A DNA stretch of 64,000 nucleotides. Origin: Eledone cirrhosa (Eukaryota). Position numbers and translations under genes: made by a program. Below are positions 1 through 64,000 of the stretch, piece after piece (the first letter of the stretch is position 1; each line of letters opens with the position of its first letter). Location: positions 378,324,001 through 378,388,000 of the forward strand of contig OZ024740.1 in NCBI GenBank assembly GCA_964016885.1. The letters run 5' to 3'. The notes below the pieces were generated by a model. That model was not told the origin of the DNA, did no database searches, and saw only the letters and a list, made by a program, of their open reading frames with translations.

Positions 1-445
1 CCTTTTGTCACACCTTTGTTGCTGTGTAAATGCAGTGCAACCAGTGCCGCTCAGCATTTGTGCTAATTGCACTATGACCCCCTGATTTTATTATCTCAAT
101 ATCCCTACTTAAACGTACATCCATACTTGGTTTTCACACAATTGACTACATCGCTCCTTCAGACTGATGTGTATTCCCCATCCGTGACGTAATTCATGAA
201 CAGACTTACGACATACATCGCCCCACAACACTTACTCCTTTCGCATACAGGATATCCGCAATCAGCCCACTGACACTGCTACTACTGGATTTGACCTCCT
301 GGTGTTTTATGTTTCCAGTAGATGAGCAATCATTCCCTGAGAATAAGGGAATTCAAAAAGTACACAACTACATTCCTCAATCTTCGCATATGCGTGTTGC
401 TATTTCACGTTTCCTACCCCGTGCAACGCCGGGTCCTGCTGCTAG
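1..445 (+). mobile_element. Helitron 3' end (degenerate helicase C-terminus, terminal hairpin and CTAG)
   Basis: 342-410 translates NKGIQKVHNYIPQSSHMRVAISR, resembling the Helitron/PIF1 helicase motif NKSQGQ..KVG.YLP.PVFSHGQLYVALSR. CCCGTGCAACGCCGGG hairpin at 418-433 is followed by CTAG|T at 442-446. Confidence 0.6.
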
Positions 446-639
446 TACATTATAAATTTCAGTAAGAATTTTCAGTTCATAACAGCACCAGATGACCTTT
501 ATATTCTTATCTCTGATTGATTTCAGTATTGTAACATTTATCTACTCTAAATCAACTTTCTTGAGTCAAAAGTTTGTACCCACTTGTATATCTTTAAAAA
601 CAGGAAGAATGAAAAAAAGAGAAAGAGGGTGTGGGGAGA

Positions 640-2150
640 AAACCAGTTAAAGAGGGCACCAAATTGAGCCATGCATCACTGTTTGACTGTGAGGTTGACT
701 GAAGGTAGGTAAGACTGTTGATTTAAGGAAGACTCAATTGTTGTGCTGGTTGACCTGCATTTGATGTCATCCCAGTCGCATTGGTAACCTACATACAGAG
801 GTACAGAACTGACTCACATTCCCAGTCCACATTAAGTGCAGATGTTTTGCAAAGAACTAGAGATGATAAAGGAAAAGTAGGGTGGCAGTGTCAGATTAAA
901 TGTTGAGTGAGTGGAAGCTGACCGAACTGAACCTCATGGGAGTTTTGGCTGTTGCCAGTCTGTGTCATGGAAACAGTGATATTGCAGTTGAGTTTGGTAC
1001 AGAGACAAATGGTGGCATCAAGTTTACTGAAGTGTTTTACATGGGGATTACATGGCACACTGCAGCAAGAAGAGAAGTTTGGAGTGAGTGAAGCAGATCT
1101 TCAGCAGGAAGAGTATGGGATATAAATGTTTGAGATACAATCTGTCTGTCATCCTTACCAGGTCAACTTGTTTGGCCTCCAGGAATTCTCGAATAACTTT
1201 TGAGAGAATTGGGGTATTAAGAATGAAGGTAACATCCTTTGGAGTAAATTGTACGCCAGTTTGAATGGACCAAATGCTATATATGGTGTCATCATATTGA
1301 CCATAACTCACATATATCCCCTATGATTTGGATGACTTAATCTCAAGTCTAAGGAGGGATTGGGCTGGAATGATGTTTTGAAGGTTGTTATTGACATTTC
1401 CACAGAGCCACCATGTGTCATATCATCCAGGTACCAGATGTTGAATGGTAAGTGGATTGTGTTATCAATTTTGTTAACAACCAGCTTGAAGAGAAGCAAA
1501 CTGTGAGGGTAGTCTTGTTGGTCACATGTAGTGGATGTTAGAATATTGCCAGCAGCGATGATCATGCTAGACATCCTGTAAGAGTGATATCAGGAGTTTG
1601 AAAGAGGGTTATCTCTGGCACATGTTTAGAATAGGATCATGCCATACATTATTTAAATCGTTTCTCAAGTCCAAGGTGACGATACGAGTACCTGCTCAAT
1701 GAAGTGTCTGGCCACATTAACAGCTGCTTTAACTTCACATTTAAACCCTAATGTGAGTTGAACAGAGCACAGTTCTATGCTGAGGGCCCCACAGAACTGA
1801 CTTGCAGGATACCTTAGCTAAAAGCCATTGAATGATGTTGCCCACTGTGATGGGCTAGATACCTCTCACATTCTTTTCTGAGAAGGAAAGATTGTGAATA
1901 TATTAGGAGGGGTCTGTTTGGAGAAGACTATAATCAATTGAAACAGACATACACTTGCCTCAGTGGAGTGTAGCAAAGTTATGTCTCTGAGGTGGTTGGT
2001 TTGCAGGCCATCCATCCTACCACTGCTGTTACCTACAATTACAGTTTTGAAGGCAGACAAGGAGTTACGAATGGCAGGAGCTAGGATGTTTCAGCTAGGG
2101 ATTCTAGATGCTTTTCCCTTATGGACTAACAATGGGTACCACTGTTAGAA
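640..2150 (-). mobile_element. Degenerate CRE-like non-LTR retrotransposon RT remnant
   Basis: Minus-strand fragments SSGRMDGLQTNHLRD (cf. GSAGGPDGLRPQHLKD), DQQDYPHSLLLF (cf. GVQQGDPLGPLLF) and FNIWYLDDMTHGG (cf. WYLDDGTLGG). Many stops and frameshifts; boundaries approximate. Confidence 0.6.
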
Positions 2151-5100
2151 AGTGAATAAATTTCCTTTAATAAATATCTTTAATTCACTTAGTTTTTAAA
2201 TTTATCAACTAGTATTCCTACTTCTTTCTTTGGTGGGGGGATAGAAAAATAAATAAAAATCTGATGACTCAGTTTAAACCATTTTAGGTATTTTAATAAA
2301 AAGGACCTTAAAATGTTTGTTTCAAATTTGCAAATAATTTCTATAATACAAAAACTAAAAAGTTTTTTAAAGAAATATATACAATATGCTATTGTATTTT
2401 TCGTGAGATAACAGTTGCAAATGCTGTTTTATTTTTTGTGCCAATCTGTTCTGAAGTGATAGAAACTGTGGCAGTATTTTATGTTAGCAGCAATGATGGT
2501 AACAAAAATAGTATTTGGGAGTTAGCAAGTAAGAAAGAATTTTTTTGCACTGGTGATAAGAAAGGGCTACCAAGACACAGATAAGTGATAACAAGGTAAC
2601 AAGTTGGAAAATAACTTCAAGCTGACATTAACTCAGTCATATTAGTTAAACCGTTAGATACATATGCTGCTCTAATCTCAAAGTATGTATAAGGTTAGTC
2701 AGGGTTTTCTAGCAAGGTTATCAATAAATTCCAATTTTGGGAAGAGGAGATTGTATGTAAATACATCTCACTCTCTCTCTCATGCACACACATGTACACA
2801 CACACACACACACACATAGCACTCAGTTATATGAAACCATAGATACACAGACATGCCTTCATAAATATAAATATAAACATACAGCCTCATATTGAGGAAA
2901 GAAAATGAAGTTGTGATATTTATACATTCCTATTGGCACTAGTAACATGAGAAATCATTCCAAATTGCATTTGAAAGTAGATCATAGATTTTGTTAGTTG
3001 AGACCTTCATATTCTGTAGTATATGTTAAACATGCATATATAGTAACAGAACATGAGCAAGTTGATAACATTATATTGGTGTGTATGTATTATTTTCATA
3101 GGTGGAAAGCTATACTAGTGATTTAATGGTCAAGAGTTTCGTGCTTAGGTGCACTATGTAAATTGTATACATGTGCTAATTTGTTGGTTTGCCTTAGGAT
3201 AATGGTTATGCTATACAACAGTTATTTGGTTTGATTCTCAAAGACAATTCTGTCCACTTGTTTTCATCTTATGTCATGCTTGTATACACACACACATATA
3301 TATATACACACTCTGGCATGGGTTGGATGAGAGTCTTTCAAGTATTTTTTTAATAGCAGAATGCCCTTTCTCATCCAATCCTTTTAGTCATTTTATACAA
3401 CATGCAGGAATACAGTGTTAAAAACCAGGATACACACACAGAATTATATGTATATATGAGAGAGAGAGAGAGATAAACATCTTATTTCCAGGAAACATAG
3501 GTTATGAGCGTAGTTATTTCTCTGAATCAACAACTGAAAAAAAAATGATCAGCATCATCCTTTAACATCCAATGGGGAGGAGCTTAAAAAGGATAACAAG
3601 CATGATATCATGGGTGTGTGACAAGTGTGATCTGATGAAGAAAGGGGTGGGTGGGATCTTTTATTGGGTGGAAATGTACTAAAGAGTGGTGATGGATGGG
3701 TTGAGTATGCGAAAGTCAGGGATCAGATCCACTACATGGTTATAACACATTTATGTTGGGTGATATTAAAGAGTGATGGTGGGGAGGTTATATAGCCGGA
3801 CCAGATTACATCTACACAAGATCAATATAATTTCGAACTTGAATGGTTTAAAGTGTTTAGTTTTATTTCTCTTGCTTCTAAGTTTAAATCTTTGTAGGCT
3901 CACTTTACCTTTCAACCATTCGGGTTTTATCAAATGAATGTAAGATACTGGGACTGATTAAGTTACCTATGTTCTTACCTATAAAAAATGTCTGTTCATC
4001 TATCTCTCATAATCATGATCATTTCAATGTCTAATTTTAATATGTATTTTGCTAAGTTGGCAGGTGTTGTTCATTTATAAGCCTAAAATACAGCTTATTA
4101 CCATTGCTCTCAATCTTGTACCATTTTGACCATGGGGGACAATATCTTCAGATTTGTCCTTACTACCACTTCTTGTCTTCTTTAGTCACAATACTTTCCT
4201 CTTTTTACGTGACAGATGCTTCTTTCACAGGCCCTGACTAGATCCTTTCATGCCAGCCACTTCCTCACACATTTGCATATCCAATAAATCATGTTCAGCT
4301 ATTTACCAGAGTGAATAGAGCATTAGGTAGAATACCACCTGATATACACTCCAGCTCTTGGAGTACTGATTTCAAATCCTGTTATGGTCAACTTTACCTT
4401 TCATTCCTGTGGAATTGATAAAATAAAAATCATCCAGTACTTCAGGTTGATTTCTTTCACCCCAGAAATTGACTTTGGTGAGGACTGGAAAAGGATGTGC
4501 TAAGTGAAAGGTTGAATGACATTCAGTTATTGGTGGAAATAATTTGCAGAAAGCAAGCAAGAACTGATTATTATTAGTTTAAGGGTGAAAATAAAGCAGA
4601 GTGTGGATTTAGCTAGTATTTTGATTGGAGTTTTGATTGAGCTAGACTTATCTAAATAATGAAGCAGTAGTGGTAACAGCTGGAGGATAAAATGAGGGAG
4701 TAAGGATTGAAAGTTGCTGCTGTCATCATTGATTAAGCAGATTCAGGACAATGAAGTAGTAAATGAAACAAGACATGATCTAGTTGTTGATTAATTACTG
4801 AGTTTATTTCAGATATGGTTTAGTAATCTAAGAAAATTGGAAATTTAACTCAATCTATGCAACATTCAACTAGGAACGAAGTGGTTAATTGACCAGCAGC
4901 TCCTTACCTTCCCCAAACCTTTGTTGCTATGATAGAAATCAATATTATAAATTATCAGTGACCCATATCAACAATAAGATGGTATAGAAGTTGAAACACA
5001 TGCCCTGCTGCAAATCCTGCGCTAATTCATTTCCTTTTCTACTCATGTGCTTGAGCAATTGTTGAATTTAGAGAACACTTCTGATTCCCTTCTCTCTTCT

Positions 5101-5990
5101 GACTCTCATCTTTACACAAATGTTGAAATCAATAACTTTGTTACTCTTAGGTACATATGAAAATCCAAGATCCAGCAAATCATAATTTGCATGAAGCTGT
5201 GTTTCAGCTGAAGCAAGATGGGCATCCAAAAAATAAATTATGTCTTTGGACAGTGTAATATTGCTAGTTTATACTCTTTCTCAATTGAAGTGAAATCTGG
5301 TCCATTCCATAAAGGACTTCACCCAATTTTACTGAATCCTTCTATCCATTATATGGATCATATCCACTGTGTACAAAACTGCATTTATTGTTCATTTAAT
5401 TTCTATACTCCATTCTACATGTTAGCAACAAATCTACTTTTGATGATGTCTCTTTAGCTTACTCATTACTAAGTGTACAATATGGAACAGCTTTTTCACC
5501 ACTAATTGATTAAACTTTTCCAACATTCACCCATTCAACCTAGGTGTACCTGATGGAGACTATGGTCATGATATGAAAAAAGAAGAGAGAATAAAACTCT
5601 TGTAGTTTTGTTATGTAAATTATCTTACTATTTGCAACACACATTTCAGTAATTAGCTGGCTATCCACCATACAGGGGACCATGAGAAGTAAATTAAATT
5701 TTCCTGCCAGGAGACAAGAAGCCAAGAGTTTAGAATATTAAGTCTTTCCCTAGTGAAGGATGTATGCTTAACTTAAATTAGGGAATTTGGGTTAAGGACA
5801 ATACTGATTAGCCCTTTCAGTACTATATTTCTAATGAATGACACTGCCTATGGTTTTCAAATCATTCTGAAATTAATCAAGAATTTAGAGGGATTTAGTA
5901 GTATAACTAACTTTCTCATTATTAAGCTTGTATTTGGAACCTAATTTAGCAAAGGGGTTAGCATAAAATTATGCTGGGATGTTTTTAGAT

Positions 5991-6739
5991 ATCATCATCA
6001 TCATCATCATCATCTTCGTTTAACGTCCATATTCCACACTTGCATGGGTTTGGACGTGAGTTTTCCCACTTGAGGCAAGAGTGGTTGTCTTGCTCACATA
6101 GGACTGTCTGGCGGGTTTTCTACAGCTGGATGCCCTTCCCAACACCAACCACATTTACAGTGTGGGGCTGGGAGGTTTTTACCGTGTTGCCTACACGGCC
6201 ACATTACAGCGTGGACTGTCTGGCGGGTTTTCTACAGCTGGATGCCCTTCCCAACACCAACCACATTTACAGTGTGGAACTGGGAGGTTTTTACCGTGTT
6301 ACCTACACGGCCACATTACAGCGTGGACTGTCTGGCGGGTTTTCTACGGCTGGATGCCCTTCCTAACACCAACCACATTTACAGTGTGGGGCTGGGAGGT
6401 TTTTACCGTGTTGCCTACACGGCCACATTACAGCGTGGACTGTGTGTTTTTTTGTCGTGACACCTACACGACCTCATTTGTTTCGGGCTGGATGTGGTAC
6501 CAACATAACTTTACATTGAAAGGGGTGGTGTGGATGGGGTGGGGGTAGTGGGACGGGGGTGTATTTTGTTAGAGGTGCCTACTGACTGTAGTAGGTTTCA
6601 CTTTGCACTTAGGTAAGGCGGGTCTTCTGTATTACTGTGTAGCGCCAAAGATCTTGGTCCAGTGACATCGTCTTGGAGAGGTGTAAGTGTGTGAGGTCGG
6701 AATTTATCAAGTCGTCCCAGGTTTTTATGGGTCTGCCTA
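5991..6739 (-). mobile_element. RTE family B, 5'-truncated 3' end with three tandem 3'UTR units
   Basis: (CAT)n tail at 5991-6013; matches the 3' end of the copies at 38050 and 50867; ORF end visible at 6610-6739; ~113-bp unit repeated three times at ~6100-6440. Confidence 0.9.
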
Positions 6740-7049
6740 GATATAAATGCTAGATATAAATGCTTTAAAACAAACAGTTTTGTATCACAGAACCTGAGGC
6801 AGTTTCAGGCAATTTAATATCAAGAGTTAGGAAAAAAATCACAAGCAGGAAAAGTTTTGAGGCAAGAGACTTCACTGTTGGACATAACTTTTAATTAGTA
6901 CAAGATGATACCTATTTTGATAGGCAGGAGACAGGGTTCTATAGCATAGAAACTAGCTGGACATTCGTAAAAAACATGCTTGAAGTTATAACTCCATACT
7001 TAGATTGAGTAAGGCTTTAACGAGAATAAACAATATCATGTTTGAATGA

Positions 7050-7860
7050 TAAAGTGGAGAGACCTATAAGAGTTAATGGATGTAGAAAGAAGAGGTCTAT
7101 AGCAAGAAGCTATATCAGGAAGTATGTCAGGAAGCAAAAATACAAGTTCACTTATCCAGGAATAGAAGCTGAAAACAAAAATTTTGCTAATGTTCTGCTC
7201 TGTAATGGTGAGAAGTATGAAGTAGGATGTCACTGAAGTAAAAATAGGCCTGAAAGAATACTGATTCTGAATACAGTGACAGTGAAAAGAAAGAAGTGTA
7301 GAAATATTGCAAAGAAAGATTATTGAGTGAAAAATATGAATGGGATTGTGAAAACCTTCCCCAAGTCAAACCAACAGAAATGCCAGGTATAGAGGTTGAC
7401 TTCACTAGAATAAGAAGGAAATTAAAGACCATGAAAAGAAGAAATTTGCATCAAGTCCTCATGGAGCAGTTGTAGAGATGTTGGCAGCATAAGGATATGT
7501 ACTGTGCTAGTTACTTAATTAATCAGGCAGTGCAGAAAGGTGTTATCCTCAATGACTAAGGTACCGCAATCATTAAAATCTGCTATTTGGTTGATGATGA
7601 ACTAAAGAGAGCAGTTATAGAATTATCAAGCTGATGATTCAAAATTTGAGAGTAATTGTGAGTCATAGGGAAGTTAATTGAGGATAAGATTAGTTTGAAA
7701 AAGATGCAATATTTTTTTTATCAGAATAAGATGACTACCAGAGAAATTGTTTATTAAAAACAAGCAACTCTACTTAGCATTCAACAGCTGGGGAAGATTT
7801 TTGATCGGGTTGTGCATTCTACATTTGGTAGCTAGTGAGAAAGCTAGGAGTAGATAAATT
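7050..7860 (+). mobile_element. Highly degenerate RTE RT fragment
   Basis: Decayed similarity to the RTE region from the post-endonuclease linker to LDRVPR..IW (e.g. 7380-7480, 7740-7850). Confidence 0.5.
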
Positions 7861-8639
7861 ACTTTATCATCATCATCTTCCATGCTTTCATGAGTTAGAT
7901 GAGTTGTCATGTTATGAAGTTAGCAAGGTCAGGTAACCATGTAATGCTCAGATCTATTTTTGGCTTAGTTTTCTATGGCTGGATGCCCTTCCCATTACAA
8001 TGCATACTGGGAGCTTTTTTTTATGGAACCACCATTACCACTTTTGTTGAACCAGAATGACCACCTTACAGGATGGACCGGGTGCTTTTTGTTATGGTAC
8101 CTGTGTAACTACCTAACAGGGTGTACTGGGTGCTTTTTTGTGGCATCAGTCCAACCACCGTACAGGGTGCGCTGGGTACTTTTTGTTGTGAAACCAATAC
8201 AACTGCTTTATATGGTGGACTAGGTGTTTTTGTCATGGCACCAGCACTTGGGAGAGCTGGTGTGGAGCAAGTCTGGCTTTCCATGCATGGATGGGAAAGG
8301 TGTATTGGGTATGTGTGTGGGGGGAGGGAGTATATCAACATAGTGATTAGACGTCTACTTCCTCCATATCCGCTTGGGCTTAACAGGCTGTCACACTTGG
8401 GTATTAGGCCGAGCAGGAGACAATGTCAAGTTCATTGGGTTGAGCTAGGAGAGGTGGAGGATAAAAGTGTGGGTTTAGTGTGGGAAGGAGTTGGACGAGG
8501 GGAGGCCATGGGTTGTTTTTCCTTGATGGCGGGAGTTGTTGGATGTGCAAGGTGGGGATGGGTGAGTGTTAAGTTGGGGAGATGTATGAGGGACATTGGT
8601 GCAGATTGTTCTCTCTGTGTTTGTTTCATCCTGTGCGCA

Positions 8640-9330
8640 TAGCGAGGTGGGTCTTCTGCAATATCGCATACCACCAGAGAACTTGAACCTGCATCATCCC
8701 CTAAGAGATCAGCTTTTACCACATCATTCCAAGTTTTGCTAGGTCTTCCTCTTCGAAAGTTTTCGACAACTTCAAGTCTCCTGCACCTTTTTATATGGTT
8801 TTTATCATCTATATGCATCACATGTTTATACCACTAGTTTCCTTTTCTGCACACTGCATCTGATACTTCTTATGCCTAGTTTTTCTTTTAGTTCATTGAT
8901 GCTTCATCATTCATGAACACTCCTATTACATATCTATTAGGTCATGTTTGCTTCATTTCTTTTCAAACTTCGTAGGTCCTCAGCTCACAGAACCCAAGTT
9001 TCATTTCCATGCAGCATTGTCATTCACACACAAGCATCATACAATCTGCCTTTTGTTTTGAGGGAAAAGCCTTTTATAGCTAGCAGCAGCTCTCTGAACT
9101 TTTTCCATCCTATTCTTACTCTGGCAGCTGTACTTAGAGAACAGCCTCTTCCACTGCTAATTTGATTACCCAGGTAACAGAAGCTGTCCACTACTGCTAG
9201 GGAGCCCTCTGAGCATTTGATAGAGCTTATTTTATATGGGCTCTTGCTGCTTACTGTTCCTGTGCATCTACTACACACAATGCCTATGTTCTTTGCTAGC
9301 CTGCCTTAAATCCTGCTACATCTCTTCTAA
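8640..9330 (-). mobile_element. Old RTE RT C-terminal fragment
   Basis: ORF pieces CSRCTG..VVDSFCYLGNQISSGRGC..RVRIGWKKFRELL..GRLYDACV and RRGRPSKTWNDVVKADL. Confidence 0.85.
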
Positions 9331-9597
9331 AGTCTGTCTCAAGCTTGGGGGGCTCATCAGGCCAGTGCTTATCCCGGTTTTTGTGGTATGAAGTGACTGA
9401 GAGTACAAAACTCCCCACTAGACAGGACACCAGTCCATTGCAGGGTTAAAGCCCCAGCTATTGCTGATACTCATTTTCAGTTGATTATACTGGAGCAATG
9501 CGAAATGAAGTGTTTTACTCAATCACACAACCCAGCCTAGGAATCAAAGCCACAACATTATGATCATAAGTCCAACACCCTTACTAGGCCACGTGCC
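9331..9597 (-). mobile_element. tRNA-derived SINE (older relative of SINE family 1)
   Basis: Minus strand starts GGCACGTGGCCTAGT (A-box-like) and shares the core ACTGGAGCAATG.GAAAT.AAGTGT with family 1. Confidence 0.65.
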
Positions 9598-9599
9598 AT

Positions 9600-10500
9600 T
9601 AAATTAATTCATGTCATAGAGGAGGATATTGTAAGCAAAGTAAAGGCTAGAAACATGTTCAGAGAAAGATTTTTATGCTTTTTTCCTTTACTCAATAACA
9701 TAAAAGTTCAGAATGGGATGACCTTAGGAACAACTATATACTGATGGTCTTGTTTTCATTGCAGAAATTGTTAAGGGCCTGTCTAAACATAGAAGAATGA
9801 TTTATAACACAAGGTAATATTGGTAAAGTTGATAAAGAACAAAATACTAAATATTAATAAAGAGCACTAAATCTCAGTGTCATTTGGGTGGGGATGATAA
9901 TAACTTAATACTGTATATTCAGTGAAAGCAACAGGTACATAGAAGGTGGAGTATGATTATTAGAAGATTGTCAGGGAATCAGGACTTGATGTATTAGTTA
10001 TACAGGAGTAAGTTAGTTGTAGGGGTATTCATAAAATTGATGAGCTGCTTGACTGGCTGGTTAGAAGTAGTTAATAGTTTCTGTCATTTAAGTTACATAG
10101 TTAGTACTACTAATGGTTGTTGTGTAGGCATAATGTTTAGAGTGGAAGGGAGTTTTGGAGTTGTTACCTCTGTTAATAACAAAGACTTTCTGATTATGTG
10201 CAAAATACAGACTGTATAAGAGCTGCAATGATAAGAATATATCACAAGTTTGTGGATCCCTGAGAATGTTGAATAAAATATGATCCATTGGATGTAAAAT
10301 GTAACTTACATGAGAAGCAGACCACATGAGAGACAAGAAAGAGAGCAACTGGGGACATTGGTCAATGTACACAAGAGAAATGACTACATTAATATGAACA
10401 AGTCAAGATATTGGATGGTGTGTCAATTGAAAAAGCACCATGCTTTGATAGTAGAAGTATTAATGGAAAAGTTAGACTAAAGAAGACATTACCTTTGATA
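9600..10500 (+). mobile_element. Highly degenerate RTE RT remnant
   Basis: LEVVNSFCHLS..STTNGC motif at 10060-10130, plus decayed C-terminal region. Confidence 0.5.
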
Positions 10501-11542
10501 ATTACCAGTAATTGTCAATCCAATCAATTTTCCCTTTCCTCGACACAAATTTACCCTATACCTATTTATATGGAGTCAGTATTATTTTGGATATGATACT
10601 ATTGGTAAGAATGATGCATATTTGTTTCATCACAAACTGAAGTGAAATAGTTATGTTGTCTGCTAGAAATAACTCTTCTCCTTTGGCACATAAGGACACA
10701 GAAAAAAGATCCATAGTCAAAGCCGAAATGTCTTGGATCACAGGACTGCTTAATCAGAGTTGATGTTGGATTAAAAATCATAAAAAAGTAGCATATTAGA
10801 ATTAAACCACTGAATGCACACATATATAGATATAAACATAACATTACCCCTTTTGATACCAACCTACTGAAAATTGCCTATGCTTCTATGAAACAAAACC
10901 ACACACATGAACATTTTCCTACTTAAATTAAAACTTTCCAGTGTAATTTTATATCAGAACATTTTGTTATGTTATAAATACCATCCTAAAGAAATGATAA
11001 ATTTAGTAAATCTTTCCATAATTCTTCATTAATTAATTAAAATAAATATTTCATTAGAATTATGCCAACAAAAGGGTTATATAATGATTTTAGTATCTGA
11101 AACATTTAAAAATCAATTTTCTTTTTATAAAAGACCATTTCATTCAATATAGTTTACACCCACATACAGGTGGTTGATAAGCAGAATTGTTTGAGCCTTG
11201 AGGTAATTGTCCCAGCTCTGAGCATTCAGAGTTCAAATCTTGCTCATGTTAATTTTGCCTTTTATTCATCTAGGGTCGATAAATAAAGTACCAATCAAGC
11301 ACTGTGATCAATTATCATCTCTTTCTCTTTCACTCTAAGAATTAGTACTGGAAGGAAGGAGTGAGTGAGGGACAAGCAACTAACATGTTACAAAAACTAT
11401 CCAAAGACACTAAAGATGGATGAACCAATGCATTGTGGCATGAAGTGATTTTAAAAATACAGCAAAACATAAGTGTAATTAAATAAAATATAAACCCACC
11501 TACTCACAAATAATAAATATACACATATGTGTACATATGCTT

Positions 11543-11580
<38 letters not shown>

Positions 11581-12063
11581 ATATTTATATATATTGGTTC
11601 GTTTTGGTGTATGCAATATGATAGATTGTTATATTTATATGATAATATTTGTATGAACAGAAATAGGTAATTATTGGATGTAGGAATGTTAAATATAAAT
11701 TCTGCTCTTTTATTTGTGTGCATATGTCTAAATGTGTGCGCATTCACACATGCACATATATTTAAGTATCCCAAAAAATATATTTTCTCTAAGTTTGACT
11801 GCAGTCAATATTGTTTACTCTTATATGGATAATTATGTATACTTGTGTGTGTATATAAGATGTTTATGAGAGTGAGTTTGTTTCTTTTTAGTTTGTACTG
11901 TAAATATATTTCAAATGTTAAGCAGATGAAGAAAAGCAATTATGAGATATAATCATATATATGTTGTAAAATACAACATATCATTATTTAATGTCCATTT
12001 TCCCTACTAGCAAGGTTTGGATGGGTCTTCACAGACCAAGTCAGTACTCAAGCGGGACCACTG

Positions 12064-12119
<56 letters not shown>

Positions 12120-12121
12120 CT

Positions 12122-12731
12122 ATGTCAGGTCACCACTTGGTGCTACTGGTAACATGTATCCCAGTACAACCTGTCTCATGGTCGGGTCGTTGGCGACTAA
12201 ACTGGCAATCCCACTAAGGTTTCTTGGTGAGGAGGGTGACTTTGGACATCCTGCAGGACTAAAAACAAAACCTGTCAAAGGGCAAAGGAGCTCTTAAGAG
12301 TCAATGGCCATCCAAAATCACTGGGAGAGATGACCCCTTAGCCTTTGTCAAGGCAGAATTCTAGGAGAAGGAAAACTCTGATATAACACCTGCAACCCTG
12401 ATGGTATCCAATGATGTTGACTTGTTCTTCTTTTTGGTAAATATCATCTTGGTTAAGAGAGTGGGACTGGCTTTGTGCAGTGCCTTTGCTCACTATAAAA
12501 GCTTCACGGCACAGGCATTGCTTTATATCTGGAGATCTCTCTGCACTTGCCGTCACATGGTACGATGGGCCCAGCACTATGTGTCAATAATTGTCACAAG
12601 TGTAGTGTTTGTACCAGAGTTTTCAAGTCGCTGGCTGGACTAAAAAGTCACACTCGTTCAGCGCATCGGTAGGGGTTCTCCTACATGGATATAAAGTAGT
12701 GGCCGTACTCGAAAACGAGTTGGCAGCCACC
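12122..12731 (+). mobile_element. Non-autonomous internally deleted RTE (BovB-like) element, copy 1
   Basis: RTE 5'UTR-like motif CTAGGAGAAGGAAAACTCTGA at 12361; C2H2 finger HKCSVCTRVFKSLAGLKSHTRSAHR* at 12595-12672; terminal hairpin ACTCG-AAAA-CGAGT; flanked by (TA)n; near-identical copy at 52825-53308. Confidence 0.75.
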
Positions 12732-12936
12732 ATATATATATACACACACATACACACACACCATCATCATCATTAAGCATCCACTTTTCCATGCTAGCAT
12801 GGGTTGGATAGGATGGTTTGAGACAATGTTTTAAAGCCAGATTCCCTTCCTGACACCAAACCAACACTTTTAGTCGGAGAAGTGTATCTATCCTAAAGAC
12901 CAAAATACACACACACTACATATCATACATATGTAC

Positions 12937-12968
<32 letters not shown>

Positions 12969-15947
12969 ACTGACATATGCACACACACACATATATATAC
13001 ATATACTTATACACACACACATGTATATATACTTATACACACACACACACACATGTATATATATATATGTATATATAGATTACTATTGTATATATATTAT
13101 TACTATTGCATAAAATAAAGTACCAGTAATGTACTGGGTAATTGCTGGCCTTGTGCCTAAAGTAGAAACAATTATTACTATTGCATATATTTAGAAAAAA
13201 CACAAGGTTAGATTGTGGTGATTTTTTTTTTTCCTTCAAAGAGTTTAGGTATCAGGTAAATATATAAACGGTAAGAAAAGTTAAATATTTCCAATAGAAA
13301 TATTAGTAATAGATACTTTCAATTTTTCAACCTACCTTCAAAAGACCTAAAGCTAGTTTCTTCATTTTCTGTGTTTTTCTTCTGCTGATTAAAAGCGTAA
13401 GTTCAGTTGGTGTTAGTTGATATTGTTGTGTTTATAGTAAATTGATGCAGAAAAAATGCAACAATACAGATGAAAATGGTAACCGATATATATGCGTGTG
13501 TGTGTGTGTGTATTTATGTATATATCCTTAAAGAACAACAGTGACTAATTTTAAGGAAATTGTAAGAGATGCTCATACAAATTTTGCAGATATGTGTTCA
13601 AATACATTTTTTTCTTCTCTTTTTTCTTTTATATTCTTGATAAAAATGATGTCTTTGAATTATTTCATTTCCATCAATATTTGCCAGTCTAGTAATTCCA
13701 CCCATCTACCTTTTCTTATGCTGTCACCTAGTTCAAAGTTAGTTTGTATTCTGACCAGTTGACAGCTGCTGGACAACAAAGGTAACATTGATTGCATTGT
13801 TTAATAGGTTTCTGTTAATATTCAATTAAATTCAATGCTTTTCTTTCCTTATTTGAAATTCAGTGCTGTTTAATTTGTTGAGATATTTTCTGAAGAAATA
13901 TTTTCTTATCAGAAGTTTTTCTTTTAGTCCTCTCTCCTCCAGACCTAATACCAATACTGTTCTACTGAGAACTAATCTGCTTTGCTGCTGCTACTGTTTT
14001 TATTTTTGTTTTTGTTTTATTCAATAGAAGAGTATCAGGGAGACAGCTTTAAACACCAAAAGTAGATAGTACATCTGCTACTCATAGAGATGCTTCACAA
14101 ATCCTTACTGAAAATTTACTGTGATGCAAAAATAAATAAATTCCAAAAGTAAACTTAAGAATACATAAAGAGTGAGAGAGAGAGAGATTGAGAGAAGAAA
14201 TAATAAGAAAAAATATAATTCTTTATACTTTTTAACCAGTCACTAACTCCACATTTTGGAAGATTTTATTTTTATTTATTTTGTTAAAGGTGTTATTTCT
14301 TGTTAAGTTTCTTTGCTAAGCTATATCTTTCTATGTGTGCTGACCAACTATATATTCAAATTGCAATGTAATACCGTGGCAGCTTCTTAAGACTTGTATG
14401 ATTCCATGTTGTGTAAGCCTAGTTTGGTTGGTAAGAGCTACTGATACTGCTATTAATGTTCTCATTATTTCTTGCTGCTGATAATGATGATAATAGTGAT
14501 GAAAGGAGTAGTGATGGTGGTGGTGGCGAAAGTGTCATAGTATTGTTACTGATGTATATATAAGTAGAAATTGTAGGCGTGTGCTTTTGTATGCTGTTCC
14601 TTTTCTCTATGTTAAAAACAGTTATATCTGCTACTACCACTACTTCTGTTACCAAGAAGGTTTACTTTTCTGGATAAAAATCTGCTTATAAAGCTGAAAT
14701 GCAAAAAGTGTATGTAACTGTATTTATCTGGTTGTTTTTTTTTTTTATAAAAACTAATTAATTTTATTATAGTTATGGATATATTTATATATGCACACAT
14801 ACTCATACACATGCACACACACATTTAATTACTCATATGCAAGTATATGGTGCTTCTATGTGTGCACATATGTTTATATTTGGCATAAAAACAAATATGT
14901 AACTAGTGTTGTATGTGTATATAAAACATTAATATTTATATTTTATCCATGGGTCTCCAAATCTCCTAATATTTTCATATTACCATTCTTCATTACTTGA
15001 TAACATCTATTTTCTAATTGTGTCTCTTAATTTTCCTACATTTCTGTAAGAAAGTTGAGGAAGAAGGAAGAAGAATGAAAGAGAAGACTAGGAAAAAAAC
15101 CTTAATTATCAACAAAGAGGCTGTCTGTAAGAAGGCAATGACAAGGCAGTAGGCAGGAGGAGATACTTGAAGGGAAAGTGAGAGTAAGAGATGAAGGAAT
15201 GTCATAAGTAAAAGTTAGTTGTGAAAGGCTATTTAGTGAGATGAAATAGGAACTGCAGATAACATGTAAGATGGTGAAGAGGCTTGGGTGAGACTACTTA
15301 GATTAGGCTCTTTGAATTAAGTTCTCCTCCTCTTTCTCTTTTTCTCATCACTGATTTAATAACACCTGCTTTTCTAACATTTTATACTATGCTGTGGCCC
15401 CCAGAAATACCATCTCCTATCAGAAACGAACACACTGATTTGCTTGGTTTACAGTCACCGTAGAAACCAAGCAACTGATACAGAATAAAAATAAACATTG
15501 GGATAAATAAATAGGAAAATGAGGTCAGAGGTGATATTTAATGTCAGCTTGCCTTTTTGCTGTAGAATTTTGGCTAAATTCCTTAATTTCTTTTACATTT
15601 TGCTAAAATAAAAGCTTTATTTACACATCTAATTGTATAAATTCTCCCTATGCTTATTTATGATAATTGTATAAATTCTCCCTATGCTTATTTATGAATA
15701 TTATTGTCACAAATTTTATCAGAAATATACTTTGAAAAATAAAAGGGAAAGAAATATATATATTTAAAATTTTGTAAAGATAATAGATTTTGGATTTTGT
15801 TTTGTAATTTTTATTTAGTTTTACACATGCAGTGGCCACCCATCATATGTTTTGAAACATTGAACAGATTTTTGAAATTTGTATAATTTTATATTTTCTA
15901 AGTGAATGAACGAACTGAATATTATTTAATGCTATGTATTATTTTAA

Positions 15948-16130
15948 GGATTGGCAGTATCGGTAGAGGGTCGGACGCCATGCTTTCCAGCATAGTTACG
16001 TCCCTTTACGATCTGAGTTCAAATCCCACCGAGGTTGACTTTGCCTTTCATCCTTACGGGGTCGATAAAATAAAGTACCAGTAATGCACTGCGTAATTGC
16101 TGGCCTTGTGCCTAAAGTAGAAACAATTAA
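15948..16130 (+). mobile_element. tRNA-derived SINE family 2
   Basis: A-box-like TGGCAGTATCGGTAGAG, B-box-like GAGTTCAAATCC, core GCCTTTCATCCTTACGGGGTCGATAAAATAAAGTACCAG. Further copies at 20629, 41438, 61403, 63665; partials near 3830, 4350, 11220, 13111, 20343, 24800. Confidence 0.85.
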
Positions 16131-16184
16131 TTATTCTAAAAACCAAACTACTAGTTATATGTTCAAATATCTTCTTTTTTTATT

Positions 16185-16990
16185 ATCATCATCATCCTAT
16201 GGCCCCCTATCCATGATAGCATGGGTTGGATGGGTTGTCACGGTCTGTGACTAGATGGGTGAGAGCAACCAATCGGGTTTGTTATGTTTTATATTTAGCA
16301 TGGTTCTATAACTAGATGCACTTCCTAATGCCAATCACCTTACAGGGTTTGCTGGCTGCATTTTTGTGACACCAGCATGGGTGCATTTTTTGCGACACCA
16401 GCATTAGAGAGCTTTCACATGCTAAGCCAGACTGAAGAGTCCTCTCTAACCTATTTTAATTAGATTGCCAAACACCATAGACTCTGGTCTCTCATACATT
16501 TATTTGTAGTGTCACAGTGCTTGTTGAGGTGGACGGGTCTTTTACATTATGGCATATTGCCAGTCTGTTCGATCCTGTGTCATCCATTTTGTGAATTTCT
16601 GTTTCACTCTGAGAGAGAAGTCTTTTGTTGCCAGTAGAGGTAACAAGTCCCTGAAAGTCTTCCACCCTATTCCTCACTTTGGCTACAACACTTCCAGTAC
16701 CTTCACTACTGATGAGATCACCTTGATAGCAAAAGCTTTCATTCACTTCCAGTAAGAATACTGAACATTTGAGAGAGTTTATTTTTTGAGTACCCTTACT
16801 GTTGACTTCTGTGCACCTATCACTTACACAATTTACTCTCTCTGTTAGCCTACCTGTGATTCCACTACATCCCTTGTGTCTACAGTCTACACTGGGTGCA
16901 CCATATAGAATTCTTACTCACTCTTTTTCTACACATTGAGTACAGAAATTTCTCTGATGGTAGTAGTGTCTTATCCTTTTTCTTACATAC
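16185..16990 (-). mobile_element. Old RTE 3' fragment
   Basis: (CAT)n tail at ~16185; minus-strand ESFCYQGDLISSEG..VVAKVRN; decayed Cys-rich insert at 16800-16960. Confidence 0.7.
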
Positions 16991-17099
16991 TGATCTGTTT
17001 TAATTTTTATTTTGTGCATAGAACTATGTCTTATATTTAGTGTCTTATATTTAGCTAATTCCTAATAAACAAAATATATTCCCATGTCAGTATCCACTA

Positions 17100-17830
17100 T
17101 AATATCCTTTTTCCTCATTGGCTCAGTTAGGTCTTGTCAATAAGCAATGGACATTTTTTCTCTAGATTTTTTTGATTTTGATTGCACTGAATAAATTGCT
17201 GCAATTCAACAGTTTCTGAGCTTTGAGGTCATGATTGATTAGAGCCCAAAGATTTCTGATCGGATTGGTATTGAGGTATTGAGCATGTTAGACTATTAGA
17301 CTACATTTTTGACTAGAAATGAACTACTTAACTGAATATGCTCTATGAGTCACTGCCATGCATCATTTGATCAGATAAAAAGAAAATCTCTCAAGATACC
17401 TTTGTATACTTCTTTATCTAAGATACCAGTGACGTGAGGAAAAAACCTGGATTTTGAGTTGGGAAGTATCACAGACCATGATACTGCTCCAGACACTAAG
17501 GTATTTTGGAGATAGCTGAGATTCACTTCCTCATCAGCATGATATATCACATACATCCTACCATCAAATCAGTTGAACTAATAGTCTACCAAGCTGTACT
17601 TTTCAAGGGCTTAATCTGTCTGAGCCCTGGCAAATTTGAGGTGATCTTTTTGATTCTTCATGGAAATGAATGACTTTTGGAGTGGTACAGCTATTTAGAA
17701 AATCATTTAAGTTATCTGCAAACAGTTGTTGCCATAATCTGAATTTGCTCATCCTGTCTCTGCTTGATGCTAACTGCAGTCATTTTGCAGTTGGCATCTG
17801 ACCCTTGGGAATTTTAAAAGGTTTGTCATT
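17100..17830 (-). mobile_element. Tc1/mariner transposase remnant
   Basis: Minus-strand GILDKEVYKGILRD, ..SIMV.. (cf. GGGSIMVWG) and NPIRNLW (cf. LNPIENLW); heavily decayed. Confidence 0.55.
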
Positions 17831-18295
17831 TCTAGGGTGATTATGATAGCTGTCAGTCTCTCTATAAGGGATAACAGCCATTTGATTGTAATTAAAATGC
17901 AAATTCAAACAAATCCTTATCCATTTAAAAGTATGAACAACTAAAGTAATCTGCTAAATGGGTTTAAGTTTCTCACAGCTACTGTAAAAGTTTCTGACAT
18001 GAGTGTAAAAACTAAAAAGTAATTTTCTTATAGTATTAGATATAATTAGAAGTTTTTTTGTGGCTTACTATTAAGATTTTTCTAAAGTTGACTTGTTTTT
18101 CTTCTCATAGTAGGCTCAATGTAATGTCTATTCAAACTATTTTATGCCAATTTATGTTAGCACTAACTTAACTATTATTTTTCATGTAGTCTGCATATTT
18201 AATTTAAAGAAATAACAAATTAACTTCAAAGAATATATATACACACGCAATCATATATATATATAGATATGGATATATAGATATGTATATATGTG

Positions 18296-18338
18296 ATTGT
18301 ATAGAGACCAAAATCCAAAGAGAACTCGATAAGGGTCA
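18296..18338 (-). mobile_element. Short Penelope-type 3' tail fragment in a (TA)n tract
   Basis: Minus-strand ATCGAGTTCTCTTTGGATTTTGGTCTC resembles 50348-50400 and 42759-42780; embedded in TA-rich repeats. Confidence 0.4.
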
Positions 18339-18340
18339 CA

Positions 18341-18399
<59 letters not shown>

Positions 18400-18583
18400 A
18401 CAGATAAAACAGATATATAAACACACATAGATATTGTGCATACTAATAAATATCGATTTCCATATATAGAAGATAGTATGCATACATATATATGCCCATA
18501 GAACACATACAGACGCACATACAGACGCACACACTGTCAGCCATATTGGATATTTAAGTGAGAGATATTAAAACAATCAAAGA

Positions 18584-19591
18584 ATGATTGTCTATATCTC
18601 AGCGTCGGCCATCTTGACGGTGGTAGAGACAGGTTTACAGTTTGTTGGACTTTTCCTGCCAGCATGGTAGCAAAGACAGTTTAGTGAAAACAAATCAGAG
18701 AAAGGATATTATTACTTCGGACTCTGGAAATATCCATGGAAGGCAGAATTATGTCAAGAAGATATTTGCCGAGAAGCTCAGTTACCAAAACTTATAACCT
18801 CTACATGGCTAGTCTTCACGCGGCTGTTTGAAGTTGCTGGCGCTGGTTTTGGTTTCCTGTTGATAGCTATAATATTGCTCTGGTTGATATTACTAGGATA
18901 CAAGAGGAGCAAGCATTTTGCTATGGCCAGAAAGTTAGGGCTGGTCTCATCTTTCTTACAAATTATTACAGCAATCTTCATCGATATTGAAATCTTAATA
19001 TTGGTAGTTAAAACATCCCCGAGCAGTATCTTAACCGGCACCATCCTCTGTGGACTCAGCTTGATTCTGTTCTGTATCGGTGGAGCATTGTCTTATTGTT
19101 GTGTCAAACGAATGAGAATAACTCCTCATCAGAACGAAGGAAGAAGGGGGACAAGGAATAACAGAGACCCTAACGTGTCTGTCATAAATGCGCCGCCATA
19201 TTGCGACCCACCACCCTCCTATGAAGAAATCATGGGGGCACATTTCAATGAAGCTATGGTCGTTGATGCTAATATGAGTCCAGAATTTGACAAACATCCC
19301 CCACCCTATAGTGAGTCGCAGCCACCATCCTCGACACCTTCCACAACAACTTCCCCAACACCTTTGCCAGACCCCTCCACAATACCTACGCCAGACCCCT
19401 CCACAATACCGCCACCAACTCAAAAACGAAAGAAGACTGAGTGTGTGTGTCTGTCTGTGTGTCTGTGTGCATATGAGTGTGAGAGGGGAACAGTGAATAT
19501 GTATACTGTGTGTGTGTGTGTGTATATGTATGTGTGTGTGTATGTATCCATGCATAAACATGAGAGAGAGAGAAGCAGTGAATCTATATAA
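18584..19591 (+). CDS. Intronless claudin/PMP22/EMP-like four-TM protein with PPxY tail; in-frame TAG at codon 29 (pseudogene or editing-dependent)
   Basis: ATG 18584 gives MIVYISASAILTVVETGLQFVGLFLPAW*QRQFSENKSEKGYYYFGLWKYPWKAELCQEDICREAQLPKLITSTWLVFTRLFEVAGAGFGFLL, continuing in frame into the listed 18860 ORF. It has the W..GLW..C..C loop signature, four hydrophobic segments and PPSY/PPPY motifs. The last ~50 codons run through microsatellite. Confidence 0.75.
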
Positions 19592-20628
19592 TCTATATGC
19601 ATGTGTAATATATACATATACATAAGCATATGTGTATGTATGTGTGATGTGTATATGTATATATATATATATATAGCTCATGCAAGTATGAAAAATAGAT
19701 GTAAAGAATGTTGGGTTTATTTTTATACTCTTACACATATAAACACACATGTGCATATCAAGCTAACGAGGGTGACTCTGTGTAATCACCTGAATCAGTA
19801 CAAATAACAACCAAATTGCTCTAAAATTTGAGAAGGAAGAAGACATTGGATAATGTAGTCCTATATACACTTGGTCTGAAAATACAGGGTGAATGATCAT
19901 AGGTCTACTTGATCTGGCCTAATCTGGGGCTAAACAACACCATGTGTGTGTTTGTATGTGTATATATGTGAGTGTGTGTGTTTGCATATGTATTTATATG
20001 TATGTATATATAGGTATGCCTTTGATTGTGTGGATTTGTAATGAGAAACTACTTGTACATCTCACAAACACTCAGCTTTAAATAAATATTATCCTACTCT
20101 AGTATGATATTGAGAAGGGTTTCTTGTTTAAAAAATGTCTTTTTGTAAGTTTGTGTAAGAATGAATTGTTATTGTAATAAATTTTATAAATTGTGGTCTG
20201 TTCTGTGTATATTGATGAATTGGGCTGATTGGTTTGGAAATTGAATTATTTTGTTTGCTTCTCTTCCTAACATTACCATCCCAATTATAATACACAAAAA
20301 GTATTTATTTTCGAAATAGAGAGACTAAGGTTATTTAAACTATAATTGTTTCTACTTTTGGCACAAGACTAGCATTACTGGTACTTTATTTTATCGACCC
20401 CCGTAAGGATGAAAAGCAAAGTTAACCTCGGCGGGATTTGAACTGGTTATTTAATATAGTTATGTTCTCTACTTAAGATCGCACCACACTTTCCTTGAAT
20501 TCATGAGACTATTTGCAAGTTTTCAGACACCATAATCACTTAGCCTCTGATTATAACTAGTTTTAGTAAATTTAGAAAAAAGTCAAATACCTAAAGAGAA
20601 ATGCTACACATCAAATTATCTTAATAAT

Positions 20629-20825
20629 TGTTTCTACTCTTGGCACAAGGCCACCAATTATCCCAGTGCATTACTGGTGCTTTATTTTATCGACCCCGTA
20701 AGGATGAAAGGCAAAGTTAACTTCAGCGGGATTTGAACTCAGACCGTAACTCTTTGCTGCAAAGCATAGTATCCAATCTTCTACCAATACTGCCAATCCA
20801 CTGTCCTAGGCCAATCCACTGCCCT
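20629..20825 (-). mobile_element. SINE family 2 with target-site duplication
   Basis: Matches the 15948 copy; TCTTAATAAT repeated at 20619-20628 and 20830-20839; short duplication of the 5' end. Confidence 0.85.
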
Positions 20826-21080
20826 TTAGTCTTAATAATATTAGTAGAAAAAAAAATGACATCATGAAGAAAAGCCTTATTAAAATAATTATAGCAACAA
20901 TTAATGCAAATTCTATCAAAGGAACATTAATATATTATTTGGCATAATTCTAAACAAGCTGATTGTTAATTTTATTGATGTTTCTTTATGAAAGCCCTGA
21001 TTTTTATCTTGTAATTAATTAACGTGCATAAAAATAAATTTCAAGTAGTGGGAAATATAAACATGTTTTTTTTAAAAGAA

Positions 21081-21121
<41 letters not shown>

Positions 21122-21437
21122 AGTGTGCACACATATATGTATATGTTAAATACCAGACCTTTGAAAAAAGATAGTAAAGTTTCCGGTTCCATATATATAT
21201 ATATAAAATATATAAAAAGGTAGTAAAGTTTCCAGTTCCATATATATATATATAAATTTGAAAAAGTGTCCTGCATGGATAAATGAATAAAAAAGATGGG
21301 TGAAATTCTTAAGATCAAATATGGCAAATTGTAACCAAAACATTAATAAGCTGTGACAATTAAATAAAAAAATGCAAAAGAGAAGCTATCTATTGTGATT
21401 TAGTAATCAACAAACTAGGGTCAGCATCTAAGCTTAC

Positions 21438-21476
21438 CTTTTGTATTTGAACTGATGTGATGGTCCCGAAGCGGTC
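21438..21476 (-). CDS. Candidate 39-nt micro-exon of an unidentified minus-strand host gene
   Basis: Minus strand TTTTTGTTTTACAG | GACCGCTTCGGGACCATCACATCAGTTCAAATACAAAAG | GTAAG. Length is a multiple of 3, all frames are open, and CpGs are retained in AT-rich context. Confidence 0.4.
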
Positions 21477-22437
21477 CTGTAAAACAAAAATGAAGTGATG
21501 TCTTCTTGGTTCTTCTATCTTATTACACTTGTCTACTCCTAACATTGAGCACATAACATTTAGGAATACACGTTCACATAAGGATTAGGTTTTCACTTTT
21601 CTGTTTGTATTTTTATACTACCATAAAGCAAATCAGTTGATTTTCTAAGCTAGATGTTATTCCTCATAGTTATTACTTGGCCATGAAGAAAGAATCTTGA
21701 CTAAGCAGATAAAGAGGATAATACATGAAATGAATAAATATGAATACAATACAAGAGTGGAAGTACAAGTATCTCAAGTCAACAAATGAAAAGTTTACAC
21801 TGAAAGTGTCAGGGAACAACCAAGGATTGCAGATGAAGGCTTTCTTCAATAGTTTGTTGCAAGCAATCAGAAGTTTTGTTATTTGTGAATAAAGCAAGCG
21901 AAAAAAAAGTATTTAGGAAGAAGTTTAATACACTAGTATTTTTGGTGGCATCATTGTCCCTGTACCCCAAAATACATGTTATATGGAAGTAAAAGCTAGA
22001 TAGAGAAGTCAGAACCCCAGGAAACAATTATCCATAGGTTTAATAGACAAAGAGATGCAAAACATTTGTGTATTAAATTATTATTATTGTAGTCAATTTA
22101 TCACTGGAAGTCATTGCTCAAATGAAATATTCAATCTGCATTTTTAGCTTTTTCATCACTATTGTGTTCATGCTATATTAATATTTAATATTTGTGATTA
22201 CTATTTGGAAACTGGTAGGGAATTTATGAAAGCAGATTTGGTTGCTATATTGAGTAGGTTGTTAGGGCTGGAACTACCATTAAGACCAACTAGGTACCCA
22301 CCTAGAGTGCAAATCTCAGAGAGGCATATTACTGAATCTTTAAGGATCAAAACTTTACACAAATTTGTATAACTAAATTGAATGTAGAAATATCGAAAGT
22401 GGTAGAAAGGGTTATATTATATTATGACTTGTAACAT

Positions 22438-22772
22438 GGAGGCACATGGCTTAGTGGTTAGAGCATTGGCCTTGCAATCGAAAGGTTGTGAGTTCAATTC
22501 TCAGACCGGGTAATGTGTTGTTTCCTTGAGCAGGACACTTTATTTCACATTGTTCCAGTTTATTCAGCTGTAGAAATGAGATAATAGGGACTGGGGTCCC
22601 TATCATTCCACTGTAAAGTGGACGTGTAGGCGCCACGGAAAAAAAGCACCCAGCACTCACTGTAAATGATGTTGGTGTTAGGAAGGGCATCCAGCTGTAG
22701 AAATCAAGCCAGAATCAGTTCCCGTCCCACCCTTGCAAGCAGGGAAAAGCGGACGTAAAATGATGATGATGA
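22438..22772 (+). mobile_element. tRNA-derived SINE family 1 with RTE-type 3' tail
   Basis: GGAGGCACATGGCTTAGTGGTTAGAGC (A box), GAGTTCAATTC (B box), core CCTTGAGCA..ACACTTTATTTC, RTE-shared GGAAGGGCATCCAGCTGTAGAAA, (TGA)n tail. Confidence 0.9.
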
Positions 22773-24066
22773 ACGCAATTTAGTGTGGATGAGTATGGAT
22801 TGCATTGTGGAAAATGCAGACTTAGTAATTTTCTTAGTGTGGCCAGAGAAAAAGGTGTCAAAATTAGGTTCATCCGCTATAAAACTAGAAATTCAAATTA
22901 TTTTATTTGGGAGTATAGGGTACATGTTGTAGAGCTAGCATAGCGTACTAAATACCCAAACACTGGCTCAAGGTAAAGTGACTACCTGAATGTTACCTCT
23001 CTGATTGTATGTGTCAAAATTATTTGTTAGTTTTGGTACAAGAGGTGACTGTACAAATATTGAGAAGAAATGTACAAGAATGATGCATGTTGAGTAAGAA
23101 ATATTTTAAAGCTGGTGACAAAAAGTAGAGAGTGAAGAATATCAAAGATGTAGCTATTGGATTAGATAAAAAGATGTTAGTTGATATTTCACAATTTTTT
23201 TTTTATAATCTGAATTCTGTAGATTTCTTTTTTTAAAATTAACATTTCCCTAATACAATACTTAATTTCATTTGTTTTTTAATATCTAACTAACTTGTAA
23301 TTTTCTGTTGAAATAAATCTTTGATGTAACTTTGCAAGTTTACACACATTCACATATGGTTGTTGCGTTGGTCAAGCAGATTAAAAGCATTCCTGTTTTG
23401 ATTATCCCATCTTTTTGTACATCAAAGATTACATTTCTTAATGTGTTCTTTTGTTTTTTGTTTTTTTAAACTTTTTATGACACTAAGATATGATTTACAA
23501 AAGATTCGGTAGCTGTTTCTATCAAATCAAACAATCCACTCAATATTGTTTTTGGTTCTGTGAAAATACTCACCCATTTTAAAAAGTTTCTATTTAGATT
23601 TAAATCTTCAAACAATTAGACATAAGAATCTTTCCTGAAGTTATGTAACAAATACCATCTTTATAATGAAAAAATCAATAATTTCAGGAAACACATCCAA
23701 ATTCTTAATTAATTAATTCAAATACATTATATTCCATAAGAAATATGGTAACAAAATGATTAAAATTGATTTGAAATTTTAAGGTTAAAAACTGATATGG
23801 ATATAACTTACTGAACTGAGTGTTTATTATCGTAGTCATTGTCTCTGACAATGAATACTTTCTCTCACTATTGGTGGCATATTCATTTCTCCATGTTTGT
23901 ATAAAATAACCTTTTACCAGTTTCTTTTTGTTGATTAAGATGTTTTAACATCTAAGAACTTCTTTATCTCTAAATAAATGATATTTTTATCTACATTATT
24001 GTTCTTTTACCATTTCTTTCAGCTATAATTAATGCTTGCAAATATTCCTCTCTATAACATTTACAC

Positions 24067-24277
24067 CAGGCATGTCAAACTGAGGGTCCCCCAAGAGCCA
24101 CATGGGCTACATATGTGTTGTCTGAGGGTCACACACGACAACTAATTACGCACATTACAACAAAATTTTATATTACAAAGATAAAACATGCTCATACTGT
24201 AAAAACCTTTGTGCGGACTACAGGTGTGTTTGTAAAGGGCTGCATGTGGCCCGCAGGCCACATGTTTGACATACCTG
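24067..24277. mobile_element. hAT (Charlie-like) MITE
   Basis: TIRs CAGGCATGTCAAAC / GTTTGACATACCTG; 8-bp TSD ATTTACAC at 24059-24066 and 24278-24285. Confidence 0.9.
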
Positions 24278-25000
24278 ATTTACACAACCCCAAGGAGTTT
24301 TCAGATTAAGCTGTAGCGCCCAGATGTTTTCTCTGGCATTGCTAAATGGGCAGGAGAAGTAATAGGAATACGATTCTAATTCACATTAAATTATATACAC
24401 TTAAAACATTATTGTGTACAATAATTCTATCGGATAGAATTTAAAATTTGAAAATGGGTATTGTAGAATATTCAAGCTGTTTATCTTGTAGTCAGAATTA
24501 AATACCCAATTTTCAAAAGGAAACTGATACAGTAAAAGGATAAATTCATCACAGAAAATAGAAAGCTGAATGAAAAACTAAAATCTGTTGGTATATTTCA
24601 GAAGCAAAACATTTAAATGTCTATTAAATTTGTTTATAGATTTCTTAACCCATTTGATACCAGACTGAAACTGTCCTGGTTCTATGATACCAGGATGCTT
24701 ATTTCAAAGTGTTTTTATTTATCTAGAAACCTTCCATCACTATTTATCCAAGAAACTTTAAACCCTGCTCTAAATGCCTAATAAATAATGATTTTGAACT
24801 TAGGCATAAGTTCAGCAATTTGGAGGGGGATGAATTTGATTATATTGAGCCCAGTATTTAACTGGTATTTTATTTTATCAACCACAGGAAAATGAAAGGC
24901 AAATGCTTGATAAATTATGGAAGTTACTAGATTCTTTGAAATGCTTGATTATTTTCAAAATTATTTGAAAAAAACGTAGTCAATGTCTTCATTACAAATA

Positions 25001-25524
25001 CTAGCAGAAAAACCACCCTCTAGGTGGTTTTCTGCTAGCGTGTGTATTGTGCATATTTATATTATATGCAAATATACATGCATGTAGATATGGTATGTCA
25101 AATAAAATCGTAATTGACAATATGCACAGAAATTGAAGAGAGACTGTGTTACACTCTTTTCAGTAAAGTAATCCAGGATACATTTAAAAAAGACGATATT
25201 ATATATAAATTGCAATACGGTGAAATGTAATGAAACCTTATATAACGATGCAAATATATGGATGTTTATATAAGCAATGTAATAAGTGTTATGATATAAC
25301 GGACGCTAACCGGAAGTGTAGACATTTGAAAATTTTAAAGAAGTGAATCTTAAAATAAGCAATCATTATATAAAAATGTTTAATCAACAGCTACGAAATT
25401 TAGTAGATAAATTATGTAATATTCATTCCTTATTTATTGAAAGTAATCTAACTTATTTTACTAACAGGATAAAAAAATATATTCGGGACACATTCCCGCA
25501 CTCCTCCCTTTATTATAGTTATGA
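25001..25524 (-). mobile_element. Non-autonomous Helitron
   Basis: Minus strand reads A|TCATAACTATAATAAAG ... CTAG|T (AT target, no TSD); hairpin AACCACC-CTCTA-GGTGGTT at 25011-25029. Confidence 0.55.
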
Positions 25525-25940
25525 TGTTGATGAAAGAGTTAATTGACTTTCTAGATATTCATTGTTACTCTTATAAGTACTATTCCTGTTCGAAGTCTAG
25601 TGGCATTTTTCCTCCTATTGTTATTCTTTTTATTATTGATATTGAAATGACAGAAATCAGAACAAAACAAAACAAAAAACAAATTGTTACCTGAATATTT
25701 ACTGAAATTTGTGATTGAAGATCTAGAGCAAAACTGGAAATTGGTAGTGTATATGGTGGTGTGTACTTTGATGGTGTTTCTGTGGTCCTATTATGATTCT
25801 TTTAAAAGTCCAGTGTTTGTTAGATTACAAATATACATGTGTTTATGTGTATACAGGTATGTTTGTATCTAAATCTATTTTATAGAACTGAAAAGCAATG
25901 GATCTGTATGTTGGTAGCTAAATCATATATATATATATAT

Positions 25941-26260
25941 GGAGGCACATGGCTTAGTGGTTAGAGCATTGGCCTCACAATCAAAAGGTTGTGAGTTCAA
26001 TTCTCAGACTGGGTGATGTGTTGTTTCCTTGAGCAAGACACTTTATTTCGAATTGCTCCAGTTTACTCAGCTGTAGAAATGAGATGATAGGGACTGGTGT
26101 CATTATTATTCCACTGCAAAGTGGTCATGTAGGTGCCACGGCAAAAAAGCACCCAGCACTCACTGTAAATGAGGTTGGTGTTAGGAAGGGCATCCAGCTG
26201 TAGAAATCAAGCCAGAATCAGTTCCCATCCCACCCTTGCAAGAAGGAAAAAGCGGACGTC

Positions 26261-26275
<15 letters not shown>
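25941..26275 (+). mobile_element. SINE family 1
   Basis: Near-identical to the 22438 copy; preceded by (TA)n; ends in an A-run then (TA)n. Confidence 0.9.
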
Positions 26276-26290
<15 letters not shown>

Positions 26291-26291
<1 letters not shown>

Positions 26292-26728
26292 TATACGATA
26301 TTAATAAATGGAAACTATATTTATAAAACCATATTTATTTCATTATACATATTTCAGGGATACCACATTAAATTATGGTATGCCTTCATCAGACAAAATA
26401 CAATATATAACAGTTTTACAAATAGGTTTGACGTACCCTTTAAAATACAACCATTACTTTTGGAGCCTCCAAAAGTAATGGTTGTATTTTAAAGGGTACG
26501 TCAAACCTATTTGTAAAACTGTTATATATTGTATTTTGTCTGATGAAGGCATACCATAATTTAATGTGGTATCCCTGAAATATGTATAATGAAATAAATA
26601 TGGTTTTATAAATATAGTTTCCATTTATTAATATCGTATATCTACTCCAAAAATTTGTCGAGTGCTTTATATCAGTTATAAAAATATTTACTTGTTGTAT
26701 CCCAACAACTTTAAATAGAACTTTTGCA
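26291..26728 (+). mobile_element. Penelope-type fold-back element 1 (175-bp perfect palindrome arms plus unique tail)
   Basis: 26291-26465 is the reverse complement of 26467-26641 with a 1-nt centre. It contains a hammerhead; tail 26642-26728 has TCGAGTGC; (TA)n on both sides. Confidence 0.8.
26532..26596 (+). ncRNA. Type I hammerhead ribozyme (mirror copy on minus strand, 26336-26400)
   Basis: Stem I TATTTTGT/ATGAAATA; CTGATGA 26540-26546; stem II AGGcATACCA..TGGTATcCCT; GAAA 26577-26580; near-palindromic stem III ATATGTAT; predicted cleavage after AUA (26588). Confidence 0.75.
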
Positions 26729-26744
26729 TATATATATATATGTC

Positions 26745-27080
26745 ATATTTATTTTACTCTGGGTCAACATTTGTCTGATGTAGTCTTGATGTATACGGTG
26801 TAGAACCTTTGCTTTATACATTTTAGTTTAGCTCAGTTTAGTACCATTTCCTGTCAAATCCTAGACCACATTCAAAGAAAGGCCATTTGATTAATTGGCA
26901 AGAAGTCACTCACAAACACAGTTCACCTCCAGATTGTCTTCTCTCCCTTCTACAATGGCCTCTGTTTATCAGAGCTAGCTGGACTTATACTATCTCAATT
27001 TAAGTACTCCTGACTCACCAATCTCTCCTACTTTCTTCCTAGGCTGTCTACTCTTCCTAGGCTCTGTACAAACTACTTTG
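26745..27080 (+). mobile_element. CR1/L2-type LINE 3' remnant
   Basis: LDHIQRKAI*LIG and FYNGLCLSEL; homologous to 31060-31138 joined to 34483-34560. Confidence 0.55.
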
Positions 27081-30000
27081 CCTAGTTCTTACTCCCCAGA
27101 ACACCTTTTGGAATCCCCTCCTTGTACATATTTTTTCTGTAGTCATAAACTTGCAACTGTTTAAGAGGAGAGTTAACAGCATTAATCAAAATGGTCTCAG
27201 AGGGCTTGTAAAGGCCATGGGCACAACCCCTTCCTCCAGACAAAACCAATAAAAACAGAATAGAAAAACATTGGATCAGATGCCTATAATTGCTAACCTG
27301 TTTATTATAAATTTTAATCAATTTATTTTGACTATCATTATAACAATTTCTTTCGAAAATTGTTGTTCTTTTACATCAATTTTAAAATTATAGAGCAATT
27401 ACATATATACCATCATAGAAATAAAAATATTACAAAATAGTACAATTATTAATTCGTTGTATTGGTTCCAAAGGTATTGTTTCGACTGATAAATTTTATG
27501 AATAATAAGTAAGATGTAAGTTAGGTTAAGGTATTGAAAGTTACTGTAAACTGGCATCCATAATTTATCCTTAAGTCTGGATTTTTCTATTATGAATTTT
27601 GGGGAAATAATTTCTACCTAATTACTACATCTCAGAAATGGATGAGATTTGTTTTGTTGCTTTCAACCTGAAAGTGTTGCACCATTGCAACTCATGATCA
27701 GGAAGCAATACCTGCAAGTAATATGTTCTAAATAACATGTCTAGGGCAAAATGAGTCAGCTAAGTAGTGGTAATACTGTACTACATCCTTCTTCTTCACC
27801 TCGTTTTTCTCACTACCACTCACTGTCTCTACTTACATCATTATATCAACATCTTTTACAATATTATATAATATCATTTCTACAATCAATATCATAGTGA
27901 TATTAATAAAATTAAACAAAGATACATATTGTATATTAGTTAAAAATAAACAATTTTTTTGTGAGAGATAAATTTGTGCCAGAGTGAGTCTATTTATTGA
28001 GAAATTACAATTAAAGTAAGAATATGCTTTCTTTCAGATGTAGAAATTCTAGAAGTGTGCTTGTCAGGCAGTAAGAGTTGTTTGTTGGCTCTACTTATAA
28101 ACTAAAAGCATTCCGTGCCAGTGATAAAAATAATCTCACTTATAAATTTCGACCAGAAAATGTTATTTATATGACAAAAGACAACTATTAATATTTATCA
28201 TTATTATTACTATATAGCAGTGGTTACTAAACATATTATTGGGTGGGTGGGGGAATCTTGTATGCACTGTGGATATTTGAACATTAAAAAAATGTTGAGA
28301 ACATTTTATAATTAAGATAATTAATAACCAAATATACTAAAAGTGTCAAAGAAAGTGATCTAAAAAAAGTCTCTGGTTTAGGATTGTTAAAAAAAGATTG
28401 GGTTTGAATTAGAAAACACTATAACTAACATTTTTATCTTTCTGATAAAAAAAAAAAAATGAAAGACATTTTTTATCTTCTATGTTCTAGTTAAGATATG
28501 ATTAGTCCTGTTATCAATTTCATTGCATGTCATATAAGCAATGTTGAAATAATTAATCAGAGATTAGTAGATTTTTTTTCTGCTAGGAATCAGACATTTC
28601 TTTTAAATTATAGTAAAGTGATGTAAGAGGTTGTATATTTTTAAAATTGTATAACACAAAAAAATATTTAGAGAAATTAAATTTTTGTCAATATACATAA
28701 CATATTGAGACATCTTAATTAGAGATCAAAATTAAATCAAACTCTCAAACTATATCTCATTTCCCTTCAATAGGGACTCGCACTCAACATATCATACTCA
28801 CAGAAATTAATTACTAAAAATTACCTCCAATAAGTCTAGCAAATGTACAGCCTGTGTAGAAAACATAGTAAAGAAATAAAACATGCACAAACATACTTAG
28901 AGCACCAACAAGCATTATATTTGACCATCACAAATAAACAAGAATAGCACTAATGCTAATTTTACCAGATCCTCTAACTTTTCCACAACATACTACACAA
29001 AAAAGACACAAAACAAACAAAACACACACACACTTTGTACTATTATAAGTTATATACAGACACCATTCATAGACTACTTACACATGCCAAAAACAAAAGT
29101 AGTCAAAATTAAACATTACCTTGTTTTCAAGTAGCACATTTTATTTCCACAATCTCCAGCCAGCAAAATCCTTGCCACTACATTATAGTAAACTCTAAAC
29201 ATGCAAACTCATCTACAATGCTACCCTAAGAACTTTATCCTTCCCACATAGTCTAGACAATTTAAACAACTCATAGATACAAAAACAAATTGTAATATCA
29301 ATAACCTCATCATCCATAAACAATGCATACTATTGATAAGTGTAGATAACCTCAATTGTTATACTGTGATCATGTCTGCCATGCTTGCCTCTATTGTAGC
29401 CATTGACAGAACTTACAAGCATATAAAAACAGACTGGACAATGAAAAAGTGCTACAACCTGAACTGCCACATTGCACTCATACAATAAAATCACTGCATT
29501 TTCAAGAATTGAGTATGATCATCAACTAGGCACCAGAATAATATATAGAGAACAATGGATAAATGACTAACTGTGTATTCCGTTTAGTCATTTGATTTGT
29601 TACTTACATACCACAGGTTTTCTCTATCAGAGATGATCTAGGGTTACACAACAACATAAAATACTTAAAATTGATCTGCCTGTTATCATTAGCAATATCA
29701 GTTGGATGAACAATTTCAATCTGAAATTAACCTCCAAACCAACATTTCCATAGTCATCACAAACTCCGTATTTATTAGGTCATCCACCCCTATCTAATCA
29801 ATGCAACACAATTGACCAAATCTCTAATACTTCAAATTTGGTTACTGGCCAGTTTTATGTCAAATACCACTGGAAATATTGTGCTTCATCAATGACTAGA
29901 GGAATAAGATTTGTACAGTCTAGCCCCTGATCTCTTTTTGTTGTGGAACTCTTTTTTTTATCATAAATGAGCCTCGAACACTCTTTGCTTTTCTTAAGAC

Positions 30001-30089
30001 TTTATTTCTGAAGCAATGACAAAAGAAGTTCTCAGCATGTCTGTGTCCATGAGTAAGCCATTTACAAAGTGACGAAAGCACTTTGACGT

Positions 30090-31138
30090 CTAGCAAAGAA
30101 GAGTTCCACAACAAAGGGAGATAATGGGCAAGACTGTAGAGTCTTATTCCTCTACTTACGAAGATGATTTTCATTAACTTTCAGAATCCTCCTATTTACC
30201 ACTCCTTTGAGTAGCACTTCTGCTATCAAAACCTTCATATTTGCTGCCCACTTTGCTTCCAACACTACAATTCACACACACATCAAATCTCCATCCAAAC
30301 TTCTCCACTTTAACGAACTCACCATCTTGTACATACAATTACTAAATGTGAAAGGTCTTTGGATTGTTCTAATCCACCTAGGCAATTAGTCCAAATGGTG
30401 TCCATTCCATTATCCCTAAAACAATACTCTCCAGAGTTAGCACCTTTCACCATTAAACTCTTCAATCTTTCTCTCAGGATTTATCCCAATATTTTGAAAC
30501 ATGGGTTCGTATGTTCCATCCCCCCAAAAAGCAATGTCTCTGTCAATTAAGAACCTAGCACCCTCACTTTCAATATCTCAGAGATAATGGAAACTTTTGT
30601 AAACTATGACCATAAGTCTCTCTTCATTTGTGACTGCCAATACAGTTTCCATAGTACCAAATCTATCAAAAATTCTTTCTCCTACACCATGCACCAAATG
30701 GTTCTCACTCATAAGAACTTTAGCAAAATCAATCTTTTTCACTTGGAAATATCATAGCTATGTTGCCCACTTATCGGCTGCATCTCTCTCTTATCTCTTC
30801 AACTGGAAGTTTCTTTTTAGATCATATCAAAAACAGAATTATAACCCTCAGCATTATTACAAATTCTACACCTCACAATCTCAGATGAACTTTCACAGAG
30901 ACCTCATACACTTAACATTGCCCAATAAACTGCATCCCAAACACATGGCATCTTCATCAGAGTGATAAATTATTTCAAACCTGGTCAGTTGCTGATTCTT
31001 TACACATTGGTGCACTGTTCACATACATAACACAGTGGTGCTTGTGCACACATAAACACCCTAGACTACATTAAAAAAGATGGTCATTCACTTACATGCA
31101 AAACCTCGTGTTATTCTTTCTCTCTGTTTTTGTACCAC
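30090..31138 (+). mobile_element. CR1/L2-type LINE RT remnant, interrupted by the RTE insertion and resuming at 34483
   Basis: LKQYSPELAPFTIKLFNLSL..KHGFVCSIPPK and LDYIKK; sequence resumes TATAATAGTCTCTAC after the RTE tail. Confidence 0.65.
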
Positions 31139-34100
31139 GAGTGTCGACAAATGGCCAAAACTCTGAGTTGGTACCATCAATGTAGGCTCAATGAAAGGAA
31201 GAGCAGGAGAAATCATAGAAATGCTAGAGCGAAAGGAAATTGATGTATGCTGTGTGCAAGAGACTAGATGGAGAGGAGAGTTTGCCAGAGTCCTGGTAGG
31301 AAAAAGTCGGTGCTACAAATTTTTCTGGGTGGGAAATGACGATGGGATGGGTGGTGTAGGTATACTACTAGCTGACAAGTGGGTAGATAAAGTAATCTCA
31401 GTGTACAGGGTAAATGCAAGAATCATTAAACTCAGACTAGTCCTGAATAAAACAATTACCACAATAATATCAGCTTACGCACCCCAATCGGGGCTGCCAG
31501 ACGAACTTAAGGATAGGTTTTACGAGTCCCTAATGCACACTACTGCTCTAACAGACGACAATGACTTCCTAATCATCGCAGGAGATTTTAACGGACACGT
31601 AGGTAAACACTGCGACGGCTTCAATAGAGTACATGGAGGCCATGGGGTTGGCACAAGAAATGAGGAAGGATTCAGACTTCTAGAATTCTGCGATGCCAAT
31701 GACATGTCGATATGTAACACAAACTTTAAAAAATCCGACAACCACCTGATCACCTATAGATCAGGGGAGCACTCCAGTCAGATAGATTTTATCCTCATCA
31801 GAGGACGTGACAGATGGACGGTCGTAAACACAAAAGCCTTCCCTAGTGAAAAATGTATATCCCAACATAGCTTAGTTGTCAGCGACCTCACGGTCAGAAC
31901 TAGACGAACCTGGAAACAGAGGCCAACCTGGAGAAGAAAGATCTGGAAGCTGAAAGTCCCCTCAACCAGTAACAGATTTAAAGATATTTTACTCAACGCC
32001 TACGACAGTAAAGAAGAACAGATAGAGACATACAATGTAGAAGAGAACCGGGAGTTCCTAAAAAATAATTTACTAGAGGCGACGGATGAGGTCTGTGGCT
32101 GGAGTAAGACCAAGCAGGAGGAGAGTGACTTGGTGGTGGAACAATAAGGTAGATGAAGCAGTTAAGGCCAAGAGACAGGCATGGAAAGAATGGAAGAATG
32201 GGGGGAGCAGGGTACATTACAGAGAGGCCAAGAGGGAAGCTAGGCGACAAGTATACTTAGCTAGGAGGGAAGCAGAGGATAGAAAATTCAAGCATGTTTT
32301 GCAATGTGAGGACCAGAAAGATTGCGAGGCAGTGTGTCAGAGATAGTTGTGATGTCATTGGAGAGAAGTGTATCCGGAATGATAAAGGTGAGCTTGCCCT
32401 CACAAGTGCTGAGAAGAAAGATGCATGGAAGAGTCATTATGATAGATTACTAAATGAGGAGAATGCATGGGAAGAAGAGACCCTACCCCAAGTAGACCCT
32501 ATAGAGGGGCCAGCAGTACAAGTCAGCAGCAACGTAGTAAGTAAGGCAATCAAAGATATGAAGATGGGGAAGGCAACCGGTCCATCGGGTATAGCTGCCG
32601 AGATGCTGAAGGCATCTGGGTCTGTAGGTCACACTATAACCACACATATTGTTAACCAGGTAATACTAGAAGGGGTCATATCAAAAGATTGGTGCAGTAG
32701 CATCATTGTCAACTGCTACAAAGGTAAGGGTGATGCACTAGATAGAGGAAACTATAGAGGTATGAAGTTGATGGACCAGGTCATGAAAGTAACAGAAAGA
32801 GTTATAGCACAGTTGATTAGGGACCGGGTGAAAATAGACAAGATGCAATTTGGGTTTGTACCAGGAGAGGCACCACTGATGCCCTCTTCCTTGTGAGGCA
32901 GTTACAGGAAAAGTACCTAGCTAATAGTAAGCCACTCTAATTGGCATTTGTCGACCTTGAGAAAGCCTTTGACAGAGTTCCACGTGCTGTAATCTGGTGG
33001 GCTCTTAGAAAACTAGGAGTAGATGAATGGCTTGTGAAAGCAGTACAAACCATATATAAGGGAGCAGTCAGCAAAGTTAGGATTAGCAATGAGTATAGCG
33101 AGGAATTTAGCGTACAGGTTGGGGTCCACCAGGGCTCTGTTCTTAGCCCCCTCCTGTTCATCATAGTCCTGCAGGCAATAATGGAGGAGTTTAAGACTGG
33201 ATGCCCATGGGAACTCCTGTATGCTGATGACCTCGCACTCATAGCTGAATCTATGGTAGAACTAGAGAATAAATTCCAAACTTGGAAGCAGGGACTAGAA
33301 AGAAAGGGTCTCAAAGTCAACATGACAAAGACTAAGGTCCTTGTAAGTAGACGAGAAAACAGAACCCAGATCCCCTCAGGTAAATGGCCTTGCTCAGTAT
33401 GTAGGAAAGGTGTAGGTAGGAACTCCATTCTCTGCCCCAAATGCAAACAATGGGTACACAAGAGATGTAGCGGGATCTCAGGAAGCTTAATTAAGAATGT
33501 AGGCTTCACATTCAGCAGCTGTGCTGGGACAGCAAGCAGCAAACAGCCACAGGAAACAAGTACCACCAATCTCTGGGAGGGCTCTGTAGAAACAGTAGAC
33601 AGCTTCTGCTACCTAGGTGACCGAATTAGCAGCGGAGGTGGGTGTTCAGAAAGTACAATAACTAGGGTAAGAACGGGATGGAAGAAGTTTAGGGAACTAC
33701 TACCACTGCTAGCTGCAAAAGGCTTCTCCCTCAGAATGAAAGGCAGACTGTATGATGCGTGTATCCGAACAGCAATGTTGCATGGTAGTGAGACCTGGGC
33801 GCTGAAGGTGGAAGACTTACGTAGATTAGAGAAAAACGAAGCCTGCATGCTCCGATGGATGTGTAACAGTAATATACGTGAACGACAAAGCATAAATGAA
33901 TTGAGAGAGAGACTGAGCATAAGAGGAATCAAATGCTGTGTGCAGGAGAGGCGGTTGCGCTGGTATGGACATGTGATGCGTATGAAGGATGACAGATTGC
34001 ATAAAAAAGTGCAGAGCACTGGAAGTTGATGGAAACCGCGGAGTGGGGAGACCCAAGATGACCTGGGATGAAGTGATAAAAGCCGACCTTACCCAATTAC

Positions 34101-34482
34101 ACCTCTCAAAGGCAATGACACATGACCGTGACCTCTGGCGTCACGCAGTAATACAGAGTACCCGACCTCCCATGGGTACAAGCTGAAGCATATAGACAAT
34201 ATGCCCCCACACCCCCCACCGCAAGGTGGTCGTGGAGGTGCCACGGCAAAAAAGCACCCAGCCCACACTGTAAAGTGGACGTGTAGGTGCCACGAAAAAG
34301 CTCCCAGCACTCACTGTAAATGAGGTTGGTGTTAGGAAGGGCATCCAGCTGTAGAAATCAAGCCAAATCAGTTCCTGTATGAGCAAGGCATGGTCAGCCG
34401 ACAATAGGACAACCCGTCTAACCCATGCTAGCGTGGAAGAACGGACGTAAAACGGTGATGATGATGATGATGATGATGATGA
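31139..34482 (+). mobile_element. RTE family A LINE, near full-length (APE endonuclease, RT, PHD-like insert), disrupted
   Basis: APE motifs VCCVQETRW, AYAPQ, GDFNGH, SQIDFIL; RT motifs FVDLEKAFDRV, GVHQGSVLSP, LYADD; several frameshifts and a stop; (GAT)n tail 34456-34482. Confidence 0.95.
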
Positions 34483-37400
34483 CTATAATAGTCTCTACTT
34501 TCCTGAATTAACATAGCTAGCTGTATACTCCCTCCTCTCTTTCTCTCTTTACCCCCTACTGTGACTCACCTTGTAGAAGAACTCTGCTAGACACAACGCA
34601 ATACTTCTTTGATAGAATCGCTTTCCCTAGAATTCCCTTACTATCTGCATAGTTCAATATCAAGTGCACCAATCTCACTTTAAAAGACACTATATCTTCT
34701 GCATTATTCAACTTATATTGGTTTCCAATGTTTGAAAATCTGACCCTGATCCCCAAAACAATCAACATTTTAGCTTGTTATTTTGATGACCTTTTCTTAT
34801 AATCTCCCAGAGATAGTTGCAACACACATGGGAAAAGATGCTATGGAATGTATTATCAGTAGATTACCATTCAGCATATTCAGACGTTCTTCAACTATCT
34901 CAGACTACAAAAAGATCTTGAAAACCTTTGGATATAAATAAACAGGTAATTTGTGTAAATGGGACATGTAAAGTTTTGGGAAATTTTCAGTTATTTTTTG
35001 TAATTAGTGAAAAAAAAAAAAGTGTATTGTGTGGATACTAAAGGGAATCAGATACAGTTCTAAATCCTGAGTTTCTTACTACGAAGGAAAATTAGATGGA
35101 TTGGTTTTTATTAGACTATATACATTGGTAGGATAATATACATACAATTAAGTAGTGTTAATCGGCATACTATACAAAGAACATAAAAGATAAACAGCTG
35201 TATATAGGAAACTGAGGCGTTTAGAGTTAAACAGATGAGAAGGCAATGTTATTTATTAGCTTAAATTATCTTCCAGAACATTCCTGTATAAAGAAAATGG
35301 TTTAGAATTCAGTGAAAAAAAAACCCTTAAAATAGTATAAAATATAGAATAAAGCACTGTTACTACAAGGAAAAATTGCATAGAATTTAAAAAAGAAAGA
35401 AAACAAACAATTTTAAAGATAAAAAAATCAATTTATAAAAGTGAATGTTGGCATATATAGCTTTCACCTATGATTTTACCACATCTGCTTCGTAATTATA
35501 TATTGTAGCCTATTTTTAGGCATGAAAATATAGCTCTGTTTTGGGGCACGCCTGTATTGTGTTTTACAACATCTATATTTCTTATATGTAACATAACTTG
35601 CATAGCTTTTGTTAGTATATTATCATTCAGTGTCTTTTTAAAAAGAGATTTGCTACTCATAATGCAATTTCAGCTTAACCTATTCCATATTTTGCGAATG
35701 TTGTGTTTGCCAAGCTTACTTTTTCTCTCTTTTTATAAACCCAAAATACTGAGCACATTTTATTAAATTTCTATTGTCTTGAGATAGGATGGTCTTCAAT
35801 TGCAATTGAGGAAGCCTTCAAGAAAATTTTATCAAAGTAATTTAGTAATATATATGAAATAATATATAAAGAGGTATTGACATTAAAAAAATCTCTTACA
35901 GTTAGAATGCTAGATTTATTTATCAGTAGTTCAGAGTAACTTACATAATATTTTTTGATATGTTGCATTTATAGCAATTTTCTGGGGTTGTTGTTTATCT
36001 TCATTCCTGATTAAGCAGACCTATGACCAAAGGCATTCCACTTGTGACCATCCATATTTGTTCAGATATAGTATATTTAGGTCTACAATAGCATCACAAC
36101 TAAATACTCTTTACATCCTAAACAACACACCTACATACTTTCACCAAGCTAACTGCAACAACTCTTCTAACATTACCTTTTGCTCCTCACACCTAGCCAC
36201 CATAAGCATAGGACAAACAACTCCCCAACTCTTTTCTGACTATCTACTCATCATCATTACAACATAAATATCAATGAAAAAGATAAAAGTACCTCTACAA
36301 AACTTCAAAAAACTTAGTGGAATTTATTCCTGTAGGAGACAGAATAAAGTTTTACAGAATTCAACAATAACTAAAAAAAGCACTGTAAAAAAAAAAAATG
36401 TAAGGAAGGGAAGCATACAAATACAACCGCAATTACACAAACAAAAATAGCCAATTTGATACCATTCAAGGTTTTATCAAATTGGCTATTTTTGCATGGA
36501 CACAGTCGAATGACTGAAACATAAAAGGTGTGAAAGATATTGGACAACTTCAAACACAACACATAAAAAGAAATGAAACTCTGCAGTATACAAACAAACA
36601 AAAATCACCCAAAGAAAATAAATAAAAAAAAAAACCGAAAGAAATACAGAAAACTAACATGTGTATCCAACATTGACTACAAAATATATACTAAGTAATG
36701 AGCTTACATGACCTCACACTCTTACAAAACATCCACTCAGCCCCATACAGAGATGACATCATACTCATATGTTCCCATTATTCTCCAGATACAATTGCAC
36801 ATCTCCAACTCTACACCAATCTCTTAAAAACTTGCCTTAAAAAGAATTAAAGTAGCACATATTAGATCCATTTTCTCACTTCTTACCAGCAACACTCTTG
36901 GATTGCTAATCTGTCCTTTAAACCTTAATTACATAAAATGGTTCTTTTCAGTATATGCTACACATAGACCTTATCCATATACTACATTCACAACAAACAT
37001 TACTGAAAATGGTTCTAGTGTAAGGTAAACTTAGTTATGAATTATAAAGTTGCCAATTTATTTTTTGTAGAAATATTGAAAAAAACATGTAGTATGCTAA
37101 TATTATGGCAGTTGTCATCATCTCCACATTTGAATGAGAAGTATTTTTCCATAAATATGAAAATATTTTTTTCCCCCCTGATCTCATGAAGAAAGCACTG
37201 CCTACTTGTATTTGCCAAGGATGTGATGAATAAGCAACTAAGTCAATATATAAATTAGAATTGTTTCCAGTGATTAAATAATTTAGAGATACTATCTGCA
37301 TGAAAAACAATAGATAAATTACTGTTAACATATATTATTAGAAATAAATATGCAGTGAGAAAAAAATCCATATTAGTCAATGACTAATATTATTTTCATT

Positions 37401-37499
37401 TCCCAGCAAGTATAGTTTTAATAAAAAGAACTTATTTCTAATTAGAAAATAGTTTAAATAAAGTATGACATATTATGCACATAAAATGCACATAAAAAA

Positions 37500-37714
37500 A
37501 TATTCATTTTCGTGATCCCCTAGGGCCTGCATTAGGTGAAAACTGCATTTTTCCTGCTTCATTGAGGAAAATCTTAAAGATTATCCAGCCATCAGAGTAT
37601 TCGGTTTATTTTCTTTACATATTGTCGGGGCATGCAGTTTTTCCACGATTAGGCCTGTTGGCGGCCCACATTCCAAAATACCTTATCCTGTGCGCCGCCG
37701 GGTGCCACTGCTAG
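37500..37714 (+). mobile_element. Helitron-like 3' terminal fragment
   Basis: CCTGTGCGCCGCCGGGTGCCACTGCTAG|T resembles the terminus at 418-446; internal imperfect inverted repeat ~37522-37548 / 37632-37656. 5' boundary uncertain. Confidence 0.5.
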
Positions 37715-38049
37715 TTATATATATTTATGCAGAAAGTATAGTATGTTATAAGATTTTGTACAGTATGTTTTGGTATAATTTGGTAGGGTAAAATGAAGTA
37801 CAGTATATGCAGTAATTCAATAAAATATGTTAAAATATACTAAAGAATGTATGAAGAAAACTGTAATTTTGTTGTCTGAAACTATAGATGAAATTATACC
37901 TTTAAATTATCATATGTTCAGGTGCATTTCTTCTATAGATGAGCTATGCAAGAAGCTAGTTTTTATAAGCATTAGTTAATGAAAGTGACAGAATTTCCAT
38001 GATGAAAGCTGTTTTTGAGCAAGTAACTAAAATAGGCTAAGCAAGATAT

Positions 38050-40878
38050 ATCATCATCATCATCATCATCGTTTAACGTCCGTGTTCCACGCTTGCATGG
38101 GTTTGGACGGAGGGTTTTCCCACTTGAGGCAAGAGTGGTTATCTTGTTCGCATAGGACTATCTGGCGGGTTTTCTACAGCTGGATGCCCTTCCTAACACC
38201 AACCACATTTACAGTGTGGGGCTGGGAGGTTTTTACCGTGTTGCCTACACGGCCACATTACAGCGTGAACTGTGTGTTTTTTTGACGTGACACCTACACG
38301 ATCTCATTTGTTTCGGCCTGGATGTTGTGGCACTGACATAACTTTACATTGAAAGGGGCGGTGTGGATGGGGGGAGGGGGGACGGGGGGGGGGGGGGGGG
38401 GGTTTGTAATTTTGTTAGAGATGCCTACTGACTGTAGTAGGTTTTACTTTGTATTTAGGTAAGGCGGGTCTTCTCTATTACTGAGTACCGCCAAAGGTCT
38501 CGGTCCAGTGACATTGTCTTGGTGAGGTATAAGTGTGTGAGGTCAGAATTTAACAGCTCGTCCCAGGTTTTTCTGGGTCTGCCTATTCCGTGGCTACCGT
38601 CTATCTTTATTGCCCTGCACTTTGTTATACAGCTATCGTCTTTCATGCGCATCACGTGACCATACCAACGTAGCCTTCTCTCGAGTAAACAACATCTGAT
38701 CCCTCTTATTTCTAATTTTTTCCTTAGTTCGTTTATGCTTTGCGGTTCACGTATATTACTATTACACATCCAGCAGAGCATGCAAGCTTCGTTTCTCTCT
38801 AGTCTGCGTATATCCTCTGCACACAATGCCCAGGTCTCACTGCCATGCAACATTGCTGTTCGTATGCAGGCATCATACAACCTGCCTTTCATTTTTAGGG
38901 AGAACCCGTTAGCGGCTAATAGTGGTATAAGCTCTCTGAACGTTTTCCATCCAGTTCTGACTCTAGCTACAGTACTTTCAGAACACCCTCCCCCACTGCT
39001 GATTTTGTCACCCAGGTAACGGTAGCTGTCCACTATTTCTATAGAACCCTCTGCGCAGTTGAAAGAGCTAGTATTTTGTGGGCACTTGCTGCTACTTATT
39101 GCACCAGAGGACCGGCCACATGTAAAATCTATGTTCTTAGTTAGCTTACCTGTGATCCCACTACATCTTTTATGCACCCATACTTTGCATTTGGGACACA
39201 AAATGGAGTTTCTGCCTACGCCTTTCCTACACACTGAGCATGGCCACTTCCCGGAAGGGACCGCCGCCTTGTTTTCTTTCTTACAAACTAGAACTTTAGT
39301 CTTAGCCAGGTTAATTTTAAGGCCTTTTGATTCTAGGCCGTGCTTCCATGTTTGGAATTTCTTCTCTAGCTCGGCCATTGATTCAGCTATGAGTGTTAGG
39401 TCATCTGCGTATAGGAGTTCCCATGGGCAACCGGTCTTGAACTCCTCTGTTATAGCCTGAAGGGCAATAATAAATAGTAGGGGGCTGAGAACAGAGCCCT
39501 GATGGACGCCAACTTTTACGCTAAACTCTTCACTATATTCGTTGTTAATTCTAACCTTGCTGACTGTTTCTTTATACATGGCTTGTATAGCTCTCACAAG
39601 CCATTCAGCAACACCTAGTTTTCTAAGAGCCCACCAGATAATGGAACGGGGGGACTCTGTCGAAGGCTTTCTCCAAGTCGACAAAAGCTAAGTATAGGGG
39701 TTTACTTTTAGCTAGGTACTTCTCCTGTAGTTGTCGTACAATGAAAAGAGCGTCTGTGGTACTTTTTCCTGACACAAACCCGAACTGCATTTCATCTAGA
39801 TCAATTCGCTCTCTGATTAGTTGCGCTATTACTTTCTCCGTGACCTTCATGACCTGGTCGATTAATTTGATGCCTCTATAGTTACTCCTATCTAGGGCAT
39901 CTCCTTTACCCTTATAACAGTTAATGATGATGCTGCTACGCCAGTCCTTCGGAACAACCCCATTCTGTATGACTTGGTTGACTATCCGGGTGACCATGGT
40001 GTGTCCCACCGTACCAGATGCCTTCAGCATCTCGGCAACTATTTCCGAAGGCCCAGCCGCCTTACCCGCCTTCATATCTTTGATTGCCTTACTTATTATA
40101 CTACCCTCGACTAACACTGCTGGTCCCTCTATTGGGTCGATGTGGGGGAGACTGTCTTTCTCCCATTTATTCTCCTCATTTAGTAGCCTTTCATAGTGAC
40201 ACTTCCAAGCTACCTTCTTATCGGCGTCGGTGATGGCAAGTACGCCGTCATCATTAAGTACACACTTCTCCCCAACAATATCACTGTTTTCCTTGACACA
40301 TTGCCTAGCAATCCTGAACACCTCACGTTTTTGGTCCTCACGTTGTAGAACATGCTTGAACTTTCTTTCCTCTGCTTCCCTTCTTGCAAAGTACACTTGT
40401 CTCCTAGCTTCCCTCCTGGCCACTTGATAGTCTTCTCTGCTTCCCCCATCCCGCCATACTTTCCAAGCCTGCTTTTTGGCCTTAATTGACCCCTCCACCT
40501 TACTGTTCCACCACCATGTTACTCTCCTCCTACCTACAGGCCTGCTCCAGCCACAGATTTCGTCTGCCGCCATCAGCAGGTTTGCTTTCAGGAATTCCCA
40601 CTGTTCCTCTACCTTGTACGACTCTAATTGCTCTTCCTTACTGTCGAAAGCATCAAGTAATATGCTTTGAAATTTATTTTTGGCTGTGGGGTCCTTTAGC
40701 TTCCATATTTTTCTCCTGAGGATAGTCCTCTTCTGTTGTCTAGTATGTCTCGTCCTGACTATTAGGTCGCTAATTATCAGTCTATGTTGGGAGGTGCATT
40801 CTTCATGAGGGAGGGATTTAGTGTTTACAACAGTCACTCTGTCACGTCTTCTGGTAAGGATATAATCTACCTGGCTGG
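38050..40878 (-). mobile_element. RTE family B LINE, 5'-truncated
   Basis: ORFs 39623-40878 and 38455-39684 (one frameshift) run from SQVDYIL through the RT and Cys-rich insert; (CAT)n tail; 5' end abuts (TA)n. Confidence 0.95.
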
Positions 40879-41437
40879 TATATATATATAAATATATATA
40901 TATAAATATATATATATAAATATATATATATAGAGAGAAAGAGTTGAGATTTGGCATCAAATTGAGTTTATAAGTCACTGACCAGGCTATTGTTACAAGT
41001 TAAATTTAGTGTATTGACCAGGGATTGAATATTAAGTTACCATATTGCCATGCTACTGTTTGAAAAATAATTGCTCATTAAAAAAAAATGTATGTTTGTG
41101 TGTATGTATGTAATGTTTTTTTTATTAGAAAATTTTACCTTATTGATTTCAAAAAAGCTGATCAAAATGCTAGAAATATGATGGTTTCTCTGTGTTGACT
41201 CATGCACTTATTGCCTGTTATTCTAGTAGTTTACAATTCCTTCCTAGCAACACCAGATTAATTATTTGTTTGAATCAAACTCCTTTCTGTTGAAAGATTT
41301 GACCACTTTTATCAGACCATCATTCTCAATTTCCACTGTCTGTTTTAAAATTGAACATGCACTTATATTAAAATATACAATTTTATAAACATATAATATT
41401 CAAGATGGTTTCACTTTACATTATCATTCAAATATTG

Positions 41438-41623
41438 TTTCTACTTTTGGCACAAGGCCAGCAATCATTCCAGTGTATTACTGGTACTTTATTTTATCTC
41501 CTCCCGTAAGGATGAAAGGCCAAGTTAACCTCGGCGGGATTTGAACTCAGACCATAAAGGCCGTAGCTCTTTGCTGCAAAGCATGGCATCCGACCCTCTA
41601 CCAATACTGCCAATCCACTGCCC
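41438..41623 (-). mobile_element. SINE family 2, full length, 17-bp TSD
   Basis: TTATCATTCAAATATTG at 41421-41437 and 41624-41640. Confidence 0.9.
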
Positions 41624-41771
41624 TTATCATTCAAATATTGGTAGGAAAGATTTTGGCAAACAGAGTTACAAATACCTGTTGGAAATGCTTTAATTTATAT
41701 TTATACTATTAATGCCCTTGAAAAAGGTATAAATATGACAACTACCATTCTTACCCTTAAATGTAAGAATT

Positions 41772-41805
<34 letters not shown>

Positions 41806-41806
<1 letters not shown>

Positions 41807-42454
41807 GTTATTCCGGGTTGAATCGGAGGTAACCACAGTAAGTAAGGTACTCAATACATAGCAGAGTATAACAGTTTTAATATAGATGAGATTCTACAGG
41901 ACTAGAACTGTTTCATTCATTTGAAATCATCAGGAATCTGGGTATCAAAAAATAAATATGGTATTTATAGGTCTCTACAAGTGGTAGGAGAGGGTGGGGA
42001 GTGGGATGGGTGCAGGTCATTCAAAAGGGAATTCATTAAAAGCTAATTCTACAAAGCTATAGTTTATTTTTATTTTTATTTTTATTTATTTATGTTTTTA
42101 GAGTAACAAGGGCAGACAGAATTCTATAAACAGGTTCCGGATGGCCTACCATTCCTTGTCAATAAGTTTCTCTTAAGCTAACAGATGTCTATAAAATCAG
42201 TGGGGGGTTAGTCATAGTCAATAGAATTAAAGAAAACATAAATAAATAAAAATAAAAATAAAAATAAACTATAGCTTTGTAGAATTAGCTTTTAATGAAT
42301 TCCCTTTTGAATGACCTGCACCCATCCCACTCCCCACCCTCTCCTACCACTTGTAGAGACCTATAAATACCATATTTATTTTTTGATACCCAGATTCCTG
42401 ATGATTTCAAATGAATGAAACAGTTCTAGTCCTGTAGAATCTCATCTATATTAA

Positions 42455-42458
<4 letters not shown>
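41806..42458 (-). mobile_element. Penelope-type fold-back element 2 (226-bp inverted arms, 134-bp spacer, tail)
   Basis: 41873-42098 is the reverse complement of 42233-42458, with a hammerhead in each arm; tail 41806-41872 has TTGAGTAC on the minus strand; (TA)n on both sides. Confidence 0.8.
42392..42442 (+). ncRNA. Type I hammerhead ribozyme (mirror copy on minus strand, 41889-41939)
   Basis: Stem I AGATTC/GAATCT; CTGATGA 42398-42404; weak stem II (T)TTC-AAAT-GAA(T); GAAA 42417-42420; stem III ACAG/CTGT; cleavage after GUA (42436). Confidence 0.7.
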
Positions 42459-42487
<29 letters not shown>

Positions 42488-42488
<1 letters not shown>

Positions 42489-42653
42489 CGAAGGAAATGT
42501 GGTAAGGAACCAGGTGGACCATAACGCACCAAAGTACTCAATACTTGAGGTAGTAGAGTGGGTAATAGGAACCAGTAAGACCCCGACAGCTGAGCTCAAG
42601 CCGTTTCGTCGAAACGGCTTGAGCTCAGCTGTCGGGGTCTTACTGGTTCCTAT
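42488..42653 (-). mobile_element. Penelope-type fold-back element 3 (44-bp perfect hairpin with the 3' half of a hammerhead)
   Basis: 42565-42608 is the reverse complement of 42610-42653. GAAACGGC..GCTGTC gives GAAA, stem III and GUC. Tail has TTGAGTAC (minus, 42534-42541); (TA)n flanks. Confidence 0.7.
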
Positions 42654-42672
42654 ATATATATATATATATATA

Positions 42673-42791
42673 TTTATTAAAATAACAGATTAAAGTTTAA
42701 GCAAAGAATCGTTGCTTTCACCCTAAAGTAATAATAATAAATTTGAAGACTAAAATCCTCTTTGGATTTTAGTCTTCAAATTTATTATTAT

Positions 42792-42795
<4 letters not shown>
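42673..42795. repeat. 32-bp-arm hairpin element between (TA)n tracts
   Basis: 42727-42758 is the reverse complement of 42764-42795 (loop TCTTT); shares TTTAAGCAAAGAA..GCTTTC and AAGA.YAAAATCC with 50348-50485. Confidence 0.7.
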
Positions 42796-42845
<50 letters not shown>

Positions 42846-43598
42846 AATTATTATCATTCAAATCTGATTTAAATGATCTTACATGAAGAAACATTAATTT
42901 TAGTATTATATTTCAATTAATATATATTATAGCATATTATATATTCGAGTTGTATTTCATTTTATGTGGAAAAAAAAAGACATGAGGGTGGGTGCTCATT
43001 TAGTCAGAAAAATAAAGTAGTTTATAGGATGGTCAATGAAGAGTTTGAAATGCTGGAAGTTACGGCACTTCTTGAAACACTTATGATGTAAGATTTCCAC
43101 AGAGCCATTCTTTGAATGAGTATGAGTAGTGTGAAGTAGACAAGTAGTTGCAATGTGTGGAATTGAGTAGAGGCAATGAATAGTCAGTAATTTCTGAAGA
43201 ACAGGCTTTGCTATAGTTGTAGTAGAAGAGATATCCTGATCTCCATTGATTGTTTTGCTTAAAGCTTCATGTCTACATGAGAATACATATTCAAATATCT
43301 GGATAAAAGGAGAATAAAATTAACTACTTTTATATTCCTTTGACAATTTTTGAATCCATATAATTAACGAAAGATGTCTAAATAGTACATATATTAAATA
43401 TTTTCTTACAAGTGCAATTTTCTTAATGAATTTATAATTTGGTTAATCTCTGGAGTTTCATTTGGATAAGATTGTCTATTCCATTTGATCTTAGTACTAA
43501 ACATTAGTTTCACAGTGCTCTATCACCAAATAATTTTCTTTTTATTGTTACCCACTTTGCTGCCAGATAAGTTTACAAAGAAACATTTTATGCTTTAT

Positions 43599-43620
43599 CC
43601 AGTGCGCAGCACTGGGCTAG
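43599..43620 (+). other. Helitron-like terminal hairpin plus CTAG
   Basis: CCAGTGC-GCA-GCACTGG perfect 7-bp stem, then GCTAG|T. Confidence 0.4.
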
Positions 43621-43875
43621 TAGTAGGTATAAACTTATAATTTTAAACTGACATCTTACCTACTCAGCCATTGAGACTCCTTACAAAAATTAACTAAACA
43701 GCATGTCATTTTTGCAACAACAATATAAATAAAGAGTAAGATTTTCTTTACTCTGTTTTTCTTATTTATTTTCATCTTTATATCTTGCTCTTATATTTTT
43801 TCACATTTCAAAATTTTAGATGATTAGCTCTTAGAGAAATGTTATACAAATAACAAATATCAGAATTTGCACCTT

Positions 43876-46212
43876 TCATCATCATCATCATCATCATCAT
43901 CACCGTTTTACGTCCGTTCTTCAACGCTAGCATGGGTTAGACGGGTTTTCCTGTTTTGGGCAGTGTCTGGTCGGCTGACCATGCCTTGCTCATACAGGAA
44001 CTGATTTGGCTTGATTTCTACAGCTGGATGCCCTTCCCAACACCAACCTCATTTACAGTGAGTGCTGGGTGCTTTTTCATGGTGCCTACACATCCACTTT
44101 ACAGTGTGGGCTGGGTGCTTTTTTGCCGTGGCACCTCCACGACCACCTTGCGGTGGGGGGTGTGGGGGCATATTGTCTATATGCTTCAGCTTGTACCCAT
44201 GGGAGGTCGGGTACTCTGCATTACTGCGTGACGCCAGAGGTCACGGTCGTGTGTCATTGCCTTTGAGAGGTGTAATTGGGTAAGGTTGGCTTTTATCACT
44301 TCATCCCAGATTCTCTTGGGTCTCCCCACTCCGCGGTTTCCATCGACTTCTAGTGCTCTGCACCTTTTTATGCAGCTGTCATCCTTCATACGCATCACAT
44401 GTCCATACCAGCGCAACCGCATCTCCTGCACACAGCATTTGATTCCTCTTATGCTCAGTCTCTCTCTCAATTCATTTATGCTTTGTCGTTCACGTATATT
44501 ACTGTTACACATCCATCGGAGCATGCAGGCTTCGTTTTTCTCTAATCTACGTAAGTCTTCCACCTTCAGCGCCCAGGTCTCACTACCATGCAAAATTGCT
44601 GTTCGGATACACGCATCATACAGTCTGCCTTTCATTCTGAGGGAGAAGCCTTTTGCAGCTAGCAGTGGTAGTAGTTTCCTAAACTTCTTCCATCCCGTTC
44701 TTACCCTAGTTATTGTACTTTCTGAACACCCACCTCCGCTGCTAATTCGGTCACCTAGGTAGCAGAAGCTGTCTACTGTTTCTACAGAGCCCTCCCAGAG
44801 ATTGGTGGTACTTGTTTCCTGTGGCTGTTTGCTGCTTACTGTCCCAGCACAGCTGCTGCATGTGAAGCCTACATTCTTGATTAAGCTTCCTGAGATCCCA
44901 CTACATCTCTTGTGTACCCATTGTTTGCATTTGGGGCAGAGAATGGAGTTCTTACCTACACCTTTCCTACATACTGAGCAAGGCCATTTCCCTGAGGGGA
45001 TCTGGGTTCTGTTTTCTCGTCTACTTACAAGGACCTTAGTCTTTGTAATGTTGACTTTGAGACCCTTTCTTTCTAGTCCTTGCTTCCAAGTTTGGAATTT
45101 ATTCTCTAGTTCTACCATAGATTCAGCTATGAGTGCGAGGTCATCAGCATACAGGAGTTCCCATGGGCATCCGGTCTTAAACTCCTCCGTTATTGCTTGC
45201 AAGACTATGATGAACAGGAGGGGGCTAAGAACAGAGCCCTGGTGGACCCCAACCTGTACGCTAAATTCCTCGCTATACTCATTGCTAATCCTAACTTTGC
45301 TGACTGCTCCCCTATACATGGCTTGTACCGCTTTCACAAGCCATTCATCTACTCCTAGTTTTCTAAGAGCCCACCAGATTACAGCACGTGGAACTCTGTC
45401 AAAGGCTTTCTCAAGGTCGACAAATGCCAAGTAGAGTGGCTTACTATTAGCTAGGTACTTTTCCTGTAACTGCCTCACAAGGAAGAGGGCATCAGTGGTG
45501 CCTCTTCCTGGTACAAACCCAAATTGCATCTCGTCTATTTTCACCCGGTCCCTAATCAACTGTGCTATAACTCTTTCTGTTACTTTCATGACCTGGTCCA
45601 TCAACTTTATACCTCTATAGTTTCCTCTATCTAGTGCATCACCCTTACCTTTGTAGCAGTTGACAATGATGCTACTGCACCAATCTTTTGGTATGACCCC
45701 TTCTAGTATTACCTGGTTAACAATACGTGTGGATATAGTGTGACCTACAGACCCAGATGCCTTCAGCATCTTGGCAGCTATACCCGATGGACCGGTTGCC
45801 TTCCCCATCTTCATATCTTTGATTGCCTTACTTACTACGTTGCTGCTGACTTGTACTGCTGGCCCCTCTATAGGGTCTACTTGGGGTAGGGTCTCTTCTT
45901 CCCATGCATTCTCCTCATTTAGTAATCTATCATAATGACTCTTCCATGCATCTTTCTTCTCAGCACTTGTGAGGGCAAGCCCACCTTTATCATTCCAGAT
46001 ACACTTCTCTCCAATGACATCACACCTATCTCTGACACACTGCCTCGCAATCTTGAACACCTCCTGTTTCTGGTCCTCACGTTGCAAAACATGCTTGAAT
46101 TTTCTATCCTCTGCTTCCCTCCTAGCTAAGTATACTTGTCGCCTAGCTTCCCTCTTGGTCTCTATGTAATGTACCCTGCTCCCCCCGTTCTTCCATTCTT
46201 TCCATGCCTGTC
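43876..46212 (-). mobile_element. RTE family A LINE, 5'-truncated, with uninterrupted RT frame
   Basis: ORF 44186-46212 is near-identical to the 31139 copy, with intact YADD and a complete C4HC3 insert; (CAT)n tail at 43876-43902. Confidence 0.95.
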
Positions 46213-46329
46213 CTTTGTAGAAATAAAACTTTAAATGCCATTTTACTTTCAGTGTTAGAAGTATATCTTGTGTATGAAGAACCACAAGATAAATATGACA
46301 CTTCCTAAAATATCCAAACAACAGGATTG

Positions 46330-47290
46330 TAAGAAATGGGGTTAACAGAGGTTAACAAGTAATAATAGACTAGACAGGAAGCAAGAACATAGATTTATTT
46401 AGCATGAAAAGAAGCTGAGTAAGAAGAAGTTTAGCAAAGTATTTTGTGGTGAGAATGAGGAGCAAAAACTATTCCAATTTGCTAGGCAGTGGCTTCATTT
46501 GAACTAAGATTAAATAAAGATTCTGAAATGATACTTGTGTGTTGTACTCAGTGCCAGTGAAAAGTAAGAGTCATGTTAGTGTTATTTTGAGATATTATTA
46601 AATGACTGGATTGTGAAAATAAGATGATGATGGCAGGGAGAACTGCTAGTTATCAGGTATGCAGAGAAAATGAAAGAAGCAGCCCATGTAGGCATCATGC
46701 CATTCTCTTATATAATTAATCATGTTGTACAGGAAAATTGCTATAGAACTATCATTTATAAACTATTACAAGAGCAAAGAAGATGTGCTGGAGAGGCACA
46801 GTTATTGTGGACCAAAGTAGGAAAGTAACTAAGATAGTCTTAAAGAAATTAGAACAGGATATGCTTAAATTTGATAAGATATGGCTTGATTTTGTATCAG
46901 TAGGAGAAACTGCAATGCCTTCTTTCTAGTGAGACTCTCTTTATCATTTGTATATTAGAAGAAAACTTTTGACATTGTTCAATATGAGATTTAAGATAAA
47001 ATGTTAAAGACATATATGATGGTGCTGCAAGTAAAGTAATAGTTGACAAAATGTTTTCTAAAGAATTTAATGTACAGGTAGGTGTTCACTATGCAAAGGC
47101 CAGAAAGATATGAATCGAGGATGCCTTGATGAATGTGTAATGTTACCGTGCATAAGTCACATAGCATAAGCAAACTGAGAGAAAAGCTTGTCATAAAAGG
47201 AATTGGATGTAGTGTGCAAGAGAGAAGACTGTGTTGGACATGTGAGGCATATGGAAGATAGCAGCTACATAAGAAATGCATAAAAAATCA
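46330..47290 (+). mobile_element. Highly degenerate RTE remnant
   Basis: Decayed similarity to RTE linker and C-terminal segments (47090-47280 matches the MLRWMCN..ERRLRW region). Confidence 0.5.
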
Positions 47291-47667
47291 CACCACACTT
47301 GCCATAACTTCACTTATCTTCCTATCACCCCCCCCCACTGAGTTGTGAGGGCACTTCTGTTTTGACAAGGACCAACCCAGTACACCCGATAAGGTGGTTG
47401 GGAACAGGAAGGGCTCCCCACAGTAGAAACCATGTGTAAAAATTAAGTTGAGAGGACACATCAGTCATGTCCAGGATATGATAGCCTCCCTAGTGTTGGT
47501 AATCTACACGATAAACACACTCTGTACCCGCTGTAAAGTGGTTAGTGATAGGAAGGGCATCCAGCCATAGTAACTTCACCAAAAAAAGGGTTGGGAGGAC
47601 TTTTAGTTGTTTCATGATGTATATGTGAGTGTGTATGTATGTTTGTACGTATGTATATATTGGGTAT

Positions 47668-48990
47668 ATCATCATCATCAGCATCATCATTTTATGTCTG
47701 CTTTTCCCTGCTTGCAAGGGTGGGACAGGTCTTATTAAGCACGGCATCTCTCCATTCATCACGGTCCTTTGTCATCTCCGTGAGGTTCAGCGATCTGAGG
47801 TCTGCTCTCACCACCTCCGCCTATGTTTTTCGTGGTCTTCCTCTACTGCGTCTTCCTTCTACTGGGATTTCTTGGCACTTCTTTACCCAGCGGTCATCCT
47901 CCATGCGCATCACATGTCCATACCATTGCAGTCTTCTCTCCCGCACACTACAACTTATTCCTCTTATACACAGTTTCTCTCTCAACTCATCTATGCTTGG
48001 TCGTTCATGCACATTGACATTGCACATCCAACGGAGCATGCTTGCTTCGTTTCTCTCCGGCCGTCGCATATCCTCTGCAGTTGCTGCCCATGTCTCACTA
48101 CCATGCAGCATCGCGCATCTCACACAAGCATCATATAACTGGCTTTTCATTCATAGGGAGAAACCCTGCTTTGTCAACAGAGGAAGCAGCTCCCTAAATT
48201 TCTTCCAACCCGTCCTTATTCTAGATACTATGGCCTCGGAGCACCCTCCTCCCTTACTAATCTGATCATCTAGGTATCGGAAGCTAACAACCACCTCTAT
48301 AGGTCCTACCCACATTTGAAAAATGTGTCTATCACTGCGACTTCTACTGTCAAATTTCCCTGTACATCTACTGCATATGTAGTTTTCCCTACCTGTTAGT
48401 TTTCCTGCTATCCCACTACATCTCTTGTGTACCCAAGATCTGCATTGTGTACATTTTATAGAATTTATGCTAACTCCTTTCCTACATATTGAACATGGCC
48501 ATTTCCTTGATGGAATCAGAGTTTTGTCCTCTTTCCTACCTATCGACACCTTTATCTTAGCTAGGTTTACTCCCAGTTCTCTTGATTTCAACTGCTGTTT
48601 CCATAGCCAGAATTTATTCTCTAGCTCCTCTACTGATTCCACTATAAGTACCAGATCATCAGCATAGAGAAGTTCCCATGGGCAGCCAGTCTTCAACTCC
48701 TCTGTTATGGTTTGGAGGACTACAATGAACAAGTGTGGACTGAGGACTGAACTCTGATGTACTCCTACTTGTATCTGGAATTCCTCAATAAACTCCATTC
48801 CTACTCTCACTTTACTGACAGCACCCCTGTACATAGCTTGCATTGTCCTCACAAGCCATTCCTCAACACCTAGTTTCCTTAGGGACCACCAGATGACAGA
48901 TCGGGCTACTCTATCAAAGGCCTTCTCAAGGTCAACAAAAGATAAGTATAGTAGCTTATTCATCTCTAAGAACCTCTCTTGTACTTGTCT
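47668..48990 (-). mobile_element. RTE family C LINE, 5'-truncated, very short 3'UTR
   Basis: ORFs 48151-48963 and 47821-48150 (FVDLEKAFDRV, LYADD, WPCSIC..CTQC..H..C..CSRC); 5' end abuts (TA)n. Confidence 0.9.
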
Positions 48991-49005
48991 TTATATATAT
49001 ATATA

Positions 49006-49391
49006 TATATAATAAGAACAAAGTGGAGATGTTACATATGAGATTTATTGCTCAACCTGGTTACAAATGTTTCCCAGGCAGCCAGCTCATGATCTGGGAT
49101 GGCACACTCAGACCAGACTCCAAGTCTGCCTGATCCTCAGACCAGTGTTAACACAACAAAAATCACATCAATTCTGAAGATGAACCTGTGGTTCAAGCAG
49201 ACTTGGAGTCTGGTCTGGGGGTGCCATCCCAGATCATGAGCCAGCTGCTTGGGAAACATTTGTAACTGGGTTGAGCAATAAATCTTATATGTAACACCTC
49301 CACTTTGTTCTTATTATATACATCCTGCCCTGCATCGAGTGCTGACATTAGTACTCTCACTAGTTTTCTTCGGACTTACTGAACCTTTTGC
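49006..49391 (+). mobile_element. Penelope-type fold-back element 4 (128-bp imperfect inverted arms plus tail)
   Basis: 49006-49133 versus 49193-49320 inverted, with mostly CpG-type mismatches; tail has TCGAGTGC at 49335-49342; TA/CA repeat flanks. Confidence 0.8.
49057..49145 (-). ncRNA. Type I hammerhead ribozyme
   Basis: Minus strand CTGGT-CTGAGGA-TCAGGCAG..CTGCCTGG-GAAACA-TT-TGTA-ACCAG; all three stems pair; cleavage after GUA. Confidence 0.8.
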
Positions 49392-49443
49392 ACACACATA
49401 TATATTATTATTAGTACACACACACACATATATGTATATATAT

Positions 49444-49791
49444 ATCATCCTCATTTCATCATCATTTCATTTTACGTCCGCTTTTCCCTGCTTGCAAGGG
49501 TGGGACGGGAACTGATTCTGGCTTATTTCTACAGCTGGATGCCCTTCCTAACACCAACCTCATTTACAGTGAGTGCTGGGTGCTTTTTTGCCTTGGCACC
49601 TACACGACCACTTTGCAGTGGAATGATAGGGACTCCAGTCCCTATCATCTCATTTCTACAGCTGAGTAAACTGGAGCAATGTGAAATAAAGTGTCTTGAT
49701 CAAGGAAACAACACATCACCCAGTCTGAGAATTGAACTCACAACCTTTCGATTGCAAGGCCAATGCTCTAACCACTAAGCCATGTGCCTCC
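49444..49791 (-). mobile_element. SINE family 1
   Basis: Reverse complement of the 22438 copy; between TA tracts. Confidence 0.9.
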
Positions 49792-49814
49792 ATATGATAT
49801 ATATATATATATAT

Positions 49815-50326
49815 AAAACCGCCATGATTATTGACATATGAACGGTTTTTCGCCATATGCACCTTTTTAAAATGTGAACAATCTTTATCCAGGTATCGCT
49901 TTTATTGTAGGATCTTCTCTTTGGTGATATGTATATATTTTTTTGAATTAATGTTTATATCTTTATTTTTGGCTCTGATGAGGGCGCTGAATCTAGTATT
50001 AATCTTCACTGTATGTTTATCGATTTTCGGATCAGTAATCATTAACTTCATGTACAAATTAATCATTCAGCTTCCGAAACAAGTGGTCGGCCAGTAAATA
50101 TACGTATTCAAAAATTTGATGTTGTTTTCTCTGATATTTAATACATGTTTTTTAGTTCTGCATATAAGAATTTTGCTAGACATATTTTCTATGAATTACT
50201 CACTTTTTTTGCCTGTCTTGAAAACTATACGAATCGAGCACACTAACCCTCTCTCTACTGGCTTGTAATTTTCTTAGCTAATTACTTTCTTCTCCTCTTT
50301 AATTTGTTTGCCTGCTTAATATTTTA
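49815..50326 (+). mobile_element. Penelope-type hammerhead element 5 (no inverted arm)
   Basis: Bounded by (TA)n; contains a hammerhead; TCGAGCAC at 50234-50241. Confidence 0.7.
49970..50093 (+). ncRNA. Type I hammerhead ribozyme with long stem II
   Basis: Stem I TGGCT/GGCCA; CTGATGA 49975-49981; stem II GGGcGCTGAAT..ATTCAGCtTCC; GAAAC 50076-50080; GTC 50086-50088. Confidence 0.75.
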
Positions 50327-50800
50327 TATATATATATATATATATATAGTAATAGTAAATACAAAGATCAAAATCCGAAGAGGGCTTGATAAGGATTGTA
50401 TAAATAAGTATATATAAACCTGTAGAGCAAATATTTATTATTAGTACAAATTTAAGCAAAGAAGTTCTGCTTTCTTCTGAAACACACATATATATATTGG
50501 GTATCACTATCATCATCATCATCATCGTTTAATGTCCATTTTCCACACTAGCATGGCTTAGATGGTTTTGTTCCATTTGATGGAGGAATGGTCAGGAGAC
50601 CGTGTCTCGCTCGTACAGAATATATATGTGTGTATGTGTGTGTATATATATGTATATGTGTGTGTATATATGTATATGTGTGTATATATATATGTATATG
50701 TGTGTATATATATATGTATATGTGTGTGTATATATGTATATGTGTGTGTATATATATGTGTGTGTATGTGTGTGTATATATATATATATATGTATATACA

Positions 50801-50832
<32 letters not shown>

Positions 50833-50866
50833 CGTGTGTGTGTGTATATATATGTATATACGTGTG

Positions 50867-52802
50867 TCATCATCATCATCATCATCAACGTTTAACGTCC
50901 GTGTTCCACGCTTGCATGGGTTTGGACGGGGGGTAGTCCCACTTGAGGCAAGAGTGATTGTCTTGCTCACATAGGACTGTCTGGCAGGTTTTCTACAGTT
51001 GGATGCCCTTCCTAACACCAACCACATTTACAGTGTGGGTCTGGGAGGTTTTTACCGTGTTGCCTACACGGCCACATTACAGCGTGGACTGTGTGTTTTT
51101 TTGTCGTGACACCTACACGATCTCATTTGTTTCGGCCTGGATGGTGTGGCACCAACATAACTTTACATAGAACGGGGTGGTGTGGATGGGGTGGGGGTGG
51201 TGGTGGTGGGACGGTATTTTGTTAGAGATGCCTACTGGCTGTAGTAGGTTTTACTATGTATTTAGGTAAGGCGGGTCTTCTCTGTTACTGAGTACCGCCA
51301 AAGGTCTCGGTCCAGTGACATTGTCTTGGAGAGGTGTAAGTGTGTGAGGTCGGAGTTTATCAGCTCGTCCCAGGTTTTTCTAGGTCTGCCTATTCCGTGG
51401 CTACCGTCTATCTTTATTGCCCTGCACTTTGTTATACAGCTATCGACTTTCATGCGCATCACGTGTCCATACCAACATAGCCTTCTCTCGAGTAAACAAC
51501 ATCTGATCCCTCTTATTTCTAATTTTTTCCTTAGTTCGTTTATGCTTTGCCGTTCACGTATATTACTGTTACACATCCAGCGGAGCATGCAAGCTTCGTT
51601 CCTCTCTAGTCTGCGTATATCCTCTGCACACAATGCCCAGGTCTCACTGCCATGCAACATTGCTGTTCGTATGCAGGCATCGTACAACCTGCCTTTCATT
51701 TTTAGGGAGAACCCTTTAGCAGCTAATAGTGGTATAAGCTCTCTAAACTTTTTCCAACCAGTTCTGACTCTAGCTACTGTACTTTCAGAACACCCTCCCC
51801 CACTGCTGATTTTATCACCCAGGTAACGGAAACTGTCCACTATTTCTATAGAACCCTCTGCGCAATTGAAAGAGCTAGTATTTTGTGGGCACTTGCTGCT
51901 ACTTATTGCACCAGAGGACCGGCCACATGTAAAATCTATGTTCTTAGTTAGCTTACCTGTGATCCCACTACATCTTTTATGCACCCATACTTTGCATTTA
52001 GGACATAAAATGGAGTTTCTACCTACGCCTTTCCTACACACCGAGCACGACCATTTCCCAGAAGGGACCGCCGCCTTATTTTCTTTCCTACAAACTAGAA
52101 CTTTAGTCTTAGCCAGGTTAATTTTAAGGCCTTTTGATTCTAGGCCGTGCTTCCATGTTTGGAATTTCTTCTCTAGCTCGGCCATTGATTCCGTTATGAG
52201 TGTCAGGTCGTCTGCTGACTGTTTCTTTATACATGGCTTGTATAGCTCTCACAAGCCATTCGTCAACGCCTAGTTTTCTAAGAGCCCACCAGATAATGGA
52301 GCGGGGGACTCTGTCGAAGGCTTTCTCCAAGTCGACAAAAGCTAAGTAGAGGGGTTTACCTTTAGCTAGGTACTTCTCCTGTAGTTGTCGTACAATGAAA
52401 AGAGCGTCTGTGGTACTTTTGCCTGACACAAACCCGAACTGCATTTCATCTAGATCGATTCTCTCTCTGATTAGTTGCGCTATTACTTTTTCCGTGACCT
52501 TCATGACCTCGTCGATTAATTTAATGCCTCTATAGTTACTCCTATCTAGGGCGTCTCCTTTACCCTTATAACAGTTAACGATGATGCTGCTATGCCAGTC
52601 CTTCGGAACAACCCCATTCTGTACGACTTGGTTAACTATGCGGGTGACCATGGTGTGTCCCACCGTGCCAGATGCCTTCAGCATCTCAGCAACTATTTCC
52701 GAAGGCCCAGCCGCCTTACCCGCCTTCATATCCTTGATTGCCTTACTTATTATACTCCCCTCGACTAACACTGCTGGTCCCTCTATTGGGTCGATATGGG
52801 GG
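50867..52802 (-). mobile_element. RTE family B LINE, 5'-truncated, with ~150-bp internal deletion through the RT core
   Basis: ORFs 52124-52802 and 51262-52185; deletion at ~52214 (TGC microhomology) removes GVHQG through LLY; (CAT)n tail. Confidence 0.95.
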
Positions 52803-52824
52803 TATATATATATATGTATATGCA

Positions 52825-53308
52825 TGTAGGTCACGGAAAAAACAAAACCTGTCAAAGGGCAAGGGAGCTCTTAAGAGTCAATAGCCATCCAAAATCACCG
52901 GGAGAGATGACCCCTTAGCCTTTGTCAAGGCAGAATTCTAGGAGAAGGAAAACTCTGATATAACACCTGCAACCCTGATGGTATCCAATGATGTTGACTT
53001 GTTCTTCTTTTTGGTAAATATCATCTTGGTTAAGAGAGTGGGACTGGCTTTGTGCAGTGCCTTTGCTCACTATAAAAGCTTCACAGCACAGGCATTGCTT
53101 TATATCTGGAGATCTCTCTGCACTTGTCATCACATGGTACCATGGGCCCTGCACTATGTGTCAATAATGGTCACAAGTGTAGTCTTTGTACCAGAGTTTT
53201 CAAGTCGCTGGCTGGACTAAAAAGTCACACTCGTTCAGCTCATCGGTAGGGGTTCTCCTACATGGATATAAAGTAGTGGCCGTACTCGAAAACGAGTTGG
53301 CAGCCACC
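52825..53308 (+). mobile_element. Non-autonomous internally deleted RTE element, copy 2 (5'-truncated)
   Basis: Near-identical to 12250-12731; in a TA-rich tract. Confidence 0.8.
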
Positions 53309-53417
53309 ATATGTATATGCATGTATATATATATATGTATATACATATATATATATATACATATACATACATATATTCATATACATATATATACATACAT
53401 ATATATATATAATATAT

Positions 53418-54684
53418 AAGATCAAAAGATGGTTAAAGGAGTTCCATGTATTTTATTATGCGCATTTCAAAAACAAACATCATCATGCAATAATATTTGT
53501 GTTTTCATCAGATAAAACAGGAGAACATGATATGAAGGCTAAAAAACACTTGTGGATAGTGCAGTTTTAAATCAACATATGAAAAGTAGTTTTAGATTGA
53601 TGTGTGATATTGGGAAAAATATTTTATTTAGAGAGGGGGGGTGGAAAGGATGAAAAAAGGGGAGGAGATGAGAGTGAAGGTGGAGAGGGAGAGATGGGTG
53701 ATAGAGAGAAAGAGATAGTTTTTATAACTGAGAAAGATATATTGTTTTACATAGAGAGGTTGAAAACCGTTGGAAGATAATGTATAAATTAAAAGAATTT
53801 GAAAATTAACGAAGGGAAAAATATGTACGAAGAAGGAGAGGGAGTTAATATGTATTGAGATTAAAAAGTTTGATGATAGAGAGAATAGAATAATGAATTG
53901 CGGATGAATATTCTAACGTCAAAAAGTGTGTGTGTTTACAAGTAATATGGAAATTTGAAAATTAACGAAGAGAAAAAAAATTATTAAGGTTTGTGTATTG
54001 AAGGATTTGAGAAAAATAATGTGAAGTTAAGGTTTGTATATTGAAGGAATTAATAATATGTGCGAAGAAAGAGTTAATATGTATTAAGAATGAGTTAGAT
54101 GATGGGGAGAAAAAAATAATGAGTTAAGGATGAATAATCTGGCGTCAAAACAAATGTATATGTTATGAAGGATTTTACAAGGTGAAAATAGAGTAAGGGT
54201 AATGAGTAAACAAGTATTATAGAGTGTATAATACCCTTTGAAATAAGGTAGGAAGATGGGTATATTTTAAAAGAGGTGTATGTATATGTGCCTTTGAGAA
54301 AAGATTCTAAATTGATAAAGAATTGAATATTAGCTGTATACTTTGTGAAATGTCTTATGGAATTTATGCAAGCAGATAGAAAACAAATCTGATCGTCTAT
54401 TTATTATAGAATCTAGATTAGAGATAATGGTAAATTTTTCATTTAGGCAGAGATTACAGATTTTAGATAGAGAGCTGTTCAAGTATGAAGACGCAGAAGA
54501 AACCTTCTTCCAAAAGATGGTATATTTAAAGTTTTTGTCTTTCAAGGACCATATGAGTTCTGAGAGAGCCGTGTTGGTTCTTTTAAGTTTGTATTTAAAA
54601 GATGAATGATGATTATAGAGATGAGCTTTAAAAGAGGTGGAAGTGGAGCCAAAATAGGTGAAGGAATTGGTGTTAGTTCTAACC
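53418..54684 (-). mobile_element. Penelope-like element 3' fragment: GIY-YIG endonuclease C-terminal part, 3'UTR and hammerhead
   Basis: Open frame ~54668-54330: NSFTYFGSTSTSFKAHLYNHHSSFKYKLKRTNTALSELIWSLKDKNFKYTIFWK..CNLCLNEKFTII..INRRSDLFSICLHK, matching the YIG, FK.R.YNH..SF, C..CL.EK and N.RSE...C.H pattern of PLE endonucleases. Confidence 0.85.
53451..53517 (-). ncRNA. Type I hammerhead ribozyme with palindromic stem III
   Basis: Minus strand TTTTAT-CTGATGA-AAACACAAATATTA..TGATGTTTGTTTTT-GAA-ATGCGCAT-A-ATAAAA. Confidence 0.8.
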
Positions 54685-55116
54685 TGTCATGTTGACTTTG
54701 AGACCCTTTCTTTCTAGTCCCTGCTTCCAAGTTTGGAATTTATTCTCTAGTTCTACCATAGATTCAGCTATAAGTGCGAGGTCATCAGCATACTGGAGTT
54801 CCCATGGGCATCCGGTCTTAAACTCCTCCGTTATTGCCTGCAGGACTATGATGAAAAGAAGGGGGCTAAGATCAGAGCCCTGGTGGACCCCAACCTGTAT
54901 GCTAAATTCCCCGCTATACTCATTGCTAATCCTAACTTTGCTGACTGCTCCCCTATACATAGCTTGTACCGCTTTCACAAGCCATTCATCTACTCCTAGT
55001 TTTCTAAGAGACCACCATATTACAGCACGTGGAACTCTGTCAAAGGCTTTCTCAAGATCGACAAATGCCAAGTAAAGTGGCTTCCTTTTAGCTAGGTACT
55101 TTTCCTGTAACTGCCT
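54685..55116 (-). mobile_element. RTE family A internal RT fragment fused to the Penelope fragment
   Basis: AFVDLEKAFDRV..QYADD..GLKVNMT with no RTE 3' tail; joined directly to PLE sequence at 54684. Confidence 0.9.
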
Positions 55117-55136
55117 ATATGTATGTATATATATAC

Positions 55137-55170
<34 letters not shown>

Positions 55171-55172
<2 letters not shown>

Positions 55173-55567
55173 CATCATCATCATCATCATCATCATTTTA
55201 CGTCCGCTTTTCCCTGCTTGCAAGGGTGGGACAGGAACTGATTCTGGCTTGATTTCTACAGCTGGATGCCCTTCCTAACACCAACCTCATTTACAGTGAG
55301 TGCTGGGTGCTTTTTTGCCGTGGCACCTCCACGACCACTTTACAGAGTGGGCTGGGTGCTTTTTTGCCGTGGCACCTCCACGACCACTTTACAGTGGAAT
55401 GATAGGGGCCCAAGTCCCTATCATCTCATTTCTACAGCTGAGTAAACTGGAGCAATGTGAAATAAAGTGTCTTGCTCAAGGAAACAACACATCACCCGGT
55501 CTGAGAATTGAACTCACAACCTTTCGATTGCAAGGCCAATGCTCTAACCACTAAGCCATGTGCCTCC
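55171..55567 (-). mobile_element. SINE family 1 with internal tandem duplication
   Basis: GCTGGGTGCTTTTTTGCCGTGGCACCTCCACGACCACTTTACAG occurs twice (~55302 and ~55351). Confidence 0.9.
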
Positions 55568-55590
55568 ACATGTATATATATATACATATG

Positions 55591-55628
<38 letters not shown>

Positions 55629-55671
55629 CACATATGTATATATATATACATATATATGTATATATATATAC

Positions 55672-55731
<60 letters not shown>

Positions 55732-55891
55732 GTATATATATATACATATATATGTATATATATATATACATATACATATATATGTATATATATATATACA
55801 TATACATATATATGTACATATATATACATATATATATATGTACATATATATACATATATATATACATATATATATATATACATATATATAC

Positions 55892-55924
<33 letters not shown>

Positions 55925-55958
55925 CATATATATACATATATATATATACATATATATG

Positions 55959-56020
<62 letters not shown>

Positions 56021-56099
56021 CATGTATATGTATATACATATATATATATATATACATATATATGTATATATATGTATATACATATATATATATATACAT

Positions 56100-56368
56100 A
56101 TGTGTTGTTTCCTTGAGCAAGTCACTTTATTCCACATTGCTCCAGTTTACTCAGCTGTAGAAATGAGATGATAGGGACTGGGGTCCATATCATTCCACTG
56201 CAAAGTGGTCGTGGAGGTGCCACGGCAAAAAAGCACCCAGCACTCACTGTAAATGAGGTTGGTGTTAGGAAGGGCATCCAGCTGTAGAAATCAAGCCAGA
56301 ATCAGTTCCCGTCCCACCCTTGCAAGCAGGGAAAAGTGGACGTAAAATGAAATGAATGAATGAATGAA
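56100..56368 (+). mobile_element. SINE family 1, 5'-truncated (no tRNA head)
   Basis: Begins TGTGTTGTTTCCTTGAGC; ends GGACGTAAAATGAAATGAATG. Confidence 0.85.
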
Positions 56369-56439
56369 TATATATGTATATATATGTATATACACATATA
56401 TATATATATATACATATATATGTATATATATGTATATAC

Positions 56440-56470
<31 letters not shown>

Positions 56471-56546
56471 CATATATATATATGTACATATATATATATA
56501 TGTATATACATATATATATATATATACATATATATGTATATATATG

Positions 56547-56600
<54 letters not shown>

Positions 56601-56643
56601 CATATATATATACATATATATATATATATGTATATATATATAC

Positions 56644-56702
<59 letters not shown>

Positions 56703-56842
56703 TATATACATATATATATATATATACATATATATGTATATATATACATATATATGTATATATATATATATACATATATATGTATATATATATATACATA
56801 TATATGTATATATATATATATACATATATATGTATATATATT

Positions 56843-56892
<50 letters not shown>

Positions 56893-56987
56893 TATGTATA
56901 TATATATACATATATATGTATATATATATATATATACATATATATGTATATATATATATATACATATATATATGTATATATATATAC

Positions 56988-57018
<31 letters not shown>

Positions 57019-57081
57019 CATATATATATATGTATACATATATATATATATACATATATATATGTATATATATATATATAC

Positions 57082-57328
57082 GAAGGGCATCCAGCTGTAG
57101 AAAACCCGCCAGACAGTCCACGCTGTAATGTGGCCGTGTAGGCAACACGGTAAAAACCTCCCAGCCCCACACTGTAAATGTGGTTGGTGTTAGGAAGGGC
57201 ATCCAACTGTAGAAAACCTGCCAGACCGTCCTATGCGAGCAAGACAACCACTCTTGCCTCAAGTCGGAAAACCCCCGTCCAAACCCATGCAAGCGTGGAA
57301 CACGGACGCTAAACCTGATGATGATGAT
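57082..57328 (+). mobile_element. RTE family B 3'UTR-only insertion
   Basis: Matches 59485-59730; (GAT)n tail; inside the TA array. Confidence 0.85.
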
Positions 57329-57484
57329 ACATATATATATATGTATACATATATATATGTATATATATATATATACATATATATATATACATATATATAT
57401 ATGTATACATATATATATATATACATATATATATATGTATATATATATATATACATATATATATATACATATATATATGTATAC

Positions 57485-57521
<37 letters not shown>

Positions 57522-57550
57522 CATATATATGTATATACATATATATATAT

Positions 57551-59719
57551 CCCCCACATCGACCCAATAGAGGGACCAGCAGTGTTAGTCGAGGGTAGTA
57601 TAATAAGTAAGGCAATCAAAGATATGAAGACGGGTAAGGCGGCTGGGCCTTCGGAAATAGTTGCCGAGATGCTGAAGGCATCTGGTACGGTGGGACACAC
57701 CATGGTCACCCGGATAGTTAACCAAGTCGTAGAGAATGGGGTTGTTCCGAAGGACTGGCGTAGCAGCATCATCGTTAACTGTTATAAGGGTAAAGGAGAT
57801 GCCCTAGATAGGAGTAACTATTAAATTAATCGACCAGGTCATGGACGTCACGGAAAAAGTAATAGTGCAACTAATCAGAGAGAGAATTGATCTAGATGAA
57901 ATGCAGTTCGGGTTTGTGTCAAGAAAAAGTACCACAGATGCTCTTTTCATTGTACGACAACTACAGGAGAAGTACCTAGCTAAAAGTAAACCCCTATACT
58001 TAGCTTTTGTCGACTTGGAGAAAGCCTTCGACAGAGTCCCCCGTTCCATTATCTGGTGGGCTCTTAGAAAACTAGGTGTTGATGAATGGCTTGTGAGAGC
58101 TATACAAGCCATGTATAAAGAAACAGTCAGCAAGGTTAGAATTAACAACGAATATAGTGAAGAGTTTAGCGTAAAAGTTGGCGTCCATCAGGGCTCTGTT
58201 CTCAGCCCCCTACTATTTATTATTGCCCTTCAGGCTATAACAGAGGATTTCAAGACCGGTTGCCCATGGGAACTCCTATACGCAGATGACCTGACACTCA
58301 TAGCTGAATCAATGGCCGAGCGAGAGAAGAAATTCCAAACATGGAAGCACGGCCTAGAATCAAAAGGCCTTAAAATTAACCTGGCTAAGACTAAAGTTCT
58401 AGTTTGTAAGAAAGAAATTAAGGCGGCGGTCCCTTCTGGGAAGTGGCTATGCTCAGTGTGTAGGAAAGGCGTAGGTAGAAACTCCATTTTGTGTCCCAAA
58501 TGCAAAGTTTGGGTGCATAAAAGATGTAGTGGGATCACAGGTAAGCTAACTAAGAACATAGATTTTACATGTGGCTGGTGCTCTCGTGCAATAAGTAGCA
58601 GCAAGTGCCCACAAAATACTAGCTCTTTCAACTGCGCAGAGGGTCCTATAGAAATAGTGGACAGCTACCGTTACCTGGGTGACAAAATCAGCAGTGGGGG
58701 AGGGTGTTCTGAAAGTACAGTAGCTAGAGTCAGAACTGGATGGAAAACTTTCAGAGAGCTTATACCACTATTAGCCGCTAACGGGTTCTCCCTAAAAATG
58801 AAAGGCAGGTTGTACGATGCCTGCATACGAACAGCAATGTTGCATGGCAGTGAGACCTGGGCATTGTGTGCAGAGGATATACGCAGACTAGAGAGAAACG
58901 AAGCTTGCATGCTCTGCTGGATGTGTAATAGTAATATACGTGAACGGCAAAGCATAAACGAACTCAGGAAAAAATTAGAAATAAGAGGGATCAGATGTTG
59001 TTTACTCGAGAGAAGGCTACGTTGGTATGGTCACGTGATGCGCATGAAAGACGATAGCTGTATAACAAAGTGCAGGGCAATAAAGATAGACGGTAGCCAC
59101 GGAATAGGCAGACCCAGAAAGACCTGGGACGAGCTGATAAATTCCGACCTCACACACTTACACCTCACCAAGACAATGTCACTGGACCGAGACCTTTGGC
59201 GGTACTCAGTAATAGAGAAGACCCGCCTTACCTAAATATAAAGTAAAACCTACTACAGTCAGTAGGCATCTCTAACAAAATACACCCCCGTCCCACCATC
59301 CCCACCCGATCCACACCGCCCCTTTCAATGTAAAGTTATGTTGGTGCCACAACATCCAGGCTGAAACAAATGAGATCGTGTAGGTGTCACGACAAAAAAA
59401 CACACAGTTCACGCTGTAATGTGGCCGTGTAGGCAACACGGTAAAAACCTCCCAGCCCCACACTGTAAATGTGGTTGGTGTTAGGAAGGGCATCCAGCTG
59501 TAGAAAACCCGCCAGACAGTCCACGCTGTAATGTGGCCGTGTAGGCAACACGGTAAAAACCTCCCAGCCCCACACTGTAAATGTGGTTGGTGTTAGGAAG
59601 GGCATCCAACTGTAGAAAACCTGGCAGATAGTCCTATGCGAGCAAGATAATCACTCTTGCCTCAAGTGGGAAAACCCCCGTCCAAACCCATGCAAGCGTG
59701 GAACACGGACGTTAAACGT

Positions 59720-59764
<45 letters not shown>
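57551..59764 (+). mobile_element. RTE family B LINE, 5'-truncated
   Basis: PHIDPIEG.. start; 464-aa RT ORF 57841-59235; two 3'UTR units; long (GAT)n tail. Confidence 0.95.
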
Positions 59765-59765
<1 letters not shown>

Positions 59766-60184
59766 ATATATATACATATATATATGTATATGTATATATT
59801 TATGTTTATATATATGTATATATATATATGTATATATATATGTATATACATATATATATATATATATGTATATACATATATATATGTATATATATATCTA
59901 TATACATATATATATGTATATATATATGTATATACATATATATATTTATATATATATGTATATACATATATATATATACATATATACATATATATATATA
60001 CACATATATATACATACGTATATACATATATATGTATATACATATGTGCATATATATTCATATACAGAATAAGCTGGTGGCTATTCTTGAAATCGTGATG
60101 CAGCCATCATCCTATCCATATCTATCTATCTATCTATATATAAATAATATATTGTATGTGTGTGTTTGTGTATGTGTGTGTGTG

Positions 60185-60226
<42 letters not shown>

Positions 60227-61058
60227 GTGTGTGTCTGTATTTGTATAAATCTTGTTGCTTTTCATTATAGTCAAGTTCTGAAGACTGCTATTTCTTGATA
60301 AAAAGGATTCAGGTTACTATATTTTGGGATTAACTTAATATAAAGTAGTGCAAGCACAAGTGGGTTTGCTCTACGAAAGTCTGTAAAATGATACCTATGA
60401 AGTATATAGCAGTATATTTCAGTTACACACCTCCATACGTTTATAGTTAAATAATATCCATTTGTAACAACTATATTAAATTCATATTGCTTTTGTTTAA
60501 TTGTTGCATTTTAGACTAAAAACAAACCCATATAGTAAATAATTTTACAAATACAATTTTCTCAAGATTTTAAGAGTTGCTTTATTTTTATATTTTTCGA
60601 CTTTGGCTTTTTTGTTTTGTTTACTGACTAACCAATATGCATAATCATTTCTGACAATCTATTTAATATTGTGTACCTTATTATTATTTTTAGCAAGCAT
60701 AACATTGAAAATCTTTTGAAGAAACTTTATTTTATTAGTGAGAATCACAATAAATTATATTGGTTACTGGTAATTATGTTATTGCTTTTGTCAGGAGGAT
60801 TTAAAATAGGAAATATAAGATCTTGAATTAAATACAAAAAAGAAAAAGAAAATTTTGTCTCAGCCATTTCCACCATCCTTGTTGAGTACAATATTAACCC
60901 CAGCAAAGTTATCCACTCTTGCTGGTTTGAGTATGTTTAAGTTAATGTGCTTTGCTCTTCTATCATGGAGTTATAAATAACAAAAGTGTTTAGCTATGGC
61001 AACTTTGGTAGCTATACTGCTATTGAGGTTTAATTTAAAATAGTAGTTACATGAACTA

Positions 61059-61226
61059 CTGTACTTCCCGCCGTCGAAGACGCTACATTTTTCCTAAAAT
61101 AAGTCTAAAAAATCTACCATGCATCCTGGAGGCCAAAGGTTGTTTATTATTTTTTTTCAAATTTTTGGTTGTGAAAATTAGGGTGCGTCCTCAAGGACGA
61201 AGCACTTTCGGCACCGGGAAATATGG
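61059..61226. mobile_element. Tc1/mariner-pogo (Tc2-like) MITE
   Basis: TA|CTGTACTTCCCG ... CGGGAAATATGG|TA: imperfect TIR with TA TSD. Confidence 0.65.
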
Positions 61227-61402
61227 TACTTTATATATTCAAATGACAATCTTTTGTCTTTGGTTAAATATACAATAAAAGTTAGTCTGGCATAAGAGAT
61301 TTGACTTCAAACCAATAAAAAAATGTTGAGAAAGGATTTTACACTAAAAAATGATTATAAGATGAATTATAAAATCAGTTATAGTTTTGTTTTAAAATAA
61401 TT

Positions 61403-61515
61403 GTTTCTACTTTAGGCACAAGGCCAGCAATTATCCAGTGCATTACTGGTACTTTATTTTATCGACCCTGTAAGGATGAAAAGCAAAGTCAACCTCGGCG
61501 GGATTTGAACTCAGA
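61403..61515 (-). mobile_element. SINE family 2, 5'-truncated, 15-bp TSD
   Basis: TTGTTTTAAAATAAT on both sides. Confidence 0.8.
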
Positions 61516-63664
61516 TTGTTTTAAAATAATAATCATCATCATCACACTAACATATTTACACAGGGGTGTATATATTTTTAAAGTTGGAATGCCTTCTATG
61601 TCCATTGAGAACAAAAATGTTTGTTAATATTTCATTGACTCCATATTCAACATGATTAGCAGCATGAATTATATTTTTTATTCAAAATTGTATTTATCAT
61701 TTGAATGGAAAACAAAAAGAAATCAATTTTTAAAATCAAATGTTTTTTTAAAGAATTTCTAGAAAGCAGATAATTATGAAACAAAACAAAACAAAATTAC
61801 TGAGAATTTCACCCCCTTGATACCAACCCATTGAAAACTACTCATTTTAACAGGTTCATATTTATATCAAAATATTCCATCATAATCTTATATAAAGACC
61901 TTTTGTTAAATTATGTTACAAACACTATCTTAATGAAATAATTAATGATTTTAGTAATTCTTTCCAAATTACTCATTAATTAATTCAAATACAGTGTCAT
62001 TAGAAATATGGTCATGAAAAGGTTAATGTTATCGTTTAGCTTTAGGTCAACCCTGATTGAGCAGACCTGTTCTTGCCATGAACACCTCATTTTTCTCCAG
62101 ACATTGTATATGTAGGAATACATTATCCAGTGTGTCTTAGCTTTTTTAAGACAGTAGGGTGTGATCAGAAGGAGATATGTTTGCTATTTATAGCAGACCA
62201 AGCAACCATATAGAGGCTCCTTAACTGGCTTGAAGAATTCAATGTTTCTTTTGTAGGTGACTAGGTAACTATAACATGTTTGAAAATCACAGACATATTA
62301 AAGAAACTGAAGGGGCTATCATAGTATCGGATGATTAATTTGGAAAGTTAATGTTTATATATGTTATTATAAATAACTTTTCTTCCATCTAGAATATTTT
62401 TAACTATCTAAGTTGGATAAAAAGAGAAAGATAATCAGGAGAGGAAAAATTATTCATGTTTTTCTTTTTAACTTTACTACACTATAACTGATAAGGTGAT
62501 AGTATTTTGTGCTAAACTGATAAGAAGTTAGGTCTATTCATTTCCTAGCTTCAATCATTTGTAAACTTTCTTCCTACTTCTGTTTATCAGTGTCTTTCTG
62601 CCTTCCTTTTTTTACAGTAAGAAATTATGTTATCACATGTATTTCAGAGATCCAAATCTTGTTTCAGGAATGAATAAGATAAAAAGGACATTTTAGTTGA
62701 CTTCAAGATGGCTAAGGTCAGCTAAAAGATAATATTGAATATTGAGGTTAAGGAATTGCTCAATAACCTAAAACATTTTTTATTGGAATTTATCTTAAAT
62801 CTTCTTATATGTTACGTTCTGCATAAATATTTACTATTTAATTAAATGTTTTGTCCAAGAAGCGTTCTAAATTATAATCTGGTTGTATTGGAATCCTGTT
62901 TTTTTTTTCAAACTCAAATTTTCTTAGAATTAAAGAAATATTCATTTGATTGTTTAATTGACTTTTGTATTTTAAGATATTGATAGAGATTCATAAATAT
63001 AGTGAACTGCAAACATTATTCCAAAAACAATATTGCATGTAGAAAACTTAAAACTGTTCAGTGAGTTAATTAATAAACTTGTGAGGAGTGAAAGAATCAA
63101 ATTTTTTAGTCACTTGTCCTTCATACAAGAAAGAAAATATATAGAAGTGTTGATGTTGGTTACATGACTGGGAATAAAAAATAAAATAAAATACGGAGAG
63201 AGTGGGGAAAGGAGAAATTATGTGAATAACATACATAGTGAATGATGAGGGAGAGGAGTAAAGGATAAAAGAGAAATGGTGGATTGGGTCAGTTTATAAC
63301 ATGATCAAGGCCATATAAAATGGAAGGGAGGTAGTGATGGACAAAGTGAAGTGGAAGATAATACTAATAATAGCATAGAGAAAAAGGAAGAGATGAACAG
63401 ATACTTTGAACTCTTTCTTTTCTTATCTATTTTTTCTAGAAAAACCTACTATCAATAATCTGTAATACACCATTATCAAATTATCATATTCTATTCTTCA
63501 CATTACATAAATAACACTTGTAATCAACTTTTAGACATAAAAATTAAAATCAAAATCATTGAAATCAAACTTTACAACTATATTCAAGGTTTATCTTTCA
63601 GAGATATAACTTCACTTATATCTTATAAATCTGTATAAATATGGAAATACACTACACATTTAAA

Positions 63665-63877
63665 TTATCGTTTCTTATATAGGCACAAGGCCATTGATTT
63701 TGGGGGAGGGGAAAGTCGATTAAATCGACCCCAGTGCGTGACAGATACTTTATTTTATCACCCCATAAGGATGAAAGGCAAAGTTAACCTCGGCGGGATT
63801 TGAACACAGACCATAAAGGGGCGTAACTCTATGCTACAAAGCGTGGCATCCGACCCTCTACCGATACTGCCAATCCA
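63665..63877 (-). mobile_element. SINE family 2 (longer variant)
   Basis: Same head and core as 15948, with an extra TTTTGGGGGAGGGGAAAGTCGATTAAATCGACCCC segment. Confidence 0.85.
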
Positions 63878-64000
63878 AATACTGCATCATCATCATCATT
63901 AACAGTATGATTTTCATTTTCATCATCATTTTAACATCTATTTTTTTCTGCATATTACCTATTGTCTTATGTTTGGTAATTTTCTTTTGTTTGGCACAAT

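Follow-up and report, generated by a model that had tools for sequence, protein, structure and literature searches.

Penelope-like elements (PLEs) of the Hydra clade, which are C-terminal EN+ PLEs and include the octopus family Hydra-1_Obim, carry a hammerhead ribozyme in the pseudo-LTR (pLTR) and target (TA)n, and Penelope-13_HM has an inverted copy that is 5'-truncated and bears the ribozyme on each strand (PMC8557442). In Schistosoma, pairs of hammerhead motifs located 100-700 bp apart on opposite strands were already noted (PMC4209133). In the available sections of a study on the Poseidon element PAc, the two start sites of reverse transcription are not linked to an inverted pair and no RNA ends were found at the cut (PMC11167929). 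For the Hydra clade, the hammerheads, the targeting of (TA)n and the inverted copies at the 5' side are thus already known, and the origin of PLE inverted ends and one-sided tails and whether the hammerheads ever cut are stated open questions (PMC8557442, PMC11167929, PMC4209133).

Here, we analyzed a window of 64,000 nt from Eledone cirrhosa (GCA_964016885.1, contig OZ024740.1, positions 378,324,001-378,388,000, forward strand). The original prediction had placed at least six insertions bounded by TA-rich microsatellite in this window, four of them being head-to-head inverted repeats with a one-sided tail. Indeed, all six inserts (E1-E6) lie between TA tracts, and the four fold-backs were recovered at 26291, 41806, 42488 and 49006. 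Pairing is perfect in the fold-backs of E1 (26291-26727; 175/175 bp) and E3 (42488-42653; 44/44 bp), while the arms of E4 (49006-49391) match at 115/124 positions. The E2 fold-back spans 41806-42457 and its arms have a deletion variant in common that is not present in 400 fetched loci. E5 belongs to an old family (73-90% identity), and an RTE-like LINE fragment adjoins the 5' end of E6. A seventh family, E7, was missed in the first reading. An inverted repeat at 36442-36494 was also checked and possesses neither TA flanks nor a ribozyme.

Table 1. Arms, tails and ribozymes of the inserts in the window. A and B denote the start sites of reverse transcription.
Feature	Positions	Strand	Remarks
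E1 tail-less arm	26291..26465	-	ends at RT start site A, inside TA tract; full hammerhead 26336-26400
E1 tailed arm	26464..26636	+	hammerhead 26532-26596, predicted cut after 26588; overlaps left arm by 2 nt
E1 tail	26637..26727	+	site A to site B; 35-mer from tail has 1,532 exact copies
E2 tailed arm	41806..42236	-	tail ~41806-41872; hammerhead 41889-41939; tail 36-mer has 5,659 exact copies
E2 tail-less arm	42233..42457	+	TATAAATA box 42362-42369; likely start A at 42392; minimal hammerhead 42392-42442
E3 tailed arm	42488..42611	-	hammerhead 3' half; tail 35-mer has 5,558 exact copies
E3 tail-less arm	42607..42653	+	predicted cut after 42633
E7	42678..42794		short rearranged insert, seventh family; CAGAAGA-core hammerhead variant
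E4 tail-less arm	49006..49146	-	complete hammerhead (core at 49140); copies of this older family are 85-92% identical
E4 tailed arm	49186..49391	+	without CUGAGGA half; tail 49321-49391
E5 single tailed arm	49816..50325	+	core 49975, 94-nt stem II, predicted cut after 50088, tail ~180 nt
E7 second copy, decayed	50349..50474	-	
E6 tail-less arm, 5'-truncated	53418..54683	-	GIY-YIG ORF end (54330-54686), 3' UTR, hammerhead core at 53511

A type I hammerhead core had been assigned to each insert, with only the 3' half at 42488. The core plus stems I-III are present, which identifies the motifs as type I hammerheads: cores were confirmed on both strands of E1 (26540/26392), on the minus strand in E4 and E6 and, by eye, at 42398/41933 in E2 and in E5. 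The insert at 42488 carries only the GAAA-stem III-UC half as described, whereas the insert at 49006 has the full core in its left arm only. The full ribozyme of the E3 family (locus L140) has a U3-A8 core and a long stem II. Stem III comprises 2-4 bp in all families but E3, where it has 6 bp; stem II of E2 lacks the G10.1-C11.1 pair and E7 has an A at position 4. A hammerhead descriptor yielded 357 matches in 1.55 Mb of fetched loci, a sample enriched by design, versus none in a shuffled quarter of the same loci, and about 14 hammerhead families are present among these loci. The hammerhead was the MFE fold in only one of six full ribozymes folded, that of E3, and its z-score of -0.22 is not significant. 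In computed folds of the fold-backs, 75-92% of the bases are paired on either strand, in agreement with the proposal that a transcript running through would bury the ribozyme in a hairpin. Such an RNA may be an ADAR or Dicer substrate or silence its own ribozyme, as had been suggested.

The GIY-YIG endonuclease fragment reported for one insert was confirmed at 54330-54686 in E6; its Pfam match (E = 0.063) does not reach the cut-off, and it is 94% identical to the full ORF of the family. ORFs for reverse transcriptase (RT) and/or GIY-YIG adjoin other copies of each of the six families, so that a search for autonomous partners, as had been suggested, found coding copies throughout. RT (YxDD) and, at the C-terminus, a GIY-YIG domain are encoded by one ORF in E1 (566-619 aa), E3 (695 aa, locus L351) and E6 (733 aa, locus L090), and by two copies in E2, whose 522-aa ORF begins after the tail (locus L116). 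For E4 and E5 endonuclease fragments only were recovered, with GIY-YIG upstream of the arms. Locus L094 of E6 displays the layout pLTR-tail-ORF-pLTR. An N-terminal RW(R/I) motif, with a third residue other than the K of RWK, and SDKT, in which DKT replaces DKG, are present in E2, E3 and E6 (the N-terminus of E1, E4 and E5 was not recovered), and all six families have a CxCX5C linker, e.g. CNCPIKNKC or CNCRNKSNC. CxxC precedes the E residue in the endonuclease of E1, E2, E3 and E6, and by eye the C-termini of E6 and E1 contain CLH and CRH but no CCHH. The hammerhead resides in the pLTR and insertion is into (TA)n, as in the Hydra clade. The Rfam matches listed (150 of 169) comprised no hammerhead family, and in four long ORFs Pfam recognized neither RT nor GIY-YIG; therefore, family identity rests on motifs. 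A search for homologs found 178, nearly all of them unnamed. The inserts had been described as unrelated in sequence, which does not hold: the family proteins are 29-54% identical to each other, and six tails have the motif (C/T/A)GAG(T/C)(G/A)C in common. Neptune, our initial reading of the proteins, and Nematis PLEs were dropped, since the CX2-5CxxC linker and CCHH are absent; Naiad was rejected because the endonuclease is C-terminal rather than N-terminal and hammerheads are present. Non-LTR retrozymes, i.e. head-to-tail tandem units without a coding partner in cis, do not match these inserts either. Judged from these sequence signatures, the six inserts are 5'-truncated ends of protein-coding Hydra-clade PLEs of related families. 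Of the previously proposed diverse, mostly non-coding PLE/retrozyme-like system the PLE origin thus stands, while the non-coding, retrozyme-like part fails, as every family has coding copies, tandem arrays are lacking and junctions vary between copies.

To characterize the fold-backs, 230 copies chosen by tail match only were fetched. Short fold-backs could be scored in 136 cases; the other 94 had long arms, a partner beyond the fetched stretch, or solo arms. TA repeats flank 219/230 tail ends and 133/136 tail-less ends compared to a background of 6.6-12.8%, confirming (TA)n as the target at these loci. In every one of the 136 scored fold-backs, a tailed arm pairs with a tail-less one, which ends at site A. 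Exceptions in which the partner consists of tail alone do occur (loci L083 and L094, and E7 in the window). For E3, a 35-mer from the arm has 9,963 exact copies versus 5,558 for the one from the tail. Variants were concordant between the two arms of E1 in 19/19 (6.1 expected), 12/12 (6.0 expected) and 22/22 (12.5 expected) cases and of E2 in 25/26 cases (10.3 expected), while little variation made E3 uninformative. Rare 15-mers common to both arms were detected in 8/136 insertions only. Microhomology of at least 2 nt was observed at 18/25, 17/29 and 7/34 junctions versus 12-20% in the null, and 48/136 junctions contain inserted bases. An earlier interpretation of E1 as a fixed 440-bp non-autonomous unit was an artefact of a search favouring full-length matches and was overturned by the tail-only sample.

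Taken together, we consider it probable, at roughly three in four, that the inserts are 5'-truncated ends of six Hydra-clade PLE families and that the fold-backs arose from two RTs copying one sense RNA at two start sites into cut (TA)n, followed by joining of the cDNA ends. The RTs would be primed on both strands of the cut (TA)n tract, by analogy with PAc (PMC11167929). The same sense RNA would be copied twice, from two fixed start sites, and the two cDNA ends would be joined head to head at the insertion to form the fold-back. Most short copies likely stop at the capped 5' end of the RNA, which would start ~30 nt behind a TATA-like box, and such copies would consequently be promoter-less and unable to propagate. 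A smaller share, about 2-3% in E3, likely terminates where hammerhead cleavage generated a 5'-OH. As arms run through the cut site, most templates would be uncut.

Relative to the cut, the 5' edges of the longer arms fall at -46..-41 in 27/43 cases in E2, at -45..-39 in 33/51 in E3, at -140..-129 in 20/42 in E1, at -126..-123 in 8/14 in E6 and at -48..-44 in 9/18 in E7; for E4 two pairs were read, the remaining rows being dominated by simple repeats. Arm 5' ends thus accumulate at what is likely the transcription start. In E2 and E3 the modal ends stop 1 nt before the proposed A, and E6 has no TATA-like box at -30. Of note, TATA-like words are common in this AT-rich DNA. The likely E3 start lies inside the ribozyme, which would account for the half hammerhead at 42488. 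Splicing into the 5' edge, where E2, E3 and E7 have YAG, was considered as well but discarded, because there is no constant upstream exon and E1 and E6 lack YAG. In 19/50 E3 mini fold-backs (first 50 of 304, hand count), both arms end exactly at the hammerhead cut, and 12 of these 19 contain inserted bases; given by-eye tallies and a rough null, the excess has P = 2e-10 for a null of 1/15 and 0.0025 for 1/5. The tail was one-sided in 20/20 fetched E3 mini fold-backs. The peak is weaker in an E3 sister subfamily (7/50, first 50 of 265, P = 0.047), ambiguous in E1 (4/50, first 50 of 85, AT-rich) and absent in E2 (1/50). The E3 ends likely represent a footprint of self-cleavage in vivo.

The most serious competing explanation, though still improbable in our view, is that the pile-ups are RT stalls at the stem I boundary, the stem III base or a GGGG run rather than a start site or cleavage; the two-cDNA model could hold even then. 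The edge does coincide with the first stem I base in E2, E4 and E7, a hairpin and a G run lie beside the E3 cut, and for their element Frangieh et al. saw no reads that terminate at the cut (PMC11167929). However, the E3 edge is inside loop II, and in E1 and E6 the edge precedes the core by ~70-80 nt on the upstream side. C17 would be expected in the product of a stall at the stem III base but is excluded on both arms in 12/12 inserted E3 cases. Ends at the cut are also less frequent in the sister subfamily than in E3 (7 vs 19 of 50, Fisher P = 0.011), although its stem III is stronger; 4/6 of its long copies (diverged L160 counted) have a C3-A8 mismatched core. Snap-back of one cDNA or self-priming of antisense RNA, the second arm being copied from the first, is a published hypothesis (PMC3846280) and would account for identical arms, head-to-head order and microhomology. 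We regard it as unlikely, since a copied arm cannot outreach its template on the 5' side and the first arm has to be the one that carries the tail. In 67 of the 115 unequal cases, however, it is the tail-less arm that is longer (tailed arm longer, 48; equal, 21), and the fixed end at site A is left without a reason. Either arm being longer, shared arm variants and differing junctions together fit two cDNAs from one RNA rather than snap-back priming.

Even less credit is given to a mobility of the fold-backs themselves, each complete hairpin being a non-autonomous, retrozyme-like unit. The majority of copies are indeed short and without coding sequence, PLE derivatives that are non-autonomous are known (PMC8557442; bioRxiv 2026.07.22.740005), and read-through RNA of a tailed fold-back would contain sites A and B. 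However, identical junctions turn up in different subfamilies while members of a single subfamily differ in theirs, and this variation from copy to copy indicates that what moves is not the hairpin; arm lengths grade continuously into copies with an ORF, and the sampled copies are not in tandem arrays, apart from one direct duplication (locus L098). Long palindromes are unstable, and insertion of a perfect master palindrome with subsequent loss of the centre or homogenisation of the arms would explain variable centres and shared variants. This is very improbable: the old E4 arms differ almost as much as copies do, pointing to weak homogenisation, and inserted bases and sharp edges are not marks of deletion. 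Fold-back chimeras also arise in long-read data, but we attach next to no weight to the palindromes being assembly artefacts, given thousands of loci in which the tail is asymmetric, TA borders the insert on either side and the junctions are distinct. In addition, TA loose ends occur at both end sites in contigs from short-record runs (two runs of one study, possibly the assembly's own sample).

The preferred reading of two cDNAs from one RNA can be extended, tentatively and at somewhat less than even odds, to thousands of mini fold-backs as a fossil record of how Penelope elements cycle. A dimer of RT bound to a single sense RNA would fire once per start site into both strands of a cut (TA)n tract, the ribozyme would cut in vivo and its 3' product would be reverse-transcribed. 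The E3 promoter would lie inside the ribozyme, leaving only the 3' copy whole. The cut would sever the priming sites from the coding RNA and so act as a brake that diverts transposition into promoter-less hairpins, a likely source of thousands of potential dsRNA sites. Young high-copy families allow counts to separate models and to name exact bases. These families put several thousand perfect hairpins of 50-200 bp into a single animal genome, with possible consequences for RNA editing and silencing; a literature search on editing in cephalopods and Penelope listed no paper that connects them. Short palindromic copies are probably easily misfiled as MITEs or SINEs.

Compared with the Hydra clade (Craig et al. 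2021, PMC8557442), the families described here share the order RT-linker-GIY-YIG, the RW and DKT motifs, the CxCx5C linker, the pLTR hammerhead and the (TA)n target, but the number of hammerhead families, thousands of copies and the dominance of short fold-backs are distinct, and tails measure 68-180 nt rather than 30-40. The ribozyme core listed for Hydra-1_Obim was not found in the fetched loci. In the Anolis element Poseidon PAc (Frangieh et al. 2024, PMC11167929), two RT start sites bound the tail, both strands are cut and extended, and uncut RNA is the main template, as proposed here; however, the PAc tail lies within the ORF, whereas here it is in the 5' UTR ahead of the ORF. A short palindromic stem III and the U3-A8 variant are shared with the minimal type I hammerheads described for metazoan PLEs (Cervera and de la Peña 2014, PMC4209133), but here the pairs are resolved as single insertions, and the combination of a 6-bp stem III with a long stem II in E3 and the A at position 4 in E7 differ. 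Finally, animal non-LTR retrozymes are likewise short, non-coding and PLE-related and carry a type I hammerhead, but they are head-to-tail tandem units, whereas the inserts described here are head-to-head pairs continuous with coding elements.

The six inserts E1-E6 lie where the original prediction had placed them, each bounded by TA repeats and bearing a hammerhead, and four of the six are fold-backs, i.e. head-to-head inverted pairs of one tailed and one tail-less arm. The window sits on the largest contig of the 3.0-Gb genome, and all six inserts proved to belong to dispersed repeats. Tail 35-36-mers had 1,532 (E1), 5,659 (E2) and 5,558 (E3) exact copies genome-wide, reversed control 35-36-mers giving 0 matches; candidate copies numbered 3,526 for E6, 786 for E4 and 228 for E5 (40 scored each). 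When copies were sampled by the tail alone (the first listed 90 E1, 70 E2 and 70 E3, all on contig C1), TA repeats adjoined 219 of 230 tail ends (background 6.6%) and 133 of 136 tail-less ends (background 12.8%), which bears out the expected (TA)n enrichment at other genomic copies. Different families are stacked in one TA tract in the window and at five further loci (L060, L086, L107, L118, L158). Therefore, TA tracts act as landing pads for insertions, which may in turn lengthen or duplicate them.

Positions of features in the window, with the 5' edge of each family
Feature	Position	5' edge	Remark
E1	26291	CTATC, 26 nt after TATTAAAA	
E2	41806	CCAG, 30 nt after TATAAATA	
E3	42488	TTAGT, 29 nt after TATTTAAA	
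E4	49006		
E5	49815		
E6	53418	TCAT, without box	
E7 (seventh abundant family)	42678-42794, 50349-50474, 18305-18356	TTAGT, ~33 nt after TATTTA	two end sites as in other families
Stacked families	41774-42840		one TA tract
RTE-like LINE pieces	31167-34029, 38455-40999, 44186-46351, 47821-48990, 51262-52870, 54679-55197, 57808-59235		
tRNA-like SINE heads	25948-26011, 49721-49784, 22447-22504, 55501-55558		Rfam tRNA, 28-30 bits
Open frame	18671-19591 (+)		306 codons
Inverted repeat	36442-36494		20 bp, 13-nt loop

The inserts had been regarded as unrelated and as a mostly non-coding system, and neither description holds. Coding sequence is present in other copies of every family E1-E6, with ORFs in E1 (566-619 aa), E2 (522 aa, directly after the tail), E3 (695 aa) and E6 (733 aa, with pLTR-tail-ORF-pLTR arrangements); E4 and E5 yielded endonuclease fragments only, upstream and in the same orientation. 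The tail corresponds to the 5' UTR ahead of the ORF. Since the proteins are 29-54% identical between families and a tail motif is common to them, the families are relatives. About 14 hammerhead families occur in at least two fetched loci (22 clusters). The core of E7 is CAGAAGA, with an A at position 4; its 5' edge lies at -46 relative to the predicted cut, and at L086 its arms flank an RT fragment. Another PLE type, possibly Naiad or Neptune, is represented by the end of a GIY-YIG ORF at L055:2110-3033 (-), with a CxxCxxxxxxxC linker and an apparent CCHH.

Among the 230 tail-sampled copies, 136 were scored as short fold-backs (E1 42, E2 43, E3 51), the remaining 94 having long arms, a partner out of range or no partner. 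In 136/136 the partner arm ends at site A, the inner boundary of the tail, whose outer end is site B. Over the whole genome, E3 arms outnumber E3 tails by a factor of 1.8; a few tail-only partners (L083, L094 and E7 in the window) are exceptions outside the scored set. Arms of one insertion diverge by 1.9% (E1), 2.0% (E2) and 0.5% (E3), compared with 4.4%, 4.5% and 0.7% between insertions. Both arms also agree on subfamily variants, and the window E2 copy carries in both arms one deletion variant absent from 400/400 loci. Fold-back junctions show a surplus of microhomology or inserted bases, and junction type is independent of subfamily.

These counts fit an inferred two-cDNA origin of the fold-backs. 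According to Frangieh et al. (PMC11167929), a Poseidon protein, predicted to form a dimer, cuts and extends both strands in vitro, initiates at two RNA sites bounding the tail and is active without need for ribozyme cleavage. In the proposed mechanism, one cDNA would be started per site on opposite target strands, a single RNA or a single source locus providing the template for both, and joining of their 3' ends would create the fold-back. Antisense self-priming, a published hypothesis (PMC3846280), or snap-back of a cDNA has to be weighed as another route to fold-backs. However, both forbid a longer tail-less arm, and this arm is the longer one in 67 of the 136 scored fold-backs (tailed longer in 48, equal in 21). 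Therefore, the counts disagree with both, and these routes do not fit.

In five families (E1, E2, E3, E6, E7) the longer arm ends at a sharp edge, which by sequence reading coincides with a pyrimidine-A step or is 1-2 nt away from one, and is probably a transcription start. A TATA box plus initiator has been proposed for a rotifer pLTR, and an internal, TATA-less promoter is described for Drosophila Penelope (PMC2377424). A copy that begins at this edge carries no box and would be a dead end. As the E3 edge falls in loop II, most E3 copies keep half a ribozyme, as at 42488.

Both arms end at the predicted cut in 2/70 sampled E3 copies. A genome-wide pattern retrieved 304 E3 mini fold-backs, the first 50 of which were classified by eye: in 19, each arm stopped precisely at the cut (7 blunt, 12 carrying inserted bases); in 13 others one arm stopped there or was compatible with a stop there, and the remaining 18 showed neither pattern. 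Scaling 19/50 to 304 gives ~115 loci, or 2% of the family. The tail was on one side only in 20/20 picked cut-centred E3 fold-backs. Cut-site ends were found in 1/50 mini fold-backs of E2, 4/50 of E1 (in ambiguous AT-rich sequence) and 7/50 of an E3 sister subfamily. Of six ribozymes folded, only the full E3 ribozyme, with a U3-A8 core of a kind already described (PMC4209133), had the hammerhead as its minimum-energy structure. Hammerhead cleavage of E3 in vivo is quite likely from these ends; stalling of the reverse transcriptase is the rival explanation. Long copies of the sister subfamily (L013, L048, L067, L100, L160, L305) have the U3-A8 core in two cases and a C3-A8 mismatch in four, and such mixed cores constitute a natural activity series. 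In the fold-backs, predicted folds are 75-92% paired and read-through from either side would produce the antisense arm first, so the ribozyme in such RNA would be buried.

The RTE-like LINE pieces are separate from the fold-back finding; they comprise at least two subfamilies, several are 96-98% alike, and they often end in (ATC)n beside TA tracts. Pfam RVT_1 and PHD were found in the single piece scanned. The 306-codon frame, which has hydrophobic helices as well as PPxY motifs, resembles a membrane protein of the host, and Pfam gave no notable match for it. The 20-bp inverted repeat has neither TA flanks nor a ribozyme.

In searches of the open-access literature we found no report of the one-tailed, one-tail-less rule, of a start-site edge of PLE copies or of cDNA ends at the hammerhead cut. 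Elements of this kind are already known, and so are their TA target, their ribozyme, the inverted copy and the tail. Ribozyme pairs on opposite strands were noted in 2014 (PMC4209133), and the Octopus vulgaris repeat annotation gives Penelope families, the word 'ribozyme' being absent from its available text (PMC13282606). Retrozymes are tandem units (bioRxiv 2026.07.22.740005), whereas E1-E4 form fold-backs. By contrast, likeness to the Hydra clade of PLEs is close: the family proteins carry RW, SDKT, YRDD, CxCx5C, a GIY-YIG-like pair and CxxC, which Craig et al. give as Hydra signatures together with hammerheads and (TA)n insertion, and their supplement includes Hydra-1_Obim of Octopus bimaculoides as well as Penelope-13_HM, which has its 5' copy inverted (PMC8557442). 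E1-E6 add new families to this known clade, and the trace that its unsolved mechanism has left in the genome is unusually clear.
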